Positions 1 to 64,000 of a stretch of 64,000 bases of DNA are shown here, piece after piece. The notes below the pieces were generated by a model. That model had not been told where the DNA came from. It did no database searches and saw only the letters and a list, made by a program, of their open reading frames with translations. Made by a program: the position numbers and the translations under genes. The DNA comes from Psammoneis japonica (Eukaryota). The stretch spans positions 248,001 to 312,000 of the forward strand of contig QPGO01000086.1 in NCBI GenBank assembly GCA_008632985.1. Reading direction: 5' to 3'. Within the stretch, counting starts at the first letter, position 1. Each line of letters opens with the position of its first letter.

Positions 1-272
1 GACCGGAAAGGGTCGAACGAGTAGGTAGGCAATGAGGCTGGCTCTGGGGAGGGATGTGACTGCCCACGCCACAACTCAATATTTTGGTCATTGAGATCCG
101 GGTTACTAAGAACGTTACAACATGATACTTACCCGTACAAAATCATTTTACGGGGTAATAGACTACCTTGAACCTGTACATTCGATGCGTCGATGCGATA
201 GAGATAATGAAATCGTCGTGATAAAGGACTTATATATCCTACTCTAAATCCTAAGCGCCATAAAGGAGCAAC

Positions 273-1109
273 ATGCGTGCTTGTCAGTTCTTGTTTTCTA
301 TAAAGTGCGTTGCTGTAACGACAGCAGCGTTCACGTTCACAGGCAAGGACAGAATTAAAAGCGCACAGGTGACGACAACGACGACTCCATCACGACCTTG
401 TTCTACTACATTTTCTTTTGCGCTTCAGGAATCGGTACGAGTAGGCAACAACGGTTCAAACGACATCGTGCCCTTCAGCTCTCTGAAACGTCGCGATGTG
501 TTAGTTTCATCGGTTTTGAGCGGTATTCTGTGGATCGACACACCTCCTCGTACTGCGCAAGCACAAGAAATGCCACGTGAATCTGCCTTGTCTGCAGGAC
601 GACGACAATGCAAAACCACATCGGATCCATCCAAAACGACGGTAACTTGTTTGGGTGATTTGCGCCAATTCAATGCCGATGGTCGGTTATCGTCCATTTC
701 GGCAACCACCAATGGCATTTCCACGTCAGCCATCAAGAATCCGGAACGATACCGACTTCCATGGACCTATGTTCCACAAACGTCCGACCCAAACGTGGCG
801 TGGGAGTCTCTCGTCCAAACCATAAAGGACGATCCTACACTGGAAATTGTAGAATTGAACAAGGACGATTATTATTTACACGCGACATCACCAACCCAAT
901 ACCCTCCGGGCTTTTCTTCGGAGCAAGCAGCCGGATTGGATGACTTGGAGTTTTTGCTCAGGCCGGATGACAATTTAGTCTTGTATCGGAGTGCCAGTCG
1001 AAGCTCACTCTTTGTGTATCCCATTACCCAACCCGTGAGTGATCGAGATACTAATTTAAAGCGACTCGACAAGATTCGAAATGCATTGGGATGGGGTGAA
1101 CTGGGATAA
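273..1109 (+). CDS. DUF1499-family protein, probably plastid (thylakoid lumen) targeted
   Basis: 278-aa ORF. Signal peptide ending AAF, transit-like S/T-rich stretch and RRDVL twin-arginine motif. C-terminal NGISTS..PWTY, DDLEFLL..VLYRSASR and N.KRLDKIRNALGW motifs. Confidence 0.8.
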   Translation: MRACQFLFSIKCVAVTTAAFTFTGKDRIKSAQVTTTTTPSRPCSTTFSFALQESVRVGNNGSNDIVPFSSLKRRDVLVSSVLSGILWIDTPPRTAQAQEMPRESALSAGRRQCKTTSDPSKTTVTCLGDLRQFNADGRLSSISATTNGISTSAIKNPERYRLPWTYVPQTSDPNVAWESLVQTIKDDPTLEIVELNKDDYYLHATSPTQYPPGFSSEQAAGLDDLEFLLRPDDNLVLYRSASRSSLFVYPITQPVSDRDTNLKRLDKIRNALGWGELG

Positions 1110-1395
1110 AGATGAACAAAGCGAGGCTTCTTGCTGGCATTCCACTTACAAGCCTTGTCCGTTATTTTTTATGCTACTACCGCAAGCTAGTTATAACACG
1201 CTAAGGCCTTTTCATGCAATGTAATTCACTAGTAGAGGGACTGTGAAACGATGACTAGAGAGAAAACCGAATCAATCGATGCAAACTTGGAAACGGTTAT
1301 ATAGTCGAAAGTCGCGTTGTTGTGGCATTGCTACCTTCTCTTCAGAGAGACTGCATATAAAAGTACCGGCATGTATTGACCACGCCCCCTGCTCA

Positions 1396-1780
1396 ACATG
1401 CAAAGTCTCTTGAGAATATTCATATAATGAATCTTCAGGGGTATCTCGTAAAATAGGGAATAAAGAAAATATACGGCAAGTATCTGTAGTTTCGCACCTC
1501 TAGCTACTTTCCTCCACTAGAAAAAGAGCTGCTGCTCGTATCCATACCTACTACTATCCAAGGTACACACTGTCGGGTTGAGCGTTCGAGCATGACATGC
1601 AAGTCTCTTTTAATGAATCATTAGAGGTACCTCGTACGTACAATACGGAATAAAGAAAATATACGGCATGCACTTGTAGTCTCACCTAGTAGCCATTTTT
1701 CTCTGGAAAGAGAGCTGCCGCTCGTGTCCATACCTGCAAACATCCAACATACAAACTGCAGAGTTGACAGGTTGAGCAAG
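1396..1780. repeat. Diverged tandem duplication (~200 bp period) between convergent genes
   Basis: acatgca(a)agtctctt, aatgaatc, ggaataaagaaaatatacggca, agagctgc.gctcgt.tccatacct and ggttgagc each occur twice in the same order. Confidence 0.8.
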
Positions 1781-1786
1781 ACCTTT

Positions 1787-3078
1787 TTAGCTACCACGAT
1801 AGTAATCCCACGCATCGCCGAAATGAAGCCACTTGAAACCTCCAAATGCTGCTCCACTATCAATCTGCTTGACTAGAATGTTTGCACAAATCAACCAGAC
1901 TCGTTCGTCCGCTCCGGGCAATAGACCCCTCTTGATTGCATCTACAGCCCACAATTCGGACTTGGCCAATTCAAGCGCTCGCAACACCTTGAGACTGTGA
2001 ACCTCCAAGGCAGGATTCGCTCGGAGTTGCGACTCGCATTCGTTCCAATCCAAGTCTGCCGATTGATTCATGAGGTTTGCAATGTCAATGGTAGGGTAGC
2101 CACGAGCACGATGCCATGCCAACATGGCTACAAAGTGATATCGGCACAATGTGGCAGCAACGTTATTGTTGTTGTCTGGAGGAATGGCAATACTTGCCGC
2201 AACGAAACTGCCGAAGTTAAGCAATGCGCCAAAAAGAAATCGAGACGAGGTTCCTTGCCAGGAGTGGCAGAAATGGAACCAAATACAATGGCCAATGCTC
2301 CAAGGAACAAATGTTCAAAGGCAGTTTGGACGTCTGTCACGGGAAACATGTTGTAGTACTTTTGCATCACGTCGGTACGAGAAATGGTATAGTCGACCTT
2401 GTCGGGATTGTCTCGTGTCGGCACATCCACCAGCGCCGGGTCGGAACTCATGGCATTCAACACATGCAAGACGCGATTTCCACCAGACGTTTCGAGTGGC
2501 GGTTCCTTCTTGTTGACCTTGTCCAGAGGCTGGAGAGATTCGATAGCCGTCTGGAATTGATTTTTCGTCGTACACTGCATGGCCAAGGCCTCAATCAACA
2601 AAAGTCGAGCCGTTTCTGGTTCACTTGTGATGAGCTCACAAGCATAACCCAGGTGAATAAGTGCGTGAATGGCTCCTCCAAGGAGACGACTTGCAGCACG
2701 AGGATCGAAGGCGTACGTCAAGACGGCATTCGTCAGCTCTTGTTGGGATGCTCCTACTCCTATTTGCTGATCAAAGAAATCGAGAAAGTTCCCAGACGCC
2801 TTGACTCCTCCATCCATGCGCTCGTACCAATTTTCGACAGTTATTTCACCAACACTTGACAACGGTTTTGGTCGATCTTGTAGCATTTTACTCTGTGCCT
2901 TGTAGTGTGCCTCGAGCTCCTCATCCGTCATATTGTGCATGGAATTGAGAGAGAGCAAACCATGACACAAGTGAGTGTGGAAAAAGCCTGAAAAGTAAAT
3001 GTCTTTTTGCAAGTGAGCCGTCTTGAGCAAATTCCTCAAGACTGCCGACAGCGTCGTTGTGAATGGTTCCAGCGCCAT
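1787..3078 (-). CDS. Questin oxidase-like (HypA/AflY, DUF4243) oxidoreductase with one frameshift near 2178
   Basis: Motifs FHTHLCHGLLSL, GGAIHALIHLGYA and RLDFFLAHCLTS. ORFs 2128..3078 and 1787..2224 join if one C is restored in ttcctc(c)cagac, giving LPFLPDNNNN. Confidence 0.75.
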
Positions 3079-4002
3079 GGTGCTTATTGTGATGTGTGCT
3101 GTATGTGACCGTCATCAAAATAAGAAGTTGATTGACTTGTCATGGTCCGCCCGCCTGGTGGTGCGCAGTGCTGCTGTTACCACTTGTACATAGATTCTAC
3201 GTAGGTTTTGTACCACATTGAAAGACTCATAACCCACAAAACGATGGCGTTCATGACGTCATCGACCCCTCTGACTTGCCCGACTGTATTTTTGAAATTT
3301 TAGTAGAATTCTACACAGCCCAGTACAAAGAGCGAAAAGATCGGGAAGTTCGCAAGAACATCGGCGTCAAGACAAGTTCTCTCTCACAATTCTCACCTTT
3401 TGCGCCTAATGCAATGCTCATGATGAGAATGCCAGTCGAAACGGCCTTCTTCTTCTCTACACAAGGCGAACGCTACAAGGATGGGAACTGTTGAAGAAAT
3501 TGCCGCAGATGTAAGCAAGCCGCCTTTGCTGATTCGTAAATGATGATGAACTGCAGCGAACAAAGTACATGATGCTGCCGCTGTACGATTTTCGGGAATC
3601 TTTCTCTCGAGGTATGCGAGTATATGGATCACTACTTGTTGCACCCCAGAGCTTTTGTTGAGTCGTCGATGCATGTTCCGGGGCATGGGAATGGTCCTGA
3701 CTGATCCTACTTGTGGGGGGGGGTTCGTTCTGCGCTCCATCTCCCAGCTGAGGTTCCAAGTGCCATCATTGTTTTCCCTGTCTGCGTTTATTGAATGATA
3801 AAACAGCCGTACACAATGTGACTCTCTCTGGCCGGCAGGCAGAGCGACACACCCACATTGGCAGCGTGTTTGCCTGATACACGCGGCTCTTTGCGTTACT
3901 AGTCACTACTCATGGGAGCTCTGAGCTCTGTGGTGACGGTGCTGGAGTTGCCTTCTGGATTGAATATAGGTTCCTGGTGACCAATTTTCCTTTACCTTCC
4001 AG

Positions 4003-4350
4003 TTCATGAACTAAATGACTGGACAATTTTTGAGGCGTGGAGAAAAAGTTTGATTACAAGAGGGACGTGTGTAAGTTATCTACACGGTGCTGTGTACGTC
4101 ACTACAAAAGGCCTCGCACTTGCTTTCGGTGGACGGATCATACAGAGATCTATGGTAGAGGTATGCTGCGGCTACAATCTCGATTGCTTATAAAACCTTG
4201 GGACCTATTTGCTTTTCGATTCATGAACTATGTTGGCTGGAAAATTGCGTGGCGTGAAATAAATTTTTGATCTACGAAGGACATGTAAGTTATCTAAAAG
4301 CGCTGCATGTTGTTAAAACGCCTCGAACTTGCTCGGTGGGCGGATCTTGA
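4003..4350. repeat. Diverged tandem duplication (~215 bp period), intergenic
   Basis: ttcatgaacta, ggcgtg, tgtaagttatcta, gcctcg.acttgct and cggtgg.cggatc are each repeated in order. Confidence 0.7.
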
Positions 4351-4433
4351 TGTATGCATTAAGTTTTCTTTTGTAAAGAAAAAATGGATGGATATAGCGA
4401 AAGCATAGCTAGCATATACCGCAAGGCATTAAC

Positions 4434-5778
4434 TCACTCGTTCTTGACTTGCTTCTTGTTATTGTACTCTTCAACGCGGGAAGACTGCTGGTCAAGCCAG
4501 CCTCCACTCTTGACGGCGGCCCAGTTTTGGGTGGTAAAGTGGTCGGCTTCGTTGTGAATCACGTGCTCGTACATGAGCTCGTTGATCTTGTGCAAGTTGA
4601 AAAAGGGTACCATGGGGTAGCAGTGGTGTTCGGCGTGGTAGTTGGTGTCCCATAGCAAAGTACGGATGATAAGGTTGGAACGGACACTGCGGGTGTTGCG
4701 GAGACAGTTGGGGTGCTTAGAGACCTCGCAGTCGGCATGCTCGAGGTTGCGGAAGTAGTTCACAACGGGGTATCCAGCCAAAACGGGGATGATCCACCAA
4801 AACAAAATGCCTTGGAGGCCTTGAAGAGTGCGGCCCAACGTGAGGCCAATGGTAGCGTAGATGCAAATCTGCATCAATGCAGTTCTCTGGAGTCCCTGCA
4901 TGATTCCGCTGTCGGCGCTGTAGGTCCATTCCTTGAGACTCCAGCCGGTTCCACTGTAATCGACGGGAATACCAAGGGCCGAGTTGATAATGCGTCCCGC
5001 GCGGCACTTGAAGGTCGCAAAGATGTCAAAAAACTGACGAAAGTACGAGAAGCGGCTGAATGGGAGGTTGCGGAAGCCTGGGTTCTCGAGCTCCTCGCGA
5101 GTGTAGAACGAAGTCAATTCAGGGTCCTATGAAACAGAAAGAAACGGGAAAGAGATGATTGCGTGAGATACTGACGCTATGTCCTATGATGCCAAGAGAG
5201 CTCCAATCCATATCAAAACTTACCTTATCAATATTGTTGGTAAACGTGTGGTGCTGCTTGTGCATGACGCGCTCGTGAGCACCCAACTCGAAACAAAAGA
5301 CCCCGGTGAAAAAGAGGCAGACATCATTGATCCACTTGGTCTTGAAGGCATTGCGATGAAGAAACTCGTGCTGTCCCGCAAAGGCAAAGCACTGGAACTG
5401 AAATCCGTAGAAAAAGTACAAGGGTACAAAGATCGCCAACGTCTCGAGGGAAACATCGCCACTCAAAATGGCCGGGTAGACTTGAAGGCGATGAATGGCG
5501 TATGCGGTCATTGCCATGATGCTAAGGTTGATGGTGAGACGCTTGAAGCCTTGATAGTCCGACTTTCTCATGAGCTTGAGCAAGACGCCATCGTCGAGGA
5601 TGCGATCACGCTTCTTGCGCTCGCTGTGCTTGACATCGGTCCAGTCTTCAGCGTCGCTGTTCATCTTGGTGAGACCGTCGGTGTCGGCGTTCTTGTCGAG
5701 CAGCTCTGTAATGAGAGCATTGTCGTCCTCCGTCGACTCGGTGGTAAAGGAAGCAGGCATACGGGCGTTGGGAGCCAT
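4434..5778 (-). CDS. Membrane fatty-acid desaturase-like protein (MocD-like His-box family), 2 exons, intron 5127..5223
   Basis: Three His boxes QHEFLH, HKQHH and YHAEHH. The GT..AG intron restores IDK|DPEL. ATG at 5778 chosen as the likely start. Confidence 0.85.
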
Positions 5779-6336
5779 GATGAATGAAAGAGGAGACAAC
5801 GTTCGGATTTTTGACACAACAAAGTGCTCGACTTTTGTTTTTGTGAGACGCAGATTTGCTTTTCACAAATGCAACCGCTGCTCAGCTCACCGTACGATTC
5901 TACGAGTGCAGTGACGCTGCTTCAGCAATGCAATCAAATCTTGTGAGAGTTGACACGGGGTGACATCAAAAGGGTGACATCAGAGGTGAAAAGCGTAGGC
6001 TCAGGTTCAATCGACTACGATGGTGTAGGATTTCGTAGTAACCGGTATCTTTCTTGACACCTGCGACACTTGTGACGTCAGCTTTTTGCGAACCCTTGAC
6101 TCACAAGTCACAATAAAAAAAAACAGCTGGTCGTTAAATAAAATTTTCGAAAGTTGTTAAATATGTTGACGCGCAGTGTCAAAACGTTAAATAGTGATCC
6201 GTGTTTTGCTATTCGAAAATGCAATCGCGCGTTCTTGTCCGCGACCAAGACCCCCACCAGCCTCAAATCTTTGACAAGCCATCAACAACGCACTGCCAAG
6301 CATCACTCAGCATTACCCACTTCCACTTGGAATATC

Positions 6337-7392
6337 ATGAAACTTCCACCAATCGCAATGGCCGCCGGTGTGTGGCAACGACAATGGGAAGAGGATCCAC
6401 TGGGCGATGAAGAAGGAGCGGATCGAGACACGTTGGTCTTGTGGACGCAATCCAGTCAGAGCGGTATTTACGTTGACATTCGCCTCCCAAAAGAGAGTCC
6501 GGGCCGATCGATTGAAGCCGCCAGAGCAATCCAAGCGAAACCGAATCCTGGCGCACTTGCTGCAACAGATGGTCCGCAATGTTCACACCATAAAGAATGT
6601 CTACAGAAATTGCTTCAACAAAAATCGTTTGCCGGAGTTCTTGATGTGAAACTTGGCGACACAACAGACTCGGGAGACGCTCTGAAAAAGGATTCGGAAT
6701 TGTTAGAACTGACGAAATGCAAAGAAGAAGGCGCCATTCCACTCAATACTTGTTTTTGGCGCCGCGACATTGACTACCAACCACCGAGTGGAGGGTTGGA
6801 CATTGGAGTGTGTGCCTCGGGACCTCCAGATGAAAGTGATGGCTCGGTGCTGCTACGTGAAACCGGTGATGACGCTAGCTATGCGGAAGGTTGGTTGCGA
6901 TTACCGGGCACTGAAAAGGGACCATTCACGGCTTTGAAGCTCATTTCAGAGAATGGTAAAGATCGAGATGGATACTGGGTCCGAGCAGGCTCCAGGTTTG
7001 CCTATGCCGTGGGCCGACCCAATACTGTCGAGGCAGCGCGTGATCTGAAATGCTTGGAAGATTGTACCAAAATCAAAGATTGTGTCGGAATGAATCTCTC
7101 GAAAGCAGTCGAATCACTTACCACGGACGAAGAAAAAATGGTGAGACTGGCACTCAGTTATGTGGCGGTCGCGGGAGAGATTGACAAGGACGGCAAATGG
7201 CAGATTCTTCATGGTACAAATCCGGATCTTGTTGGATGTACTTTATTTGGCAATCCAAACAATGATTCTCTTTGCTGCAGTCGACTGACTCTTGATTCTT
7301 CTGGCCGCGTCCAGCAGCACATCGAACATGATATGCGGCGTGTGACGAGGGTTTGGGAGGTTGTAGAGCAAGTCGATTGCGAGTTGCCATAA
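6337..7392 (+). CDS. HRI1-like protein (start uncertain; ORF is open from 6154)
   Basis: Motifs W.R.WEE, DT.VLW.Q...YVDIRLP, SFAG, WRRDIDYQPP..LDIG and LRETG....YAE.W.RL. Confidence 0.65.
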   Translation: MKLPPIAMAAGVWQRQWEEDPLGDEEGADRDTLVLWTQSSQSGIYVDIRLPKESPGRSIEAARAIQAKPNPGALAATDGPQCSHHKECLQKLLQQKSFAGVLDVKLGDTTDSGDALKKDSELLELTKCKEEGAIPLNTCFWRRDIDYQPPSGGLDIGVCASGPPDESDGSVLLRETGDDASYAEGWLRLPGTEKGPFTALKLISENGKDRDGYWVRAGSRFAYAVGRPNTVEAARDLKCLEDCTKIKDCVGMNLSKAVESLTTDEEKMVRLALSYVAVAGEIDKDGKWQILHGTNPDLVGCTLFGNPNNDSLCCSRLTLDSSGRVQQHIEHDMRRVTRVWEVVEQVDCELP

Positions 7393-8107
7393 GCCGAGAC
7401 AGTTTTAATTCGTTAGGAGTGGGTACAAACTCATTCACTACCTCTTTGTTTTCAATGGACGCAACCATGCGCTGTTAGATACTTGGCAATGTATATTGCA
7501 GCAGACACCTCCAATACCCTCCATTGAATAGAGGACAATTACTTTCTTTCGACGCGCGCCTTTCAACGGGAATGACAGACGACAGATAATGAAAGCAGAC
7601 TCCTTTGGAAAACACAATACTAGTAGCTTACGGTAGGTGAGAAATGTCTTTGTGGGTAGTACTTTTACCGATGCGTACGGTCATTTTCCGATTACATGTT
7701 GTGGTCGGTCAGAGTTGTTTCAAGCAAGGTGTTGGTGGGAAAGTGAACATACATGCCACACCAACATTTCCCGGTGGTGTCCACTCCCTGCTTTGGCTCC
7801 ACTCTTCAGCGTCTCCTGTACAGGAATCGCCGCATGAGATGAGAACTGGGGAGGGGGGATTTCTCTCTCGCGAGATTATTCTCACCCTGGACCCTGGTAG
7901 TCCATTGAATCAACGCGTCATCTCTTCGCGCTGGTTCATCAATACCTCTCCTGCTGTTTTAAAGGAGCTTCACTCTGTCGGGACAGGAAGGCTGGTGCCA
8001 TAGATTAACCATGAATAGTAGTTATGCAGTAATAGTGCTGCGGTACGAGTGTCATAGGCATATAAGTACAGAAATGTTCGAGCCCCACCTATTTTCTCGT
8101 CTTTTAT

Positions 8108-11100
8108 TCAATAGAAGCAATCGGTACAACATGTGCAAGCGACAGCCTCGCAGTCTCCCTTCAAGAGTTCCAATTCGTGATCAAATCTTAGTTTGCAAAC
8201 TCCGTTTGGGACAGCGCCGGAGATATCGTTTTGATGGAAACTGAATTCACGCAAGTGAAGAAGCGTTGAAACAGCCTGAGGAATCGTGCCCGACATAAAA
8301 TTACTTGAGATATCCAAAATTTCTGTACGCAAAAGTCAACGGCGTAAGAGACTAGTGGTTTTAATAACTCATCAAAATGAATCCTTCCTAAATGCTTACC
8401 AAGCCTGAAGAGCTGTCCAATGGACGCGGGGATGGTTCCGGAGAATGAGTTGCGCTGAACTTGCAAATCGACTAAGAAGCAGGAGCGTGAAAACAAATGA
8501 GCAAACTGAGCTTCCTCTCAGCTACACGTATACTTGCAACTCGCACAAGACTCACCCATGCTTCTCCAAGAATTATAAGAGAAAGGCAATTCACCACTCA
8601 AGAGGTTGCCATACAGATGGAGCGATACTGCAAAAACCAGAAAAAACCACCAGCAATGCAAGGTCTCTGAGGTTGCAAGCGCGCCAATACATAGTCGTAA
8701 TTCCATTTGGACTTACTTAGAGCTTGAAGTGCCTGATATCCCGTTGGTATAGCGCCAGTCAGCTCGTTGTTATCCAGGCGTAGGTTTTCTAAAAACGCAC
8801 CGAAGCAATCCCAACGGTGAGGAGTAAAATCAATAAAGATAGATTCATGATTTATAATGTCGGGTTTCATAGCGTACCAAGGGCTCTGAGATTTGAAATG
8901 CTTTGCGGGAGTTCTCCCTCGAATTTGTTTCTGTTCAACCGCAAATCAGCTGTAGTTTAATTGGGAAGATGGAAACAGCAAATATAAGCCAAATGTCAAC
9001 CGGTGGCACAGCTACGTCTCGGCGAGAGATACTCACTTAGACGCTTCATATCCCCAAAGATTTCTGGAATCTCCCCTCCGAGTAGATTGTATTCCAAGCG
9101 AAGGGACTCTAAATCACACAATTAAGTTGTGAACAAAAGTAAGCGATAGCAGGAGAAGTGTTGAAGAAGGACGCATTGGTGCGACATATTACGTACCGAG
9201 CGCAGTAAGGGCCATCAAAGATAAGGGAATTTCCCCAGTAAGCTGAAAAAACAAAGAATACGATCAATGTTAGCACCCTCGTATCTTTCGGGACCTGCGA
9301 AAAGGGAAAGATATACGGAAACTCACGCCATTCCTGCCGAGCTGTAAATCCACTGCGCAAAACGGAATAGACAAAAGTGAGAAATAGTAGAGCATCACAG
9401 AATGATAGCGGCTGCGCATAGCCTGAAACTTACAAAGGTTCGTTAAGTTTCCATATGTTGGTGGAATTGTACCAGTGAACTCGTTTTCAGCAAGATCAAG
9501 GACCTCTATGTAATCCAAAACATAATGAGCTATGAGCGAGCCAGCAGCGAAGCAAAGCCCAAACAACGGGATCCGCCCTTCGCAGCAAAACTTACGCAAG
9601 TTCGAGAGCGACTGGAGATCTGGGAGGGTTCCGGTAAGATAATTATCGGCGATTCCAAATGACTCTGTAAGACACGCAAATCAACGCCACACGATGACAA
9701 AGTGAGGGAAAGTCGAAGCCTTATTTGTTCCACTTTTCCATTGGAAACGGTACTTACGGAGCCTAGTTAGCTTGCCAAACTCGGTCGGGATTGAACCCCT
9801 AAGCTCGTTGGTACCGAGCTGCATGTGGGTGATGCCTGACAATTCTCCAAGCCATGACGAAATTGTTCCCGACAACCAATTTCCTTCAAGATTTAAGTAT
9901 TCTACGACAGAAACAACGTTGACAATGTGCCGTGGCAATGAGAAAAGACATCTTCATGACGATCCAAGCCAAAACTGAAACTTACGCAAGTACTCCATCA
10001 CGCCCAAAGCAGCAGGAATAACTCCATACATGTTATTTCTGTCAAGGTTCAATGATCGGAGATTTTCCAGTGCCGCCAATTCGGATGGGATCAGACCAAC
10101 AACATTGTTGAAAGTTAACGATAAATGAAACACAATATCAGTGTCTTCTTCGTCTGGAGGATCAAGGTAGTCGTCTTCAAGGTAGTCGTCATCATCGTAA
10201 TCGTCATCATCGTAATCGTCATCTAATGGGGGGTCGTAGTCGTCATCATCATAATGATTGTATTCGTCGTCATCGTAAGGGGGGCCAAGGTATACGTCGT
10301 CATCGTGGTAGTAGTATCCATCAGTCTCTTCAAAATCATCGTAATCGCCCTCCAGATCTTTGTATCCATCATCCTTTGCTTCGAGCTTACGATCCCAAAA
10401 AGGGACCTCCCACGTGGTTACATAGTTGCGATCAGTGCAATCCACTCCAAACCAGGTACAAACACTCTTGCCTGTCATCCAGTTGGTGGTGACGTTCCAC
10501 TTACGATCGTCCTCGTCATCAATAACGAGACCAGTTGGGCTCGCGGTTGATTCGGTGGCACCCATGGTGCTGTAATACAAGGTCGCCAACGCAAAACGCT
10601 GGACCAACTTGACACTCGTGGGTGGGGCCTCCATGGGATCCTCCTCGGAAAGCCACCACAGAGCACGCTGTTGGGGAGTGCCTATCTGCCTTAAATTTTC
10701 GAGGAATGTGAATCCGGTTTCAACCAAGAATTCTAAAATCTCATTGTACCGTGTGGAATTCTTGGGGTCTTGGTACAGGGAGGTAGGAGCCGGGGTAGGA
10801 GATGGAGTGGGTTTCGGAGTAGGGGATTGTGTACGGCGAGGAGGTCCTTTGCAATTCACAGACGAACCAGAGATAAGGCGAATCGCTGACCCGGGATGAC
10901 CTGGCCATTGACGGTGCTAGAAAACAGCCTAACCTTGCTCTTGAGGGCTAGGATTGTTCCGTCTACCTCACTATCCGAGGTGATATTAACATTCCCGCCC
11001 TTCTTATGGACGTTCCAGATAATGTCTTTGGGTTTCAATATCCCCTTTCCCGTAACCTTCGCTGCGTTGACCTGAAAGTCACCATTGATGTGGAATACCA

Positions 11101-11937
11101 CCGTGCTACTCTTTCTAGCAATCACGTTGACATCGGAGGAGATTGGGAGATCACCATCGATGCAGATATAATTGTCTTTGGTACCGAATAATGATAAATC
11201 TAACTCGGTGGGCAAGGAAGACAGCGTGGCGTGGCATTTCTTTCGGGCAAAACCTTTCGATGCTTTTATCGCTTCTTTGATCTCGCCTGATAGATCTGCA
11301 GTTCGGTCAACTGTCCCGGTCGTGAGTTCTTCAATGCCATCAGGCACGGTAGCTTGGGGCTCGAAGAGACAGCTGCCATTGACAACCTGGTTACTTTCTA
11401 GTAAACCATTGTCGGCTATGCATAAATCACCAAAGATTGCAGGACTCGATCGATTCTTGTTTCTCAAGACAACCTTCTTCATTCCTCTATCCGATCGCAT
11501 CAAGACGGCGCATCTACCAGCAGATCGCAGCATGTCGCTTGCGTTTCCGCATTTCTTCTGTTATAGATAAATAATGATAAGTGTGCGGAAACAAATGTTG
11601 AAATAGGGTTGTTCGAGATCTTTGGCTACCCCGAGACCAATCGTACCGCACACCGGGAAACTGGGAACATACGTTTTCAACCAACCTAATCATCCTTGAG
11701 TCTACTTACCTCAGAATCAAAGAGATTCCTTTGGGGACTAGCACCAGCATTGTCTGCCACATTTCCGGACACCTGTGCTCCAAGGTCTGAAAAAGACGAG
11801 ACAGAATGAAAGCCGCAGTGAGCCTCCAACGTGACGAATAAATCACAACCACAACAAAGAAATGCCGTTGGTATACCTGCTGCATCACTAAATGCCAAAG
11901 TAAAAAGGTAAAGTACTACTTTGCCCGAAACCCTCAT
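8108..11937 (-). CDS. Multi-exon secreted LRR receptor-like protein: ice-binding-like beta-solenoid, PT linker, Asp/Tyr-rich tract, then plant-type LRRs; one frameshift near 10893
   Basis: Signal peptide at 11937. PQQRALWWL..QRFALATLYY..W..CTWFGVDC cap. Repeated L.L..N.L.G.IP LRRs on short exons with GT-AG introns. C-terminal L.GDC....CTCCTDCF. Confidence 0.8.
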
Positions 11938-13106
11938 ATTTCAAGTATCGAAACGAAATTTTGTTGTTGCTAGAATACCTCTAGCTCTCTAGGAATGGTG
12001 CCTCCTGCTTTATGTTGTTAATTGTCTTCTGCTTCCTACCTACTGCATCCATCCAAGATCTCGCAATCGCGGTTCGTTGTTCCGTTGACGCTATTAGCAA
12101 TAGGTGTTAGAAATCCCTAATTGAATAAGGATCAATTTTATTGCCCTTTAGTTGTCCGGAGCAATATGTGATGGATGTCGCAGACATAAACTCGGCTGTT
12201 GACATTAAGTGTATTGGTCTCTTTTGTGAGCTCCTTTTGAAAGATTACTGAAACATTTATGTAATGCGGGGCGTGCGCACGGGACACGGGTTCGTTCGTC
12301 GTGGGCGATAAACTGTGAAGTAGGTACATAGAAGTAGGACACAAAATACAAACGCGCACTCTAGCTAGTAGTAGCCTCTACTCTAGTAGAGCTACTGTAG
12401 TACAATATTCTTTCAGTGTGCGTGGTATCCCACGTTTGAGTTCACTATATTGTCACTGCAAAGCTACGGTACATGTTGACGGCCGTACTTTTCTTCCTTG
12501 ATCGTATAATGATGCATGATGGAGAGAACGAATCATGCAGAGAAAGGTTTACCTTTTATCACGATAAAGCCCCTGCATGATACATTAGACATGATCTATG
12601 GATACAAATCCATCGCCATGAACAAACAACTTTTTTAGAAACGACAAACAATATATATTAGAGCACACTAACATACAGCTTCACGTAGCGGAAGAAGAGT
12701 TTTTCACGGTATCCCTCGCTACGTTCAGGACGCAAGTCAGTGAAAAGATATAGATGGAGAAGTTGCGGGTCCGAAATCGAGTAGGCGAGTAGAAGGGCCA
12801 AGCACCAACGCCAAGAGCAACTTTTCGACGTTGCTACACTCCCAACAGTTTTAGCTCGAACAAAAATTTAATGGAACCTCAGGGATCTCAAGAGACATGG
12901 CATTCATGATCTTCCTATAAATTCCGATGAGACTTTTCGCTCGACAGTGAGCGGCCCGGCGGACCGTGACGGAATTCTTGCAAATTAATTTGAGGATGGC
13001 TCCAAGCAGGTCAAGGAGCCGTTGGCTCTCTCTCCCAAGATCCAATAAAGATCAAACTCGTGAGAACCTTAGTCAGAGCTCACCATCCACTGACAAAGCA
13101 TATTAG

Positions 13107-14929
13107 CTAGGATTCTAGGTCGCATTGTTTTTGCTCCACAGCTTTCCTGTCTGCAATCCATTTGGTTCCGTCCAACTTTACTGTTCCTCCCATTGCAGCC
13201 GGCAACATGTGGCTCAGAACACCATACTCGGATAAGGCGTCAAGGATTTCGCTCTCGGGTACACAGTGGTACACCTTGCGCAAGCGCGTTTCCTGGCTAA
13301 TGAGAGCAAATTCAACTGGCTTGATTAACATGCGTGAGATTCTGGATGGACAACACAGGTGCGAAGCAATCTTCTGAATTGGGAAGCAGATGTCCTGGTA
13401 TCGAACAAAATGATTGTAAGCATAGCGATCATAATCCCAAATTGTCGCATTCTTGGGCCAGCATATATCGACGTAACCGCGGCTAACAACATGTGTGTTT
13501 TCATTGCCAAGCAATTCTATTGTATACCATAGGGCACGCAGCTGTAACAGGGAAACGGAAATATTGTGAGTCACGAAACCACATGGCAACGAACTGAATT
13601 TGGTTTCATCGTACGTACAAAACTCTTAGATGAATATCGTTCTGGTGTGCGACGATGCGGTTCCGAGTAGAGTATTTGTCTACCTGACGAGTCCAAATGG
13701 GGTAGGACGCAAAGCACACGATCTTCAATGGCTTCTAAATCATCCTTCAGAGCTTCACTCAAAGTCATTCTCAACAAGTACTTTTCTGGCCCAAACACTT
13801 CAAGACGACCCTCCCAATACTTGACAAACCGCTGAGCTCCGAGCTTGGGATTCATGCCCTCGCGTCGTAAGAATTTCTCCAGGCGTTCATCACTAAACTC
13901 AGCCGCCCTATGACATTTTGCCTGTGCCTTCACCAGTGCCTGCTTCTCAGTCTCTGGGATCTTATCAAGTTCTTGTCTCATTTGCCCTATTAGAGAATCA
14001 ATCGACTTGTCGTCCTTGTCACGATCCGTTTTTGCACGTTTGCTTTTCGCCGCGGGGTCGATCGTACAATAGTTACCAAACAAATCAGACATGACCGCTG
14101 CTCTTTCAGCGTCCGTCAGTTGGCTCCTTTCCAACTCTTCTTGCTTCTCTGTAAACTTTGGGAGTCCGGCGACAGCCAACTTGGCGAGTTCGGTTTCCTC
14201 GTCTTCCAATGACGCGAGGGACTCCAGGTCCGACTGAGAGCTAGTTTCAGGGAGTGAGAATGTATCATCGATCAGGTCCTCTCGTGCGACTACGTTAGGA
14301 TTCTCTTCTGCGGCAGGTGGACCCAGAAAAGGAAAAGAGAGGCCTCCAATCAAGGAATTTGAAGAGTCTGTCGTCTGAGAAGAATCAGAAAACAAGCTGT
14401 TTTGTACCTGGGAAAAGGAGGAGTTTGTCGATGCATGCTGCAGAGGATAGAATGGGTTCTTGAAAGGAGCATCGTGATTCTCCTTGTTCCCGTCTGCTTC
14501 TGTTGACCCTCTGTTCTTCTTTGTTCTAGGCTTACTCTGTGTCCGCAATGACTGTTTGCATTTCTCCAGAGCATCTTTCTCGTCCGCTACATACCAAACA
14601 CCATCGCGAACGACATTTCTTGCTCTTTTACCATTGGTTAGTTTGAGAAACCGGCCACCACGTGATGTTATTTTCTGGTAGACTTTCTTTGCAATCTCTG
14701 CTTTCTTAGAGTATGAGTCTGTTCCGTTGTATTCTGCTTTGTGTAGCGCAACGACACGGAGAAAGCTCTTGTTCCCAACGTACTGGCTCTGTCCCAAGCC
14801 GCGGCCCATGAGAACATCGTCCGAGTTGAGATCCGATATTGTAGATGATGCGCTTTTTTCGAGCGTCACGTTCTTAATGATGCTCTCTGCATGGGGTTGT
14901 ACCGAGGATGCGTTCTTGATGTTGTTCAT
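13107..14929 (-). CDS. DUF6824 + CRAL-TRIO-like protein, intron 13542..13618
   Basis: DVLMGRG..GNKSFL..GGRFLK..W..A.EK..QSLR (DUF6824), followed by FLRREGMN..AQRFVKYW..RLEVFG, DSSGRQI and LP..MGG. Splice SKSF|LRAL. Confidence 0.8.
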
Positions 14930-15479
14930 TGTCAGGTCTTTCACGGCTAGCTGACCGCTACAACACAAAAGCATGCAGGAACAACAAAACGGAACTGCCA
15001 CGACACAACACACACCATTTCTGCACATGGCCGTAGATTCCTGGTACGGATCCACGCACGTAGAAATTTAACGAAGAAAATTCGTAGAATATTCATTCAA
15101 CTTCAACAACAGTGACGTCATCCTCATTTGCATTACTTCAGGGTAGGTGCTGCTCCAACAAAAGGAACGAACATGCACAACACACGTTGAGACAGAGCAC
15201 ATCTAGAGTTCTGTTGTAAGTTTTCAAAGTGCGAGAGGGCCCAGGCTGGGAAGAGGGCAAAGGAAGTGAGCAAAGCATTTGGATTGCTGAAAAGGAAGCA
15301 GAAAGAAGGAGACAGTTGCTGCAGCCAGAAAGAAGCAAAACAAGGTGGGTTCTCGCGGCGTGTCGTGTGACGCCATTCACCCAGGTGGAGAATCGGATGA
15401 TGAAGATGATGGCAACGATGCCTCGGAAGTGTTTGGGCTGGTGGACCTTGGGGGTTCTGACAGTGAGCCTGAAGAGAGC

Positions 15480-15830
15480 TCAGAGGGGATGAGGGAAAAA
15501 AGCTGTGCCAGGAGGGGGGGATGTTGGCAAAGCGGCCAGGTGAGTTCAGCGTCGCGCTGGGATTGGCTGGAGCTCAAGGTGAAGTGGGGCAAGAGTTTCC
15601 AGACTCAGGCTTGCTTGACAAGAATGCTGACCTTGTGGAGGACTTGATGCAGCTTGATGTTGGCTGGCTCCACCTCAAGCTGGAAAAGGAGGGCCAGCAC
15701 TTGCACTTGCTGCTCATGGCCAGCTGCTCCAAAGGGGTGCTTGGGGCATTGAATGCTGAGAGTCACTGTGAGCACATGAACTCAATGGGAAAGCTGGTGC
15801 TGACCAATGGGACCAGCTTTTTCTTGCAGC
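15480..15830 (+). mobile_element. hAT-like transposase C-terminal (dimerisation domain) remnant, TpA-depleted
   Basis: DLVEDLMQLDVGWLHLKL..GALNAESHCEHMNSMGKLVLTNGT resembles the A.S..ER..S motif, with likely Y->H and R->H changes. Confidence 0.55.
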
Positions 15831-16207
15831 AAGAATGTCAACTTGTGATCAGGCATGCCCCCACTTGCAGAGGTGATTCAGAGCTGTGTTGGGGAAGTCG
15901 TGCTTGATGGAAATGGAGTTTGCACAGACCAGCAAAGCTGTGGAAAGACTTGTGAACACCAGCTCTAAACTGTGCAAGCCACACCAAAATGCTGAATCTT
16001 GTTTAGAGAGAAATTTTTGACATGTTCCTGACATTTGCCTCTCTGCAAACTGTGAACTTCTCCCTGCTCAGCTGAAACACAGGGGAGTTTCCACATTGTG
16101 CACTCCACCCATCCATTTTGAAACATGTCCACAACCAAATGGCACCCAAGCCTTTCAGAGCCACCTCTTGACACCTGACAGGTGGAAGACAAAATGACAG
16201 GCTGGCT

Positions 16208-16466
16208 TGTTCATTGTCAAGACTTTCACGACGAGCTGACCGCTGTTGCAAAAGCAGGGACAACACACAACTTCATTGGAAATTGGAAACGGAGCTGCCA
16301 CGACACAACACACCCGACCACGCATCGCAGTGGCATCATTTCTGCACATGGCTGTAGATTCATGGTGCGGATCCACGCACGCAGAAATTTAATGAAGAAA
16401 CTTCGTAGAACATTCGCTCAACTTCAACAACAGTGACGTCATCCTCATTTACATTGCTGCTTCAGG
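16208..16466 (-). repeat. Duplicate of the promoter/5' end (14923..15141) of the DUF6824 gene
   Basis: Shared blocks gttcattgtca, ctgccacgacacaacacac, catttctgcacatggc, cggatccacgcacg and tcaacttcaacaacagtgacgtcatcctcattt. Confidence 0.9.
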
Positions 16467-18379
16467 CTGTGCAGAAAAAATGTGCATTGCTGGCATCCAG
16501 TCATTCAAATGTGAAAGTCTGAGTTTCGTGCTTCAATGTCATCAATTGAAGCTTGAGTGGTCCTGCCAAAGATTGCAAAGGAATGTTCTCACATTTCTTC
16601 CCCAACCACAGAAGCCGGACAATTGAAAGTGTCAACTCCATCTTTGTCCTGAACCAAAGCACAAACACACTGCCCAGCTTTGTGGTGATGGCAAATGATT
16701 GGGCAGCAGCACTTCCTTGTTGGCTGGGAAAGACCTTCAAAGCAATCATGGTCAATGTTGTTGACAAGATCTTGGCCCACACCTGAAAAATGACAGGCGC
16801 ATTTCATGAGGTGGTCAACAATCTCACTTGCATCATCCCCAAATCCTCAAACATGACAGACTCAGGAGACAGTCTTGGAACCACTTGAGTTGACAAGCCC
16901 CATTGAAGTGATCAAGGATCAACACCATGGCTGCAGTCTTTGAGTCTGTGCTGCCCAGAAACCAACAGGCATGTCCACCTGTCATGTGACAAAGGCAATT
17001 GACTGTGCAACAAAAGAATGGCTTGCATTTTGGCACGGCAAGCACATTGCGGCAAGCAGCTGTGGAATGATTGAGCAACACTGTGGCATGCTCTTTGACT
17101 TGCCTGTGGAAGATGGGTGCATTTTGTGCATGACTTTGGGGTCAAATGACTGGTCCTTGGGTGTGTCAAAGATTGTCTCTGGATGCAAGAATGAGGCTTG
17201 GTCCCATCAACAAAAAAGCTTGCCTTTGTGTGCAAGGCATTGATGGAACACACAACATCCTGAAGCACCTCAATGTTTGTGAACTCACAGCAATTGTCCA
17301 CACACAATGCAGGTTTTCCTCAACCCCCAGTCAAATGCAACAGCAGTGTGCACTTGGACCCACAGCAAGGCAAATCCTGAGGACCACATGCAAGCAGCCT
17401 GTGTCGACCTTGACGACATCCCCACACAACACCACGCCATTGCAGCAATCTCACCAAGCCAGTGAAACATGGGTTCTGGGGGTGTTGAGCCAGAAGCGGC
17501 TGGGCCCTCAGCACCAAATCATGAGAGTGCACCTGCTCCTGCCACAGAGGAAAGTGCCATCATGTGTGGGCTTCCCAAGAAAGTGGCGGGGTGGGCTGCT
17601 GACTCTGCTGGCAGATCCAGAGCCAGCAAGCCTGGCAATCACTTGATGATGCCCAGTGACAAGAGCAGCCTCATCTTTCTCACACTCCCTTGGGCTGGGA
17701 GTTTCTAGAAATGGGTGCTGGTTGTTGTGCACTCTTCAGCTCATTGGGAGCAAACCAAAGCTGCAGTTCCAGCATGAGAAACAAGATCAAAAAACACACA
17801 AGACAGTTCAGGAAGTGTGCACAGCTGTTGCCCTTTTCTCCATTTTTGCTCGTCTCTCTTTGTGTGGGTGCGCGCTTGCCTTGCAGCATCAAACAGCAAT
17901 GTGTGCTGCCATCAGAGTTGATTGCCGCCAGAGAGGTCTTGCTGTCAACATGGTCATTTCTTGTTCAGCCTTTGCTGTGTGGATGAGTGGTTTTTGTTGG
18001 CAGCAGCCTCAGCTTTGCTTTTTTCTCTTTTTGTCTCCTTGTTGTGTCAGGGAGTTCTTTTTGCTGCATTCACAGCACATGCTGTTCAGCACTTGTTTGT
18101 CACAAAAAGGTGTGCTTTGTGAGGGTGCATGTTTTGTTCCCTGCCAATGTTTGGTGGCTGATTCTTTGGACAAAACAATGCTTTGACTTTCTCATCATCA
18201 CACCAGCCAGTCAATCAAAACACCTTGGGTGGTTGGATTTTGTGATTGTGGTCTGTTTGGACAATGAGAGATCCCAAGGGCTGGCCTCATTTCTTTTGTC
18301 TCACCTGCCATCCACCCTTCAACCCTTGTGCTCATGCTTTTCTTGCACAGTGGCTCTCAGACCAGCCAAGAAGGTGATC

Positions 18380-19010
18380 CTTTTTTTGCTGGCTCACAGC
18401 ACAGTGGAATCTGCAGAGCAGAAGGCAATGATGTGCAGTCAAGTGCCTGTTTGGTTGTGTGCTGTCTCTCACAGACAGCGCCATGTCAGCAGATTTCTTG
18501 TCATCTCTGGGCACATCTGTCCATGCAAATCTGCTCAAAATCCATCTGCTGATGGCCCCAACATGCACTTGGCAATCTGCGCCAGCAGCAGATTTTTGCA
18601 GATTGTTTGTCAACTGAGTTCTAAACTTGAAGATGTCTGTCTGTGGGTGGGTGAAGCCTGTGTCATTTGGAAAATCATCAGGAGTCTTTGACAGAGAAAC
18701 AAGAAAATGCCCTGGCTCACCCAACAATTGCGCTGCAAAGTGGCACAAAATTTTGCCAAAATCATGCAGAGGTGCACGTGCGTGACATGCAATGTGATTC
18801 AAAAAACATCGATGTCACAGCTCAGCACCACGAGGTCCCACCTGGACCTGGAGCACGTCCGTTGTCATGCTGAAGAGATGACAGCAGCCAACTTCTTCAC
18901 AAAGCCTTTGCACGCAAGCCGACATCACAACTTTCGAAAGTTGATTTCAAACTTGGGTTGTGACACAACAGATGATGAGCATCCACAGGATGAGTGTGTT
19001 GGAGAACATG
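18380..19010 (+). mobile_element. Ty1/copia (CoDi-like) RNase H 3' end remnant with PPT/LTR start
   Basis: SKNIDV followed by EEMTAANFFTKPLHASRHHNFRKLISNLG (copia ADxFTKPL motif), then cacagga.gagtgTGTTGG near 18984-19002. Confidence 0.65.
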
Positions 19011-19640
19011 CAAGAACTTTTGTGCAGAGGTGGTGTGAGGTGCAGACCAAGTTGAGGGTGGATCCACATCCACTGATGGGTCGTTGGAGTGTGGATGACA
19101 CTTTCCAACAGGGAGAGACCTGATGGGTCTTCTTGCTGTTGCAAGCAACCTCAAAAGCAAGCACAAAGAGAACACCCACTGTGTGGTGCATGTCATCCCA
19201 ATGCAGGCCAGTTGCTGCATCGGTGCTGGTCAGGGTGCGTGTGCTCACAATGACCCAGCACACCTTGTCAAACATTGCTCTTGCACACATTCTGCAAAAC
19301 CCACATCTAACCAACCCCAATGGAGGACACAAAAGGGCTCGCCATGGCAGTTTGGAGCTGTCTCAAGCAAAGCCTCACACACAAAAACCAAGAGTGGAAA
19401 CTCAAGCCCTGAGGCCCCACCCACTGAAAGGGAGAAATGACCAAAGAAAACAGGAAAACAGATGTGCTGCAATTGCACGTTGATGCCTGCTTCTCAAACT
19501 TGTGGTTGCTTGTGCTGCAAACATGAAAGGCCGTGCAGCTCTTGTTGCACTTGTTCCAACAAATGCAAGAACAAGGCAGGACCACCTTCTTGCAGCCCCC
19601 AAGCAACAGGAGCTCAGACAAGAAGCCCAAGAGGAAACTT

Positions 19641-19900
19641 GGCCTGTTCCAGCTCCAGGTGCTCCGCGCGGGTTCGATTCCCATCATTTGGAAATTTGTG
19701 CATTTGGCGCAATTGACTTCTTCCAAATCCATTTTTTGCCAAATCGAAGGGTGAGCGCACACTTTGCATGCATTTTCGGGTGCACACTCACCTTTTGATT
19801 TTTGAAACGATCAAAATTGAAGGAGCCAATTGCGCCAAACTGCACAGAAAATCGGCCTCTCGCGTGATGAAAAGCAGAGCACCTGGAGCTGGAACAGGCC
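19641..19900. mobile_element. 260-bp foldback MITE with perfect 24-bp TIRs and 4-bp ACTT flanking duplication
   Basis: ggcctgttccagctccaggtgctc (19641-19664) is the exact reverse complement of 19877-19900. Further internal inverted arms. actt at 19637-19640 and 19901-19904. Confidence 0.85.
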
Positions 19901-20259
19901 ACTTGTGCCCTCTTCCCCAGAGACCAGCCCGCTTCAGTCAAAACTTTGTCAACTCATCAATGCCCCAACCCCTGATGTCAACAACAAAAGAAAGAGTGCC
20001 AAGTCAAACCCAGCATCAACAAAGAAAACAATGCACACAAGAATCAAGAGAAGGGCGTTGACAGTTGACAAGGGGGGGAGATGGCAAGGAGGTGGAAAAG
20101 CTGCCTCAAGGGAAAGAGATCTGTCAGAGAGGAGAAAAAAGACCTGAAGGGAGCTGTCATTTCATCACACGATGGCCCTGGCACCACACCCGACAACTTC
20201 AATGCAGGTGCAGGGAGCACCAGTTTTGTTGAGGCACATGGCGAGACATGCCATCTCAA

Positions 20260-21290
20260 TGATGGCTCTTGTTTGAATGGTGGGGCATCAGACAATCAAA
20301 CTTGGCAAGATTGCTGACACTGGCCAGTGCCCCACCTGCCCCCAATGGTGCAATGTCCCAAACTGATTCACTGGGAAAAGATTTGCTGCAGTGTTGGCAG
20401 CATTGCTGCATGGGTCAAGATGCAAAGTGCAAAGATGGAGCTCAGAAAGGTTCGCAGTGTGCCCAACGGTGATTTTGCAGCAGGGTTGCAGCAAAAATGC
20501 ACCAGGGACATCAAGACCTTGGCAGGCGGATGACTGGGGTGTGGACAAAAAAACACAAAAAGACGCTGATCAAGTGTGCGGAGTGGCTTCTTGCGAGCAA
20601 TCTTAAATCTGCTCAAAGGGACAAACAATCGCCAGAGCAGTGTGCCAACATGCTGATGTCACAAGAAAACCTGCAGGCTGCAGCAAGGCTTGTCATGGCT
20701 GAGTGCAAAAAAGGTGGAAAACTTGCGCTGGATGATGTTGATGAAAAAACAAACAAACCAGTCTTTGATGCGCTGCATTTGAAACATCCTGATTTGAGGG
20801 TTCTGGAAGAAGATCATTTTTGCATGTTTGGCAAATTGCCTGAGTTGTGGACATCATCATCACAGAGGCAGTGCGATCAAAACAGCTGCAAGAAAACAGC
20901 CAGGGAGTGTGAGTCTTTGGATGTCGGATGCCAGCTGGCATCAGAACAACTTCTTCATTGCAGAAAGGCCTGTGCATTGCTTGAAGGGGTGCCACGCACC
21001 ATGTTCCGCTGGGTCAGCAACGGGTCTCCCACTCAGACAGCCTGTTGGGCATTGGCAGCAAAGAGGCTTCTTGGGTGCCAAACAAAAATCTGGGAATCCA
21101 TCCAGTCAGCAGCACAAAAGAGGTCTGGCTGTGTGCTGTTGTCAAAGCCATTCTCTTTGTTGCTGGATCAGAAGCCAAAGAAAGAAGTGTGCAACATGGG
21201 TCAGCTTTTGCCAGCCTGGACAAAGCCAGCATTGCAGGCAGTGCTCATGCTGTGAATGTGCTCTGGGAGCAAGTGACACATGTTTGAAAA
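20260..21290 (+). mobile_element. CRE-like non-LTR retrotransposon RT N-terminal remnant, frameshifted and TpA-depleted
   Basis: Across frames: RWSSERFAV.PTVILQ, KGG.L..DDVDEKTNKPVFDAL..KHP, ARK.PGS, SNGSP....ALAAKRLLG, GIHPV...EVWL.AVVKAIL.VAGSEAK, AG..HAV..LWE. Confidence 0.7.
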
Positions 21291-21604
21291 GTGCCACAAC
21301 TTTCCATTTGTTGCTGCCTCCAATGGATTCCATGAGCTGAGCAGGATTCTGATGCTGCACAATGTGAGTCACATTTGACCATCTGAGGCAAAGTTTGCTT
21401 TCAATTGCTGTGAGCATTGGTTGACCCCAATTGTCTGCAGTCACTTCAGCAGGGTGTCCTTGCCAGGCCTGTGCAGCAAGGAAGGAGTTGCTCAAGGTGA
21501 TTCACATGGCAAGACAGTCTTCTGCAGATTGGGAGTTCTTCTGCTGGTTTGCAAAATGAGTGCTTGATTTCCCAATGCATGCACACCTTGCCACACTGAC
21601 AACT

Positions 21605-21629
21605 CAGCAGCAGCAGCAGCAGCAGCAGG
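21605..21629. repeat. (CAG)n microsatellite at the edge of a TpA-depleted block
   Basis: About eight CAG units directly visible. Confidence 0.9.
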
Positions 21630-21634
21630 GAAAT

Positions 21635-24082
21635 TCAACATCCCACAATGCGGTGCTTGCGGTGCCCCCCCGGAAGTAGACTTTTAGGTCTAACAAGCGA
21701 GCACCACACCATCATATCCACTCTGTATGGTGTGTACTCTGTAGCTATCGGGTCTGTCCTTTGCCCCACTAATGACTTACTAAGCTTCTTGAGTTTGCCA
21801 AGCTCTGACGGGATTGTACCTCGAAGTTCGTTAGCACCGATGTGATTGACATTGGTCAACTCTCCCAGCCACGTCGAAAGCGTTCCTGACAACCAATTAT
21901 CATCTAGATCCAGGTACTCTGTGACAGAGAATAATCGAGAGTTGAGTACGATGGTAGGGCCGTTGAAAGCCATAAAAGAAAACTACTTACCCAAGTGTCC
22001 CAAGTTCGCCAGCGGAGCATGCATCGTTCCGAACAAAATATAATCTTAACAAGGTTCAACGTTCGAAGATTCTCCAGTGCCACCATCGACAGCTTCTACG
22101 TACGGAGTTTCAAGGTATTCGTATTCGTCATCATCGTCAGTATAATTGTATGCAACATCATCGTATGGATAATTATTGTGTCCAGGCGGTCCAGGAGCCA
22201 TGGTGGCAGACAAGGTCACGGGCGTGGCAACAGCACAAGGACATTCGGCTGAAATTGCTACCTGAAAAATGGTGCAAAGGACATCCGGGATCGTGCCGTT
22301 TTCTGCAAACTCGTTGAGCTGTCCACAGTTGACAGCGGTAGGCTCAATGATGAGGGGAGGGAAGTTGTCCAAAGTATTGATCTTGTCAATAGAAGACTCG
22401 GCGAATTCCCCGTCACCACAGATTGGGCATGGGTCGTAGTATTCTCCCTCAATTATGACTGCATCGTCGTCCTTGGATATACATTCAACAGGTTTTTCAG
22501 TGGGAGGCTTGCCCCAAGCTTCCGTATACTCGTCATCGTCGCCATCGTTGTAATCGCCAAAGTTGTATTCTCCATTTCGTGATTTCTTTTCTAGTACTGC
22601 AATTGTTTCAACCATTTGCTCGTATTCTGCGTCTTGTTCCTCATACGCCTGAGATAGATCTTCGTATCCATAATCCTCTGTCGCCAACTTACGATCCCGC
22701 AAAGTGACCTCCCAGCGGGTGGTTTCGTAGTAGTCGCGATCAGTGCAATCCACTCCATACCAGGTACAAACACTCTTGCCAGACAATCCAATTGGGGGCG
22801 AATTTCCGCTTGCGCTCGTCCTCCTCATACGGGGCTCGTGATTGATCCGGTGGCACCCAAAGTACTTTAGTACAAGGTCGCCAACGCATCGCGCTGGACC
22901 AACATGAGACAGGTGGGTGGGGCCTGTGCTTCGTCTTCTTCGGCCACCACAATAGAGCACGCTGTATCGGACAGGATTTTTGGGTCTTGGTAGCGGGAGG
23001 TTGGAGCCGGAGCAGGTAGGAGATGGGGTACGACGAGGTGGCTCATTGCAATTCACGGACGAGCCAGAGAACATGCGATTCGCTGAGCCGGAGATAACCT
23101 GAGTGCTAGAAAACAACCTAACGTTGCTCTTGATGGTTAGGGCTGTTCCGCCTACTGTACCTCGCTATCCGACGTGATATTAACCTTCCCGCCCTTCTTC
23201 TGTACATTCCCAATAATGTTCCTTTACCCGTAATCTTTGCTTGTTGGATCTGAAAGACACCATTGGGTGTTGAGCACGACAGTGTTGTTCTTTCCACTAA
23301 TCAAGGTGACATCGGAAGAAATGATTGACAGATCACCATCGTTGCAGATAAAACTATCTTTGGTACCATACGATGACAAATCTAACACGCCGCGCAAGGA
23401 AGACATCGTAACATCACATTTCTCTTGGGCAAAAGCTTTCAATGCTTTTCTCGCATTCTTTTTCATACTCGATAGATCTGCACTTTGATTGACTATGCCG
23501 TCATCGGGGGCGGTTGCTCGAGGCTCGAAGTGAGAGCTACCGTTGACAACCTAATTACTCTCAAGTAAATCATAGCTGGCTCCGCACAAATCTCCAAAGA
23601 TAGCTGCTTCCAAGCTCCTCTTGTTTTTCACGACCACCTTCTTCCTTCCTCTATCCGACAGCATCAAGACGGCGCAACTACCAGCAGATCGCAGCGTTTC
23701 AATGGCATTTTCACATTTCTTCTCGGGCAAATAAGCAGCAAACAGAAGGGAGAAATTCGAAATAGAGTTTGTGGGTATATGGTTAGCCGGAAGCAAAGGT
23801 AAATTGTGAAAGGGAATATGATTAATCAACGTAGATCACCATTGTCTCTACGCACCACAGAAGCGAGCAGATTCTTATGGGGACTGGAGCCGGCATTGCT
23901 TGCCATGTTTCCGCGCAACATTGCTCCAAGGTCTAAGAAAAGCATGACGATCGCAGTGAGTCTCCTACATATCAGCGAATTCTGCAGAATTACGAAATAT
24001 CGCATTTCACACTATACCTGTTGCATCGCTTATTGCCAAACCAAGGAGGCAAAGGATTGCTTTGCACGAGGCCATCATCTTT
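21635..24082 (-). pseudogene. Degraded paralogue of the LRR/ice-binding-like gene at 8108..11937; 3' LRR exons lost at the repeat block
   Basis: Colinear similarity (LRSAG.CAVLM.SDRG.KKVV, VNC..PPRRT.SPT, KSVCTW.GVDCTDR, EYL.L..NWLSGT.S.WLGEL) with multiple frameshifts and deletions. Confidence 0.8.
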
Positions 24083-25448
24083 CGAACTCAGCGTTTTTGC
24101 TTGTTCTTTTTTACGACGGAACAAACCGAACAGCTCATTGTTGCCTTGTAAAAAGAGATATATTCTCACGAACGTACCGATAAGCAGGGACTCGACAAGA
24201 AATTCAAAATTAGCGCTGCCATGCAAGAGTGATATAACCGCGATCTCACCATTGACGGTGATGCGAATTCCGCACCAATAGCGGGCGCTGTCTTGTTCAC
24301 CTCTCCAAACGTTGCAAAGGTTCAACGCGGGTGACAGCAGCTTTTGACAACGCGACACAAAGCGTCAGTACCGTCGGCGGAACACCCCAGTATATCAAGT
24401 ACTTATTCAATTTCCTCGCAAACAACTCCATAGCCTAAGCGAGAGGACCTTCATTGCTTTTATCAGCATTATTTTTTGGAGGTAATTGCCACAGCAAACG
24501 ACCTGATCAATCGATATAGGGAACTGCCATCAACTGACGAGACAAGAGTGTCTTGGATACGTTTCATGACATGCTTTTATGGGATCGATGACAGGTGATT
24601 GTGACGGAGACACAAAGCGCCACAGCAACACCTCTCAGCTCGGCAGAGTCCAAATCAAATTCGATGAAAGCACTGCACGATGTTCAGCGTGCAGATTTCA
24701 GAAGAACTGTGTAGACGGCAGGGCCCTGCTTCTCTAGTAGAGAGTAGACTCCCTCTCTAGAGCTAGCAGCAAGAGAGTAGAGACAAGACAGAAGACACTT
24801 CTAGAGTCTCAATTAGTGGCTTGCGTTGCCGCATCCATCCTCCATCCTCCATGCCATCGCATACGGTACGGTATAGATAGACTACATCTTCGGCATGGGA
24901 TTCGCCATCTCGGTCGTCTGCTCCTCAGTCTGCTCCTCATCCACCCCCAGCCACATTCACGTAGAATTCTACTCAGTTTTGTACCAGATCATATCTTTTG
25001 CTGAGAAAAAATGAGAAGGGAGGCTGGCGCGAGTGAGGTCATTTTCCAAATTCGCAGTTGTTAAGTACAATTTTGGCGGGAAAGGAGAGATTTATGCCCT
25101 ACAGTCATTTTTCAAGTGAATGTCCGACCAGCATTGCCCCATGTTTTCGAACACCATTTTTTAAGGATCGAGAGCCTCACGCACGCCGACTCACGACCAA
25201 ACGCAGGTGCGGAGAAAAGACTTTTTCACGAAATACAAAATACCGCTGGGACTCATCAAAGCCACGTAACAAACAAGGAAAGACTAGCGTGAGCGTCACA
25301 GCAGCAAAAGGATTTACCCCGATAACTCTCTCCTGAGGAATTACGAAGTTTCGAGTACCGCAGTCACCACCTCGACCCGACTCTCCAGCTCCCACCCTGA
25401 TTCTTGAAACGAAGAAACACTGGAAGTTGTAAACAGATTGGACTTATT

Positions 25449-26480
25449 ATGCATTTGTACCAGTATCTACCTGGAAAGTTCAAGGTGGATAAGGCGGAGC
25501 CACCACAGAAGATTGATACACTGGACCACACGACAACAAAAAATGCGGCGACCTCATCAGTCCTGACTCCACGTGAGAAGAATGTTGAGAAGACTGTTGA
25601 AGTCAAACCACACACCACCGGCGCTCTAAACCCAACATCTAAGGCGGAGGCAGAAAAGTTCAAGAAGTTGCTGGACACGAGACCACAAAAGAAAGCGCCT
25701 CCAAAGCATAAAGACAGCATGCCCACAACTCTTGATTTTTCTGAATCGACTGTCGTCTCCGAGGTAACAACCCCAACAGTACTGACATGTCCCAAGATCG
25801 GTCCTGGGTACTCGGATTGCTTGTCAGTCACATCGGATTTGACAACTCCGACCGTCATGCCCGGTGGGTCGCCCTTTGGACGACAACCACAGCATCAGCA
25901 GCAAACGAGTATGCTGGAAATGCCCAAACAGGTTCGGGAGCCTCAGATGCGAAGCCGTTCGGAGGTATTATTTAACTCGTCGAAGTTTTTGGAACGGGCC
26001 CAAAGTGCTCCACCAGCCAAGCGCCGTGCCAGTGCCAACGACACTCGACCAATCAGAGATGGTACGAAGCCAAAACGCGAAAAACAGCGACGATCGTCAA
26101 CCGAGAAACGTTCCCGCTCGCACAAAAAGAAGAAGAAGAAGACCGAAAAATCTCCCAAGCCGGACAGAGACTTGACAGATCGGTTGGCAAAGCTGCGAAT
26201 GAAATCAATTCGGGCACCACCAAAAGGCAAAGGGAACTCCATGGTGTCTTCTGCCCCTTCAAGGCTAGACATGGGATCAAGTGGCATGAACATCAACGGT
26301 GTTTCGGGCTCTGATGCGTCGTCGCCGGGGCGAGCTGCTTCCAAAAAGATGGAGGAGATCTTGTTGGCAACAGTTCAGCAATTGATGGACACGGAATACA
26401 AAGGAGACTTTGAGGAAGAGCCCCCCAGAAATAGACGACAGTGCCGGAGTTCATCGCCCAAAAGGAAAGCCAGACATTGA
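25449..26480 (+). CDS. Hypothetical basic, S/T/K/R-rich low-complexity protein
   Basis: Long ORF with normal composition and a poly-K NLS-like stretch; no domain recognised. Confidence 0.65.
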   Translation: MHLYQYLPGKFKVDKAEPPQKIDTLDHTTTKNAATSSVLTPREKNVEKTVEVKPHTTGALNPTSKAEAEKFKKLLDTRPQKKAPPKHKDSMPTTLDFSESTVVSEVTTPTVLTCPKIGPGYSDCLSVTSDLTTPTVMPGGSPFGRQPQHQQQTSMLEMPKQVREPQMRSRSEVLFNSSKFLERAQSAPPAKRRASANDTRPIRDGTKPKREKQRRSSTEKRSRSHKKKKKKTEKSPKPDRDLTDRLAKLRMKSIRAPPKGKGNSMVSSAPSRLDMGSSGMNINGVSGSDASSPGRAASKKMEEILLATVQQLMDTEYKGDFEEEPPRNRRQCRSSSPKRKARH

Positions 26481-26920
26481 CATGTGAAATGCGCTATGTG
26501 GCCTAAGGTATCACCGAAGGCCCACCAAGGACTGAGAAGTCCATCGATCGCCACGCGGAGATTTCATCATACATGTCATACGCAGTTTCCTGTGATAAAG
26601 AGCAAAAACAAAAGACTGAATTCTATCATCATGAAACTCAGCCTTTTAAAAGAGCACAAGTGATTCGAGAATGGATCATTACAAACATGCATAGTCTTTT
26701 ATGGTTCATTACTACTTTGTGCTTATGGTTTATAGTGTATCTTCTATGACAGACATGGTCACTGTGCAAGAGCGCTGTCAATAGCAGTACGGGAGAGGGT
26801 CGACGCCGAATATTTAGGTATCAGCAAAGCTACACATTTTAGCAAAATCTAGCTGGACGGCCGTCCCTGATAACGTTATGCGCTCTTAGGTTGACGGAAG
26901 CCTGGATCCAAACGGAAATA

Positions 26921-28159
26921 TTATTTAGCTTCGTCGATATTTTCTTTTTCCCCTGTGCTTCCAGATGGTGCGGATTCCTTTTGTTGACTTTCTACGTCCT
27001 CGTCATTGCCGTTGTCGTCATCTATTCCGTATCTACCAATCGTTTGGAGCTGGTGGACCGGATTTGTCACTTGAGCGTCCAAATCTTTATCATACAGTTC
27101 ATCTCCGCTAGCGTCAGTATTCTCGTCAGAATCATGCTGGTCAACACATGTCGTCGTCTCGTTGGTCGTTTTGCACAGAATGGCAAAAGTCATCCGTACG
27201 ACATGCACAGCCGCCCGCGGAACTGAAGAATGAGGATTCTTCTGAAGAAAACGATCATAGCGGGGACGAATGTAAACGAGCGCGTTCAGAAAGCCGTGGA
27301 GGGGGAGAAAGATTACAACCAGTAAAGGAATGATAAACGGAATGTCCTTCTTCATGGTTTGTCGACAGCGCAATACTGTGGAAGGCATCAAGGAGATGTA
27401 GAACGCACCCATATACAGGAATGCTTGCCATGCCACTTGCCGGGATAGTCTCGTGAGCTTATCCTTCCGTGATTGGCTACTACGAGAAGATCTGTACTTG
27501 CGTGACTTCTTTTCTCCCGCCCATACCGTCCAAGATACTACTGCCATGGCAAAGGTCGAACAGACAATGCAAAACCATGACGGCACATACATGAAAAGCC
27601 ATCGGTACAGCCAGGCATTGTCACCTCGAATGCATTTACCACTTGAGGACCTTGCGTTAGAACATGTCTGCGGTAACGAAGATATCCAGCACCATAACGA
27701 AGCATTGTTGTATAGTGTCAACGGTAGGCCAGCGATCGCGGTGCCGAGTCCGAACACTAACGGCCCAATGAGCATCCACTTTTCAATCTTCTTTATGCGG
27801 AACTCACTCCACTTGAATGTGATGACCAAGAGATAATAGATCGAGAGGAAGAAATTAGTCAATGGATAAATTGTGTACGTTTGAATAAAGAATCCTTGAA
27901 GGGTACACGATTGCGTTGTTCCCGATGCACCGTAAAGTCCGGTTTCGCTTGGAATGGGCCACGTGCTGAGAAAGAACATGAGCGAGGGCAAAATACTACC
28001 GCCAACCATGCCCAACACCAAGCGAGAGTATGTTTGTTTCCTCTTTGTTTCGTTTCTTAAAATGTCCGCGACAATGACAAGAGCGCCAATAATCGAGAGA
28101 GCGCCCGTTGCTTTTGGCACAATGGCGAGGGATCTTTGCTGACGCACAGAGAAGCTCAT
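26921..28159 (-). CDS. 7-TM GPCR-like protein (cAMP-receptor/Git3-like diatom family)
   Basis: Seven hydrophobic segments; motifs LSIIGA, Y.RLVLG, CTLQGFFIQ, LSIYYLL, WCWI and PLHGFLNALVYIRPRY. Confidence 0.85.
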   Translation of the reverse strand: MSFSVRQQRSLAIVPKATGALSIIGALVIVADILRNETKRKQTYSRLVLGMVGGSILPSLMFFLSTWPIPSETGLYGASGTTQSCTLQGFFIQTYTIYPLTNFFLSIYYLLVITFKWSEFRIKKIEKWMLIGPLVFGLGTAIAGLPLTLYNNASLWCWISSLPQTCSNARSSSGKCIRGDNAWLYRWLFMYVPSWFCIVCSTFAMAVVSWTVWAGEKKSRKYRSSRSSQSRKDKLTRLSRQVAWQAFLYMGAFYISLMPSTVLRCRQTMKKDIPFIIPLLVVIFLPLHGFLNALVYIRPRYDRFLQKNPHSSVPRAAVHVVRMTFAILCKTTNETTTCVDQHDSDENTDASGDELYDKDLDAQVTNPVHQLQTIGRYGIDDDNGNDEDVESQQKESAPSGSTGEKENIDEAK

Positions 28160-28639
28160 TGTTTGGTCATGTGGGTGAAATTGTTTCTTTATAGCAAATG
28201 AAGTGGTACGAAGCTTTGGTGCTCTGCTTCAAACTGCAGAAGCATTTTCATTTAATGTCTCGCAGTGTCTTAACTTTTGAAGGCTCGGAGATCATCGCCC
28301 TGCCAGAGTGGAGACATTGGCAACGTGACCAACAATCAAACACCCACCTCGTTCTCACTTCTCGCCATGTATCACGTGTCGATACGATTGCTAGACAATC
28401 ATACAGTAGGGACGGACAACGTCTTGAAGTTGAAGAGGTGTCACGCTGATAGAATTTGAAGATTATCACGCGAAACCGCAATCTCATTTTTTCAGTCGTG
28501 GATGCGCTCACGCGCGCAAACAGAACCAGTGCCATGGCATTTTATTTGACGACCCATTTGAGACTGTCAAAGGTTCGTCATCATGCCTCGGAGTGCATGG
28601 CAAGGAAAGTGTCATTACAAGAAAGAAGCACGCGTCAGA

Positions 28640-30180
28640 TTTTCTCCGAAAACAACTGAACAAATCACAACAAGTTTCTGTGTTCATCACAAGGCCACAA
28701 CTCTGCCTTGGTTTCACAGCCACACCCCCCCCTGCGTGTTTTTCTGCACAAGCTCTGGCGCAGATGTCGCTTTTCTCTGACGGTGCAACGACGGTTCTTA
28801 CCTGCCTGTTCAGACATGTTCTTTTATTGACATGCCTTTGTTCTGTGATCATTGGCAATCTTGTGCAGTGGAAAACGATTGGCATCAAGCCCCCTTTCAG
28901 CTTGTTTGCTCGGCACTCTTCTCAGCATTTTTCATTTTCAGTGTGAGTTGGTGGTCAATTTTCACTTCTCCTTTCCTTCTCATGTTGAAGGCATTCCAGG
29001 CTGCCTGTTTTGCCTTTGCAGGCAGACCCGATCCCAGGAAGATGGCCTGATCAAAGCATTGAGCACTTTCCTTTTGAAGCCCCGCTGTGGCTGCTGGCCC
29101 TGTTTTTGTTGTTGTCAGCTGTTTCTGGTGGGCACCACAGCTTTGTGGCATCAATCTCGACTGGCTGATTGTCATGAGCCCCTGCTGCATCGCATGATGT
29201 GCTGGGGGTGTGGGTTGGCTTGTTGCCGGAGTTGCAGGGCGGAAGCATGGCAGCACTTTAAATGCGCAGAGTTTGGGTTTTGGTTTGTGCTCATCACAAG
29301 GCCAGTTGTCCATTTGGTTCCAACCAAGAAACTGTTAGCTCAAATGGAGAAGATTGCATGCTGATGATCAAAGCAGCACAAAGCAGGTGCAAATGGATGC
29401 CACAAGAATTCTGAGCACAGCAAGGATGTTTTGAGTGGACAGGCAGCTTCGCTCCATCTGCGCCAGTTTCTCTCAGTGCTGTGACACCCATTTGCCTGAC
29501 ATGATGGAGTTGATTCTTTGCAATTTCAGCCAGTGTGAGTGGCAGCCTGCAACATGTGCAGGGATTTCTTTCAACTTGCATCAGGTGCTCTTGACGCTGA
29601 ACAATGCAGCAACAGGCCTCCCTGCCATGCCAACAAATGTCCATGGCAGAAGGACTCAAGTGACAAATCTCGGAAGAAAGTGGACAACATGGCCATCATG
29701 TGCATTAGCCCTCCTCATGTTGCTGCAGCAAGACAAGATTTGAGGTCAGTTTTCATGACAAGAATCTGCACTGGGTGTGAGGGAAAAAGCAAGTGTCGCT
29801 CACAAGCACTGCAATGAAAAGGAGTGACAAGCAGCTTTGTTGGCTGAGAACTGTTCAGACTGTGCACACACACACAATGGATGCCAAGAGAAAGCATGAT
29901 GCAAATCATTGCCATCCCCATTGGCTGCACTCTGTGCTTCTTGAAGTGCAGCTGCATGGACAGTGGAAAGCTAGAAAGGATGGGAGACTGGACACTTCTG
30001 GACAAGAATGAGGACTTTGGTGTCATTTGGCACTGGAAAGTGTCGCTTTGTTCAATTTGAGGAATGGGAGGGGAGTTGCAATGTTGCCATTGACTCACAA
30101 ACAGAAAGAATCTTGCAGCAAGGTTTGGCGTGCAATGGCAAAAGCCACGAAGAACTGGAAAATAAAGAGCAGTCACTGGA
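28640..30180. repeat. TpA-depleted decayed repeat block, family not identified
   Basis: Only a handful of TA dinucleotides in ~1.5 kb; overlapping Tyr-free Cys/His-rich ORFs in all frames. Confidence 0.65.
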
Positions 30181-30997
30181 TGAGATTAGAAGAGGTTAGA
30201 GTTGTTTTGAATAGAAAGCAGGGAAAAGCATTCACAAGTCGAAGCATGCTCGACACAGTTTCGCTGCGTGCCAATGTAAAGGTGTCTTGATTGCGGTCTT
30301 TCTTGGCGTCTTGCGACTCCCTGCAACGCTGTGTTTTGAGGGCACGAAATTAAAACACGTGTTGCTATTCGACTTTGTTCGAAAGCCACATTTCGTCGAA
30401 AATAAACATATAGCATCAGCCTGATATCGACAATCGCGCGTTGCAACAAGAGACCACTTGAGCGTGTAGAGTCTAGGTTGGCAGTGGGGTAGAACGCAAA
30501 CATCTGGCCCCATCTAGTGATGGATAATGTATTTCATCGGCACAGGGAATTAAGAGAACAGCATGGCAGTGCCTCCAATGCAAAGGCGTCCTTGAGATAT
30601 AAAGTACAGAGTCTAGTAACTTCTCCGTTCTCTAACTTTCAGAATACGACAAATACGGTCATCTGGCGTTTGTATCGCAGTTGGCGCGATTCTCGTTCAC
30701 TGTCATTTTAGGGATACAGCACATCTGTGCTGTGCACTGTGCACTCACGTAGAATCAGTACTGGCGCCTACAGAGCATACTATAGACCGAAGTACACGTC
30801 ACGCGTGGTCGTGGGTAGTCGTGGTATTGATCGTACCTGGTCGTACTTGTAGTCGTAGAAAAGCAACGGAGGCACTGCCGCTCACCAGAATTGAGAGTCG
30901 CTCGTCGAAACGCGAACGAGTGAAGCACGGCGCGATACCACTGTAGACAATGATGAACAACGCTATGTATTTCTATGTATTGGTAAGTCCTGTCCTC

Positions 30998-33205
30998 TTA
31001 CAGTTTTGCCATATCGAATGTAGGCTTGTGATTGACACCCTTGTTGCACGTCCTGAACTTTGACAGGGGCCCAGAATTCTCTTGCAAAAAACAATCAACC
31101 TTGCCGTCGTAGCAGTCGTCAAGGCACTGTACGACCCTAGCGGCTCGATATGCAAAGCTTTTGATAGGATCTTCCAAGGACTTACCGGCGCGCACCTGAT
31201 CTTTCACGTCCTGGCATGCATCCACAAATACCTGAACCTTGGTAGCAGCGTCCTTGGTGGATTTAAATTCAGATTGGCAGTCACGATCAAACTGTACGAC
31301 GGCATCACCTGTGGACTTGGTTTTTTTGGTGTTCCTTTCATCTTGAGCTGGGTCAGTAGCAGCTCGCTTCTCCCTTGCACTGTTGGCATTGGTGAGTGCT
31401 TCAAAAGTTGTAGACTGTGCAGCACGCACTCTTTCTGCAGCCGACTTGTCGTGCACTCGCATCACCACCTCTGCCTTGCTAGATCCAAGCTCACGAATCA
31501 AGAACTGCTTCATTTCTTCTTCATCAGACAAGTCCGGGGTGTATGATGTAGCTTTTGTGAACAGCTGCTTGACAGTCAATAAGTTGCTCTGCTGCACACC
31601 AAGCAGTTCCGTCACGCACCAATCAGCAAGTTCTGGTAGAGGCTTGCGGTACCTGGCAGAGTCTACCATGACGGATGCAAATGAAGAAAGATGCTTCATA
31701 TGGATGGGCTCCCATTTACCAACACGGTGAGCATCCTTGTCCTTTTCCCTATCAACTAGAGCCTTCAGTGCACCACTGTCAGAAAGGTAAGTCGCGGCAC
31801 TTGACACATTCTTGTGACGAGCGCTCAGCAACATGTTCGCTTCGGCCATCTCACCCAGCCGCCCTCCGTCACGCGTAGAGCCCCATTCAGCAAACGCAAA
31901 GCCAGTCCTTCGAAGAATGTGTGTTCCAATGATTTCAGTTGACATCTTATCAATGTCTCTTCCCAGAATGGTTTCGCAAGCAAACTTGAAAAAATCCAGG
32001 AGCGAGTCGCATGGAAAATTTTCGTCGTGATGTTCCTTGTTGAGCTCCAACTCGTCTCTAGTGGGAAACAACTTGCCCGACTTGATGCCGGAATAATGCA
32101 TCCAAAGGAGAGTGGCAATAGTTCCTGAGAATTCAGGACATTCTTCATCATCCCAAATCATGAAATGAAGATCCTTCTCGTCACGCTTGCCACGGATTTT
32201 GGTGCAGAGACCCTTGACGGCATTTTCCGACACTTGGAAGTACTCGGTGACAAACTTTTCAACCGTCATCTCCAAAACTTCTTCACAGCGTAGAAATAAC
32301 TTTGTACCAACAACAATGATAGTCCAAAGCATTAGATGATACTTGTCATTATGTGACAAACAGTGGTCTCGAATAGCCCGCACCTCGCCCGGCAAGAATG
32401 CAAAAGCACTTCTAGCTTCGTAGTAGTTTGATGCGTAGTCTTGCCATTGGTCAATTGCAGCCTTGAAATCTTCATGTTTGGTGGTATTTCCACGACGCCA
32501 GAAATGGGGATCACCAGGGTGTTTGCGGCATCCAGTGCCCTTTCGGGCTTCCTCCTCGCCAATCTCATGACAAGCAGTGCACATTTCTCGGCATTCGCCA
32601 TTGGTCGTTTCGTAGTGCTTGTGAAGCTTGCTCATGGCAGTGCGGAAGAGCCCAATGGAAGAATGACCTTTCCAATCACCAATGCAGGTGATAGGGTTTC
32701 CACACCGGTCCTTTACAGGAGCGTTCGTGCGGTTGTGAAGTAGTGGTTCGCCTTTTTGTTTTGTCCTGAACTGAGTAAACTGGATTGCTGTATCCAAATT
32801 CGAAGGAAAAGGATCTGATGGACACAAGTCACGTGCCGGCAGCATGGCACTTTCAGAATCATCAATCAGGTAGCAGAAGTCACGAAAAAGCCTCCATATG
32901 GGTTCATACCGTGCAATAGAACTAGTCGCAACAGCGTCAGTGCCTGCTTCGCCGGTCTTTTTGTTCTTTCCTGTAATTGCAAGTTTTGGTGACGTTGTGT
33001 CAAGCTTGTACTTCTTCAGTGTCTTATTCAAGCTCGACTCACCAAGAGAGCGGGTTTGCTGCGTTATTTTGAATCCGCCGCCCTTCAAAATAACGTAAGA
33101 TGTCATCGTCGAGTGTGTGTTTTCTCTCTCGCGAACGAGAAATGCGAGTTTTTGATGATTTTCTTTTGGCGCGCCCCTCGAGTTTTCGAATGACCTTTTG
33201 GACAA
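30998..33205 (-). mobile_element. Stand-alone tyrosine recombinase ORF (735 aa), Crypton-like element candidate
   Basis: Catalytic set in order: FLRCEEVL (R), RGKRD (K), GTHILRRTG (HxxR), ARHKNVSSAATYL (H..Y). Upstream CxxC..C..H..WRRGN motif. No introns evident. Confidence 0.8.
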
Positions 33206-33349
33206 AGCTACTTAGGGACGAAAGAAAGTCAAAAATTACTTATCAGTGCACCGCTGTGCACCGGAAACTATGCCAGTGCACTTGAAGTGCACCGCCCCCT
33301 TCAACTAAGCACACGTCACTATCTCAAAATATCACCCCCCCTCTGGTGC

Positions 33350-34882
33350 CTATAGATACTGCACTCTGCTAACCTTTATCAGTGCGTTGACAGCATGTCC
33401 CGTTACATCGAGACGTTGTTCGAACTCGTTCAGTCCAAACCCGAGTCCACCAAAGCCAGCTGCATCCGGTGGCACCTGATCCTGCACTTGTGCCAAAAAC
33501 CGAACGGCGTTCTGCACATTGTGCCAGTACATTTGGATACGATCCTTTTTGCTTTTGGATGGCTCGAGAGACATGGCTACTTGCGTTCCCTCGGCGAGCG
33601 CCTCCAAGCCGCAGGCGATCTCCACCGTCGACAAATGACTGTAGCGTCCCATCTCCAGAAGCTTCCACGGGCGTGAGCTAACGATTGCATCGCACAGCTG
33701 AAAAACGTAATCTGCCACGTTGGCGGCCGAAGCATCCGCCGCATCGGGCAACCAAGGTCCAGTTTTTGTCTTCTCCATAGGGGGGTCCGAATGCACGTCA
33801 GAGACTCCTTTATCTACCTGGCACAGAATATCATGGAGCTTGGCAAAGGCTTGGACTTGCCAGTTCCCGAAAAAGCTAGTGTAGCGTTCGTCGACGCCGC
33901 CGCTTAGATAAAAGCCAGAGTAGAAAGTGAAAGCATGCTGAGCTGCCAGAAGCATCTCACGACGCAAAGAAGCCGGAATGACATCTTGTTTTTCGCAGAT
34001 ATCTAATAGAGACAAGATTGCCTCTCCAGGATAGAACTCAATGCCTTGGAAAATTTCATCCGTGTCGCCGAAACGAATGGCGAACGCTCCTGTATCTTGC
34101 TGCATGGACAGGATTCCGTGCACCAAGTTCACAATGGGAATGCTGAACTTTGACGTGTCCAATAGCTCGAGTCGAAGAGCGCCAGTAGTTGCCAGAAGCA
34201 AGAATGCCGAATGAGCAATGTTGCTATTTTCCTTGAGAAGGTCTGGCGACAAAGCACAACAAGGACGGCTTCCTCTTCTTGCATCTGTAAATGTGAGATA
34301 TGGTCCGATGGAATATGCAGATATTGTCGAAACAATTGCCGAGGACAGGCACATGTCTAATTCTCTTTCCTCATTCATCGACATCCCAAGAGTTCTCTTG
34401 TTAGATGCGTGACTACCTCTAAGAAAGTGCAGGAGCGTAGTTGTATCCCAAGCAGATCCAAGGTCGCGAATCGGGCAGTAGGTGTGAATTTTTTGACCCG
34501 TCTCTGGGAGACACCGGTAGTAAAAACGATTGCTTCTCGGGTCAACCATCGAGCAAAAGTAACGTGACATTCGCGCAAGCATCTCTGGGACAGAGTTGAT
34601 TGGGGTGATGATAATATCCGATCGTGCTGCAGCTGCTGAGTCGTCTTCTCCGGAAATCAACCGAGATGCTGCCTTGAGTTTCTGTCGCCTTGTTTTCGGC
34701 GATTTTCTAGAGAGCGCTGACCGCGAGGCACTCTTCATGTTGCTGAATGCTGAGCTGTCGGAGTACTTTATGGATGCGAACCCCACCAAAACGTAGAAAG
34801 TGCAGGCTGTGAAAACGACTCGTTCAATCATCAAAATGAGAACAAAAGTTTCTCGACAACGTTTCCTCCTACCAACCAACAA
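33350..34882 (-). CDS. Putative (alpha/alpha)-barrel protein (six-hairpin glycosidase/terpene-cyclase-like superfamily), N-terminal signal/anchor
   Basis: 510-aa ORF; motifs RFYY, L.MQQDTGAF, FYPGEAILSL and RLDVTGHA.NAL. Confidence 0.55.
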   Translation of the reverse strand: MLVGRRKRCRETFVLILMIERVVFTACTFYVLVGFASIKYSDSSAFSNMKSASRSALSRKSPKTRRQKLKAASRLISGEDDSAAAARSDIIITPINSVPEMLARMSRYFCSMVDPRSNRFYYRCLPETGQKIHTYCPIRDLGSAWDTTTLLHFLRGSHASNKRTLGMSMNEERELDMCLSSAIVSTISAYSIGPYLTFTDARRGSRPCCALSPDLLKENSNIAHSAFLLLATTGALRLELLDTSKFSIPIVNLVHGILSMQQDTGAFAIRFGDTDEIFQGIEFYPGEAILSLLDICEKQDVIPASLRREMLLAAQHAFTFYSGFYLSGGVDERYTSFFGNWQVQAFAKLHDILCQVDKGVSDVHSDPPMEKTKTGPWLPDAADASAANVADYVFQLCDAIVSSRPWKLLEMGRYSHLSTVEIACGLEALAEGTQVAMSLEPSKSKKDRIQMYWHNVQNAVRFLAQVQDQVPPDAAGFGGLGFGLNEFEQRLDVTGHAVNALIKVSRVQYL

Positions 34883-35153
34883 AAATAAGCCTCACAGAAG
34901 ATTGATATACCACAGACTGTGGGTACAAAGAAAGAGTCGTCAAGAGGTATTTGTTTTGTCACGAAGCGCTTTTTCTCTGGCTCGTTTTTGATTTTGAGTT
35001 CTGGTTCGCGTGTTCGTACGTGTCAGAGGCCCAAATAATGTTCCGCGTTCGCGCGCGCTCCTCCGTCGCGTCACCGCGCGCGCACACGCTTTCTCCTGGT
35101 TCGTACGTGCGTCGTGCGCGGATGATGAGATCATGAGGCTACGGTGATCGTTC

Positions 35154-38058
35154 ATGGCGTTCACGTTGTTCATCACGAACAGTCCAGCGGAGCCAGAATC
35201 AAGCCGCCACTTTAGGACAGGTGCTAAGAGCTGCATTCAATGTTAACAGCTTGCTTCAAATGATGAAGTGCTCTCGTTTTCTTTCATTCTTTCCATTTGT
35301 GTTGCAGTTCTTTGCGCTTCTCTTTGCAATTTCACCTGATGCGAGTGGCACAACGACATCCCAGAAAATGTTTTCAACTCGCATCAAATTCTATCGATGT
35401 GTTGAACAACACAGTTGTCGAACATCTGGTGGAACTGTCAATCCAATGTGCTCAACAAAAATGCGTGTCAGAGATCTGTGCGGACTTGAATGTTCTCTCC
35501 CCCGAGAACAAACATCATGAAAATCAGGACCATCACAAAACTGATGCACAGAAGAGGAGGACATCACCGATGAAACTTTCTGCCTCATCATTGAAATGAA
35601 ACAATGGCTGTCAAGATCAGGACGGTCATCATGACAAAATCACTGACTCGATCGTGCGAGAGCCAATGTCCAACTTCCTCCGGGTTGGGGTCAAACGTTG
35701 CTTGCTCTGGAGACACTTGCAAGATTGACTGAGGAAGGAGCAGATCCCAATCAATCAAGAGTTCAGTCTGTGGTTTACACAACACTGAAACTCATCTTGG
35801 TTGATCAAGTGCTGGGTGCTTCTTGGATGATTCTGGGCTTCTCGCCGACACTCGTCATTCAAGATTGATTGCATCCAGCAAGATGAGCCGAGCCGAGGCT
35901 TGCACTGCATCAGTTGACAAGATTGAAACATTTCTCTTGTCTGATGAGGGCAAGCTGAGTTTCATTGCCTGCACTTGCAACTCACTGCCAAGGATTGGCA
36001 AGGTGCTTGAAGCAATTGGAGGCAGCATTTCCTCTGGCATTTTTGATGAAGCACAAAAGATGGAAGGAGCAGGAAGGCCATTTGGATGCGACTCCTCATT
36101 GGCACACACAGGCTCCAAAACAAATCACTGTTTTGGGATCCAAGCTTGACAAGTGCGGCGCACAAACACTCTTGCTGAAAGGGGGAGCAAGCGCCACTCG
36201 TTGTCTCTCGGGCATTCAGAGCTTTGTCAATGAAGATCTGTTTGGTCCATGTGTCAAACAACGGACGTCAGGAGAAAGCATGGAGCAAAACATTGCGGCT
36301 CCAATGACGCTGTGTGTTTTGGACAGAAGCGAACTTCATGCTGCAACAGGCAACAATGTCAACAAGGAAGGGGCCTTCTTTCTGCCCTTTGCCATCCAAG
36401 CATCTTTCCATGAGCTCAATGTGAGCCATGCTGTCATGTTTCACTCTGCCAATGCTTGAGCACAGGCTTTTGCAGATTTGGCTAGATTTTTGATGAAGGA
36501 CCATGTTTCCACATTTGTCGTTTGTGGTGGCACAAAGATGTCTTCTGCAAAATGCGAACAAACATTGCAAGAGGCAAGACGTGCATCAAAATCAGTTGTT
36601 GCCAACTGCAAAGTCCTGGCAACAGGTGTCGACAAGGTGGATTGGGACTTGGTGGCAATTGCGGATCCTGTCCGAAGCTCCGTTCTCGCACATCAAATGA
36701 TTGGACGCATCAGCCGGAAAGCATTTGGCAAGCAATGCGGTTGCGTCCTTGTTCCCATCCCAGTTGCTGCTGATGATGAATTGTCTGAGGATGCTTGTGG
36801 ATGCAAACTGTTTGCGCTTGCTTTTGAGGCCATGGTTGGCCTGGATCCTGAGTTGCATCAGGACGTCTTGTTTGTGATTGAAGAAAGCAGCAGACTCGTT
36901 GGAAGGCCTTTGAAAGAGACAGAGCTCCCTTCTTGTGTGCTCGAGTCATTTGTGCTCCCCGATTCCATGTCATTTGAAATGAAGAATGACGCGATGAATT
37001 GCGTCATCCGAGATTGCAAAGACAAGAGTTCCTGGGAATGATGGGAGACAAATGTTTCACTTCTCAAACAATTTAAGAAGAGGGAAGGAAATTTGAGGAC
37101 ACCAAAGGGTCACAAAGAGGATGGAATGAATGTTTTCAATTGGTCAAAAGCTCAAAGGAGAGCCAAAAAGAAAGGCAAACTGGACGCTTCTCGACAGAAA
37201 CAACTTAAAAAGATTGGGGTGATGTGGGATGTTCACATGATGAGCAATGGGACGCTGTGTTTTCACTTCTCGAACAATTCAAGAAACGGGAGGGACATTG
37301 CAGGGCACCAACAACGGGTCACAAAGAGGATGGGATGAATCTCGGCAATTGGTTAAGAACCCGAAGGAAAGCCAAAAGGAATGGGGAACTGCTCGCTTTT
37401 TGACAGAAACAACTTGAAAAGATTGGGTTTATGTGGGACGTTCATGATGAGCAATGGGACTCTATGCTTTCACTTCTCGAACAAGTCAAAGATCGGAAGG
37501 GCCATTGCAGGGTACCAAGGGGTCACATGGAGGATGGGATGAATCTTGGAAAGTGGTTAGACACCCAAAGGAGAGCTAAAAAGAAAGGTGAACTGGACGC
37601 TTCTCGACAGAAACAAAAAGATTGGGGTGATGTGGGACGTTCGTGATGAGCAATGGGACGCCATGTTTTCACTCCTCGATCAATTCAAGAAACGGGAGGG
37701 CCATTGCAGGGTACGAAAGGGTCACAAAGAGGATGGAACGAATCTTGGGACTTGGGTAAAACAACAAAGGAAAGCTAAAAGGAAAGGTGAACTGGACGCT
37801 TCTTGACAGAAACGATTGGAGAAGATCAGGTTTATGTGGGACGTTTATGATGAGCAATGGGAAGCTATGATGTTGTCACTTCTCGAAAAATTCAAGAAAC
37901 GGGAGGGACATTGCAGGGTGCCACAGGGCCACAAAGAGGACGGGATGAATCTTGGAACTTGGTTGCAAACCCAACGGAAAGCTAAAAAGAAAGGGAAACT
38001 GGAGAACAGCCGCAAGGAGCGACTGGCAGATCTTGGCGTTGTTTTTGCAAAAAAGTAG
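35154..38058 (+). pseudogene. SF2 (ResIII-like) helicase + five helicase-associated (HA) repeats; stops and frameshifts; helicase half TpA-depleted
   Basis: QLPPGWG(K/Q)TLLAL (motif I), IFDEAQK (II), NCKVLATGVD (V), QMIGRISR (VI). Five ~200-bp repeats W..M.SLL..FK.REGHCRVP.GH.EDG.NLG.W...QR from ~37040. Confidence 0.85.
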
Positions 38059-38309
38059 CCTCTACGATGCAGCGTGTCGAGCGTCGTTTGCTGAAATGCG
38101 CTTAGTCTCATCTGCCCTTACTTATATACTGTACTACAACGAATGATTACAAAACCTCGACTTGCTCTTTATTAGGCTTTTTGACTCAACCTAAATCCAG
38201 GGTCGGCGGTTCGAACGATTCTTTCCCCATTTAATATGATGAATCCTCCATACCGAATAAGTTCAATTTTATCTTTGTTGCTTTTATTCGTTGTTTCATG
38301 TAATTTTAT

Positions 38310-39578
38310 TCACTTTCGGCGGGATGACAACACATGACTTCCAAGGCCCAAAAGAATGCCAGTGACCAATCCTACGCCAAACATGACATGTTCATTATCG
38401 ACACTCCTCTTCTTGCCGACGATTCCACCAGCCAAATACTTTTGTTCGTATAACGTTTTCGCTGCCTTGTGGACACCCCTCACTCCCAAATTTTCCGTCA
38501 GAACAGCAAACAGCGGCACTTTTTCTAGCAAGGGTTTCAAGCGGCTCTTGTTCATGTAGGCAATCATGAATTCCGTTTCCGAGCCGCGTATAAACTCCAT
38601 ATTTTTGGGAGTCAATCCTCCCGTCACAAACAAACCACCGGTGGGAATGAATTTAATGGCGGCATTACCACACTCTCCGCCGTATGCGGTCATCATGATT
38701 TTCATGGCTTGTCGAAACAAGGAATCTCCGCTGGTATGGGCATTGACTCCAACCACTGCACCCTGTTCGTCACCGGCATAAAGGAATTCCTGATGTATAT
38801 CTGTTTGAATCATTTCAGGATTGGTATGAGCCAAGAATTCGTACACACTCGCCAAGCCCTTGCCGGATACCACCCGTTCTAACGAGACGCGGTTCTTGCC
38901 ACCGTGTTTGTCCATGAGGTACTTCCACAATTCGACTTCGTGGTCATTGTGCGGCGCGTACTCGACGTGTCCACCCTCACTGGCAAAGCATTGATACAGC
39001 GAGTCGTCGTCGGGATACGGCGTTAAGTAACACTCGCCCAATCCCGTACCAGCACCGACACAGACTTTGGGTCCCTTGAGATGTTGCAAATTCTCCAACG
39101 CGTTGGGCGGTCCGTAGAGTAATTCGACTTCATCTTGATGTAACGTGAGACAACCGTATCCCTGGGCCACGAAATCATTAATAACTTCACAAAGCACAAT
39201 GCGGTTTAGATAGGGGTCACTCTGTTCGTTTTGAATCAACGAACCATCCACCAGCAAGTTCCCTAAGTTCGTCATGTTCACGCGATTGTCTTGTACGAAT
39301 CCTGCTGTTGCCAAACAGACCACAATATCGGAATTATCCAAATCATCTAGGTCCTCGATGGAAGTCCAGCAGTACTGTAAGAACGGTGCCACAATGCGCT
39401 TGGAAAAGGCCGTTGGTTCTGTACGGATTTCTTCCGGAATATCAATCTCGTTGCGGTACTTTTTGAATGCTAGAGGTTTATCGGAATCGCAAGGTGAATT
39501 CGCCGCATACAACGACATGCGAGAATTCGTCCCACCAATATCACCCGTCAACAAATACACTGATTTCTTCTTTCTCAT
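38310..39578 (-). CDS. glk: Glucokinase (bacterial-type Glk family) with C-terminal hydrophobic tail
   Basis: Motifs GDIGGTNSR, INDFVAQGYG, GAGTGLGE, SEGGH, VSLERVVSGKGL and GGLFVTGG. Confidence 0.9.
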   Translation of the reverse strand: MRKKKSVYLLTGDIGGTNSRMSLYAANSPCDSDKPLAFKKYRNEIDIPEEIRTEPTAFSKRIVAPFLQYCWTSIEDLDDLDNSDIVVCLATAGFVQDNRVNMTNLGNLLVDGSLIQNEQSDPYLNRIVLCEVINDFVAQGYGCLTLHQDEVELLYGPPNALENLQHLKGPKVCVGAGTGLGECYLTPYPDDDSLYQCFASEGGHVEYAPHNDHEVELWKYLMDKHGGKNRVSLERVVSGKGLASVYEFLAHTNPEMIQTDIHQEFLYAGDEQGAVVGVNAHTSGDSLFRQAMKIMMTAYGGECGNAAIKFIPTGGLFVTGGLTPKNMEFIRGSETEFMIAYMNKSRLKPLLEKVPLFAVLTENLGVRGVHKAAKTLYEQKYLAGGIVGKKRSVDNEHVMFGVGLVTGILLGLGSHVLSSRRK

Positions 39579-39959
39579 GATGGATGGATGCTTCACAACA
39601 ACAATGAGCAAACGGTGAAGTGTGAGAGGTGAGACACCATGGGCGGCGGCACATTATCCCCAGCGTTCGGAGATAATTTTATACCAGCAAATTACGTAGA
39701 AATCTACAAAAATTGTCCGTAGTACATTTCTAAGTAATTTTTCTCGTAACGACCGACGCGACCTCTGTCTCCCCCCCAGACTTTTTCGCACAAATCAAGC
39801 CATTTCGAAAAAAAAAAAAAAAAACACATAAAAATGGTGGCTGGATTGCGTTCAAGTTTGTGCAGTTTTTGTGCGACGCTCTGTTTGAGAGGATAACCAG
39901 GTCTTCCGGGACAATTTTTGGGTTTTTCTTTGCTCCAGTGGTGAGAGTCAAATTTCCTG

Positions 39960-41710
39960 CCGTGTGTCATCTGTTTTGGTGTGTTTGTTGATGCAGGGTT
40001 GTTTGTCAACAAAAGTTGGCACTCGCTCTTCCAGTGATGTTTGTTTGAGCATCAAGAGCTTTTGGCTCCTTGTTGCACCAGCACAATGCCAGCATTTTGA
40101 GCCAGCTTGAGACAACCAAAAGCACCTTGAAAAGGCAAAAGATGCAGTGGATGCAAAAGTCAAGTGTGCCGGCACACCCCCACTTGTGAGCATGCTGGCA
40201 TTTCTGAGACTGGGTCCATTGAGAGTGTCCTGCACTGCAATGCCATGCACCCTTGCCCACCAAACACAGCACAAAGCAGATTGCCAGCAACTGGCCTTGC
40301 TCCCCACAGCACAAAATGAGTTGCCGGCAACTTGCTGCTTTCAGCAAGCACAAACTTGCCCCCCTCAGCACAAGGTGGGTTGCCAGCAACCTGCTGCCTG
40401 CACTGCAGCAAGTGCTTGTGGCAGAACTGACACAATTTGCTGTGCTCATTTCATTGGCTGTTTGACAAACACCATGCACAGCAGCACCATTTTTCTCTGT
40501 CATTTGCAACAAACCTTGCCTCTCAGAGAACTCTCTTGAGGGCCATGCTGATGAGCTGTGTTCACTTTGCTGTTCCCCCCTGGGATCTTCTGCCAGTGGT
40601 GACAACACGGCTGCACCAAAAATTTGGCCTTGCTCGAACAAGGAGAGCTGACAAGTGAGATTCATGTGAAGTGTGCTTGTCTGTCATGCAGCGGAAGATG
40701 ACCTTGGCATGCTGCATGTTCCAGCCTCAATGTGGGCTCTCTGCATGACACAGGCTCACAGAACTGGTGTGTGCAAGAAGCTCTGCAGCTGATGTGGTGG
40801 GCAATGGGCACGCTTGTCCTTGACATCTGAACAAACAACCACTTTGCAGCACCGCCACACTTTTTCACACTCAAAATGTTTGAAAGCATCTGCTTTTGCC
40901 AGCAGCGCAGCACCCCACAGACATTGAACACTCTTTGCATTGGAAAATTCCAAAAGTTGCTGAATGGATGACCCAATGATTGAGCCCCAAAAGCTGGGTG
41001 CAAAATTCACCCAAACTTGCTCAGAGACATGCAAGCACAGCATGTGGCACACATGATCAAAACACATTCATGTCACAGCCTGGTGCTGCAATGCCCCACC
41101 TGGAACTGAAGTGCCTCCCTTGTGAAGCTTCAATGGAAAGCCAAAATGCCAGCATCTTGTGGCTTCAAAATGCAGTGCACACAAACAGGAGGCCAGAGGC
41201 AGCACTGGTCTGTGGCACAGAAAACAATGTCAAGATTCTGACTGACATCCAAGATGGAGAGCGCACACTCCCTCATGTCACACAGACTGGCACAGATGTG
41301 CTGGAGAGATCCAATCATCTCTGCTTTGACATCCCCAGCTTTTTTTTCTTCTCCAGTGCATGATTGTTGCCATCTGTCCCAGACGTTGTTAGATTGTCCC
41401 AATGCCAGCAGTCCGCAAGGTTCCACAAGAGAAAATCTGACAATGACCAAAATGAGACTGTGGGCTTGCTTCTTGGCTCACAAAACAATGGAGAGCAGCA
41501 GCAGCAGGCTGCTGCAAAAGAGGGCGTGGTGTTTGCAAGGTCCCGCCACCTGGGTGCCTCAGGCCTGTGAGAGCCAGAAAAGTCAACAAGCACCGGGAAA
41601 AACTCCCTGCAAACTGGCAACTGTGATGACATGAACACTGGGGCAAGAAAGAGTGAGCAGATCTTGGATGGAGACCTGCTGAGCTGTCCAAACTTGTGGC
41701 ACCCATCGCC
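39960..41710. repeat. TpA-depleted decayed repeat block into which the gypsy element inserted (continues ~44970..46110)
   Basis: Near-total absence of TA; Tyr-free overlapping ORFs; family not identified. Confidence 0.65.
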
Positions 41711-41714
41711 CATT

Positions 41715-42146
41715 TGCAGCATGCCTCGCTGCTGGACAACACGGCGAGACCGTGCATGAGCCTCTTGCACGTGGCAACGCAGCATTGTCAACACGCACCT
41801 GGGAAGCACGACCACAGGAGGGCGTGGCTCTGGGTCTCAGGCAATTCCAGAAGGATGCCAAGAGAGCATCCGTGTGAAGCACACTGGCCCGTCATCTGGC
41901 CCACGATGGCAGCGTGATTCCACACGATGACATCACTCATGCATGGCACGTGATGGCTTGATTCGCACGATCCACAATGCGAACGCACGATCGATTTGAT
42001 GTGATCCAAATGCGAACAAATGGGGATTTGGCAAGATTCCCTGTTCGCACGATCCCATTTTCTCTGCTCTAAACTGGCTCACAATTTTCACAACGACAAA
42101 GTCGCAACACATCTTCTTTTTCAGCGCCTGGTGCACACACAGGGCA
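41715..42146 (+). repeat. 5' LTR (432 bp), TpA-mutated
   Basis: Aligns end to end with 44526..44961 apart from a 4-bp indel and transition-dominated changes. Confidence 0.92.
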
Positions 42147-42240
42147 CAGCAATGTCACTCCCGCATGTTGTGCGAGGTGACGAAATCTGCAGAAACGAAA
42201 CTGCGAAATGTTGGCAGGACCGACAAATCTTAAAACGACC

Positions 42241-43283
42241 ATGAAGAAGCGGACTGAGCCACCGATTCCGTTCGCACGGCCGGAGAAGAAAGAGCTGCAG
42301 CAGGGCGAGTGCCAGACATTCAAGCTGCGTGACAACCCCACTGATCCGGATGGTCCAACACACGAGATGGGCATTCCGCACCTTTCCACGGCTGCATGCG
42401 AGACACTCCTGATCTTTCTGCGCAACGTGGATCGCGTGCATGAAGGACAAAACATCACGACCGGGCCAGTGAAATTTGCCCTCATGCGTGACCTGCCACA
42501 GGGCGATGCTCTGACGTCATTTGACAATGCCGCTGACAAGCAGGCATCCCAACCAATGCCACATGCGCAGCATGCGTCGCGAAGCTAAAGGAAAGTGTCT
42601 TCCCACACAGGGCGGCACTGTTGCAGAAGCGTCATCTGAGGCGCTTCATGCGCAAGCCCGCAGAGGTTTCCACTTGTGACTGCGTTGCAAGGGCTGTTGA
42701 AATTAACGGCTGCATCTCTCAGTTTCCACCTGTGATGGAGGATGGAGAAGCACCGGCACCATTGCCCAACGACGAACTGCGCAACATGTTCGAGTGCGGT
42801 GTGCCGAGCGCATGGCAGAAGTTCATGACGCTGCAGAATTTTGACCCGTTGGCGCATGCTGTCACCGAATTTGTGCAGTTCTGCGAGCGCATCGAGCAGG
42901 TCGAGCTTGCCGAAAGCAACCTGGACCAACACACTGAGGTTCCACGCAAGCGGGGACGTAGAACGGACAATCCTGAGTCGTTGATCACGACCCAACGGAG
43001 CACCCAGAAGTCGTGTGTGCTGCACGGGACTGACTGTGGACATCATGCGGAGGATTGCCGTCAGCTCAAGCACCACGTGAAACGTGTCAAGACTGGACAT
43101 TCCAACAACGGAGGCAGCAAACCTGATGCAAAACCTCGGAATGAGGAAGACATTGATGCTCTCATCGGATCGAAGGTCGAGGAGTTCTTTGCCAACGCTC
43201 AGAAAAAGTGCAAGGCACGCGAGGAGGAGCTTGATCACTTCCGCGACCTCAGCTTGAGTGACTCCAAAGATTCGGACACCTGA
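42241..43283 (+). pseudogene. gypsy gag, frameshifted, Tyr-free
   Basis: KLRDNPTDPDGPTHEM, QKRHLRRFMRKP, LPNDELRNMFECGVP..W, C.LHG...HHAEDC zinc knuckle. Confidence 0.8.
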
Positions 43284-43319
43284 GAAGGGGGCCGACACGA
43301 CACAGGTGGTTTTGGTGCA

Positions 43320-44486
43320 TTGGATGAATGCACAAATGAACAACTGAATCACCATCGTACACGTGTTGTGGGCCAACCCCGCAAACGAGTTAAAAAGACT
43401 CATCTCACTCCAATCTTGTTCATAGCTGTGAATGCCAAACATGGCAAGGGCAAGACTCAAACCATTAAGGCACTGCTAGATAGTGGCGCCAGCAGTGCTC
43501 TACTCGACAGTCGACACTGTAAACGTCTGCGAAGCCATTCAACGGCTGAAACAAACTGTACTACGGTAGCAGGCTCGTTCAGTACGTCTAACGACTGTAC
43601 CGTTAAATTTCGGTTACCAGAATTATGCGAAACTGCAGAACTTAAACATACCGTCCACGTACACAACGGAAAGTTGGGCAAGTACGATATGATTATTGGA
43701 CGTGACATTCTGGAGACACAAGGCATTGATATTGTCTTCTCTAAACAGATGATAGAGTGGCCATTAGTCAATGGAGAAGTACCAATGAGGCACGTCGATG
43801 CTACGGTAGAAACCTCCTTCTATCTTCAAGATCCAGAAGCCTTATCTTCGGAAACCGACCGGATTTCGCGTATTTTAGACGCTAAGTACGCGCCGTGGCC
43901 AACCCAGGTGGTTTATGACCGTGGGACAGAATTTATGGCAGAATTTAGCCAGATGATTAAAAATGACTATGGGATTTTGAAGAAACCCATAAGTAAACGG
44001 AATCCACAGGCGAATGCCATAGTGGAACGTGTACACCAGACACTTGGTAACATGGTACGTTCCTTTTCAGTACAGGATATGGAACTGGACGAAGATGACC
44101 CATGGAGTGGCATCCTCTCCGCAGTAGCCTTCGCTATTAGAGCTACGGTACATACGACCACGCGTGCAAGTCCCATGCAATTGGTCTTCGGACGCGATGC
44201 GGTTTTATCTATTGCCTATCGTGCTAAGTGGAAGTACATAGAAACCAGAAAGCAGAAGCTTATCCACTTAAACAACAAGCGTGAAAATCAGAAACGCAAG
44301 GAGTATCAATATACCGTAGGGCAATTGGTACTTATCAAACAGGAACAATCCTCTAAATACGGTTCTGACAGCTATGCAGGACCCGCCAGAGTTGTCCGTG
44401 TATATGACAACGGCACGTTGCGTGTCCAGAACGGAGCGCTGATAGATACGTACAATCTACGGCAGATTGTACCCTATCACCAGTAA
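43320..44486 (+). CDS. Deleted gypsy pol: aspartic protease fused in frame to the C-terminal half of integrase
   Basis: ALLDSGASS, YDMIIGRDIL, then ILDAKYAP joined directly to WPTQVVYDRGTEF; SPMQLVFGRD; GPA/GPY-like motif. Confidence 0.8.
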   Translation: MDECTNEQLNHHRTRVVGQPRKRVKKTHLTPILFIAVNAKHGKGKTQTIKALLDSGASSALLDSRHCKRLRSHSTAETNCTTVAGSFSTSNDCTVKFRLPELCETAELKHTVHVHNGKLGKYDMIIGRDILETQGIDIVFSKQMIEWPLVNGEVPMRHVDATVETSFYLQDPEALSSETDRISRILDAKYAPWPTQVVYDRGTEFMAEFSQMIKNDYGILKKPISKRNPQANAIVERVHQTLGNMVRSFSVQDMELDEDDPWSGILSAVAFAIRATVHTTTRASPMQLVFGRDAVLSIAYRAKWKYIETRKQKLIHLNNKRENQKRKEYQYTVGQLVLIKQEQSSKYGSDSYAGPARVVRVYDNGTLRVQNGALIDTYNLRQIVPYHQ

Positions 44487-44525
44487 GACATCCTGTCACT
44501 TAACGGCCCTGATCATGGGGGAGTG

Positions 44526-44961
44526 TGCAGTATGCCTCGCTACTGGACAACACGGCGAGACCGTGCATAAGCCTCTTGTACGTGGCAACGTAGTATTGTT
44601 AACACGTACCTGGGAAGCACGACCACAGGAGGGCGTGGCTCTAGGTCTTCGGCAATTCCAGAAGGATGCTAAGAGAGCATCCGTGCGTGTGAAGCACACT
44701 AGCCCGTCGTCTGGCCCACGATGGTAGCGTGATTCCACACGATGACATCACTCGTGCATAGCGCGTGATGGCTTGATTCGCACGATCCATAATGCGAACG
44801 CACGATCGATTTGATACGATCCAAATGCGAACGAATAGGGATTTGGCAAGATTCCCTATTCGCACGATCCCATTTTCTTTACTCTAAACTAGCTCATAAT
44901 TTTCACAACGACAAAGTCGTAACACATCTTCTTTTTCAGCGCCTGGTGCATACACAGGGCA
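44526..44961 (+). repeat. 3' LTR (436 bp), TpA retained
   Basis: Follows the PPT; contains 23 TA dinucleotides by hand count. Confidence 0.92.
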
Positions 44962-46117
44962 CATTGCCATGGTGTCTGCCAGGCTACAAACAGCAGACAT
45001 GGTCAAAATGACAAGCCCAACAGAAAAATGACACAGACAGAACACCAGACTGTTTGTCAAAAAGAATGTCTTGCTTTGCCTCTTGTTGTGTTCTTGCTTT
45101 GAGCTCTTGTTCTTGTGACAATGTCGTGCCAAGGTGGCTCAACAAAAATGTGAACAAATGACAGGTGTGCCAGCAGATGCAATGGATGCACTGCCACTCT
45201 GGCCACTGAGCTGGCTGCCAGAGAGTGCTGGAGAGTGCTGGCAAGTGGATGGCGGGGAGGCTTTGAGAGCAACAACAAGCACGCATGCATTGTGCAATCA
45301 TTGCCAACGGTGCTCACGTGAGTCATCAGGCATCACACGCCAACTCCTTTTCACTGGCCACCCGGGCAAGTGATGTCAAAGTTTTGTTTGTGAGCGAGTG
45401 AGTGACAGTGTCCAGGTCACAACAGGAGTTCACACGTGTGCAAGATGTGATGAGTTTGCATCGATTTTTACAAGAGTTGTCAGGAACTGACATGACAGTT
45501 TGTCACGGAGCATCCGGGCTGCAACAGGAATTCGCAGATCCTGCATGTGCAACACATGGCAAATTTACATTGATTTGACTGTCACACACAATGACTTGTT
45601 GCCCTTTTGCACATGAGCTGTGCAGCACACATGCATCTTAGACTGACGGTTGATTCACGTGACCTTGTTCTGACAGAGCCAGCCAGCCGGTGCTGCACAC
45701 CAACCCCTGTGGCATTCTGCATCACACACCAGAACTTTCAATTGTTTGCAGACACCGGTGTGTCATTGAAAATTGACAACCACTGATTTTTTGCTTGTGA
45801 CATGACCACAATGACACACTCTGTTGCACAAGTTTGGGCCCCACCCCGGAACAGTTGCCAAGCCATTTGGGCACAGCTGTGTCAACGAGATGCTTGTGGA
45901 ACACACACATCTCATTGGCTTGGCAATTCTTCATGGTTCGCAAATGAACAATGGCAAAGGTCTCATGTGTTGTTTCATTCATGCACTTGGCATCAATCCC
46001 AGTGGAAAACCTGCGCAGGCTTGCTCTGAGCTGCAAGCGCGCATGCATGCTGATGACCTTGTCCAGTCTTGCCATGGTCAGTGCCCCCCCTGAAGGGCTT
46101 GTTTTTCATGCACTGCC

Positions 46118-46825
46118 AGCTGCTTTAAATGTCACCACCTGCTTGCTCCACAACATGATGAGGGGCTTTTGTTTTCTTTTGGCATTTCTCTTTGTGTCAC
46201 AGTTCTTTGCTTCTTTGCAATTTCACCAAATGCAAGTGGCTCAACAACATCCCAGAGAGTGTTTTTAACTCACGTCAAATTCTGTTGATGTGTTGAACAA
46301 CACAGTTGTCAAACATCTTGTTGAACCATTTTTCCAAGGTGCTCAACAAAAATGCGCATCAAAGTTCTGTGTGGATGTGAATGTTCTCTCTCCCGTGAAT
46401 GAACACCATGAAAACCAGGGCCATCACAGAACTGATGCACACAAGAGGAGGACATCACCAATGAAGAAACGTTCTGCCTCATTGCTGAAACGAAACAATG
46501 GCTGTCAGGATCGGGATGATTGGCATGACAACATCACTGACTTGATCACACAGCATCAGGACAGAAACAGTGTGAGAGCCAATGTCCAACTTCCTCTGGG
46601 TTGGGGCAAAACATTGCTTGCTCTGGAGAGATGCTTGCAAGGTTGACCAAGGAAGGAGCAGGTCCCAATCAATCAAGAGTTCAGTCTGCAGTTTATGCAA
46701 CACTGAGGCTCACAATGGAAGACAAAATTTTCACTTCTTGAACAATTGAAAAAATGGGAGGGACATTGTGGGGTGCCATGGTGTCACAAGGAGGATGGGA
46801 CGAAACTTGGAAATTGGTCAGACAA
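46118..46825 (+). pseudogene. Second, internally deleted copy of the helicase-HA gene (5' region joined to one HA repeat)
   Basis: Aligns to ~35229..35794, then jumps to QWKTKFSLLEQLKKWEGHCGVPWCHKEDGTKLGNW. Confidence 0.85.
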
Positions 46826-47004
46826 GAGAGAGGAACAAAAGTTACGAGCGACGGTGTTCTTACATCATTATTTCTGACGACCGGTCAAAATGCTAATAAC
46901 ACATGGCTAGCTTCAAGTCGTTATTAAACCAATCTTTCATCATCTCTCCACATAGGACGCGACGACGTTCCTAGTAAAAAGGACTGGAGGTGCCAGAAGT
47001 TTCA

Positions 47005-47862
47005 TCACCAGTCTTCCTCGTTATATGTTTCCTCATCAGCTTGTCCTTTAGATAGCTTTGACATGGTTCCGCCAAACGCGGTCCCGTGATAGGCGTTGGC
47101 TCGACTGTTGCAAAGAGTTTTGTGCGTTGCGCTTTCACTGTCGTTCTCGTCGCTGTCTTGTTCATCCCTCCGACTCGACCCGACGATTTCCCACGCTACA
47201 AACTGACGCCTTAGCGACTTGATTGTTGTTTCATTTTGGAGCATTCTGACCAGTTCATGTTGCAGTTTGCCGTGGCGATAGCAAAACAAAGTTGGCAGAT
47301 TGGCGTCGGGCCAATTGGGTATCGCGCTTTTGGACGGGATTTCCACAAACTTGACGTGCGGATATTGATGGGCCATTTCATGTATAGACTTTTGAAGCAA
47401 TTGAGAAAGCACGTTTGAGCCAGACGTCAACACGACAATTGCCCAACATGCTCGACTGGATTCATTAACCTCGCGTGTCCATTCAGGTCGTGAAATAGTA
47501 ATGACATCTCCAAAGGTTGGAATCTTGTTTTGCTGCAAAGACTCTTGCTTCATTTCCGAGAGACGCATGGCACGGTATTTCTCTAAAAACTCGTCGTCAC
47601 TGTCTTGATACGAATCATCATCATCACTACTTGCAGAATTAACGTCGTCAACACGGCATATTGGCGTAGTTTCTGCTGATTGGTTATTGTGCTGCTCAAC
47701 CAATTGCCGAGCACGAGTCACGGATGCACCCTTTCCCACCAAGACTTGTTCCATATCCACAATGCCTCGTTTTATCAGTTCATCGTCAAATTCCGTAGTG
47801 CACCTGCTGAAACCAAACGATGGTTTGTCTGTCGCATAACTTGTGACGCCACGTCCCTCCAT
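47005..47862 (-). CDS. PDCL3: Phosducin-like protein (PhLP2/PDCL3/Plp2 type)
   Basis: TEFDDELIKRGI, FLEKYRAMRL.EMK, FG.V..ISRPEW..EV and VKFV.I....IPNWPD.NLPTLF.Y. Confidence 0.85.
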   Translation of the reverse strand: MEGRGVTSYATDKPSFGFSRCTTEFDDELIKRGIVDMEQVLVGKGASVTRARQLVEQHNNQSAETTPICRVDDVNSASSDDDDSYQDSDDEFLEKYRAMRLSEMKQESLQQNKIPTFGDVITISRPEWTREVNESSRACWAIVVLTSGSNVLSQLLQKSIHEMAHQYPHVKFVEIPSKSAIPNWPDANLPTLFCYRHGKLQHELVRMLQNETTIKSLRRQFVAWEIVGSSRRDEQDSDENDSESATHKTLCNSRANAYHGTAFGGTMSKLSKGQADEETYNEEDW

Positions 47863-48394
47863 TCTTGTGTGAGATACACTACCTATATTACTGCCTGAAT
47901 GGCACTCTCAAATCCCAAAATGTGACAATGATGGTTATTTAGAAAATGCAATGGTGCTGTGTGCTGTGTGCCTTACGTATGCGTCAGCGGAAGAAGCGGG
48001 CCATGGGCCATTGACCATTGCGATATCACGGCGTGGGTGTGCGATATTTTTTGGAAATTCAATCAAACTCTTAATCCTTGTATAAAATTTATAAAAGAGA
48101 GACCCGGAAATGGCTGTTTCGCTTTCCCGCACTTTTTTGCTTTGTACTCCTAAATGCCGAAGCTCGGCGATAATACACTTAGAACTTAGACTATGCATCG
48201 TCTCTGTATCATCAACTCATCGCCTATCGCCTTCTATCTGCAAATTGAAAAACTGGACGTCAGTTGATAAGCTGAGCAACGTAAAAGCATCACTCCCAAC
48301 AACTTTTGCTCAAGCAGACTGCTATTAGCACGAGAGCCTTCTGAGAACCATTATACTCGTAGATATTTTCATCATCATTATTTCCTCCTCATCG

Positions 48395-49855
48395 GTGTTG
48401 GTGTTGCTTTTGCTGCTCGTCGAGAGAGCTCTCTCATTGCAAGCGACAAGTGACAAGGCAACGAGCGTTCATAATGGCAAGAATACAAGCAACAGCAACA
48501 ACATTATGTTTCCATTCATGGTGTTGCGAGAACCATCTTGGTCGGAACTGTCGCGCAGTTTGGATCAGTACGAAAAGGAAGTTTCTCAGCTCTTGTTGGG
48601 ACTGAGTAAATCCTTGGAAGTCATGTACATGTCGGAATTTGAGTTTGCATTTGACAAAAAGCAATACGTGCTGAGTGACAGCGTCCAAGAGCGCATACGG
48701 ATCTTGTCGGAAATTACAACGCAAGACGGTGCTGTCTTGCGCGAATTGCTCTTGCAGCCATTTCCCGTGATGTTGCAAGTCTCGGACGAAAAAGAGGAAC
48801 TTGATGAATTTCCATCAGAGGATGCAACAGACAAGGAAATACCTCCAACACTGCCACCTCCAAGATTCAATACCCTTCATACCACCTACTCCAACCACGA
48901 CAAGTCTTCCTATGATTCAGCAAGTCAAGTGATTGCTCACATGGTACGAGATTGGACCGTGCTTGGACAAAAGATTCGTGAATCGACCCATTCATGGTGT
49001 GTCTCGCACCTCAAATTACACTGTCATCCATCCGGGAGCAGTGTCTTGGTTCCTGGTGCTGGACTTGGTCGATTGGCGTACGACATTTATTTGGAAGGGT
49101 ACAATGTACAAGCCAACGAACTGTCCTTATCCATGGCTGCCGCATCTCATGCAATCTTGGTGGGAAACGCTTCGGGCATTCTCCATCCGTTTGCCTTGGA
49201 TTATTTGGTCAATGAAATCGATGAACAACAACGATACGAAAAGGTGTCGTTTCCAGATGTTGATACTAGGAGCAACAACGACGAAAATGCTGCAGGCGGA
49301 GTCCTTTCGTATTTTATTGGAGACTTTGTTGAGTTGTATGGAAATGCTCGTTCAAGCAGTCGTTATGGGGCCATTGTCACTTGCTTTTTTCTCGACACTG
49401 CTACCAATCTCTACGAGTACGTGGCGACCATTATTAATTTATTGGAAAATGGCGGTGTATGGATCAATGTCGGTCCGCTTCAATGGCATTCCAATGCCAT
49501 CCTACGACCGTCTGCTGGCGAGCTCAAGTTTTTGTTGCAAAGCATGGGGTTTGAAATCAAATCATGGTCAATCGATACCCAACCAATGGATTATCGAAAT
49601 GACGACGAGGAGATTCGTTCCACAAAGTACGAAGGCTTTCGCGCACTTCGATTTGTGGCGACTCTTGCCAAGACAGACAACAATAAAGCCAAAAAGCAAG
49701 TGACACGAGCCATTCAAAACATGAGAATACGGCAATTGAATGGTGCGATCAGTACTGCCACTGGATTGGAAAATGTGAGTAGCAACAAGGCATATCCGTC
49801 AAAACCGCAATCGACGGTACGGATTGAAGAGATTGATGGAGAGCAAGTAGATTGA
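48395..49855 (+). CDS. Carnosine N-methyltransferase-like (N2227) SAM-dependent methyltransferase; start uncertain (first in-frame ATG ~48506)
   Basis: VRDW, VLVPGAGLGRLA, NELS, GDFVELY, VTCFFLDTA and GGVWINVGPLQWH. Confidence 0.85.
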   Translation: MLVLLLLLVERALSLQATSDKATSVHNGKNTSNSNNIMFPFMVLREPSWSELSRSLDQYEKEVSQLLLGLSKSLEVMYMSEFEFAFDKKQYVLSDSVQERIRILSEITTQDGAVLRELLLQPFPVMLQVSDEKEELDEFPSEDATDKEIPPTLPPPRFNTLHTTYSNHDKSSYDSASQVIAHMVRDWTVLGQKIRESTHSWCVSHLKLHCHPSGSSVLVPGAGLGRLAYDIYLEGYNVQANELSLSMAAASHAILVGNASGILHPFALDYLVNEIDEQQRYEKVSFPDVDTRSNNDENAAGGVLSYFIGDFVELYGNARSSSRYGAIVTCFFLDTATNLYEYVATIINLLENGGVWINVGPLQWHSNAILRPSAGELKFLLQSMGFEIKSWSIDTQPMDYRNDDEEIRSTKYEGFRALRFVATLAKTDNNKAKKQVTRAIQNMRIRQLNGAISTATGLENVSSNKAYPSKPQSTVRIEEIDGEQVD

Positions 49856-49935
49856 ATCGTAAGCTAGTGTAGAGTAGAGCCAGCGTGGCAAGTCTATAGC
49901 TTAGAGTCATCAATCACAGTGTCCAGAGAGTGCTT

Positions 49936-51882
49936 CTATAAAAGTTCAATAACTTCTGGTGAAGAGGAAGATACTCCATTCTTGAGTGGACCTTGCTTTG
50001 AATCGGATAATGACGACTTTTCGCTCTTTTTGGTATTCACAGACGACAATTTCTTTACTTCTTCTTCGTCCATGACCACGACTTCATCGTCCGACTCTTC
50101 TCCGTCGTGGGTTGTTTCTGGACCGACAGGCAATCCCTCTTCCTTGGCTTGTCGTTGAGCTTCCAAAAAGGCATTTGGTACTCCACCCTTTTGTTCCGCA
50201 AGTGTATACATGATTTTCTCCAGCGCTGCCGATTCCTTCTTGATTTGCTCCTAGGTTGCCGTCTTTTTCAAATTGTCAATCAATCGTTCAAAGTAGCAAA
50301 AGGGCGCCACTGTCCCGTACCATTTAAAGGCATCCTTTTCCAATTGCAACAATCGAAGCACCTCCGTTCGTGTCGATTCTTCCAAGAGTGCTCTGCATTG
50401 TTTGAATAGTGAGGATCCCTTGAAATGCTTGGTTTCCAAGTCGTCCACGGTGGCATTGAGTAATTCTTGTTTCTTCTCCGCCTTGCGTTGTTCTGCCCGT
50501 TCGGCACGCGTCCGTTCCGATGCCCGTCGTGCCTCATCCAACTTGCGAGCTTCCTCGGCTTCTTCTCGTTGTTGCTATATCATAAGGAGTGTGAAAAAGC
50601 AGCACAAAAGTAACCATAATGAGAATAGAGTGTAGAGATACGATACTCATAAGGTTCCACATAATGTTTTACAAAACTCACCACGATCCACATCATGGCA
50701 GCTTCGGTAAGCGCCATTACGTCATTGTTTAAATTGCCACTACTATTGGGAGAAGAAGAAGACGCCACAGTAACATGCCGAATACCCATGAGCATTTCTC
50801 GAGAATCGGTAAATCCCATTTGTCTCAATTGTCCAAAGGCAGCCGATTCTTGTGGATTTTGTGGTTGTACATCATAATTGGCAGGTCGTTCTTGTAGCGT
50901 TGACGATGCTTCTTGTTGAGATTGTGTATCATGATTTGCAGCAGCTTCCGTCTTGATGGATGGAGACGACCGATTACTACTACTAGTCTTGGTTGTCGTT
51001 GATTCAGACGTTACAAGGCCATTCATGTTTGGCATTGTTGTCATGGAAATGCCATTCCATAGTACGGCAGGAGCAGATGCACCACTTATGCCTTGTTGTA
51101 GGGCTGCAAGGTCAGCGGGCAATGGAAGAAAGCTCATCACGCCAGCACCATTGTGTGCTGCTGCTAGTGGCATACCCATTGGTATAGTAGGGGGGTAAAC
51201 GACTTGCTGCGAAACGTGATGTTGTAGTCTGCGTGGGATTTTTATCTTCTTTTTGCTGCTGGATGATGATTTCGTTTTGGGTAGTGATGCGACATGATGG
51301 GAAGACGTTGGAGTAGTAGTAGTAGCGGATCGCTTTTTTTGACTCGAGCTACTAGAAGAAGAAGCAGTTGCCCGCGCAGCCGCAAGAGGAGCAGGTGGAG
51401 CGGGTCCTCGTCCTGACGGTTGCTTTTTATGGGATTGTAAAGCAGCCATGGTTTCAGGATCGACCGTGTTGTTGCTGTTTGCGTAAAACATGCAACGAAC
51501 CGCTTCTATCCATACATCCTTTTTCGATCCAGAACGAGGCTTCCCATGGGGAGGAGCCGTTGGTCTATGGTTCTCCGAAGCCTGTCTAATCCAGCCCACA
51601 GTGTTTTGAGATCCGCGACTATTATATGGTGTATGTGATATGTACAGAAGAACATGAGAGACTTGAATAAGAATCTCTCACAGAAAATAGCATCCATATT
51701 GTCTCCACACTAAAATCAAACTCACCCTTGAAGGACTTTATATTGGCATTTCCTGTTCGTATCCATGCTTCCCACGTGTCGGAAAGCGGAGTACTGCTTC
51801 TCTCAAAAAGCTCAACAATAAAGGCGGCTGCCTCTTTTGGTATTTGATAACTCAACCTTGTTGAATTGTTGTTGCTACTCAT
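49936..51882 (-). CDS. Hypothetical 3-exon protein with UBA-like motif; in-frame TAG at 50251-50253
   Basis: ORFs 51622..51882, 50580..51599, 50251..50541 and 49936..50211 lie in series with plausible GT-AG introns; motif QLRQMGFTD. Confidence 0.6.
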
Positions 51883-52267
51883 ATTCCTGACTCGTTATAA
51901 AGCTTGGAATCAGTCAAATGATGTATAACAACAACAGAGGTATCGCTATGACAGAAACAGAAGTCAATGCAAGAACATAACCCGCGACCGCAGATTGATG
52001 ATGCGATCATTGCTCATGGTCGAATGAATGCTAAACACAGACAGGCGCACAGATTTTTCCAAATTGTGGGGCTCTACGCATCCATCGACAAACAGACAAC
52101 ATTAAAACAAACACGTGGACAAATCTGATTGGCTAATCTGCTTTTTGTGCCTTTTGCGGTCATTTTTTTCAACGCAAGAACTGCGAAAAACACACCGCTC
52201 ATCAACGCTGTGTTGTTCTATTGTCTATCTGTTGTTGCGCTTATTCTAACCATACAGTGGTACGACG

Positions 52268-52911
52268 ATGAAGTCCTTTACTACTGCAACTACAACGCTC
52301 TGTCTCTTTCTATCCCTTTCTGCATCCCACGCTTCGGACGACACGGACGCGGTCACATGTGGCTCTGCCATTAAATTAACACACGTGGAGAGTGGCAATC
52401 AATTTCAATTGAATTCGGAAAATCAAAAACTCGGTACGGGTTCGGGACAACAACTCGTAACGTTGGTACAACAAAAATCTTCGACGTCGTCACTATGGTG
52501 GGTCCGCGAGGGCAACAACGATCCCCTCTGTGATACGGCCTCACCCATTGCTGTGGTTCCACGATTCGATTGGTTCATCTCGACACAATGAAGAATTTAC
52601 ACACGCACAACATTCCATCACCACTATCACGTCAACAAGAAGTGACAGCGTTTGGTCAAAACGGACAAGGCGATACCGGTGATGATTGGACTGTGGTGTG
52701 CTCTACCAAGTATTGGAAACGCAACGAACCCATTCGTTTGCTTCATGTCGATACGAAAAAGTACCTTTCGGCCAGTTCGCAAGTTCAATTCAATCAACAG
52801 AATTGTGGTGGCAATTGTCCCATTATGAATCATTTGGAAGCCTTTGCGAGAAAGTCATTGGATGATTACAGTCTCTTCAAAGTAGAGTTGGGTGTGCATA
52901 TTTCAAAGTAA
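52268..52911 (+). CDS. SDF2: Stromal cell-derived factor 2-like (MIR domains), one frameshift near 52551
   Basis: Signal peptide, VTCGSAIKL.H, GTGSGQQ.VT, LHTH...SPLSRQQEVTAFG..G.GDTGDDW, IRL.HVDT.KYL. One extra C restores PIACGSTIRLVH. Confidence 0.9.
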
Positions 52912-52954
52912 AAAGACGTAGAGAAGATATGATAGTAGTAATAGTAGTAGTTAT

Positions 52955-53222
52955 GTCGATCGTTTATTGCTGTAAGTCTCTTCCTTAGAAGAACTCCAAT
53001 TCTACTAGCTTCGAACACTACTTCTAGCTACAGCATTACATCGTGTTGATCGTCTAACGATGGATCGAAGTAATAGTAGTAGTTTGAACTATGCGAAAAT
53101 GATGTCGATCGTTTATTGCTGTAGTTTCTTCCTTAGGTCTCTGATTCTAGTATCGAAACATAGCACATTCGAATAGTACTTCTACCTAGCGTAGATCGTG
53201 TTGATCTTTTTAACGATGGATC
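52955..53222. repeat. Diverged tandem duplication (~150 bp period) between convergent genes
   Basis: gtcgatcgtttattgctgta, cttccttag, atcgtgttgatc and taacgatggatc each occur twice. Confidence 0.85.
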
Positions 53223-53300
53223 TATACAGCAATACGTAAGTAATAACGTCGACGACGTTTTCCTCCTCATGATTCGGGTTGCTTGGATTCTTCTTCTTCT

Positions 53301-54416
53301 TCATCTCCCCATCTTGCCGCATGGACCATTCATTCCTGCATCCCCACTCATAGTATTATATCCGAATTGCCATTCATTCCACCATTCATAGCAGCAGTGC
53401 TGCAACACCAATCTCTTCATCGTTGCACTCTCCACGCTACCATTTTCGGCATGATTCGAGGCGGATAGTCCCGTCGTGGAATTCCGTTGTACACTACTAC
53501 TACTCGTACTAGTATTCCCTCGAGGCAACGGATCACACCACGAACATACCTTCCATTGTCCCATGGCCAATCGCCACGCCAGCACGGTTTCACCCTGTGC
53601 CTTGGCACGTGAAATGGCCAAAATTCGTTTTTGTTTTCGTGTCAATTCCTGTTTTTCCAATTCACGCTTCTTGGCATTTTCTTGTACAATAAATTGATAT
53701 GTCGTTAATCCATTCTTGATTAATCCCAAATGAAACACCAACAATTGTACGACTAAACTCCACATGACGAGAATGAAAAATCCAAACACGACATTCGTCA
53801 CCGCCACGGCTGTCGAGGAACCAATCCAACTGTCTTGTGCTCGTCTCTTGGCATCACCATTGTCGTCAACAAAAATGGCAATTGCTACACCCAAAACACT
53901 CCCAAATTGAAACAATAGCATAAAGGTCAAACACCACAGCGTCACATAAAAGTGTTTGTAATTCGCTTGACCGATACACGTATTGAGCCATTGACAATGA
54001 TGATCAAAGTGTGCCACACACTTGTCACAATATTTACAATGCATGGCATGGTCATGTACTTGTACATCACAAACCCAACATTGTTTTGTAATTTCTTCGT
54101 CTGTAGTATCATCTGTATGATGAGATGCGAGTTTCGGAAGAGGCAACCACGATGCTTTTGTTTTGTTGTTGTCATTTGTTTTCTTATTCAACGCTCCCGC
54201 CAAGAGCGAATCCATGGGATCAATGACACATGCCATGTAGGCATAGGTTGCCGATGTGACACAAATCAATACATATGCTGAAGTCAAGGCAATGGACGCG
54301 GCCAGGGGCAACATGGGTGTTACGAAAAGCAAAAATTGCACCATGAGTACCGGCAGCGTAATCCATGTCACAACCTGTAAGAGGGACCATGGACGACTGA
54401 GGCCGTTTTCGCGCAT
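53301..54416 (-). CDS. DHHC palmitoyltransferase (3' end uncertain)
   Basis: CWVC..HCKYCDKCVAHFDHHCQWLNTCIG..NYKHF, FHL.L...GLTTY; likely start MRENGLSRPW. Confidence 0.9.
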   Translation of the reverse strand: MRENGLSRPWSLLQVVTWITLPVLMVQFLLFVTPMLPLAASIALTSAYVLICVTSATYAYMACVIDPMDSLLAGALNKKTNDNNKTKASWLPLPKLASHHTDDTTDEEITKQCWVCDVQVHDHAMHCKYCDKCVAHFDHHCQWLNTCIGQANYKHFYVTLWCLTFMLLFQFGSVLGVAIAIFVDDNGDAKRRAQDSWIGSSTAVAVTNVVFGFFILVMWSLVVQLLVFHLGLIKNGLTTYQFIVQENAKKRELEKQELTRKQKRILAISRAKAQGETVLAWRLAMGQWKVCSWCDPLPRGNTSTSSSSVQRNSTTGLSASNHAENGSVESATMKRLVLQHCCYEWWNEWQFGYNTMSGDAGMNGPCGKMGR

Positions 54417-55055
54417 AGTACTGTATAGAAACGAGAGAGTTGTTGTTGAGTTTGAGTTGTATAGACGATGATCCAATATGGTTAATGCTCTTTTCTCTAT
54501 CGTGCCATGAGAGCTTTGTTGCTGCTTGCTGTCTTGAATGTTGTTTGCGTGTTGTTTTCTGCCTGTGCGGTGTTTTCTGCAAGACGCATTGTCTGTTTGT
54601 CTGAAAGAAAGTTGTGAACTGCCCAACGTTCATTGGAGTTTCGCTGATAACGGTCTGGCCATACAAACACATGTTACGTAACGTCAAAGACCATATAAAA
54701 CTAATATTTAATAATGAAATATCTCCAGTCAGGTTTCCCGCAGCTTTACTATCAGATTCTTTCTTATATAAGTTATGGAATTTGGTTAATATATTAAAAA
54801 TTGAAAACCCAATGCATGTTTCTTCGCACCGCTGATGATGCATCCATCCAAGAACACATCTTTGCAAGACTTGTGTGGTGTAGCTGCTGTACATGTAAGG
54901 CATTGCTACATCCGAACAACGAGAAAGAAAAAGAGCAACGTTCGTTTGTATATATAAGCTCAAAGAAGTCAACAACAACTCGGTAAAGTATTTCTTCTGG
55001 AGAGAGAGCGACACAGAGGCGTTCAGCGAGATAAAGCACTCTAGTAGCTCCAATC

Positions 55056-57644
55056 ATGATGAATGTCAAGAATAGAATTGCTTCGTTTGAAGCTAAAAAC
55101 AAACAAGTTTCGGATTCCAAACATTCACCACCCGATAAGAACCATGACGCATTATCTACAACACAAGCAGCAACAGCAGCCGTGTCGGACACCAGCATGG
55201 CAAGTCAAAACAGACGAAATCGACTTGCAGCGGATAGTCATGCAAGACAAAACAACAACACCTTGGCATCAGACGACGAATGAGACAACAAATGAGAAGG
55301 AAAGCAACGAAAACAACAACAGCGTCATCATCATCGTCGTTTGCTCCAACGACTACAATGCAATCCAGCAGTACTAGTGCGACGACGACGACAGCACAAC
55401 AACAACAACAACAATAGCTTTTCCACAACAACTCCATCACGACATCAACAAAAAGTACAAGCATCTTTCAATCACGAAGACAACTTACGTCCAATCGTCG
55501 TTTTGTTCATACCGTCAGTCACGAAAGTTCCGATGAAATCATGGGCAGCGGCAGTCATAGCAACAATAACGAACAAGAAGAAGGTGACGAATTGATGTTA
55601 TTGTCTCCCAATCGGAGATTGTCTCCATCACGTATTGCTAAATCCTATCGAATGCAACGCATGAAGAATAATGGGACGAACAATACCAATACTACTCAAC
55701 AACAGCAACAACAGGATGGCTCGTATCAAGAGGATGTATTATTGTCGTTGTCTACAAATGACGATGAAGCTACGCTTACCAGTGTTCGACAAGTGGTAAA
55801 TGCGGGTGCTCCCGCCATGAACAACAACAACAATCAAATCGCAAGATATTCATCGAAATTTCAATCATGATAATTTCGGTACGACCAATGCAATAATACC
55901 AAACAAAGTTGGTTGAGCCAAGGTGGTGATGCGCATCAAAACAGTGTCGTGTTGCGAACGGCATCCTCATCCGATTATGAAAGCGATGGCAATCACAACA
56001 ACAAAAAGACGGGCGGGTGGTGGTGTAACAAGCAGACAAAAGAATCGATCCGCACCCGTCTCGGCCATGGGAGCCTTCATGTCGCATAATAGTAATCATC
56101 ATCATTCCTCGTTTCGTCATTATGATGAGGAAGACGATCGTACCTTTGATTACGGATCACTCCTTGAAGAGACGAGTACACAAGGGAGCTTTGATACGCA
56201 ACAACGAGAGGCACAACGCAAGGCCAAAGAAGAAAAGGATCAACAAGCCAGTGTTGGCTTTGATCAAGAAGCATCGTCGCCACTCATTAATAAAGAGGAT
56301 GTTGAGTTTTATAAAAATGCCGTTGATTCCGGTGTCGCCAAGGCGGGTGTCGGAGTGGTGGCGGCCGGTGCCGTGGGAGGACTACTCTTGGGGCCTGTCG
56401 GTATCTTGTTGGGTGTGGCGGCCGTGGGGATTGGTGTCGGTGCCATGCAGATTCCAGAAGAACAGCGTGCCAATGTCAAGGAAAAAGCGGCCAGTGCCGT
56501 TTTTTCCGCAACGGACAAGCTCTCGACGAGCTGTGGGACAGCGTGTATACAGTCTGGCATCGTGGATCAACTGCCTCCCGAAATGACACAGTGTTATACT
56601 GGAACGGACGCCGAAGAAAATACAGTCGGCGCCACTGCTGTAGTAGAGCCGGATAATGCACAAGACACGGCCAGCAAGGGAGCGTCCGAAGCAGTAGCAG
56701 CAGCAGCAGCAAACGATACCAGCATGGAAAAGGGCGGTGTCAATGATAGCTTTAACAGCACCATGCGAGGGTTGATTCCGGAAAAATCGACACGAAAATC
56801 AACGTCTCCATCTCGGAGAGCCGCGTGCTTGCGAGAAGGTAAGGATTGCGTCCAATAGTGCTTATGCTTTTTTGTCGTTGTACCGCGCGTTTGAAGAAAG
56901 GCTCATGTGCGTATTCACAAATCTCACTCGTAGTGAGAATAGTTCCAGTAAATCAGATTCATGGGCTGAGTCCAATACAGCAGCCGCGGGCATGGCTGGA
57001 TGTCATGGCCAGTGCCAACACCACTATTCCTGAAAAGAACGAAGCCATGGAGGAGATTGCAATATTGGCCAAAGACAAGGTACGTACTTTCTGCTGTGGT
57101 ACTCTATCTCTTCGATCTAGCTTTTTTTTCCAAATCGAAATGCTTGTATTGCTTGTTTAGAAACATGCGCGGGTATTTCTTGATGTAAGTGAACAGTAGC
57201 TACGGAGAAATACTCATTGAATAAACCCGTCGTCTCGTCGCTCACTATTTTCTCGTCATTTTCTTTCAATTTCAGGAGGGAATCTTGGACTCGCTCATGT
57301 GGATAATCAGGACGTATCTGACAAAGCGAGAAACATTCGTACCCGTAACTCAAGACGAGACCTTTACAGTTAAATTGGCCGCATGTTGCTGTGTCACGTT
57401 GGGCAAGGCTCATTGCGCTCTTGTGCACACCGGAGGCGATTTGCTGCTCATGAGCATGTACGAGCACGGCAAAGTACCCGAAGACCGTCAATTGGCACAA
57501 ATGCTGTATGAAACTCCTCATCATACTTTTGAAAAGGATGTGTTTGTGCTAAAACCACTCACCATGCCCCAAGCACAAGAATTGGCAAAGTCCATCACGC
57601 AGCTAGCTGGCGAAGACGGTGCGGCTGGAAACCCAAAAAGATGA
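55056..57644 (+). CDS. Hypothetical multi-exon protein: N/Q/T-rich N-terminus, Gly-zipper-like TM segment, helical C-terminal domain; 5' part interrupted
   Basis: Serial ORFs at 55056, 55541 and 55923; short exons with GT-AG introns between ~56840 and 57275; final exon ends at 57644. Confidence 0.55.
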
Positions 57645-58059
57645 TGATGGTCCCAAAGCTACCTGTATTCCTACATTATTTTCGTAATACACATGATGTT
57701 TGATATATGGGAGTCATCTCTAGCTAGCTATTGGCAGAGCTCTGTCTAGCTATTAGTGCTAGATAGTAAGAGCCAGCAGAGAATACTGTAGAAGAAGGGC
57801 ACTGTATGCGCCAGCTCGCGACAAAGCAATGTCAAGCATAATTCTTATTTTACATTCTCACATCCAGGGATGTCATCAGTCTTTTTTTCATAGAAAGGGG
57901 GTTTTGCGCGGTTATGAACATGGAAACGAACATGGAATTGAGTTATTGCGCGCGTAAGTGTTCGAGGTAATCTGCGCACGGAATTTGAATCGCATCTGGC
58001 GCCAACTCGGTCGTCTCATGGGGACATCGTAGCCAGTTCGCTAATGTTGAATGTGGTCT

Positions 58060-59983
58060 TGAGTCAGCTTGATGACAGCATCTCGTACAGGCCATGACGG
58101 CATGTGCATTGCTTTGGCGCTGGCACAAAGACAGACCGGCACACCACCATCTTCCCAACCTGGGCGTCTGGAGCTGATCTTTGAAGAAGGAATCCATGAT
58201 CTTCTCAAGCAAAGATGTGTTGCTCTAATGACAGCAATGCTTTCATGCTTTAGAGTCTGGTCTCTGCCATTTGTCAGATGTCTTTTTGAGACATCTGGCA
58301 CAGGACAGCACGCGCTTCCTTGCCATTCAGGCCATCGCATGACACCACAATGGGCAAGAAGTGACGGCGTTGCTCAAGGCATGGCTTGAGATGCTTGCAC
58401 TTGTTCTCCTTTTTGTGGTCCAGTGGGACTTGTCATGAGGTCTTGGAAGCACAAGAGGGTGGTGCATCCATGTTGGCTGCTCTGACATTTGTGTGACCAG
58501 GGCTGCACTTTTGTCCCACAACCCTCCAACTGAACAAGAAAGATTTCCACGGTTGCCATCTCTGGAGTTGTTGCCAACAGCAACTTGGCTCAACAGGCCA
58601 TTGGGTTCACTGTTGGCTGTTGGGCTTCTGACCAGCAGGGTTGACAAGAGGTTGGTCAAACAGACAGCTGGTCTGCCCTTCTTGTGCTGAAGGGCAGCAG
58701 CATGCTGCATGGAGAAATTGCAGTTGCATCCACCACAAGCCTCTTCAGCAAGTCAGAGGGGCTCTTTGCCACAATGCAGAAAAAGGCAGTTTTGAAATTG
58801 TTGACATGAAAGTTTGGTGCCGTTCAGTGTGGATGGGCACGCTGATGGCCAAGCACCAGCTTTGGTGCTGTGCCTTGCTGTGTGGGATTTGAGAGTGTCT
58901 TCATCATGCTTTGTGGCTTTTCCTGTTGGCAACTGCCATGCTTTCACCTTGTGTGCATTGCGTCCTTGTGAACTGCTGTGCTGGTGAATTGCATGCACGG
59001 CCGGCTGTGGAGCAAATGATCAATCTGCAATCATGTGGGAGCACGCATGAGAGTGCTTGCTCCTTCAAAGCTCTGCTTTGCAGAGCAGGAAAACAAATGG
59101 GATCATGTGCTGGAAGCACTGTAAAAAAGACCAGTTTTGGCTGCAAGGAGGGTGCCTTTCAGCTTTCTCGTGTGTCTGTGATGCACTGTGATGCAACACA
59201 CCAGAAGTGGCTGTGGAGCACATCGCAGCACATCATGTGTCTGCAACACACATTCCAAAATCACCGCATGCAGTGCATCGCTGCATTGAGTGGTCTAACG
59301 TCATCATCGACTCATGTGTTTTTCTGGTGCAGCATGTTGCAACATTCCACAGGGTGGTTAAACTCCTCATGATGAACAATTTCCCAGTCATCAGTGGGAA
59401 GTGTTGTTTCATCAAAAAACCATTGCTTCAAAACCATCACAATCAATGTGAGCATCTTGTGCAACTCTGCTGTCACATGCATCAAGAGCACTGAGGAAGT
59501 GGCAAAAGAGCTCACCCTGCTCCTCAAGCACACCTTGAGAAAATGGTGGAGTGTGACAAGCTGCCTTGCATTGACAAAAGCAGCACGACTCAGGCAGCAC
59601 CCACAAGCAATTAAAAGAGAGAAAGGGCTTCTGGGAATGACAGGACTTGTGCTTCAATTCAGAGAAGGGGAACTGACAAAGCATTTTTGGATGGAGTGAT
59701 TGTGCCAAGTTGCCCAAAGCATGCTCCAGTGCCCCCAGGCACTGAAAAGCCTCGCATTGAACCAGGCACCATTGAAAGAAGCTGAAGTGACAAGTGCAGT
59801 GAAAGAGTCCATGATTTCTTCTGACTTGGGTGCTGTTTTTGTCTGCCCAGAAATCTTCAACAGCAGAGAGCTGATGCTGATGCTGCCCCACCAAAGGGCG
59901 GCAGCTTCAGCGGTGGAGGCTGGGTGCAAACAATGGTCAAGTGCCCCCAGCACAGTGCGCCATTGCATCTTTCAGGGTGCACC
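58060..59983. repeat. TpA-depleted decayed repeat block, family not identified
   Basis: Very few TA dinucleotides; Tyr-free overlapping ORFs. Confidence 0.65.
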
Positions 59984-60910
59984 TGAGTTTTGGTGTTGTG
60001 CAGATCACAGACTGAACTCTTGATTGGTTGGGACCTGCTCCTTCCTCAGTCAATCTTGCAAGCATCTCCAGAGCAAGCAATGTTTTACCCCACCAACCTG
60101 GAGGAAGTTGGACATTGGCTCTCGCATTGTTTCTGTCGCAGTGCTGCTGCACGATCGAGTCAGTGATGTTGTCATGATGACCATCCCAATCTTGATGGCC
60201 ATTGTTTCATTTCAGTGATGAGGCAGAACGTTTCATCGGTTGTGTCCTCCTCTTCTGTGTGTCAGTTTTGTGATGGTCCTGGTTTTCATGGTGTGTTCAT
60301 TCACGGGGGAGAGAACATTCACGTCCACACAGATCTTTGACGCACATTTTCGTTGAGCATCTGGGATTGACGGTTCAAAGAGACATTTGACGACTGTGTC
60401 GTTCAACACATCGATGGAATTACCACCTTCTTCTTATGAAGAAATCCCACTCAACCATCTTCAATGTTTTTTCACATGTGTGGCCGAAGGGCGGTGTTGA
60501 GAAAGGAAAAAGATTCGTGGCGTCACCTGAAGAGATTGGCAGCAGCCATGGGAGACACCATGCACCTGTTGGACATTGGAAGGATGACATCTGTGAGAGC
60601 TGTCTTGGTTGCTATGACGACAATTACGAATGTCATTGGTGCCTCTACAACATTCTCTGGGATGTTGTTGCGCCACTCACACTGGTGGGTGAAATTGCAA
60701 AGAAGCAAAGAACTGCAACACAAACAGAAAGACTAAAAGAAAACGAGAGCATCTCATCATGTGAAGTAAGCTGGTAACATTGAACGCAGCTCTTACCACC
60801 TGTCCTAAAGTGGCGGCTTGATTCTGGCTCCGCTGGACTGTTCGTGAGATGAACAACGTGAACACCATTGGATTGCGGCGATGATCTCATCTCATCATCA
60901 TCCGTGCGAT
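59984..60910 (-). pseudogene. Third, 3'-truncated copy of the helicase-HA gene 5' region (inverted), with ~220 bp of extra sequence
   Basis: Reverse complement matches ~35113..35794, including acgaacagtccagcggagccagaatcaagccgccactttaggacaggtg and RANVQLPPGW.GKTLLALE. Confidence 0.88.
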
Positions 60911-61002
60911 CGATCCGCGATCCGCGATCCGCGCGCATATATGACGCACCACACACCATGGCGTTGCGGCGCGGATCGAGTTACAGTACCGGATTTCACA
61001 CG

Positions 61003-62250
61003 ATGAGTAACTGCTCTTTCCAAAAACAACAACAACATAGCTTCTGTCTAGCAATAGCGCTATTGCTCTTGTTACAAGTTCAGCGAAGTCGTGCTTTTGC
61101 TCCTCCAAAAAGTACCTCCGACAAATCTCTAACCCACATACACGACACTCTTTTCCATACATTACCATACAAGAAGCCGTACAAGTGTTGCAGGGCGATC
61201 AAGAGACACAATACTCATCGACGGGGGATGCTATTGCCAGTGCATCCATAGTTGGTGAAGCAGATCGAGCGTTTCGTCAGGGCATTCAGCTGGAAAAGAA
61301 TGGATAAAAACGGGCGGTACGGTGTCCTTTCACGAAGCAGCCACTTTATTCTTTTTTATTTTTGAAGTTAGGATCCGAATTCTGGTACGTTCCATGACGC
61401 GTTGGGAGACTCCAAGGCGGCGACTCGATACTGTGCGGAGATGCCGCAGAATTGACCGTGAAACCCGTCGTCCGGATTCCGGATCCTTTGATGGCGTTGG
61501 TACCGCAGTATTGAAGCGCCGGGTTGTAACCTTGCGGTGAAGCCGTGATGAAGCCTTTTGTGAAGCGCGATTGGTCTCGCCAAACAACATGATGATATTT
61601 CATATTACTTCATTTGGCAGTCATTTAGGAGTGTTTGGGTATTATGGCTGAGGAATCCACGGAATTGGTGGACAAGCTACGTCGCTGGCGAAGCCGAGTA
61701 TTCTTGTCTAGTCGATTAGTGGGGCTACATTCGTTGGCACACCCGCAAAATCCCCAACCAGAAGAACAAGCTGTACCGCGGCACACATGCCATGCTGCAA
61801 ATTGCGCTCTACGTTTGCCAAACCACTCATCAAGCGTGGCTCTCTAAATTTGGTTTAGCCTCTGAAGTATGCGAATGATTCAAGAGATTGTGCAGATTGT
61901 GCCGCTCAGCTCGACTTTGAAATTCTTGGGTTCTACACTTTCACGACTCCTCTACCCAACTTGGGACGGGCAAGCCTACTTTCACAAGGGTCTCTTTGCC
62001 GACAGTATTCCACTCTTTCTGAAAGAGTAAGACAGGGACGGATTCCTCGCCTATGCAAACATTGATTGTCGTTATTTTGGAAGTTATGCACGGCAGGATT
62101 GCCCCCGGAACGATTCTCGTCTTTGACGAGTAGAAGAACCTTTGCCATCCGACATGCATGGAGAGAGTGCTGCAAGAGATTCGGTTGGCACTATGAGTAT
62201 TTGGCCTTTAGCTTGGCCATGAAGCAGACTTTAGACCATGTTGTTGAGGG
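61003..62250 (+). pseudogene. Decayed TPR-like + TylF/MycF-like SAM methyltransferase gene
   Basis: Signal peptide ending AFAP. Across frames: EADRAFRQGIQLEKNG, HDALGDSKAATR, WGYIRWHTR, GF.TFT, LAYANIDC, RIAPGTILVFDE, WRECCKRFGW.YEYLAFS. Many stops and indels. Confidence 0.6.
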
Positions 62251-62433
62251 ATGATGACCCGAGTGAGACAAACGAATTGGTTTACTAATTGATTCGGTTT
62301 CGGTGCAAACGCCTTTTTGCCCATTTGTCTTTCTACTTCCTACTTTCCCCTTTCGCTAATTCAAGACCTTGTTCCCCATTATGTGTAAGTAGCCCTAAAG
62401 AATCCGTCGCTGCATACATTCTTGAAAAACTTG

Positions 62434-63919
62434 CTACTCAAGGCTGTCCTCTTCGTCATCTTCAAAAAACTTAAAGACGTATGGCGCGCGCCCGGTCCGT
62501 CCCGTACCGGTCCCCCAATTGCTCATGATTGGACTCATCCTGAGATTCCCATATGCTGGCCTATTGGCGTCCATGTTAGAATCTTCATCGACAAGGTCAA
62601 TGCCATTGCAACTGCTTGTTTCGTCCCGAGAATCGGAAGCCGTGGCGTCCGCTACTGTTTGCGATGACCTCGGACTGGTTTTCACCCAGAATTGATGACG
62701 AGCTTCTTCACGAGACTTTTTCTCTGCGGCCGTTGCAAAATAGGATGCAGTAGACCCCACTTTTTCCGGAGAAGTGGATGCACTCCTGGTTGTGTCTCCA
62801 GAAATATCTTTTTGCGACTTTCTCTCTACGACTCGTGGTGCAATTGATGCAAGGGACGCCAACTTTTCCAAAGGACTAGAAGCGAGCTTGAGCTCATTAT
62901 CACGACGATCTTGCTTGGAGTGTGTCAGTACGGTGAGCGAAGTATCCGATGCATCAGACGTTGATCTTTCCACAGATTTTGGAGCGGGCTTGAGCTGATT
63001 CTCACCGCGATCGTGCCTCGTGTTTCTCACTGCAGCTAGAGTAGCTTCTTCTGATGAAGCGGGTAGCAACGTTTCCGCGGACCAGGGCGTAGTCTTGCTC
63101 TGGCCTACACGGCGATCATCCTCTACGGACTTAGGCGGAGTATTCGTTGCAGAAGATTCAAAGCTTTCGAAGGAACTAGGAGCGGTCTTGCTAAAGTTGT
63201 CACGACAATGTTTCCTCGAGTCTTTCAGTGTGCTGGTCGTGGTTTTTGACGCTGTGGACTCAAACCTTTTCAAAGAAGTAAGAGCAGTCTTGAGCAGGTC
63301 TGCACGCTGATCTTGCTTCGTCTTTTCAACTATCGCGGGTGTAGCGCCTTCTAATGCAGATGGCTCCAACCTTTCCGCGGAAGTAGGAACAGGCTTGATC
63401 TGAACTGCTTGACGATCTTGCTTCAAACTCTTCACTGCTCTAGGTGGAGTCTTTGACGCAGTGGGCGCGACCCTTTCCACTGAAATGGTAGAAGTCTTGT
63501 TCAGTCCTTTGCGACGATCTTGCTTCCAGTTTTTACCTAAAACGGGGGAAGTGAGTTTTGATGTAGCAGACGCCAACCTCTCCGAAGAGCTACGAGCAGT
63601 ATTGGTCTGATCTTCAGAACTACCCTCCGTCAAATTTGCTAATGTGTTCGCAGTAGCTGGTGGTTTCTTTTCCAAAGGGCCAGGATTAGCCTTAATCTGA
63701 TCTTTCCGAGTGCCTTCTTCCGGGCGTGGTACGAAGGGCTCGACTTCTTCGAGTATCGTTCTGTTGACCGTTGCACCAAGAGGGCGGATGAGCAAATGAG
63801 AAATACAATATACACGGCAATTTAAAGGATGATTGATGCACTTACCGGAAGCATTCTCGGCGACCAAGCACCTCTTCATCACCTAGTTTGAATTTAGTGA
63901 TCCAATTTTTGTCAACCAT
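62434..63919 (-). CDS. Hypothetical S/T/K-rich protein with ~8 degenerate 34-35-aa repeats, intron 63761..63845
   Basis: ATG at 63919; the GT..AG intron restores ECFR|TILEE; repeats begin KQDRR/KQDRQ/KQDQR/EDDRR/RHDRG. Confidence 0.65.
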
Positions 63920-64000
63920 GGGGTATTGTGAAAGGTGAGCGTCCCATGGTGCTTCCGGTTCGGCGTCAACGTCAATAATTTCACAATTTTCTGGCATTAC

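Follow-up and report, generated by a model that had tools for sequence, protein, structure and literature searches.

Six TA-poor intergenic tracts in the diatom Psammoneis japonica suggest a local TpA mutator

The window analyzed here is a 64-kb stretch of the genome of the pennate diatom Psammoneis japonica (QPGO01000086.1, 248001-312000), in which a two-state HMM on TA positions served as the tract caller over the whole length. Six TA-poor tracts were called, with a summed length of 18,335 bp and a remainder of 45,665 bp. The tracts were intergenic and ended close to neighboring genes, with tract 4 starting 95 bp upstream of a glucokinase ORF. The features are listed below by window coordinates, with the strand where one was assigned.

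15218-21676: tract 1, 6459 bp, old and unclassifiable; 10 TA, TA o/e 0.02
16207-16458: partly erased duplicate of the neighboring DUF6824 gene, covering its 5' end and upstream region, in tract 1
19640-19901: imperfect palindrome of 262 bp, in tract 1
28465-30162: tract 2, 1698 bp, unclassifiable; 8 TA, TA o/e 0.07, CpG o/e 0.37
30713-33354, minus strand: Crypton-like polymorphic insertion, 2642 bp, flanked by GATAC, outside the tracts
30998-33211, minus strand: Crypton-like ORF, 737 aa
35245-37429, plus strand: tract 3, copy A of a helicase/helicase-associated-domain (HA) gene, pseudogene; 6 TA, CpG o/e 0.54
35366-38055, plus strand: gene remnant of helicase copy A (Helicase_C 6e-7, HA 8e-15) with in-frame stops
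39748-43357: tract 4, 8 TA
39748-41714: tract 4, old part, unclassifiable; 3 TA in 1967 bp
41715-43357, plus strand: tract 4, young part, gypsy 5' LTR and gag; 5 TA in 1643 bp
41715-42148, plus strand: gypsy 5' LTR, erased half
42537-43283, plus strand: gypsy gag, recognized from gag homologs, erased half
43284-44486, plus strand: gypsy protease and integrase remnant (RVP match), RT/RNase H deleted near 43894
44526-44963, plus strand: gypsy 3' LTR, unerased half
44986-46842: tract 5, 6 TA; old unclassifiable part (44986-46117) and helicase copy B
46118-46856: helicase copy B, by homology to copy A
58087-60612: tract 6, 9 TA; old unclassifiable part (58087-59975) and helicase copy C
59976-60868, minus strand: helicase copy C, by homology; last 256 bp outside tract 6

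The six tracts held 10, 8, 6, 8, 6, and 9 TA (sum 47) compared to 808 expected from the TA density of the other 45,665 bp, giving a TA o/e per tract of 0.02-0.07. In sliding 500-bp windows TA o/e was 0.00-0.15 in the six blocks and 0.3-1.1 elsewhere, while within the blocks (TG+CA)/2 o/e was 1.5-2.06 and CpG o/e mostly 0.04-0.6. Among 128 non-overlapping 500-bp windows, TA o/e was <0.15 in 32, 0.15-0.30 in five, and ≥0.30 in 91, and the distribution is therefore bimodal. Tract ends were sharp and resolved to <100 bp, TA being present at all borders in the 60 bases on the normal side and absent from the 60 on the tract side. CpG o/e by tract was 0.24-0.57 vs. 0.97-1.06 outside, with values of 0.24 in tract 1 (TG 1.80, CA 1.75), 0.22 in the old part of tract 4 (TG 1.99, CA 1.67), 0.33 and 0.20 in the old and copy B parts of tract 5, and 0.23 and 0.50 in the old and copy C parts of tract 6. 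Six-frame translation contained 0.05% Tyr in the tracts vs. 2.52% outside, 6.11% vs. 3.73% Cys, 4.96% vs. 3.46% His, and 2.69% vs. 3.74% stops, with 7.3 vs. 4.4 ORFs of ≥75 aa per kb; the Tyr-free ORFs result from the loss of TA. A preliminary description of this DNA had proposed six sharply bounded TpA-poor blocks enriched in TG/CA amid TA-rich neighbors, with dense Tyr-free, Cys/His-rich ORFs and reduced CpG, and each of these features was recovered, the HMM borders lying within ~330 bp of those first given. It had also named a unimodal TpA o/e distribution as counter-evidence, whereas the distribution within the window had two modes.

Tract contents were searched with Pfam on 134 tract ORFs, six-frame read-through of most of the tract DNA, and tblastn with 127 proteins. 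The contents that could be identified were limited to a single gypsy LTR element and a helicase/HA gene present in three copies, all of them repeated sequence, and approximately two thirds of the tract DNA was unclassifiable by these searches, which revealed no non-LTR-type reverse transcriptase, transposase, or viral gene in the tracts. Pfam families were absent from tract 1, from tract 2 (tract ORFs and read-through), from 39748-41714 (tract ORFs, and read-through from 39900), and from 44986-46202 and 58087-60002 (read-through). Segment 28668-29334 of tract 2 was similar to many other contigs. For some tract parts no further contig reached a likeness of ≥88%, so that their repeat nature is only presumed, although divergence of erased copies is rapid. 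The earlier proposal that every repeat class is covered was supported for LTR and duplicated-gene sequence but not for non-LTR elements, DNA transposons, or MITEs, the supposed MITE being only the 262-bp imperfect palindrome.

The sole DNA transposon recognized in the window, the Crypton-like insertion, lies outside the tracts. It was absent in the X1 and X2 contigs, where 30712 is joined to 33355, and it had many similar contigs and a normal TA o/e of 0.53. Its Atlas look-alikes were NDC10_II / DUF3435 / DUF3504 / Phage_integrase clusters (score 0.95-0.97). At six of nine listed differences, this copy carried CA/TG where other copies had TA (p 3e-4). TA was also untouched in a paralogous gene pair at 70-76% identity.

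The gypsy element is divided by the tract 4 border into an erased half (41715-43357) that has lost TA and kept CpG (CpG o/e 0.91, GC 0.547) and an unerased half (43358-44963) with 105 TA in 1606 bp (TA o/e 0.96, CpG 1.08, GC 0.475), whose TG (1.11) and CA (1.15) are likewise not RIP-like. At the 23 TA sites of the 3' LTR, the 5' LTR had CA at 12, TG at 10, and TA at one, and no TA site had changed in the opposite direction. Five CpG of the 3' LTR read CA/TG in the 5' LTR and none the reverse (Fisher p 0.053). The remaining differences were ~3 other substitutions and one 4-bp indel, with a single T/C difference outside TA vs. the 22 TA to CA/TG changes. The corresponding rates were -ln(1/23) = 3.1 per TA, 0.16 per CpG, and ~0.005 per other site, such that TA loss was ~20-fold faster than CpG decay and ~600-fold above other sites; ~95% of TA was lost while ~15% of CpG decayed and well below 1% of other sites changed. 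Homologs of pol covered 30-34% of the query, in its protease and integrase parts, and no target-site duplication flanked the element (CCATT vs. TTGCC). Recombination between an erased copy and a fresh one, or patching through gene conversion, may have produced the element as it now stands; the internal border would then be uninformative on mutator spread, and the LTRs would not necessarily have been identical at insertion. The family had very many similar contigs, with a summed word depth (not a copy number) of 13,750-22,864 vs. ~60 in the flanks. A TA-poor stretch was absent from all 26 environmental loci that carry a related gag; the process is therefore not general among carriers of this family, unless such copies are missed by the search.

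Tract 3 fades within the HA tandem repeats of helicase copy A, whose relatives include a Pseudo-nitzschia multistriata protein. Conserved columns of copy A kept 0/5 Tyr (four Cys, one His) compared to 12/15 F, 2/2 W, and 19/21 L. The gag kept 0/3 conserved Tyr and had no Tyr in 248 aa, its Tyr columns now being His CAT, Cys TGC, Cys TGC, and His CAT. For helicase and gag together, 0/8 conserved Tyr were kept (five Cys, three His) vs. 46/57 F/W/L (Fisher 1.5e-5), and all eight columns had gone from TAY to His CAY or Cys TGY. The helicase copies further contained 41 dinucleotide columns varying only among TA/CG/CA/TG, including 13 with CA vs. TG between copies, seven with TA kept in at least one copy, and 21 with CG kept; judged from these columns, the three copies decayed independently and after duplication. 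Comparison of 14922-15137 with its tract 1 duplicate (16207-16458) gave four sites with TA outside vs. TG/CA inside and one site with the reverse. From the LTR pair, the Tyr columns, and the helicase copies the direction of mutation is read as TA to TG/CA, and the view that the tracts are mutation products and not native composition is supported. Two borders fall within the repeated helicase-gene segment, by 91 and 256 bp, and a third falls within the gypsy element, which supports targeting that is independent of element borders; tract 5 and the duplicated helicase segment end ~20 bp or less apart.

TG/CA imbalance at p<0.01 was found in one of 59 tract windows vs. five of 148 outside (300-bp windows), a balance that together with the LTR outcomes (CA 12, TG 10) indicates that both strands are hit equally and that each TA is resolved singly to TG or CA about equally. 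The 47 surviving TA had purines after both adenines in 28 cases, mixed flanks in 19, and pyrimidines after both in none, compared to 329/1049/630 for TA outside the tracts in the same classes (chi2 65, p 7e-15). Survivors in TTA/TAA numbered 40/47 vs. 756/2005 outside, and in the young part 41715-43357 four of the five surviving TA were CTAA or TTAA. Read from these survivors, TA with a pyrimidine after both adenines is lost first, and YTAR (TTAA in particular) persists longest. In the LTR pair, the strand choice favored the pyrimidine side in 8/11 cases, which alone is not significant (p 0.11).

Single-copy-depth contigs showed 13 located differences from the window, 12 of them at TA/CG vs. 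TG/CA steps, in a comparison where all contigs derive from a single sample, possibly that of the assembly itself, are thus not independent, and merge alleles with strain differences. Eleven of the 13 differences fell in tracts, two within 250 bp outside a border, and none elsewhere. One contig (record 2; 29216-30479) differed at nine positions, all Y-R steps, two of which (30409 and 30411) lie just beyond the tract 2 border; within tract 2 its differences were confined to TA/CG vs. TG/CA. As near-identical contigs differ mostly at TA/CG vs. TG/CA, the mutation process is probably still running.

In the favored explanation, the six tracts would be islands between genes, made up of defunct mobile DNA and defunct gene copies, in which a local mutator would convert TpA in place to TpG or CpA through A:T to G:C transitions that hit one or the other adenine of this palindromic step. 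The copies compared here show that chromosomal DNA is changed after insertion or duplication, with slower CpG to TpG/CpA decay in the same tracts. A probability of roughly 0.6 is given to this explanation as a whole, chemistry and targeting included, while a real tract-limited TpA mutator in this genome is very likely. Enzymatic conversion of adenine to hypoxanthine in DNA, copied as G, by a TadA/ADAT2-like deaminase is a tentative assignment with slightly less than even odds. The natural target of TadA/ADAT2, A34 of tRNA, always follows U33. That the enzyme would be steered to silent CG-methylated chromatin, and not by element class or copy number, has an even chance. The process would serve as a genome defense like the one put forward for Bigelowiella natans, a chlorarachniophyte (Mettrop et al., bioRxiv 10.64898/2026.01.13.699255). 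It is doubtful, although possible, that diatoms and chlorarachniophytes share an old and active defense enzyme that edits the adenine of double-stranded chromosomal DNA at TpA (TAY before TAR), steered toward silent 5mC chromatin and acting gradually per generation without a sexual burst.

Several other origins were weighed against the TpA mutator. The least probable is that the direction is reversed (a RIP-like CpA to TpA gain), that the tracts are foreign TA-avoiding DNA, or that modified bases caused a sequencing artifact. The LTR pair alone does allow either direction, but relatives in other organisms have Tyr where the window has Cys/His (0/8 kept), the TA-bearing gypsy half has ordinary TG/CA and GC, and CA-vs.-TG discordance between helicase copies needs a TA or CG ancestor. 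As for an artifact, 31-mer contigs at depth ~60 reproduced the tracts with 0-9 differences per contig, fitting accurate reads in which a modified A or T is still read as A/T. Also very improbable is ADAR-like A-to-I editing of dsRNA fixed through reverse transcription of edited retroelement RNA. The 5' U preference of ADAR and the hyper-editing seen in animal retroelement RNA (PMC4866542 and PMC3197674) offer a precedent. ADAR is not known from organisms other than animals. Non-retroelement gene copies and unclassifiable intergenic DNA were erased too, the helicase copies decayed separately once duplicated, single TA steps distinguish near-identical contigs, and erasure is ~95-99%, of TA only, with one gypsy half erased and the other not.

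Two further readings were considered. A TET/JBP-type dioxygenase that oxidizes thymine in silenced TpA to 5hmU and then to 5-formyluracil, which mispairs with G and yields T to C (A to G when the other strand is read), is unlikely. A hit on T of one strand and on A of the other leave the same sequence, and the flank rule could just as well be stated as RTA first and YTA last. Against it, 5hmU itself pairs with A, TC is not depleted (o/e 1.09 window-wide), and Ser/Leu codon use in the tracts has no sign of loss; we know of no 5hmU from diatoms. Dinoflagellates offer a precedent, as a TET/JBP enzyme makes 5hmU that helps silence transposons, and the 5hmU of Crypthecodinium stands in for thymine preferentially at TA and TC (PMC11572971). 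Homology targeting as in fungal RIP, where duplicates above a length and identity threshold are mutated in both copies and chromatin marks follow, is somewhat less improbable than thymine oxidation. All identifiable tract contents are repeated (the gypsy family and a helicase piece present three times in the window), the spared paralogs at only 70-76% identity could lie below the threshold, and tract 5 ends almost with the duplicated segment. Nevertheless, the unerased gypsy half and the Crypton-like insertion are multi-copy with normal TA, two borders lie within the repeated helicase segment, and the main hypermutable region of B. natans is reported as single-copy (bioRxiv 10.64898/2026.01.13.699255).

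The TpA mutator reading was compared with known systems. RIP in Neurospora and other fungi is similar in making in-place dinucleotide transitions in repeats and mobile DNA with neighboring genes intact, in forming compositional islands, and in having cytosine methylation alongside. RIP differs in converting C:G to T:A at CpA, which makes TpA and lowers GC, whereas here TpA is destroyed and GC rises (0.547 in the erased vs. 0.475 in the unerased gypsy half, with which the outgroup Tyr test agrees). It uses cytosine chemistry via RID/DIM-2 compared to a probable adenine chemistry here, and it is premeiotic and homology-triggered, which the process here may not be, and the window holds multi-copy elements whose TA is normal. 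Transposons of diatoms do carry the CG methylation invoked in the preliminary description, in a DNMT5-dependent manner; diatoms also encode DNMT4-class enzymes, a fact with no bearing on the process here (PMC9998398). Methylation-driven decay would account for CpG loss to the same TG/CA end products in the same tracts, consistent with CpG o/e of 0.20-0.57 in the tracts vs. ~1.0 outside. It covers the CpG part only, as TA loss is ~20-fold faster per site and 41715-43357 is TA-free with CpG o/e 0.91. APOBEC and ADAR likewise make deaminase-driven hypermutation against mobile or viral nucleic acid, with a 5' U preference of ADAR. They act on single-stranded cDNA (C to U) or dsRNA during element replication, in contrast to resident chromosomal DNA on both strands here, where non-retroelement sequences were changed too.

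No literature report of TpA hypermutation in diatoms was found. If the explanation is true, TpA-specific mutation of DNA, so far described in a single 2026 preprint for an alga of another lineage, extends to diatoms, a major phytoplankton group with transformable, CRISPR-tractable species in which an enzyme hunt is practical. An adenine deaminase acting on resident duplex DNA would be of base-editing interest, and under the shared-defense reading it would be a naturally occurring A-to-G editor of double-stranded DNA and, after RIP and APOBEC, a third kind of mutational defense. Erased transposons evade homology searches, as with the approximately two thirds of tract DNA without a match; LTR dating needs TA and CG sites excluded; and the tracts raise GC and carry long Tyr-free ORFs that gene callers may mistake for genes. 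The window contributes the rate ordering (TA ~20-fold over CpG), the flank rule, strand symmetry, and signs of an ongoing process.

The closest system is B. natans, where giant-virus and virophage DNA integrated in the genome was reported to undergo TpA hypermutation (Mettrop et al., bioRxiv 10.64898/2026.01.13.699255). According to this preprint, 230/231 hypermutable-region mutations in mutation-accumulation lines were A to G/T to C, all on TpA, at a rate ~1000-fold above background; they appeared de novo during culture, only in certain lines, with ~1e-7 to 1e-6 mutations per site and generation. Other TA-poor, CA+TG-rich clusters were enriched in reverse transcriptase and DDE domains, and an ADAT2-like candidate enzyme was proposed. 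The systems differ in host (a rhizarian vs. a stramenopile diatom), in depth of loss (reported viral-region TA o/e 0.45 vs. 0.02-0.07 here), and in targets (viral vs. a retrotransposon and host-type gene copies among those identifiable here). De novo mutations were caught in B. natans while here mutation is read from copies and contigs only, and the CpG decay and YTAR-sparing flank rule of the window are absent from the Results and Discussion of the preprint. They are alike in rate, ~1000-fold there and ~3.1 vs. 0.005 per site in the LTR pair here. In both, A:T to G:C transitions are confined to TpA, yield TpG or CpA, and lie in bounded regions, of foreign, silent DNA in B. natans and with ordinary composition elsewhere in this window. 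As read from the copies compared here, the signature agrees with that of the TpA hypermutation described for B. natans in 2026.

Averaged over the whole window, TA reached 0.47 of its expected frequency, against 1.33-1.35 for TG and for CA, but the DNA falls into two states. Sliding windows of 500 bp showed six blocks that held 0-5 TA per 500 bp at an observed/expected ratio (o/e) of 0.00-0.15, with (TG+CA)/2 o/e of 1.5-2.06 and CpG o/e mostly 0.04-0.6, and the DNA outside them held 8-49 TA per 500 bp. A two-state HMM on TA positions confirmed the six sharply bounded TpA deserts of the preliminary description, each border falling within ~330 bp of where it had been placed, and delimited the following tracts:

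Tracts called by the HMM on TA positions
15218-21676, tract 1
28465-30162, tract 2
35245-37429, tract 3
39748-43357, tract 4
44986-46842, tract 5
58087-60612, tract 6

The tracts total 18,335 bp and contain 47 TA, compared with 808 predicted from the density in the other 45,665 bp. The TA o/e distribution, which had been expected not to be unimodal, was checked within the window using non-overlapping 500-bp windows, with 32/128 below 0.15, 5/128 at 0.15-0.30, and 91/128 at or above 0.30. Borders were sharp: TA occurred within 60 bases of each border on its normal side and was missing from the 60 bases on its tract side. The tracts occupied the spaces between genes and ended near them, such as tract 4 that starts 95 bp upstream of a glucokinase ORF. 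Domains in the neighboring ORFs were DUF1499, questin oxidase, DUF6824, glucokinase, phosducin, carnosine N-methyltransferase, and DHHC, and the best named relatives of the glucokinase were from pennate diatoms (50-60% identity; Phaeodactylum 60%), the best relative overall reaching 66%, which identifies a pennate diatom lacking close sequenced relatives in the collection searched. Short tandem duplications with units of ~115-175 bp and 67-75% identity were also present in normal DNA at 1425-1782, 52953-53222, and 63242-63613. The dense, Tyr-free, and Cys/His-rich ORFs earlier attributed to the deserts were borne out by six-frame residue counts and ORF density:

Six-frame residue frequencies and ORF density
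Tyr: 0.05% in tracts, 2.52% outside
Cys: 6.11% in tracts, 3.73% outside
His: 4.96% in tracts, 3.46% outside
ORFs of at least 75 aa per kb: 7.3 in tracts, 4.4 outside

ORF length was discarded as a sign of coding in the tracts, as ~10 ORFs of at least 170 aa are expected at 2.69% stops and 13 were counted.

Nameable tract content was of two kinds only, a gypsy-type LTR element and three copies (A, B, and C, in tracts 3, 5, and 6) of a helicase gene with helicase-associated (HA) domains:

Nameable features
35366-38055, + strand, helicase/HA gene copy A, by homology
41715-42148, gypsy 5' LTR with TG...CA ends
42537-43283, gypsy gag
43284-44486, gypsy protease and integrase remnant, reverse transcriptase and RNase H deleted
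44526-44963, gypsy 3' LTR with TG...CA ends
46155-46856, + strand, helicase/HA gene copy B, by homology
59976-60418, - strand, helicase/HA gene copy C, by homology; DNA homology carries it on to 60868

Gypsy pol relatives, 1000-1100 aa long, covered no more than 30-34% of the query. Copy A contains five tandem ~205-bp units at 37055-38078 with one HA domain and 2-6 TA each; a sixth, isolated HA unit lies at 46728-46824. A copy of the 5' end of the DUF6824 gene in tract 1 (16207-16458) had lost four TA and kept four, an intermediate state. Roughly two thirds of the sequence in the tracts was unclassifiable (tract 1, tract 2, 39748-41714, 44986-46117, and 58087-59975). Pfam detected nothing beyond Helicase_C, HA, and RVP, either in 134 tract ORFs of at least 75 aa or in six-frame read-through (X at stops) of 15140-21642, 39900-45102, 28465-30164, 58087-60002, and 44986-46202, while 39748-39899, 46203-46842, and 60003-60612 were covered as ORFs only. 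Searching the tracts by tblastn with 120 gypsy pol and seven helicase proteins revealed no further remnants and no match in the unclassifiable part. The non-LTR and DNA-transposon sequences previously ascribed to the deserts were therefore not recovered by Pfam (ORFs and read-through) or tblastn (127 proteins), and the supposed MITE proved to be a 262-bp imperfect palindrome at 19640-19901.

The gypsy element and outgroup comparisons indicated that TpA had been rewritten to TpG or CpA (hereafter "erased"). Of the 23 TA in the gypsy 3' LTR, 22 differ in the 5' LTR (12 CA and 10 TG), one is shared, and none differs in the reverse sense; this pair alone does not give the direction of change, which was taken from three outgroup tests. 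Compared with six relatives from other organisms, the helicase pseudogene kept conserved Tyr in 0/5 columns (four Cys, one His), with F kept in 12/15, W in 2/2, and L in 19/21 columns. Aligned with 50 relatives found by HMMER, gag kept none of three Tyr columns, which read His, Cys, and His; another column, 44% Tyr in the relatives, is Cys, and the replacement codons are CAT and TGC; its 248 residues include no Tyr (relatives' median 2.06%). Pooling helicase and gag, Tyr was kept in 0/8 columns vs. 46/57 for F/W/L (Fisher 1.5e-5). The unerased half of the gypsy element had ordinary TG (1.11) and CA (1.15) with a GC content of 0.475, and the erased half had a GC content of 0.547; such values are expected from A:T to G:C change in the erased half, not from C to T change in the other.

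Helicase copies A, B, and C, when aligned, gave 41 dinucleotide columns in which the variation is confined to TA, CG, CA, and TG: 13 have CA in one copy and TG in another, in seven TA persists in one or more copies, and in 21 CG is kept. The three copies decayed independently after their duplication, and TpA erasure acts on DNA in place. Editing of retroelement RNA was ruled out as a general cause because gene copies and unclassifiable DNA are also erased. The CA and TG outcomes in the LTR alternate freely along the sequence (11 runs), TG/CA imbalance at p<0.01 affected 1/59 tract windows of 300 bp vs. 5/148 outside, and no strand-biased TG or CA blocks were found in the tracts with such windows. 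Since LTR outcomes alternate and imbalanced windows are rare, both strands were hit alike and each TA was resolved singly. The survivors followed a flank rule, in which classes were defined by the bases after the two adenines of each TA, one per strand:

Flank classes of TA surviving in tracts and of TA outside
Purine after both adenines: 28/47 in tracts, 329 outside
Mixed flanks: 19/47 in tracts, 1049 outside
Pyrimidine after both adenines: 0/47 in tracts, 630 outside

The flank classes of tract survivors differed from those outside (chi2 65, p 7e-15), TTAA accounted for 12/47 survivors vs. 76/2005 TA outside, and the survivors in the erased 5' half of the gypsy element (the "young tract", part of tract 4) were CTAA, TTAA, CTAA, TTAA, and GTAG. 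At LTR sites with TAY on one strand and TAR on the other, the TAY strand was hit in 8/11 cases (p 0.11). Deriving the TG vs. CA choice for each flank from tetranucleotide gains and losses was abandoned, with only its survivor counts used, because gains did not balance losses and the assumed ancestral composition was therefore wrong.

The gypsy element (41715-44963) also provided relative rates. It is flanked on both sides by old tract DNA with CpG o/e of 0.22 and 0.33, its 5' 1643 bp containing five TA at a CpG o/e of 0.91 and its 3' 1606 bp containing 105 TA at a CpG o/e of 1.08. The erased LTR had lost 22/23 TA and 5/34 CpG (0 in the other LTR), and ~3 other substitutions separate the two LTRs, corresponding to 3.1, 0.16, and ~0.005 changes per site, respectively. 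The rate of TA loss was therefore ~20 times that of CpG decay and several hundred times that of other changes. The border inside the element (43357) was as sharp as the others, and on the right the unerased part extends to 44985, 22 bp past the 3' LTR. No target-site duplication was found for the element (CCATT on the left, TTGCC on the right) and it may consequently be a recombinant of erased and fresh copies, a gene-conversion patch from a fresh copy, or a single insertion, half erased; in the case of a recombinant or conversion patch, the border would be where a crossover took place, not the limit to which the mutator extended. The borders of tracts 3, 5, and 6 are more telling: in the segment that copies A and C share, the start of tract 3 lies 91 bp and the end of tract 6 lies 256 bp from the segment's edge, and tract 5 stops no more than ~20 bp from where copy B ends.

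Logan contigs from two sequencing runs (X1 and X2) of one sample, which may be the assembly's own, were compared with the window over 28001-48000 at a baseline depth of ~60-73, contig depths not being copy numbers. Baseline-depth contigs reproduced the tracts with few differences, which disfavors a base-calling artefact. Among the 13 differences listed by position (227 more were unlisted), four were TA vs. CA/TG, six were CG vs. TG/CA, two positions formed one TG vs. CA pair, and one was of another kind. Eleven of these 13 lay in tracts and two at most 250 bp outside tract 2 (30409 and 30411; window TA, contig CA), and the contigs of record 3, which span 2074 bp of flanking genes, and of record 1, which span 28001-28766, had none. 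One of the 13 is an in-frame stop of the helicase pseudogene (36457-36459), TGA here but CGA in a near-identical contig; this stop hence arose by CpG to TpG change and is polymorphic or strain-specific. Whether alleles or strains, two near-identical genomes are here distinguished almost exclusively by TA and CG steps, a sign that the process was active recently and probably still is. Run X2 is labeled "DNA?" yet may be RNA because of its GT..AG joints; its cover was absent over parts of the tracts, which is no evidence either way on expression. Two further joints were observed. One contig joins 29245 to 41715, passing from a many-copy piece of tract 2 (28668-29262) to the gypsy LTR start, so that the two adjoin elsewhere in the run's genome, which hints at nested or preferred insertion. 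Two contigs at about single-copy depth join 41845 to 44660, linking the 5' LTR to the corresponding position in the 3' LTR, and could represent a solo-LTR form at this locus or another.

Other repeats in the window were spared. Contigs of X1 and X2 join 30712 to 33355, identifying the intervening 2642 bp as a polymorphic insertion, and contigs with the insertion also occur:

Spared insertion
30713-33354, Crypton-like insertion with a 737-aa ORF on the - strand, flanked by GATAC

Pfam assigned no family to the 737-aa ORF, and its nearest Atlas clusters carry NDC10_II, DUF3435, DUF3504, Phage_integrase, and GCR1_C (scores 0.95-0.97), a set that marks Crypton tyrosine-recombinase elements, leaving the identity of the insertion as a lead. 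Summed contig depth in the insertion bins was 380-680 vs. ~60 in the flanks, and its TA o/e of 0.53 was like that of the surrounding genes. In 6/9 listed differences the window had CA/TG where other copies have TA (p 3e-4), and this loss of at least six TA looks like the first steps of erasure. A paralogous gene pair (9752-11942 and 21775-24083) with 70-76% DNA identity and a weak LRR match lies on either side of tract 1 with normal TA. Because the Crypton-like insertion, the unerased gypsy half, and this pair are spared, copy number alone does not bring erasure. Separately, X2 contigs skip 92 and 84 bases (31784-31877 and 30981-31066) with GT..AG ends on the plus strand, antisense to the Crypton-like ORF, one of the two being very deep (1790.8); the skipped bases may reflect splicing of an antisense transcript, or these contigs may be deletion forms.

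Beyond the window, 0/26 metagenome loci with a related gag held a TA-poor tract (minimum 500-bp TA o/e 0.34-0.64), the search patterns favoring intact copies. Tyr was below 0.6% in 7/150 gag relatives, and two of these seven (P0298 and P0263) had His/Cys at five and four of eight Tyr columns, offering a lead to possible TpA erasure in other organisms. Two short metagenome contigs with a related gag (L013 and L023) had a GC of 0.46 like the window, CpG o/e of 0.22 and 0.61, TG o/e of 1.70 and 1.64, and TA o/e of 0.47 and 0.62, respectively, in keeping with CpG decay and perhaps mild TA loss.

A full-text literature search for the TpA to TpG/CpA signature returned a preprint on Bigelowiella natans only and none on diatoms. 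In the available part of that preprint, two integrated viral regions accounted for 231/302 mutations in mutation-accumulation lines, A to G or T to C made up 230 of the 231 and these were all on TpA, and some lines were without such mutations (Mettrop et al., bioRxiv 2026). Other TA-poor and CA+TG-rich clusters of the B. natans genome were enriched in reverse-transcriptase and DDE domains, and an ADAT2-like protein was proposed as a candidate (Mettrop et al., bioRxiv 2026). Thymine oxidation is a live rival as the chemistry of TpA loss: in dinoflagellates, transposon silencing is aided by 5hmU, which a TET/JBP enzyme produces and which favors TA and TC (PMC11572971). Among classical systems RIP has the most similar logic, but it runs the opposite way and fails the direction test. 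The tracts were filed with B. natans-type TpA hypermutation because A:T to G:C transitions at TpA, confined to bounded regions, were found here as well, and the several-hundred-fold excess in the rate of TA loss is comparable in magnitude to the 1000-fold excess in B. natans. In comparison with B. natans as described in that part of the preprint, the P. japonica tracts differ in belonging to a diatom lineage, in being almost completely erased, in undergoing CpG decay as well, and in showing a visible flank rule.

Follow-up and report, generated by a model that had tools for sequence, protein, structure and literature searches.

Hypermutation restricted to the TpA dinucleotide is known from Bigelowiella natans, in which integrated giant-virus and virophage DNA is affected (Mettrop et al., bioRxiv 10.64898/2026.01.13.699255). 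According to the accessible part of this 2026 preprint, 230 of the 231 de novo mutations in Bigelowiella lines were A:T-to-G:C changes confined to TpA, and an ADAT2-like adenine deaminase was proposed for this organism. The idea that an ADAT enzyme causes TpA hypermutation has thus already been published for Bigelowiella and is not new. RIP, the process found in Neurospora and other ascomycetes, turns CpA into TpA by C-to-T changes and so creates TA steps. The adenine deaminase ADAR tolerates U or A immediately 5′ of its target and prefers a 3′ G. TadA, in the experiments available from the literature, needs TACG within a YTACGAA stem-loop, and replacement of the +1 C by T abolished the editing of hokB (PMC12255301); the change of TAC to TGC, i.e., of Tyr to Cys, is described as typical TadA-type recoding (PMC12255301, PMC8052359). 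The TadA-derived editor ABEmax shows a UACGA preference at RNA off-targets (PMC8052359). On DNA, the TadA domains of ABEs are reported to be broadly compatible with the context of the adenine, and BjADAT2 is reported to prefer GAA for adenine deamination (PMC10354150).

The window, which is the whole 64,000-nucleotide stretch of Psammoneis japonica DNA analysed, shares several features with the Bigelowiella case as presented in the preprint. In both, the changes are A:T-to-G:C transitions only at TpA, which give TpG or CpA depending on the strand, only foreign or mobile DNA is affected, and the affected genomic clusters are poor in TpA and rich in CpA and TpG. Unlike in Bigelowiella, the host is a diatom-like stramenopile, LTR elements and old repeats are hit, and CpG decay goes alongside. 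The TA o/e of 0.02-0.08 found here is near saturation, compared with the value of 0.45 given for the Bigelowiella NCLDV region. The accessible main text of the preprint, in which the word "context" does not occur, describes no flank beyond the 5′ T; flank rules are given here. A literature search for TpA loss in diatom transposons, or for a flank rule of TpA hypermutation, found no description of either.

The pattern also resembles RIP in being a dinucleotide-specific transition hypermutation of repeated or mobile DNA with sharp edges and killed ORFs. Its direction is opposite, as TA is destroyed here (A:T to G:C) and C-to-T change at CpA is not what was found. The chances seem about even that the finding is the flank signature of a hypermutation that turns TpA into TpG/CpA across whole domains of dead transposon and repeat DNA. 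If this is true, mobile DNA would be the aim of a TpA-directed A:T-to-G:C mutator that mirrors RIP, and the agent would count as a natural editor of adenine (or thymine) in DNA. Sequence alone can yield no other biochemical fingerprint than the flank rules. They let candidate enzymes face defined oligonucleotides (TAC, ATAT and TTTAAA), they allow a comparison of the diatom pattern with the de novo mutations of Bigelowiella, which bears on whether both organisms have the same system, and they enable the recognition of edited DNA in further genomes.

TpA deserts and a half-mutated LTR element

The window has a G+C content of 47-49% and numerous long ORFs, including those with DUF6824, glucokinase and DHHC domains in Pfam, and looks like a part of a gene-dense diatom-type genome. 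The TA o/e across the window is 0.47 and is unevenly spread, lying at 0.4-0.9 in most kilobases and near zero in six stretches; a scan of the gaps between successive TAs found distances of up to 1496 bp. Six desert cores were defined by these gaps (16,626 bp in sum; Table 1). Composition was computed on slightly padded segments (18,613 bp in sum), which gave a TA o/e of 0.03-0.08, a TG+CA o/e of 1.56-1.87 and a CG o/e of 0.24-0.58. One sub-block of desert 4, at 41391-43357, has kept a CG o/e of 0.80 at a TA o/e of 0.05. No skew between TG and CA is present in any of the six deserts, i.e., both strands are equally affected at the domain scale, and a global strand bias is therefore no explanation for the strand pattern described below.

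Table 1. Positions of the TpA deserts, of the parts of the LTR element and of the repeats used for comparison.
Feature	Position	Strand	Remarks
TpA desert 1 (largest)	15218..21676		Flanking TA gaps 351-1296 bp; TA o/e 0.03, CG o/e 0.24, TG+CA o/e 1.77; 10 surviving TAs
Partly mutated patch in desert 1	16207..16458	+	Paralogue of 14922-15137 outside the desert; 74% identity
TpA desert 2	28826..29971		TA o/e 0.08; 3 survivors, 3/3 YTAR
Three-copy repeat	35154..35794 (+), 46118..46712 (+), 59984..60868 (-)	+, +, -	Source of extra strand calls
TpA desert 3	35393..37073		2 survivors; Helicase_C remnant at 36460-37038
205-bp tandem units	37004..38020		Strongly diverged, probably coding; left out of strand counts
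TpA desert 4	39895..43357		Includes the mutated 5′ LTR; 6 survivors
Hypermutated 5′ LTR of a short Copia-like LTR element	41715..42148	+	Aligned to 44526-44963
Sole surviving LTR TA	42069..42072		TA at 42070; TCTAAAC context
Mutated interior	42149..43357	+	Gag-like ORFs 42181-42585 and 42537-43280
Unmutated interior	43358..44525	+	Aspartic-protease ORF 43284-44486, in frame with a mutated ORF
Unmutated 3′ LTR	44526..44963	+	Proxy for the ancestral state; 23 TA sites; TA o/e 0.98 in the kilobase around it; GGGGGA purine run just before
TpA desert 5	44986..46693		Begins 23 bp past the end of the 3′ LTR; 5 survivors
TpA desert 6	58252..60420		5 survivors

The deserts occupy the LTR element and repeat remnants and spare the neighbouring genes; the genes that flank them, such as the glucokinase ORF at 38310-39653, have an ordinary TA content. 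Within the deserts the ORFs are broken, Tyr codons are gone and CpG has decayed. When 114 desert ORFs were compared with Pfam, the Helicase_C remnant and two chance-level matches were found and nothing else, and since most of the desert DNA thus has no recognisable domain, an origin from transposable elements is demonstrated for a part of it only. Contigs of run X1, which may be the source sample, match the deserts with 1-9 differing letters over 748-4878 bases; at 28400-47000, 4321 X1 contigs match, with 1215 variant positions.

The LTR element is mutated in its 5′ half and intact in its 3′ half. The unmutated island at 43358-44985, which comprises about 1.6 kb of interior and 3′ LTR, has a TA o/e of 0.95 and a CG o/e of 1.06. 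The alignment of the two LTRs has 438 columns and 30 substitutions, which were tallied by script. The 5′ LTR is altered at 22 of the 23 TA sites of the 3′ LTR, reading CA at 12 of them and TG at 10, and keeps one. No former TA site reads CG, so that there were 0 double hits among the 22, and the 5′ LTR has no TA of its own. All of the 22 changes are transitions, with no transversion at a TA site. Among the eight remaining differences, five are CpG to TpG/CpA, every one of them in the 5′ LTR. When both strands were counted, A-to-G changes fell on 22 of 46 adenines preceded by T, as against 1/50 after A, 1/56 after G and 0/63 after C (2/169 for the three non-TA contexts pooled), and C-to-T changes fell on 5/66 cytosines in CG and on 0/151 in other contexts. 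Of the CpG sites, 5/33 are altered, in the mutated LTR only. One of the two A:T pairs in nearly every TA step was thus changed to G:C, and one hit removes a site from the targets. An absolute 5′ T, hits that exclude one another, transitions only and TA sites that are nearly saturated speak for an enzyme, rather than for selection, biased gene conversion or the errors of a polymerase.

The coding content of the element fixes the direction of change. The two mutated ORFs contain no Tyr in 383 aa, in contrast to 14 in the 401 aa of the unmutated ORF, and the polarity from TA to TG/CA is firm because the TA-rich side carries an intact conserved ORF with these 14 Tyr and the TA-poor side carries none. 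For the unmutated ORF of about 400 aa, 992 short homologues were found with E values no higher than 1e-6, of which the best 120 have 49-68% identity and are therefore too distant for the ancestor to be inferred at the codon level. The match of this ORF to RVP is weak (20.1 bits, against a Pfam cutoff of 20.7), and two further aspartyl-protease models match more weakly still. No relatives of the ORF were found in the metagenome or viral contig sets searched. Four metagenome contigs that matched a 19-base LTR pattern proved to share only 23-27 bases, which is expected by chance.

Flanking bases at hit and surviving TA steps

The flanks are non-palindromic at 16 of the 22 changed LTR sites, which makes it possible to ask which strand was hit. 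It had been claimed, for the nine LTR sites with TAC on a single strand, that the A of TAC was the one changed in eight. The recount agrees: at 44531, 44541, 44591, 44594, 44725, 44815, 44880, 44920 and 44951, the A on the TAC strand was changed in 8/9 cases (one-sided binomial p = 0.02, a small sample, as was already conceded), the exception being CATACA at 44951. Two other repeat sets of Table 1 gave further calls, at sites on which the original count had not drawn. The partly mutated patch of desert 1, when compared with its paralogue, yielded the changes of GTAG to GCAG and of TTAC to TTGC. In the three-copy repeat, the ancestor is ambiguous between TA and CG in the desert part, and the columns used are those where one copy keeps TA. 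In the pairs 14900/16185 and 35140/46100/60880, the TAC strand was changed in 5/5 cases; six raw calls in the non-LTR pairs were counted as five, because the change in column 117 of alignment A2 is common to two copies. Taken over the LTR pair and the other repeat pairs, the TAC strand was altered at 13 of the 14 informative sites.

When all flanks were considered as contests between the two strands, a 3′ C won over G by 4:0, over A by 6:0 and over T by 3:1, a 3′ T and a purine were level at 4:4, and G won over A by 2:0; this tally covers 24 non-palindromic sites, some of them from old repeats, with two flank-changed LTR sites included and the shared change counted once. Informative GTAC sites number only three, and the TACG strand was changed in two of them.

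The same preference was sought in composition, which does not require an ancestor. For each context class, the two possible products were compared between 10 desert and 27 background blocks (Mann-Whitney). A 3′ C won over G in the class CTAC/GTAG, with CTGC/GCAG exceeding CCAC/GTGG (p = 0.004), and over A in the class GTAA/TTAC, with TTGC/GCAA exceeding GTGA/TCAC (p = 0.006). A 3′ T won over G in the class ATAG/CTAT, with CTGT/ACAG exceeding ATGG/CCAT (p = 0.009), and over A in the class ATAA/TTAT (p = 0.08), and 3′ C and 3′ T were even in the class ATAC/GTAT (p = 0.96). The test is confounded by the concurrent CpG decay, which gives the same products, and for the class CTAA/TTAG the implied fraction, 1.34, is impossible. 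In the young sub-desert 41391-43357, compared with the unmutated half of the same element, the product of a 3′ C hit exceeds those of 3′ G and 3′ T; this comparison partly depends on the LTR calls, as the 5′ LTR lies inside the block.

The TAs that survive give a second view of the flanks. All 31 TAs within the six desert cores were taken, comprising 11 CTAA/TTAG, 9 TTAA, 2 CTAG, 6 TTAC/GTAA and 3 GTAG/CTAC, with 0 in ATAN/NTAT and 0 in GTAC. The original prediction had held that survivors are mostly YTAR. All ten of the positions that it listed are YTAR, nine of them in the cores and the tenth, CTAA at 58226, 26 bp outside a core. In the full set, YTAR makes up 22/31 survivors, in comparison with 291 of 1860 background TAs (15.6%; Fisher p = 1.6e-11), so the survivors are not distributed as background. 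Since ancestors are known for only one of the six deserts, gene-rich flanks or the 1.6 kb of unmutated element stand in for them in these expectations. Other baselines led to the same result: YTAR accounts for 858/3676 (23.3%) of the TAs that ordinary transitions could regenerate from desert CA/TG (binomial p = 2.6e-8), and, where the same element is unmutated, for 23/104 TAs (p = 9e-9). A single patch, 16355-16450, holds four survivors, and YTAR is 21/27 when they are excluded.

A 5′ A or a 3′ T occurs at 0/31 survivors, compared with 48% of background TAs. The second flank matters too. At +2 after the A, another A is present in 66% of the contexts that survive and in 27% of background ones, and a pyrimidine stands 5′ of the T in 85% (T 56%, C 29%) as against 41%; an A in that place is never spared. 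TTTA/TAAA is found at 19/31 survivors and 241/1859 background TAs, and YYTARR at 10/31 and 69/1859, respectively. The heptamer TCTAAAC alone holds four of the 31 survivors, at 15966, 16004 (reverse complement), 18622 and 42070. Nine survivors read TAC on one strand, all as TTTAC or TCTAC, and two of the nine are TACG. Junctions between a homopyrimidine run and a homopurine run (YTAR, above all TTTA/TAAA and TCTAAAC) are thus the likeliest to escape.

Since each strand is the mirror of the other, survival data alone do not separate an effect of the base 3′ of the A from one of the base on the 5′ side of the T. Under a product model, the heavier loss of RTAY than of YTAR, together with the hits on the YTAY strand in YTAY sites, makes the 3′ side of the target A the main determinant. 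Expressed for thymine, the main determinant lies 5′ of the T that is hit. A model in which the rate per strand depends on the 3′ base only gave 0.43 for A, 1.3 for G, 2.55 for C and 4.7 for T, reproduced the survivor counts and was preferred to equal rates (LRT p = 1.5e-16). Taken alone, it mispredicted the strand choice at T-flanked sites, and a model with both flanks was put in its place. The latter fitted better (LRT p = 0.02), with a large boost for 5′ A and for 3′ T, the parameters of which are unbounded. ATA/TAT is erased most completely, yet the strand with 3′ T wins only 4/8 contests against a purine, which indicates that both strands are hit at a higher rate next to an A:T flank. Read cautiously, an alternating A:T neighbour (ATA/TAT) exposes both adenines, and a G:C neighbour (GTA/TAC) steers the hit to the adjacent pair.

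The rule is therefore wider than TAC: a 3′ C steers the choice of strand, by which GTA becomes GCA, ATA/TAT is lost with either strand hit, and YYTARR is protected. The summary that TAC is favoured and YTAR survives holds as a description and is incomplete, as ATA/TAT is the context most erased, the second flank has its own effect and the surviving TACs are TTTAC or TCTAC.

Candidate chemistries and rival explanations

Several explanations other than an adenine-directed enzyme have to be weighed. A thymine-directed route, which we consider rather unlikely, would have the T of TpA modified with a preference for a 5′ G (R-T-A), by conversion to 5hmU or 5fU by a TET/JBP-type enzyme or to another T that pairs with G, and replication would fix T to C. 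The remark made at the outset, that modification of thymine at GTA would formally amount to the same as the adenine route, proved correct in every count; the two chemistries are indistinguishable in double-stranded sequence. The habit of TET enzymes of reading the base that follows their target, 5mC in CpG, on the 3′ side counts for the thymine route. Against it, 5hmU pairs normally with A and is repaired via abasic sites, so that transversions and indels would be expected, yet 22/22 TA changes are transitions, and we know of no case in which pure T-to-C changes arise from 5hmU. Dinoflagellate TET/JBP homologues are reported to make 5hmU that is enriched on transposons (PMC11572971, PMC11071213), and reports of the 1980s, as cited in PMC11071213, give it a TA/TC preference in Crypthecodinium. 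The likeness to the present case would lie in an enzymatic T mark that is enriched on transposons and repeats. In the dinoflagellates, as far as the accessible parts of these papers go, the mark is epigenetic and mutagenicity is not reported (PMC11572971, PMC11071213), and the base-resolution map of Breviolum found no 5hmU motif (PMC11071213). A two-step adenine route, in which a methyltransferase makes N6-methyladenine at TpA and deamination to hypoxanthine follows, in parallel to the change of 5mC to T, is a quite improbable alternative. It would account for the strict dinucleotide specificity and for the coupling to a silenced, CpG-decaying domain (5/33 CpG changed), but nothing in the window speaks for it. 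The eukaryotic 6mA writers known to us target ApT and not TpA, which counts against it, and we know of no such pair of methyltransferase and deaminase that acts on DNA.

Error-prone repair synthesis seems more improbable again. Here, a polymerase-eta-like WA signature would be left by non-canonical mismatch repair after 5mC deamination in methylated repeats; the main hotspot of polymerase eta is A-to-G at TA, and the CpG decay in the same domains fits repair triggered by 5mC deamination. The WA signature of this polymerase, however, includes an AA hotspot and a mixed substitution spectrum, whereas AA was changed at 1/50 and TA at 22/46, transversions at TA sites are nil and 96% of the sites are saturated. 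A polymerase error spectrum is expected to be broader and far below saturation, and the repair reading is already disfavoured. The least credible of the alternatives, and a very remote one, is that no mutation bias exists and that the pattern reflects selection against TA, base-calling error at modified TpA in a long-read assembly, or a RIP-like change of CpA to TpA in the 3′ LTR. Nanopore data have consensus errors at modified Dam/Dcm sites, and a modified TpA could in principle have the same effect, which counts for base-calling error, and the reverse polarity would have altered only 23/93 CpA. On the other side, contigs of X1 (possibly the source sample) repeat the desert sequence almost exactly. 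The TA-rich side carries the intact conserved ORF, whereas the deserts have broken ORFs, absent Tyr codons and CpG decay, and TA-free stretches of 1.5 kb are no natural ancestral state.

In the adenine-directed reading, the agent would be an enzyme that modifies one base of TpA in chromatin-marked DNA, i.e., DNA that is CpG-decaying and probably methylated. The most parsimonious chemistry would be deamination of the adenine to hypoxanthine, which would then be read as G; this is the simplest because hypoxanthine miscodes directly as G. In cytidine-deaminase-fold enzymes, the -1 base is read strictly and the +1 base more softly, and the putative enzyme would treat its flanks likewise, being strict on the 5′ T and lenient on the 3′ base. 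As alternating purine-pyrimidine steps are preferred and A-tract-like ones resist, the base may be flipped out of duplex DNA and not captured in a tRNA-like loop.

The relation to known deaminases is partial. A U or T immediately 5′ of the target A and a favoured +1 C are shared with TadA/ADAT. Unlike for TadA, the +1 C is preferred here (13/14) but not required, as all TA contexts are erased and TAT/ATA most completely; the -2 Y marks protected sites, not favoured ones; and kilobase domains of duplex, not a stem-loop, are saturated on both strands. ADAR differs in its tolerance of a 5′ A, given the 1/50 at AA, and in its 3′ G, which loses 4/4 contests to 3′ C here and also loses in the composition test. 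The original prediction of a TadA/ADAT-like enzyme is thus supported in part: the strict 5′ T and the softer 3′ preference suit a deaminase, but the step to the named families is weak, since the signature differs from YUACGAA and from the GAA of BjADAT2. The UACGA preference is reported for RNA off-targets (PMC8052359), and the available data on ABE action on DNA describe a broad context (PMC10354150).

The statement that no such enzyme is encoded in the window agrees with the Pfam comparison, which covered 114 desert ORFs and, elsewhere, the 20 ORFs that reach 250 aa or more, and found no deaminase-fold gene among them. A regular expression for the zinc motif gave one match in the window, which was spurious, and no CDA-fold protein with HxE...PCxxC came to light by either route. 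ADAT2 is, to our knowledge, believed to be universal in eukaryotes, and its presence alone would not discriminate. As the signature is unlike those of TadA (YUACGAA loop), BjADAT2 (GAA) and ADAR (3′ G), a new enzyme class is possible. Tentatively, it may be a class of duplex-DNA TpA-editing enzymes, deaminases or thymine modifiers, carried by transposons or aimed at them, and diatoms and chlorarachniophytes may have it in common as an ancient genome defence of the SAR supergroup.

The consequences of such editing would show in the proteins of the element. Cys and His are raised in the longer of the two mutated ORFs. For the mutated ORF a single homologue was found (46% identity), and at two positions, which were left uncounted, the Tyr of the homologue corresponds to Cys (CTAC to CTGC) and to His here. 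Tyr-to-Cys/His "evolution" in transposon phylogenies could in such cases be seen as editing and not as descent.

Mutation boundary within the LTR element

The short Copia-like LTR element, with a mutated 5′ LTR (41715-42148) and an unmutated 3′ LTR (44526-44963), is mutated in one half only. An unmutated island (43358-44985) separates two deserts, as the stretches nearly devoid of TA are called here; the left-hand desert ends at 43357, and the right-hand one starts again at 44986, 23 bp beyond the end of the 3′ LTR. The mutation boundary is located inside the element interior: a mutated ORF (42537-43280) and an unmutated ORF (43284-44486) have a common reading frame, with a single TGA between them. 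No target-site duplication was seen by eye. The half-mutated state could have arisen by recombination of an old copy with a young one, or could reflect a domain edge lying within the element.

CpG transitions in the LTR pair are also one-sided, with changes at 5 of the 33 CpG sites in the mutated LTR and at none in the unmutated LTR, which serves as a proxy for the ancestral state. CpG decay and TpA loss therefore share a domain, but the decay is about six times less complete.

Repeats and desert edges

In each copy of the three-copy repeat (Table), ordinary TA content gives way to a desert at one homologous position. Either the depletion is older than the duplication, or the edge is determined by sequence. 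Copy C carries an additional insert of about 230 bp. Both paralogous segments have ordinary TA content and represent a duplication without hypermutation. The tandem units of about 205 bp may correspond to a repeated protein motif.

Table. Repeated and duplicated features
Feature	Position	Strand	Details
Tandem units (about 5)	37004-38020		about 205 bp each, 62-85% alike; after the Helicase_C remnant
Further unit	46715-46820		after the second repeat copy, at 46.7 kb
Diverged paralogous segments	9752-11942 and 21775-24083		70-76% identity over about 1.6 kb; 12 kb apart
Three-copy repeat	35154-35794, 46118-46712, 59984-60868	third copy (-)	ordinary TA content giving way to desert in each copy

Matches to contigs of the sequencing runs X1 and X2

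The summed word depth of X1 contigs reaches 15,000-22,000 on the LTR element (41441-45166) versus about 60 on the single-copy flanks, and the LTR family is therefore very abundant in the X1 data set. An X2 contig of 494 nt with a depth of 161 spans 42911-43340 and differs at 42 letters; it may represent an expressed, unmutated copy of the element.

In one contig from each of X1 and X2, position 30712 is followed immediately by 33355; both contigs lack 2642 bases (30713-33354) that contain most of a 737-aa ORF (30998-33211) with no Pfam match. Either an insertion/deletion polymorphism or the presence of a second haplotype would probably account for this joint. The joints 30981/31066 and 31784/31877 are of the GT..AG type, have very high depth in X2 and mark spliced transcripts.

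Follow-up and report, generated by a model that had tools for sequence, protein, structure and literature searches.

The 64-kb stretch of DNA analyzed here (the window) probably carries the trace of a DNA-level mutator, active now or recently, that changes A:T to G:C at 5′-TpA-3′ in confined regions and is of the same kind as a process described in Bigelowiella natans. In mutation-accumulation lines of that alga, TpA to TpG/CpA hypermutation arises de novo in integrated viral DNA (Mettrop et al., bioRxiv 10.64898/2026.01.13.699255, 2026). An earlier note on this DNA had presented the mutator as undescribed, a claim overtaken by that preprint, which reports the same signature.

Scarcity of TA in one half of a Ty3/gypsy element

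The carrier is a Ty3/gypsy LTR retrotransposon, recognizable by LTRs with TG...CA ends, a gag region, a protease with a DSG motif, and an integrase core as the final domain ahead of the 3′ LTR. Its relatives contain RVT_1, RNase H, and rve domains; the window copy has lost the reverse transcriptase and RNase H through a deletion at about 43893–43895, with loose contig ends at 43893 and 43895. The two LTRs, both on the forward strand, are direct repeats of 434 nt (5′ LTR, 41715–42148) and 438 nt (3′ LTR, 44526–44963). The 5′ LTR is in what we take to be the edited state, with 1 TA, 56 CA, 37 TG, and 27 CG dinucleotides and a GC content of 0.54, and the 3′ LTR is in the unedited state, with 23 TA, 39 CA, 27 TG, and 34 CG and a GC content of 0.50.

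Alignment of the LTRs yields 34 differing columns, comprising 30 substitutions plus the four columns of a single indel at 44682–44685, and exactly reproduces the counts given previously. Of the 23 TA dinucleotides in the 3′ LTR, 22 are changed in the 5′ LTR, 12 to CA and 10 to TG, and one is kept; CG in the 3′ LTR corresponds to CA or TG in the 5′ LTR at five sites, with no case of the reverse; and the three remaining substitutions (41838, 41839, and 42064) involve neither TA nor CpG. The binomial probability of at least 22 TA sites among 30 substitutions is ∼1e-19. As the earlier note had held, the change is near-saturating and specific to TpA, affecting 22/23 TA sites versus at most 2 of the ∼172 other A/T positions, and most CpGs survive in the 5′ LTR, only 5/34 having changed (Fisher's test against the TA sites, p = 8e-10). 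With TA 96% gone at a divergence of 3/434 outside TA and CpG sites, the pair fits the approximately 1000-fold local rate excess over background reported for B. natans (Mettrop et al. 2026). Both strands are affected, another point on which the original description stands: the 12 CA and 10 TG products are interleaved along the LTR (11 runs versus 11.9 expected, runs test), and no LTR site has passed from TA to CG, the product of editing both strands at one site. Kataegis-like strand-coordinated editing was considered and rejected on the same test.

The edited state continues into gag (42149–43357, forward strand), which contains no Tyr codons and, taken together with the 5′ LTR, has a TA observed/expected ratio (o/e) of 0.06 and a CG o/e of 0.91. 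This gag is also disrupted by a 1-bp frameshift near 42550 and, at 43281–43283, by a TGA in frame. The switch between states lies in 43309–43357, the last site with TA in other copies and TG in the window being 43308 and the first retained TA 43358. Beyond it, the unedited internal part (43358–44525, forward strand) encodes an aspartic protease with the DSG motif and, continuing in the same frame as a fusion, the integrase core, both recognizable within a 400-codon open frame, and the unedited half including the 3′ LTR has a TA o/e of 0.96.

The change runs from TA to CA/TG, opposite to fungal RIP and as proposed at the outset, a direction independently supported by Tyr codons, family copies, relatives, and CpG polarity. 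Tyr codons were assessed by tblastn of 150 phmmer hits onto the element, taking codons at which at least 50% of homologs have Tyr. In the edited half, all seven such codons are lost, reading CAY (four) or TGY (three) and thus encoding His or Cys; in the TA-normal half, five of six are still TAY. Other copies of the family, which the earlier note had suggested comparing, point the same way: among 40 listed sites of the 413 that vary in the gypsy family contigs, 16 have TA in other copies against TG (11) or CA (5) in the window, and TA is often the majority letter (65% at 43017, 68% at 43032, and 84% at 43233). The listed variant sites also include five window-private A to G changes at ApA or GpA in the internal part. 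Most family copies look unedited at many of the listed sites, suggesting that targeting does not simply extend to any repeat.

More distant relatives are likewise normal in TA and Tyr content. The best 80 of 418 confirmed metagenome relatives have TA o/e values of 0.65–1.17, and none of these 80 contains a TA-free tract, with no TA-free gap exceeding 208 bp; being biased towards intact copies, they indicate that the normal state is TA-rich and do not imply that editing is absent elsewhere. All of 120 Pol relatives contain 2.95–4.5% Tyr. Among the 150 relatives, five from other public assemblies (P0012, P0021, P0060, P0068, and P0128) are without any Tyr and have Cys or His at the Tyr columns. 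Protein searches for copies of the same family reached at best 68% identity for Pol and 74% for integrase, and a search for relatives of the edited gag protein gave no match at E ≤ 1e-10 among 395 candidates. CpG decay is polarized in the same way as TA loss, all five CpG differences being CG in the 3′ LTR and CA or TG in the 5′ LTR.

TA-poor tracts across the window

Six clear TA-poor tracts sum to ∼18.5 kb of the window (3.2 TA per kb in the tracts versus 43.9 per kb). They are low in CpG (CG o/e 0.14–0.58) with CA/TG about doubled, and the longest TA-free gap measures 1496 bp compared with a maximum of 173 bp over 200 block shuffles. The largest tract (15145–21691, 6547 bp) has 14 TA, a CG o/e of 0.24, and CA and TG o/e of about 1.75–1.79, and the tract at 28465–30187 has 9 TA and a CG o/e of 0.37. 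Two tracts flank the element. The left flank (39748–41714) is TA-free and CpG-poor (CG o/e 0.1–0.2) and holds the 1496-bp gap, and the right flank (44964–46861) is TA-poor and CpG-poor and includes a copy of a helicase/HA repeat family at 46118–46712. A second member of this family is the helicase (Helicase_C) and HA-domain pseudogene in the forward-strand tract at 35226–37430, which has in-frame TGA stops at 36457 and 37039 and is followed by HA repeats in which TA density climbs gradually to about 38020. The third copy, inverted, lies at 59984–60868, in part within the TA-poor tract at 58087–60613. Comparison of the three copies reveals 13 sites discordant between CA and TG, six with CA, CG, and TG, and two with CA, TA, and TG; the CA/TG discordance suggests that the copies were hit independently after their separation. 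Cut-offs for dinucleotide content taken from the B. natans preprint, where they mark 5% extremes (Mettrop et al. 2026), are passed by 16 of 64 1-kb segments, with clusters at 15001–22000 and 58001–61000.

The tracts comprise the gypsy element, helicase/HA pseudogenes, and unidentifiable CpG-poor DNA, not host genes. We scanned 16 + 103 ORFs and 24 read-through frames of the TA-poor tracts against Pfam, the left flank (39748–41714) being covered as ORFs. Matches were to Helicase_C and HA in 35226–38021, with a sub-threshold HA match in 44964–46862 (26.9 bits versus a cut-off of 28.4) and three further sub-threshold matches attributable to chance; no Pfam domain was found in 15145–21691 (six read-through frames), 28465–30187, 58087–60613, or the ORFs of 39748–41714.

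Seven long gene ORFs in the window have TA o/e values of 0.43–0.57 and CG o/e values of 0.81–1.10. The window genes are intron-poor or intronless and include a diatom-type DUF6824 gene (Pfam, E = 3.5e-17). Atlas clusters are dominated by Bacillariophyta, with scores of only 0.82–0.84. Together these features suggest a diatom rather than a chlorarachniophyte as the host.

At a likeness of 80% or more, the left-flank tract occurs only once in the contigs of the run. The gypsy family amounts to hundreds of copy-equivalents (summed contig depth of 15,000–40,000 versus about 62 in the flanks) with many deletion variants among its contigs, and in the public runs the two halves of the element, unedited 3′ and edited 5′, are repeated to the same degree. 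An edited single-copy flank, together with an unedited half that is equally repeated, argues against a simple dependence on duplication. The description of the process as repeat-targeted is unsupported, and the main target in B. natans is also single-copy, silent viral DNA (Mettrop et al. 2026).

Proposed mechanism and alternative explanations

Because both strands are hit in an interleaved fashion and non-retroelement repeats are hit as well, we take the process to operate on DNA. The mutator would act on either strand of the palindromic TpA, converting each TA to TG or CA and so removing it as a target. Its action would be confined to transposons, repeated pseudogenes, and DNA that is unidentifiable and depleted in CpG (presumably methylated and silent), where its local rate would lie orders of magnitude over background until TA is nearly exhausted, with neighboring genes spared. 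Such a process would make no stop codons, since TAA and TAG are removed, and would destroy every Tyr codon. CpG decay in the old tracts also yields CA and TG, making the two processes inseparable there. Chemically, adenine in DNA would most likely be deaminated to inosine by a TadA/ADAT2-like enzyme that chromatin state directs to its targets. One hint of such a deaminase is a weak TAC preference: the edited A has a 3′ C more often than the unedited A of the opposite strand (16 wins and 5 losses in 21 contests, one-sided p = 0.013, in a post hoc test picked after viewing the data). The natural TadA target is U-A-C, and ADAR/ADAT-like families favor a 5′ U. For B. natans, too, ADAT2-like adenine deamination has been proposed (Mettrop et al. 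2026).

A-to-I editing of the retrotransposon RNA by an ADAR- or ADAT-like enzyme, fixed by reverse transcription, would entail the identical base change by enzyme families that favor 5′ U, but is very unlikely to account for the window. Only sense RNA is copied, so that RNA editing predicts TA to TG alone, whereas 12 CA are interleaved with 10 TG and former Tyr codons give His as well as Cys; moreover, both LTRs of a new copy would match, yet here they differ, and helicase/HA pseudogene copies and unidentifiable DNA are also edited. The earlier note had judged RNA editing of the element insufficient, and this strand symmetry, the unlike LTRs, and the edited non-retroelement repeats bear it out. 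Deamination of minus-strand cDNA during reverse transcription was rejected by reasoning, as it should leave changes of one strand only, most densely near the 3′ end. The base change could instead be T to C, through a modified thymine at TpA (e.g., 5-hydroxymethyl- or 5-formyluracil produced by a TET/JBP-type enzyme) that mispairs with G, since TpA is self-complementary and sequence cannot separate A to G from T to C. Dinoflagellate DNA carries 5-hydroxymethyluracil preferentially at TpA and TpC, and 5-formyluracil promotes A:T to G:C mutation. We nevertheless consider a thymine route improbable, knowing of no thymine modification of the TET/JBP type in diatoms. The weak 3′-C preference would also turn into a G-T-A preference with no known precedent, and the B. 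natans authors favor adenine deamination (Mettrop et al. 2026). A RIP-like mutation of CpA/TpG to TpA in the 3′ half, that is, the reverse direction, could draw on the fact that the sequence pair alone gives no direction. It is scarcely credible given the Tyr test, the TA in other copies, and the normal TA of relatives, all of which contradict it. RIP also creates stops, yet the 3′ half keeps its 400-codon frame with protease and integrase, and the 5′ LTR would need to have had 1 TA in its 434 nt from the outset.

Under the proposed mutator the half-edited element has two readings, which we regard as about equally likely: a targeted domain that stops short within the element, or the joining of an edited and an unedited copy by recombination or gene conversion. 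That the element at 41715–44963 is such a joined product, with an edited 5′ part and an unedited 3′ part and with the TpA process real but not dated by this LTR pair, falls not far short of an even chance. No target-site duplication is seen at the element (CCATT upstream versus TTGCC downstream), and the switch is sharp, falling within 49 bp between the last edit at 43308 and the first kept TA, which suggests that the LTRs may stem from two joined copies. The hundreds of copy-equivalents with deletion variants offer ample partners, and with old TA-free DNA on both flanks, the unedited 3′ half is easier to picture as a later arrival. Against this, all five positions of CCATT and TTGCC differ by transitions and could be a decayed genuine duplication, the LTRs differ at only 3/434 positions besides TA and CpG sites, and B. 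natans shows region-limited hypermutation with sharp limits (Mettrop et al. 2026). The missing duplication and sharp internal switch nonetheless weaken the original use of the LTR pair as a clock for change after integration. An artefact of assembly, polishing, or base-calling, such as modified bases miscalled in long reads, we hold to be extremely unlikely. The available public-run contigs (Logan) come from three runs of one sample in a single study, which may be the assembly's own data, with library type unrecorded and no RNA run among the public runs with the stretch, and the repeat interior is covered by short contigs only. However, a 4878-nt contig at depth 62 reproduces a gene and the TA-free left flank (39500–41742) with 3 other letters and 4 gaps, others reproduce 44934–46603 with 1–2 other letters, k-mer contigs of such length presumably derive from accurate reads, and the five Tyr-free relatives exist in other public assemblies. 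No contig among those listed bridges 43309–43357, making a repeat-polishing mosaic in the 3′ half possible.

Comparison with known systems and implications

The window resembles B. natans in showing A to G/T to C change at TpA that yields TpG and CpA, and in a clustered TpA depletion with CpA and TpG enrichment limited to foreign or silent regions. In B. natans the changes are exclusively of this kind, and the main targets are insertions of giant viruses and virophages, single-copy and silent, in which TpA depletion is still only partial (rho TpA 0.45), with transposable element domains enriched among TpA-depleted genes (Mettrop et al. 2026). The targets here are instead LTR retrotransposons, repeated pseudogenes, and unidentifiable DNA, with TA near zero. 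Whereas the B. natans process was observed happening, the present one is known from its sequence trace. In contrast to B. natans, a chlorarachniophyte (Rhizaria), the window is intron-poor with a diatom-type DUF6824 gene, so that it probably takes the B. natans-type process beyond that lineage, into a probable diatom, and to transposons edited to saturation. No diatom report of TpA hypermutation was found in our literature searches. For Phaeodactylum, the mutable dinucleotides given are CG, CC, and TG, with TpA unmentioned in the accessible part of that paper (PMC6604790), and the accessible parts of PMC2806351 and 10.1101/2025.10.24.684338 held nothing relevant.

Like fungal RIP, this is a dinucleotide-specific transition hypermutation of DNA that is near-saturating and sharply limited, hitting transposons and duplicated genes and leaving neighboring genes untouched. 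RIP, however, converts CpA and TpG to TpA, reduces GC, and introduces stops, whereas the change seen here runs from TpA to CpA/TpG, raises GC, makes no stops, and removes Tyr codons. RIP is also triggered by duplication in the sexual phase, in contrast to the B. natans process, which acts on single-copy DNA in asexual lines (Mettrop et al. 2026). Decay of 5-methylcytosine shares both the tracts (CG o/e 0.14–0.58) and the CA/TG products but is restricted to CpG and much slower here (5/34 CpG versus 22/23 TpA). APOBEC3 similarly hypermutates retroelements by deamination as a defense, but it converts C to U on minus-strand cDNA, giving strand-pure G to A in TC/CC contexts, so that base, context, and strand pattern all mismatch. 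ADAR/ADAT and TadA-derived base editors share the conversion of A to I, read as G, with a preferred 5′ U/T; the natural ADAR/ADAT enzymes act on RNA, whereas the trace here lies in genomic DNA on both strands. To our knowledge, the only precedents for deaminating adenine in DNA are engineered TadA and amphioxus ADAT2, the latter from a report cited in the B. natans preprint (Mettrop et al. 2026).

More tentatively, a chromatin-guided DNA adenine deaminase specific for TpA (possibly TAC) may represent an ancient genome immunity common to two or more SAR lineages, Rhizaria and diatoms among them, and a main force eroding transposons in diatoms, leaving old elements unrecognizable (as in 6.5 kb without a Pfam match) and tracts TA-free; we regard this as possible but doubtful. 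The immunity reading, if true, would also provide a natural editor of A to G in double-stranded DNA. If the host is a diatom, a TpA mutator described once so far is not one alga's curiosity and would occur, saturating transposons, in a major group of marine primary producers. It would then account for the difficulty of annotating old diatom repeats, would skew GC and dinucleotide content as well as the dating of insertions by their LTRs, and would give a second, genetically tractable lineage for finding the enzyme; a natural DNA adenine deaminase would be of interest to genome editing. The change of Tyr to His or Cys, combined with a lack of new stops, provides a simple screen for other genomes and for protein databases.

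The LTR pair and its carrier element

The 5' and 3' LTRs of the element (41715-42148 and 44526-44963) are direct repeats containing 1 and 23 TA dinucleotides, respectively, and differ by 30 substitutions and one 4-bp indel. At 22 of the 23 TA sites of the 3' LTR, the 5' LTR carries CA (n = 12) or TG (n = 10), referred to here as edited. Five sites are CG in the 3' LTR and CA or TG in the 5' LTR, none shows the reverse, and the three remaining substitutions are neither TA nor CpG type; on recounting from the alignment, the counts given in the earlier note proved exact. The excess of TA-type substitutions (22/30) is significant (binomial test, ∼1e-19), and change was much more frequent at TA than at CpG sites (22/23 vs. 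5/34; Fisher p = 8e-10).

Judged by homology, the element is of Ty3/gypsy type with its RT and RNase H deleted, because its relatives bear RVT_1, RNase H, an integrase zinc-binding domain, and rve. The internal region is a single frame (42537-44486, interrupted by a TGA at 43281) encoding gag, a DSG protease and, immediately after, the integrase core. Aligning relatives by tblastn puts the gag N-terminus at 42211-42558 in a different frame and shows residues ∼118-780 of a 1004-aa relative to be absent at ∼43895. Other copies agree with this: their contigs have loose ends at 43893/43895 and carry an additional A following 42550. With contig depths that add up to 15,000-40,000 over the element and to ∼62 in its flanks, the family comprises hundreds of copy-equivalents, most of which seem unedited at many sites based on contig comparison. 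The left flank (39748-41714) is single-copy at a likeness threshold of 80%. The edited state gives way within the element, between 43308 and 43358, separating an edited half (41715-43357; TA o/e 0.06, CG o/e 0.91) from an unedited half (43358-44963; TA o/e 0.96).

Direction of change and action on both strands

Two sequences alone cannot give the direction of change, which was therefore set using outgroups. Every Tyr codon contains TA. At alignment columns in which 50% or more of the homologs carry Tyr, every one of the seven codons in the TA-free part of the element now encodes His (CAY, 4) or Cys (TGY, 3), and five of six in the TA-normal part are still TAY. Of the 40 variant sites listed (of 413), 16 read TG (11) or CA (5) in the window and TA in other element copies, in many cases as the most common letter. 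TA o/e is 0.65-1.17 in all of the best 80 metagenome relatives, and Tyr makes up 2.95-4.5% of residues in 120/120 Pol relatives. CpG decay, the direction of which is established, has the same polarity at the LTR. The opposite, RIP-like direction was rejected, as the unedited 3' half retains a 400-codon open frame that RIP would break. Together, these comparisons support TA->CA/TG as the direction in the 5' half, and the earlier note, which had proposed it, was right on this point.

Along the LTR, sites now reading CA are intermixed with those reading TG (11 runs vs. 11.9 expected) and no TA site became CG, a pattern consistent with an activity that attacks the A on one or the other strand of the palindromic TpA step, the target being gone after one strike. 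Neither sense-RNA editing nor strand-coordinated single-strand deamination fits this pattern. The further claims of action on both strands and of RNA editing as no explanation are upheld by the interleaving and by edited non-retroelement DNA, namely a helicase pseudogene (Helicase_C, HA) at 35226-38021. Among three helicase/HA repeat copies (35154-35794, 46118-46712, and, inverted, 59984-60868), 13 sites are CA in one copy and TG in another, six are CA/CG/TG, and two are CA/TA/TG; the CA-versus-TG discordance indicates that the copies were struck independently after separation.

TA-poor tracts across the window

The hypermutation trace is far more extensive than the LTR pair. TA o/e is 0.47 window-wide and arranged in blocks, with six clear TA-poor tracts (15145-21691, 28465-30187, 35226-37430, 39748-43357, 44964-46861, and 58087-60613) that together hold 60 TA in 18.5 kb (3.2 per kb vs. 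43.9 in the rest of the window). Inside them, CA and TG are enriched (o/e ∼1.6-1.9) and CG is depleted (o/e 0.24-0.58); the seven long gene ORFs have TA o/e 0.43-0.57 and CG o/e 0.81-1.10. TA is missing from one stretch of 1496 bp, the longest such gap; 200 block shuffles gave 173 bp at most. The low TA of 25974-26432 (3 TA, normal CG and CA/TG, within a 359-codon ORF) is probably gene composition, outside the phenomenon.

In the largest tract, the 6.5-kb 15145-21691, stops are practically TGA alone, giving long ORFs in all six frames; such ORFs in edited tracts could be mis-annotated as genes. On either side of it lie paralogous blocks of normal TA content (9752-11942 and 21775-24083, 70-76% identical), which with a small repeat pair (14922-15137/16207-16458) resemble the two copies of a segmental duplication separated by a degraded insertion. 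One tract border alone in the window is soft: it is a tandem array at 37004-38020 (four to five units of ∼200 nt, 62-84% alike, encoding helicase-associated [HA] domains), across which TA density rises gradually to normal levels, starting from the TA-free helicase part.

Relation to Bigelowiella natans and other organisms

The process was thought undescribed in the earlier note, a view contradicted by the one relevant report that the literature searches brought up, a preprint on B. natans (bioRxiv 2026, 10.64898/2026.01.13.699255). It reports that 231 of 302 new single-nucleotide mutations in mutation-accumulation lines fell within two integrated viral regions, nearly all being A->G or T->C and every one at TpA, at ∼1000 times the background rate and in some lines only, and proposes an ADAT2-like deaminase. 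Applying its cut-offs, 16 of 64 1-kb windows qualify. The feature is real and is best classed as a new case, probably in a diatom, of this recently described TpA hypermutation, differing in that transposons and repeats are affected, at saturation, rather than integrated viral regions. A 1000-fold rate excess suffices for 96% TA loss beside 3/434 other changes, so a single burst is not needed.

The half-edited element may be a join of two copies or may span the border of a targeted domain. The element lacks a target-site duplication, which favors a join, and the region-limited action reported for B. natans allows a border; the junction as assembled is provisional, as no contig among those listed bridges it. 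The 5-bp flanks, CCATT (41710-41714) and TTGCC (44964-44968), differ at 5/5 positions, all by transitions, reflecting either chance or a heavily decayed duplication.

C is commoner 3' of the edited A than 3' of the opposite-strand A (16 wins against 5 losses; post hoc, one-sided p = 0.013) across 38 sites whose ancestral state is known to be TA, together with seven Tyr codons, and trinucleotide gains in tract versus background favor TGY over TGR. The tRNA target of TadA/ADAT enzymes is U-A-C, and a preference for YAC persisted in early adenine base editors; as a lead, the 3'-C preference may point to TadA/ADAT-like chemistry. In the edited half, the variant sites listed include five window-private changes (G at 42808, 43000, 43252, and 43315; C at 43262), at which the listed contigs of other copies carry A (T at 43262) without exception or nearly so. 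Their context is ApA or GpA, with ApA in 4/5 and A-A-C in three of these, and the TpA activity may also strike ApA, less strongly, as a secondary target.

Window genes are intronless across whole Pfam domains (glucokinase 1-312/314, CARME 8-258/268), and the chlorarachniophyte B. natans is intron-rich. The closest glucokinase clusters are oomycete and diatom, and the Atlas clusters for the DUF6824 gene (E = 3.5e-17) consist mostly of Bacillariophyta, which at scores of 0.82-0.84 is no more than a lead. Taken together, these features suggest a stramenopile host, probably a diatom, rather than a chlorarachniophyte. Passages on Phaeodactylum mutation accumulation name CG, CC, and TG as mutable dinucleotides, TpA being unmentioned there (PMC6604790). 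Five of 150 phmmer representatives, integrase relatives from other TE families in public metagenome and genome assemblies (JGI, ENA, NCBI), are Tyr-free with Cys or His at Tyr columns (P0012, P0021, P0060, P0068, and P0128), which hints that a TpA trace may be present in other data sets. Unlike the window's element, each may be biased to one strand, with Cys at 4/4 Tyr columns in P0060 and 2/2 in P0012, and His at 2/2 in P0021.

Follow-up and report, generated by a model that had tools for sequence, protein, structure and literature searches.

The DNA at positions 42241-43283 of the window, the window being the whole stretch of 64,000 nucleotides that was analysed, is the gag of a degenerate, dead Ty3/gypsy-type LTR retrotransposon. 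Very probably the 5' half of this element, from 41715 to about 43340, was swept after integration by TpA-specific transitions acting at the DNA level. The TpA change is post-integration, TA-specific and on both strands, and the tract it has left ends sharply near 43340, away from any boundary of the element.

A gag without tyrosine in a dead element

The features are collected in Table 1. The element is recognised as Ty3/gypsy (Metaviridae) by its LTRs, its target-site duplication, its gag knuckle and the order of pol domains in its relatives. In the consensus of relatives about 1070 aa long, RVT_1 is followed by RT_RNaseH, Integrase_H2C2 and rve. The window's own copy is without reverse transcriptase and RNase H through deletion; residues 3-203 of its pol remnant correspond to homologue residues 2-211 and residues 192-400 to homologue residues 884-1096, and it gives weak aspartyl-protease matches in Pfam. 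Since CATT flanks both LTRs, both LTRs come from one insertion.

Table 1. Features of the element and its surroundings (positions in the window)
Feature	Position	Strand	Remarks
Helicase C-terminal remnant, KQCGCVLVP	36730..36756	+	Pfam Helicase_C, E 6e-7
Left flank, older TA-free, CpG-poor repeat DNA	39895..41714	.	TA 1 in 1820 bp (o/e 0.01), CG 0.16, CA 1.74, TG 2.03
Target-site duplication CATT, left copy	41711..41714	+	identical 4 bases right after the 3' LTR, 44962-44965
5' LTR, hypermutated copy	41715..42146	+	92% identity to 44526-44961; 1 TA
Gag N-terminal part, frame 1	42241..42585	+	matches residues 1 to ~115 of ~380-aa homologues; 0 Tyr; three Tyr-dominant columns read C/H/H
Gag C-terminal part, frame 3	42537..43283	+	TGA stop 43281-43283; 0 Tyr; phmmer homologues
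Frameshift splitting gag	42545..42560	+	near 42550; frames overlap 42537-42588
Gag zinc knuckle C-X2-H-X5-H-X4-C, native	43014-43058	+	knuckle residues common to 67-68/70 homologues
Pol remnant, protease and C-terminal half of integrase	43284..44486	+	RT, RNase H and integrase N-terminus deleted; Tyr and TA normal
Right boundary of the TA-free tract, within the element	43308..43358	.	last TG-vs-TA site 43308; first surviving TA 43358
3' LTR, essentially unmutated copy	44526..44961	+	23 TA, 34 CG
Right flank, older TA-free, CpG-poor repeat	44986..46693	.	TA o/e 0.04, CG o/e 0.30

How unusual is a gag without Tyr? Its two parts contain no Tyr in 115+248 codons (363), with 16 His and 13 Cys, whereas the adjoining pol remnant (43284-44483) contains 14 Tyr in 400 codons. 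The initial annotation had drawn attention to this contrast, and the count bears it out. It had also put the gag at about 330 codons; the absence of Tyr holds, but the gag is not a single intact open reading frame, there being about 346 non-overlapping codons in two frames. In a read lay-out, five related contigs of the same organism have one extra base after 42550. All nine peptides that had been quoted are present at their places, those of gag lying within 42304-42806. At the DNA level, gag has 3 TA in 1043 bp (o/e about 0.06-0.08) and the pol remnant has 81 TA in 1129 bp (o/e 1.01). Note that the absence of Tyr and the depletion of TA in gag are not independent observations. The mean Tyr content across the 150 listed gag homologues is 2.27%, and the chance of losing every Tyr is about 2-4e-4.

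These homologues are the 150 listed out of 1105 found by phmmer with gag (best E 3.7e-48), and the columns were taken from 70 of the 150, chosen by a length of 330-445 aa. The gag homologues are 27-46% identical, so an expected Tyr reflects the majority in a column and is no ancestral reconstruction; for closer gag relatives with lengths near that of the query, a single protein was returned, at 46% identity. Ten columns have at least 25% Tyr among the 70 homologues. There the residues of the window are C, H, H, F, H, C, C, S, H and P, which is seven His/Cys (4 His vs 3 Cys) and no Tyr. The homologues have His/Cys in 46 of the 683 cells of these columns, giving a binomial P of 6e-7 for the window. 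The F, S and P at the other three are beyond what TA changes explain, and the gag homologues P0016, P0023, P0045 and P0095 likewise have His/Cys at 4-5 of the Tyr-rich columns.

Tyr had been expected at seven named gag positions. It is the commonest residue of the 70 homologues at six of them: C at 42310 (45% Tyr), H at 42361 (75%), H at 42379 (53%), H at 42633 (61%), C at 42681 (46%) and C at 42711 (57%). For the last of the seven, C at 42795 within FECGVP, the expectation does not hold, its column being Phe-dominant (F 41, Y 14 of 70). Part of the His/Cys excess in gag stems from Arg codons through CpG decay and not from Tyr, as in the Arg>Cys changes (CGY>TGY) at 42675 and 43209. The majority of the 29 His/Cys in gag fall into two groups, native residues (those of the knuckle, C at 42882 and H at 42855) and residues with no explanation.

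Two further remnants had been given as examples of the same replacement. In the helicase remnant the expectation holds among relatives of solved structure: both Cys of KQCGCVLVP align to Tyr in LlaGI and LlaBIII, the nearest solved ones (E 8.5e-5). The tandem helicase-associated-type units at 37055-38075 are ambiguous as to a Tyr/His contrast between units, their key column reading TAT, CAT and CGT in different units. WLHLK at 15665 and AESHCE at 15755 had been attributed to a hAT remnant. For 15545-15895 no hAT family was found in Pfam at E up to 10, nor any relevant PDB structure, and heavy decay could hide a relationship.

The direction of the change

Reverse transcription yields identical LTRs at both ends of one insertion. 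The 3' LTR has 23 TA; in the 5' LTR, 12 of these sites are CA and 10 are TG, 22 altogether, and the opposite change is seen nowhere. Among 33 CG compared, six read CA/TG in the 5' LTR, again with none in reverse. The 30 substitutions between the LTRs are 22 T/C or A/G at TA, 6 of the CpG type and 2 others; the remainder of the difference, over about 430 bp, is these two and one 4-bp indel. The 5' LTR has lost 96% of its TA sites vs 18% of its CG sites. The near-equal numbers of CA and TG indicate that both strands were altered.

The pol remnant gives an internal control. Its columns were taken from 60 homologues (P0157-P0216) of 120 listed, and it has Tyr at 9 of the 11 Tyr-rich ones and His/Cys at none; the difference between gag and pol at such columns has a Fisher P of 0.001. 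When gag was changed back in silico by single CA/TG>TA steps, 24 of the 99 non-synonymous cases gained more than 2 bits, compared with 8/130 for other C>T/G>A steps and 5/204 for other T>C/A>G steps (Fisher P 1.7e-4 for the excess). The same test on pol beyond 43358 gave 3/82 vs 5/154. The initial annotation had predicted that back-mutation would raise HMM scores. In addition, where a column has a consensus of at least 50%, gag departs from it 49 times, 11 of them by a single TA>CA/TG change; in pol the number is 1 of 41 (P 0.005).

Other copies from the same organism were compared through a read lay-out at 40 of 231 variable places in the covered parts, with depth shares that are not copy numbers. 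At 16 of the 40 places TA stands in the copies against CA/TG in the window's gag (shares 0 to 0.84), and at 6 of the 40 CG stands against CA/TG in the window (shares up to 1.0). Seven of the places with TA or CG in the copies are also favoured by the homologue profile (42783, 43017, 43047, 43125, 43155, 43209 and 43266). At 44760 there is TA in the 3' LTR, while TG is found in the 5' LTR and makes up 93% of the other copies' depth; at 44790, 65% of that depth is CA. At sites of this type TA could be derived, or most genomic copies could be hypermutated.

Is the depletion a property of the family? In related metagenomic loci, fetched with the integrase alignment, TA o/e has a median of 0.82 and falls below 0.15 in no 600-bp segment of any of the 79. 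The subset of 30 with gag matches of 150 aa or more have TA o/e of 0.41-0.92 and 1-11 Tyr, vs 0.06-0.08 and 0 in the window. Taken together, the one-sided LTR differences, the internal control in pol, the TA in other copies and the normal TA of relatives indicate that the TA-poor state is derived, as had been proposed. By the same four results, the companion claim that RIP did not create the TA of the other LTR is also upheld.

The window contains six TA-free zones, 16.6 kb in total. Their TA o/e is 0.03 vs 0.62 outside, with CA at 1.76 and TG at 1.78, while AA (1.19) and TT (1.25) compare with 1.13 outside and AT is nearly unaltered. CG o/e is 0.35, and GC content is 49.7% vs 46.9% outside. 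The host genes glucokinase and CARME have TA o/e of 0.60 and 0.46, and within the element TAs are dense from 43358 onward. The stop triplets in the zones are 835 TGA, 35 TAA and 18 TAG. None of 47 open reading frames of at least 110 aa in the zones matched a Pfam family; likewise no left-flank frame matched Pfam and no recognisable protein family was found there. The right flank has a repeat in common with 35140-35810 and 59970-60880. When three TA-free repeat copies were compared, 39 of the 109 adjacent double differences were CA-versus-TG and 8 were of the next commonest type, and the three-state sites are two of CA/TA/TG and six of CA/CG/TG. The decay was independent among these three copies.

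None of the surviving TAs is preceded by A or followed by T. A rule ranking sites by the 3' neighbour (T>C>G>A) fits these survivors, but the LTR outcomes do not bear it out: the strand altered was the one with the supposedly better context in 10 cases and the one with the worse context in 6, with 6 ties.

The process and its alternatives

What did the process do to the coding DNA? Nearly all TA went to TG or CA, about equally, and the Tyr codons TAY to Cys TGY or His CAY. Because Tyr is encoded only by TAY, no Tyr codon escaped. Further codon changes were Ile ATA>Met and Leu CTA>Pro and, where T precedes the codon, Thr (ACN)>Ala, Asn (AAY)>Asp and Ser (AGY)>Gly. Under the genetic code the process can never make a stop from a sense codon, so that its damage is missense only, and TAA and TAG are erased. 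A slower CpG>TpG/CpA decay goes on in the same DNA, adding Cys via Arg CGY>TGY.

As for the chemistry, the leading idea is that adenine after T may be deaminated by a TadA/ADAT2-like enzyme on silenced repeat DNA, and the change may serve as genome defence. TA is its own reverse complement, so that by sequence A>G on one strand equals T>C on the other, and a different chemistry with the same direction keeps a small but real share of the probability. One such route is modification of the TpA thymine (e.g. to 5-hydroxymethyl-/5-formyluracil), leading to T>C. 5-Hydroxymethyluracil in dinoflagellate DNA prefers TpA and 5-formyluracil mispairs with G; the joint loss of CpG and TA in this DNA would be in keeping with a pair of pyrimidine-C5 modifications in silenced chromatin. 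A second route is error-prone repair synthesis of the Pol eta kind. The hot spots of Pol eta are WA, yet the zones are without depletion of AA/TT, and the LTR pair has 22 changes at TA and at most one at AA/TT, which is too specific for a WA rule. The preprint on Bigelowiella natans prefers an ADAT2-like adenine deaminase, from homology only (Mettrop et al. 2026, bioRxiv 10.64898/2026.01.13.699255).

Somewhat less probable still is a mosaic element, in which the same TA>CA/TG process acted but 43358-44961 was replaced from an unmutated copy by gene conversion or recombination. Donors would be plentiful in an organism where the family is highly repeated (3777 contig pieces). The internal pol deletion shows the element to be rearranged already, and its TA-normal island stops exactly at its 3' end. 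However, the target-site duplication fits one insertion, outside TA/CG sites the LTRs differ only by the two substitutions and the indel, and back-changes of more than 2 bits just past the boundary (43434, 43497 and 43626) hint at a tapering edge. With a single insertion altered in place, as we prefer, the stop of the tract near 43340, which spares the 3' half and the 3' LTR, finds no explanation from the present data.

Could the change have run in the opposite direction? The element would then have been TA-poor at insertion, and RIP-like C>T at CpA/TpG would have made the TAs of its 3' half and 3' LTR. The LTR differences, being almost only TA vs CA/TG, are directionless alone; most other copies match the 5' LTR at 44760 and 44790, and the TA o/e of the 3' half (0.96) exceeds that of the two host genes. 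We nevertheless consider this course highly improbable. It does not account for a gag with His/Cys at Tyr-dominant columns beside a pol that kept its Tyr, nor for relatives with TA o/e of 0.57 and above and a TA-free stretch in none. RIP would be expected to convert CAA, CAG and TGG into the stops TAA and TAG, yet the 400-codon pol frame is open despite its 81 TA. Moreover the CG sites are equally one-sided (6 vs 0), and C>T is unable to make CG from CA/TG.

An equally slight chance is given to RNA editing before integration, in which an A>I hyper-edited transcript was copied to DNA by reverse transcription. A>G with a preference for 5' U/T does resemble the ADAR type, as the B. natans preprint remarks (bioRxiv 10.64898/2026.01.13.699255). 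However, the LTRs of one insertion should then have started identical and they differ at 22/23 TA sites; the strands were hit about equally, both in the LTRs (12 CA vs 10 TG) and at the Tyr columns; and the TA-free state extends to flanks outside the element and is found in the helicase remnant too. Selection or codon usage as the source of a TA-poor gag, with no mutator at all, can be dismissed as practically impossible: TA is mildly low across the window (o/e 0.62 outside the zones), but the depletion goes about 20-fold past that background, includes the non-coding LTR and flanks, stops within the element, is absent in 79/79 relatives and is refuted as a product of selection by the LTR pair.

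Known systems and significance

Is any process of this kind known? A TA-specific process has so far been described once, in an alga that is unrelated. There, in B. natans, TpA>TpG/CpA changes arise de novo in mutation-accumulation lines, an ADAT2-like adenine deaminase is hypothesised as the agent, and TpA-poor genes are enriched in transposon-type Pfam families; the main text of the preprint gives no wider flanking context (bioRxiv 10.64898/2026.01.13.699255). As in that account, the changes here are almost only A>G/T>C and confined to TpA, giving TpG and CpA. They are also local and post-integration, on foreign or repeat-like DNA, forming TpA-depleted clusters rich in CpA and TpG, with the host genes spared. 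There are differences. The host here is probably a diatom, judging by a DUF6824 protein and by Atlas neighbours that are mainly Bacillariophyta, while B. natans is a chlorarachniophyte, and the targets here are an LTR retrotransposon and unclassified repeats, in place of the giant-virus/virophage inserts reported in the preprint. The erasure here is near-complete (TA o/e 0.03), whereas 3.3% of the dinucleotides in the reported B. natans virus region are still TpA. There the process was watched in mutation-accumulation lines; here it is dated by an LTR pair and read at Tyr codons, from sequence alone. Literature searches gave no report of TpA hypermutation in diatoms.

With fungal RIP the process has in common dinucleotide-specific transitions at the DNA level on repeated, integrated elements, with genes spared. 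Unlike RIP, which runs from CpA/TpG to TpA with AT-rich DNA and new stops as the outcome, it turns TpA into CpA/TpG, barely shifts GC, and cannot give rise to stops. The RIP signature, C>T at CpA with TpA-rich, GC-poor repeats carrying stops, was not found here. APOBEC and ADAR resemble it as deaminase-type, context-specific hypermutation of retroelements, and ADAR prefers 5' U (cited in bioRxiv 10.64898/2026.01.13.699255). These act on cDNA or RNA in the course of replication, on one strand, and leave the LTRs alike, whereas here the changes are on both strands and the LTRs of one insertion are unlike. The same DNA also shows the methylation-driven CpG decay known from silenced transposons, but it is much slower than the TA loss and cannot explain it.

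A change of a palindromic dinucleotide has no direction of its own. The Tyr codons, the LTR pair and the untouched half of one element polarise it without a whole genome. The process has shaped repeats in a probable diatom too, at a rate far above background (22/23 TA vs 2 ordinary substitutions). Transposon genes hypermutated in this way are depleted of Tyr and enriched in Cys and His, so that homology searches are blurred, and TA-free DNA has few stop codons and hence spurious long open reading frames. With its mutated and unmutated halves, the locus is a natural test site for the enzyme and for the chromatin mark that sets the boundary. There is a wider scenario, which we regard as possible though somewhat against the odds: diatoms may hold a dedicated, chromatin-targeted TpA editor that makes kilobase, sharp-ended tracts in integrated repeats, the same system as in the rhizarian Bigelowiella, with YTAR sites partly escaping. 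If this is true, it would be an old genome defence of SAR lineages and a mirror image of RIP. Proteins would be inactivated purely by missense, Tyr>His/Cys first, with TAA and TAG erased. The long open frames left in all six phases could then seed new genes or mislead gene callers.

Element structure and TA depletion

A degenerate LTR retrotransposon occupies this part of the window, and 42241-43283 is its gag gene. The peptides quoted in the initial annotation were all found in the window, and so was the contrast that it drew between a gag without Tyr and a Tyr-bearing pol (see table). Gag homologues contain 2.27% Tyr on average (150 listed), and the chance of losing all of it is about 2-4e-4. 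What lies behind this loss? It is one aspect of an anomaly in dinucleotide content. Across six TA-free zones, 16.6 kb in total, the observed/expected ratio (o/e) is 0.03 for TA, 1.76 for CA, 1.78 for TG and 0.35 for CG, with AA, TT and AT nearly unaltered.

Features of the element and TA-free zones in the window
Feature	Position	Length	TA	Remark
CATT flank, left	41711-41714			adjoins 5' LTR
5' LTR	41715-42146		1	92% identical to 44526-44961
gag, part 1	42241-42585			separated from part 2 by frameshift near 42550
gag, part 2	42537-43283			separated from part 1 by the same frameshift
gag, both frames	42241-43283	1043 bp; 115+248 codons	3 (o/e 0.06)	Tyr 0, His 16, Cys 13
gag stop TGA	43281-43283			followed by pol remnant in same frame
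pol remnant		400 codons		Tyr 14, His 15, Cys 5
pol remnant beyond 43358		1129 bp	81 (o/e 1.01)
3' LTR	44526-44961		23	92% identical to 41715-42146
CATT flank, right	44962-44965			adjoins 3' LTR
TA-free zones	15218-21676, 28826-29972, 35393-37073, 39895-43357, 44986-46693, 58252-60420

The identical CATT on both flanks fits a single insertion event. Set against relatives of about 1070 aa, the pol remnant matches the N-terminus and protease in its first half and the final ~210 integrase residues in its second half. In these relatives, the domains RVT_1, RNase H, Integrase_H2C2 and rve follow the gypsy order. The remnant has lost reverse transcriptase and RNase H. The deletion (junction at 43860-43895) also removes the N-terminal integrase, and homologue residues ~212-883 are gone. 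From the TGA preceding the in-frame pol (43281-43286), intact relatives may need stop-codon read-through for pol expression; alternatively, this TGA may be a TAA converted by a TA>TG process. The gypsy family is highly repeated, with 3777 contig pieces at 80% likeness in a sequencing run of the same organism. Many related metagenomic contigs (L001-L079) are ~5.0-5.5 kb long with a varying offset of the integrase match, as if complete elements had been assembled in circularly permuted form via their LTRs.

The TA-free tract that runs through gag ends between 43308 and 43358 and TA loss restarts immediately past the 3' LTR. Gene conversion, which would make the 3' half of the element a mosaic, is a possible but less likely explanation of this border. 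The border coincides with no element feature, the pol deletion junction lies ~500 bp beyond it, and profile-favoured back-changes just past it (43434, 43497, 43626) hint at a tapering tract edge.

Elsewhere in the window, 9752-11942 and 21775-24083 (70-76% identical, TA content normal) are a duplicated stretch spared by the TA process. At 37055-38075, adjoining a helicase remnant, there are ~4.6 tandem units of ~205 bp each, the repeats of which presumably resemble the helicase-associated domain; TA density climbs gradually along the array, where a single column has TAT, CAT or CGT depending on the unit. A diatom is the probable host: a gene near the element has a DUF6824 domain (E 3.5e-17), and its nearest Atlas clusters are mostly Bacillariophyta (scores 0.82-0.84, a lead only). 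The neighbours of a glucokinase gene are from oomycetes and diatoms.

Direction of change in the proteins

The direction of change was read from homologues. A phmmer search with gag gave 1105 of them, and 70 of the best 150 (330-445 aa) were aligned with the two gag pieces joined as fragments. At the 10 columns with at least 25% Tyr, the window has C, H, H, F, H, C, C, S, H and P. Thus His or Cys stands at 7/10, while homologues have these residues in 46/683 cells (binomial P 6e-7); the F, S and P do not fit neatly. Tyr had been expected at seven gag positions now read as His or Cys. Six of them do fall in Tyr-dominant columns of the 70 homologues, but in the column of the seventh, Phe dominates and Tyr ranks second. 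In the consensus of 25 homologues, Tyr lies opposite the window His of the QKR-LRR motif and the window Cys of the VAR and EIN motifs. As an internal control, the pol remnant was aligned with 60 of 120 listed relatives; of the 11 Tyr-rich columns, Tyr is retained at 9, and none has His or Cys in the remnant (Fisher P 0.001). Two other Cys, at 42675 (Arg in 55/70 homologues) and 43209 (Arg in 33/62), reflect CpG decay rather than Tyr loss.

Each CA/TG in gag was then reverted to TA and the residue scored toward the homologue profile. Reversion brought gag nearer the profile, as the initial annotation had predicted: 24/99 non-synonymous changes gained more than 2 bits, against 8/130 for other C>T/G>A changes (P 1.7e-4). 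The proportion was 5/204 for other T>C/A>G and 14/121 for CA/TG>CG. In pol beyond 43358 it was 3/82 for CA/TG>TA and 5/154 for other C>T/G>A. Besides Tyr, the winning sites include Thr>Ala, Asn>Asp, Ser>Gly and Met>Val at T-preceded codons, as well as Ile ATA>Met and Leu CTA>Pro; these are the changes predicted by TA loss.

Outside gag, LlaGI and LlaBIII have Tyr opposite both Cys of the helicase motif taken as former Tyr. The supposed hAT remnant had no match in Pfam or among solved structures. Among the 70 gag homologues, four ENA metagenome proteins (P0016, P0023, P0045, P0095) are Tyr-poor, with His/Cys in 4-5 of the 10 columns rich in Tyr. Hypermutated copies in other samples may be their source.

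Direction of change in the DNA

The two LTRs of one insertion are identical at the start owing to reverse transcription, so their differences arose in the chromosome. At each of the 22 TA sites that differ, the TA is in the 3' LTR, and the 5' LTR reads CA (12) or TG (10). At the 6 differing CG sites, the CG is likewise always in the 3' LTR. Beyond these, the pair differs only by 2 further substitutions and a 4-bp indel. Changes in the 5' LTR affected both strands and 96% of TA sites, compared with 18% of CpG sites and well under 1% of ordinary sites; the TA process was fast relative to CpG decay. Could the change have run the other way, with C>T at CA/TG creating TA? Such C>T cannot make CG from CA/TG, and therefore the CG sites agree in direction with the Tyr columns. 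At two sites, other copies depart from the 3' LTR: opposite its TA at 44760, 93% of other-copy depth has TG, and at 44790, 65% has CA. Either these TA are derived, or most copies are hypermutated themselves.

In contigs of the same organism, the TA/CG comparison covered 40 of 231 variable places. Opposite CA/TG in the window gag, other copies have TA at 16/40 and CG at 6/40, and the distant-homologue profile agrees at 7 of these. A TA-free stretch of 600 bp occurs in 0/79 related metagenomic loci (median TA o/e 0.82); for the 30 whose gag match spans 150 aa or more, the TA o/e of the gag DNA is 0.41-0.92 and the Tyr count 1-11. Three TA-free copies of another repeat were compared; CA-vs-TG makes up 39/109 of their adjacent double differences, and three-state sites are CA+TA+TG at 2 and CA+CG+TG at 6. 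Such a pattern is expected if TA and CG decayed independently.

Possible mechanism and coding consequences

The process would be an activity recognising TpA in duplex repeat DNA and changing A>G (equivalently T>C) on either strand. An ADAT2-like adenine deaminase is the leading candidate by analogy, with roughly even odds. The main alternative is thymine modification at TpA; since TA is palindromic, the two routes are inseparable from sequence alone. A polymerase resembling Pol eta, which follows a WA hot-spot rule, is argued against by zone dinucleotides, where specificity is for TA rather than WA. The 32 surviving TAs in the 16.6 kb are mostly YTAR, chiefly TTAA, CTAA/TTAG and CTAG; A precedes or T follows in 0/32, compared with 911/1906 outside. 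An additive per-strand model fits these counts, but LTR-pair outcomes give it no support, nor do they confirm a simple neighbour rule.

A preprint on Bigelowiella natans (Mettrop et al. 2026, bioRxiv 10.64898/2026.01.13.699255) describes the same TpA>TpG/CpA spectrum, there arising de novo in integrated viral DNA, and proposes an ADAT2-like adenine deaminase on homology. Full-text literature searches found TpA hypermutation in this preprint alone, and not for diatoms or LTR retrotransposons. This locus adds the Tyr>His/Cys read-out and a half-mutated element with its LTR pair.

By the genetic code, TA>TG/CA makes no stop from a sense codon and erases TAA and TAG. Zone stop triplets on both strands are 835 TGA, 35 TAA and 18 TAG (TAA+TAG = 53), and ORFs of at least 110 aa number 2.83/kb in zones versus 1.52/kb outside. 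Pfam matched 0/47 zone ORFs scanned. Such ORFs could pass for genes.
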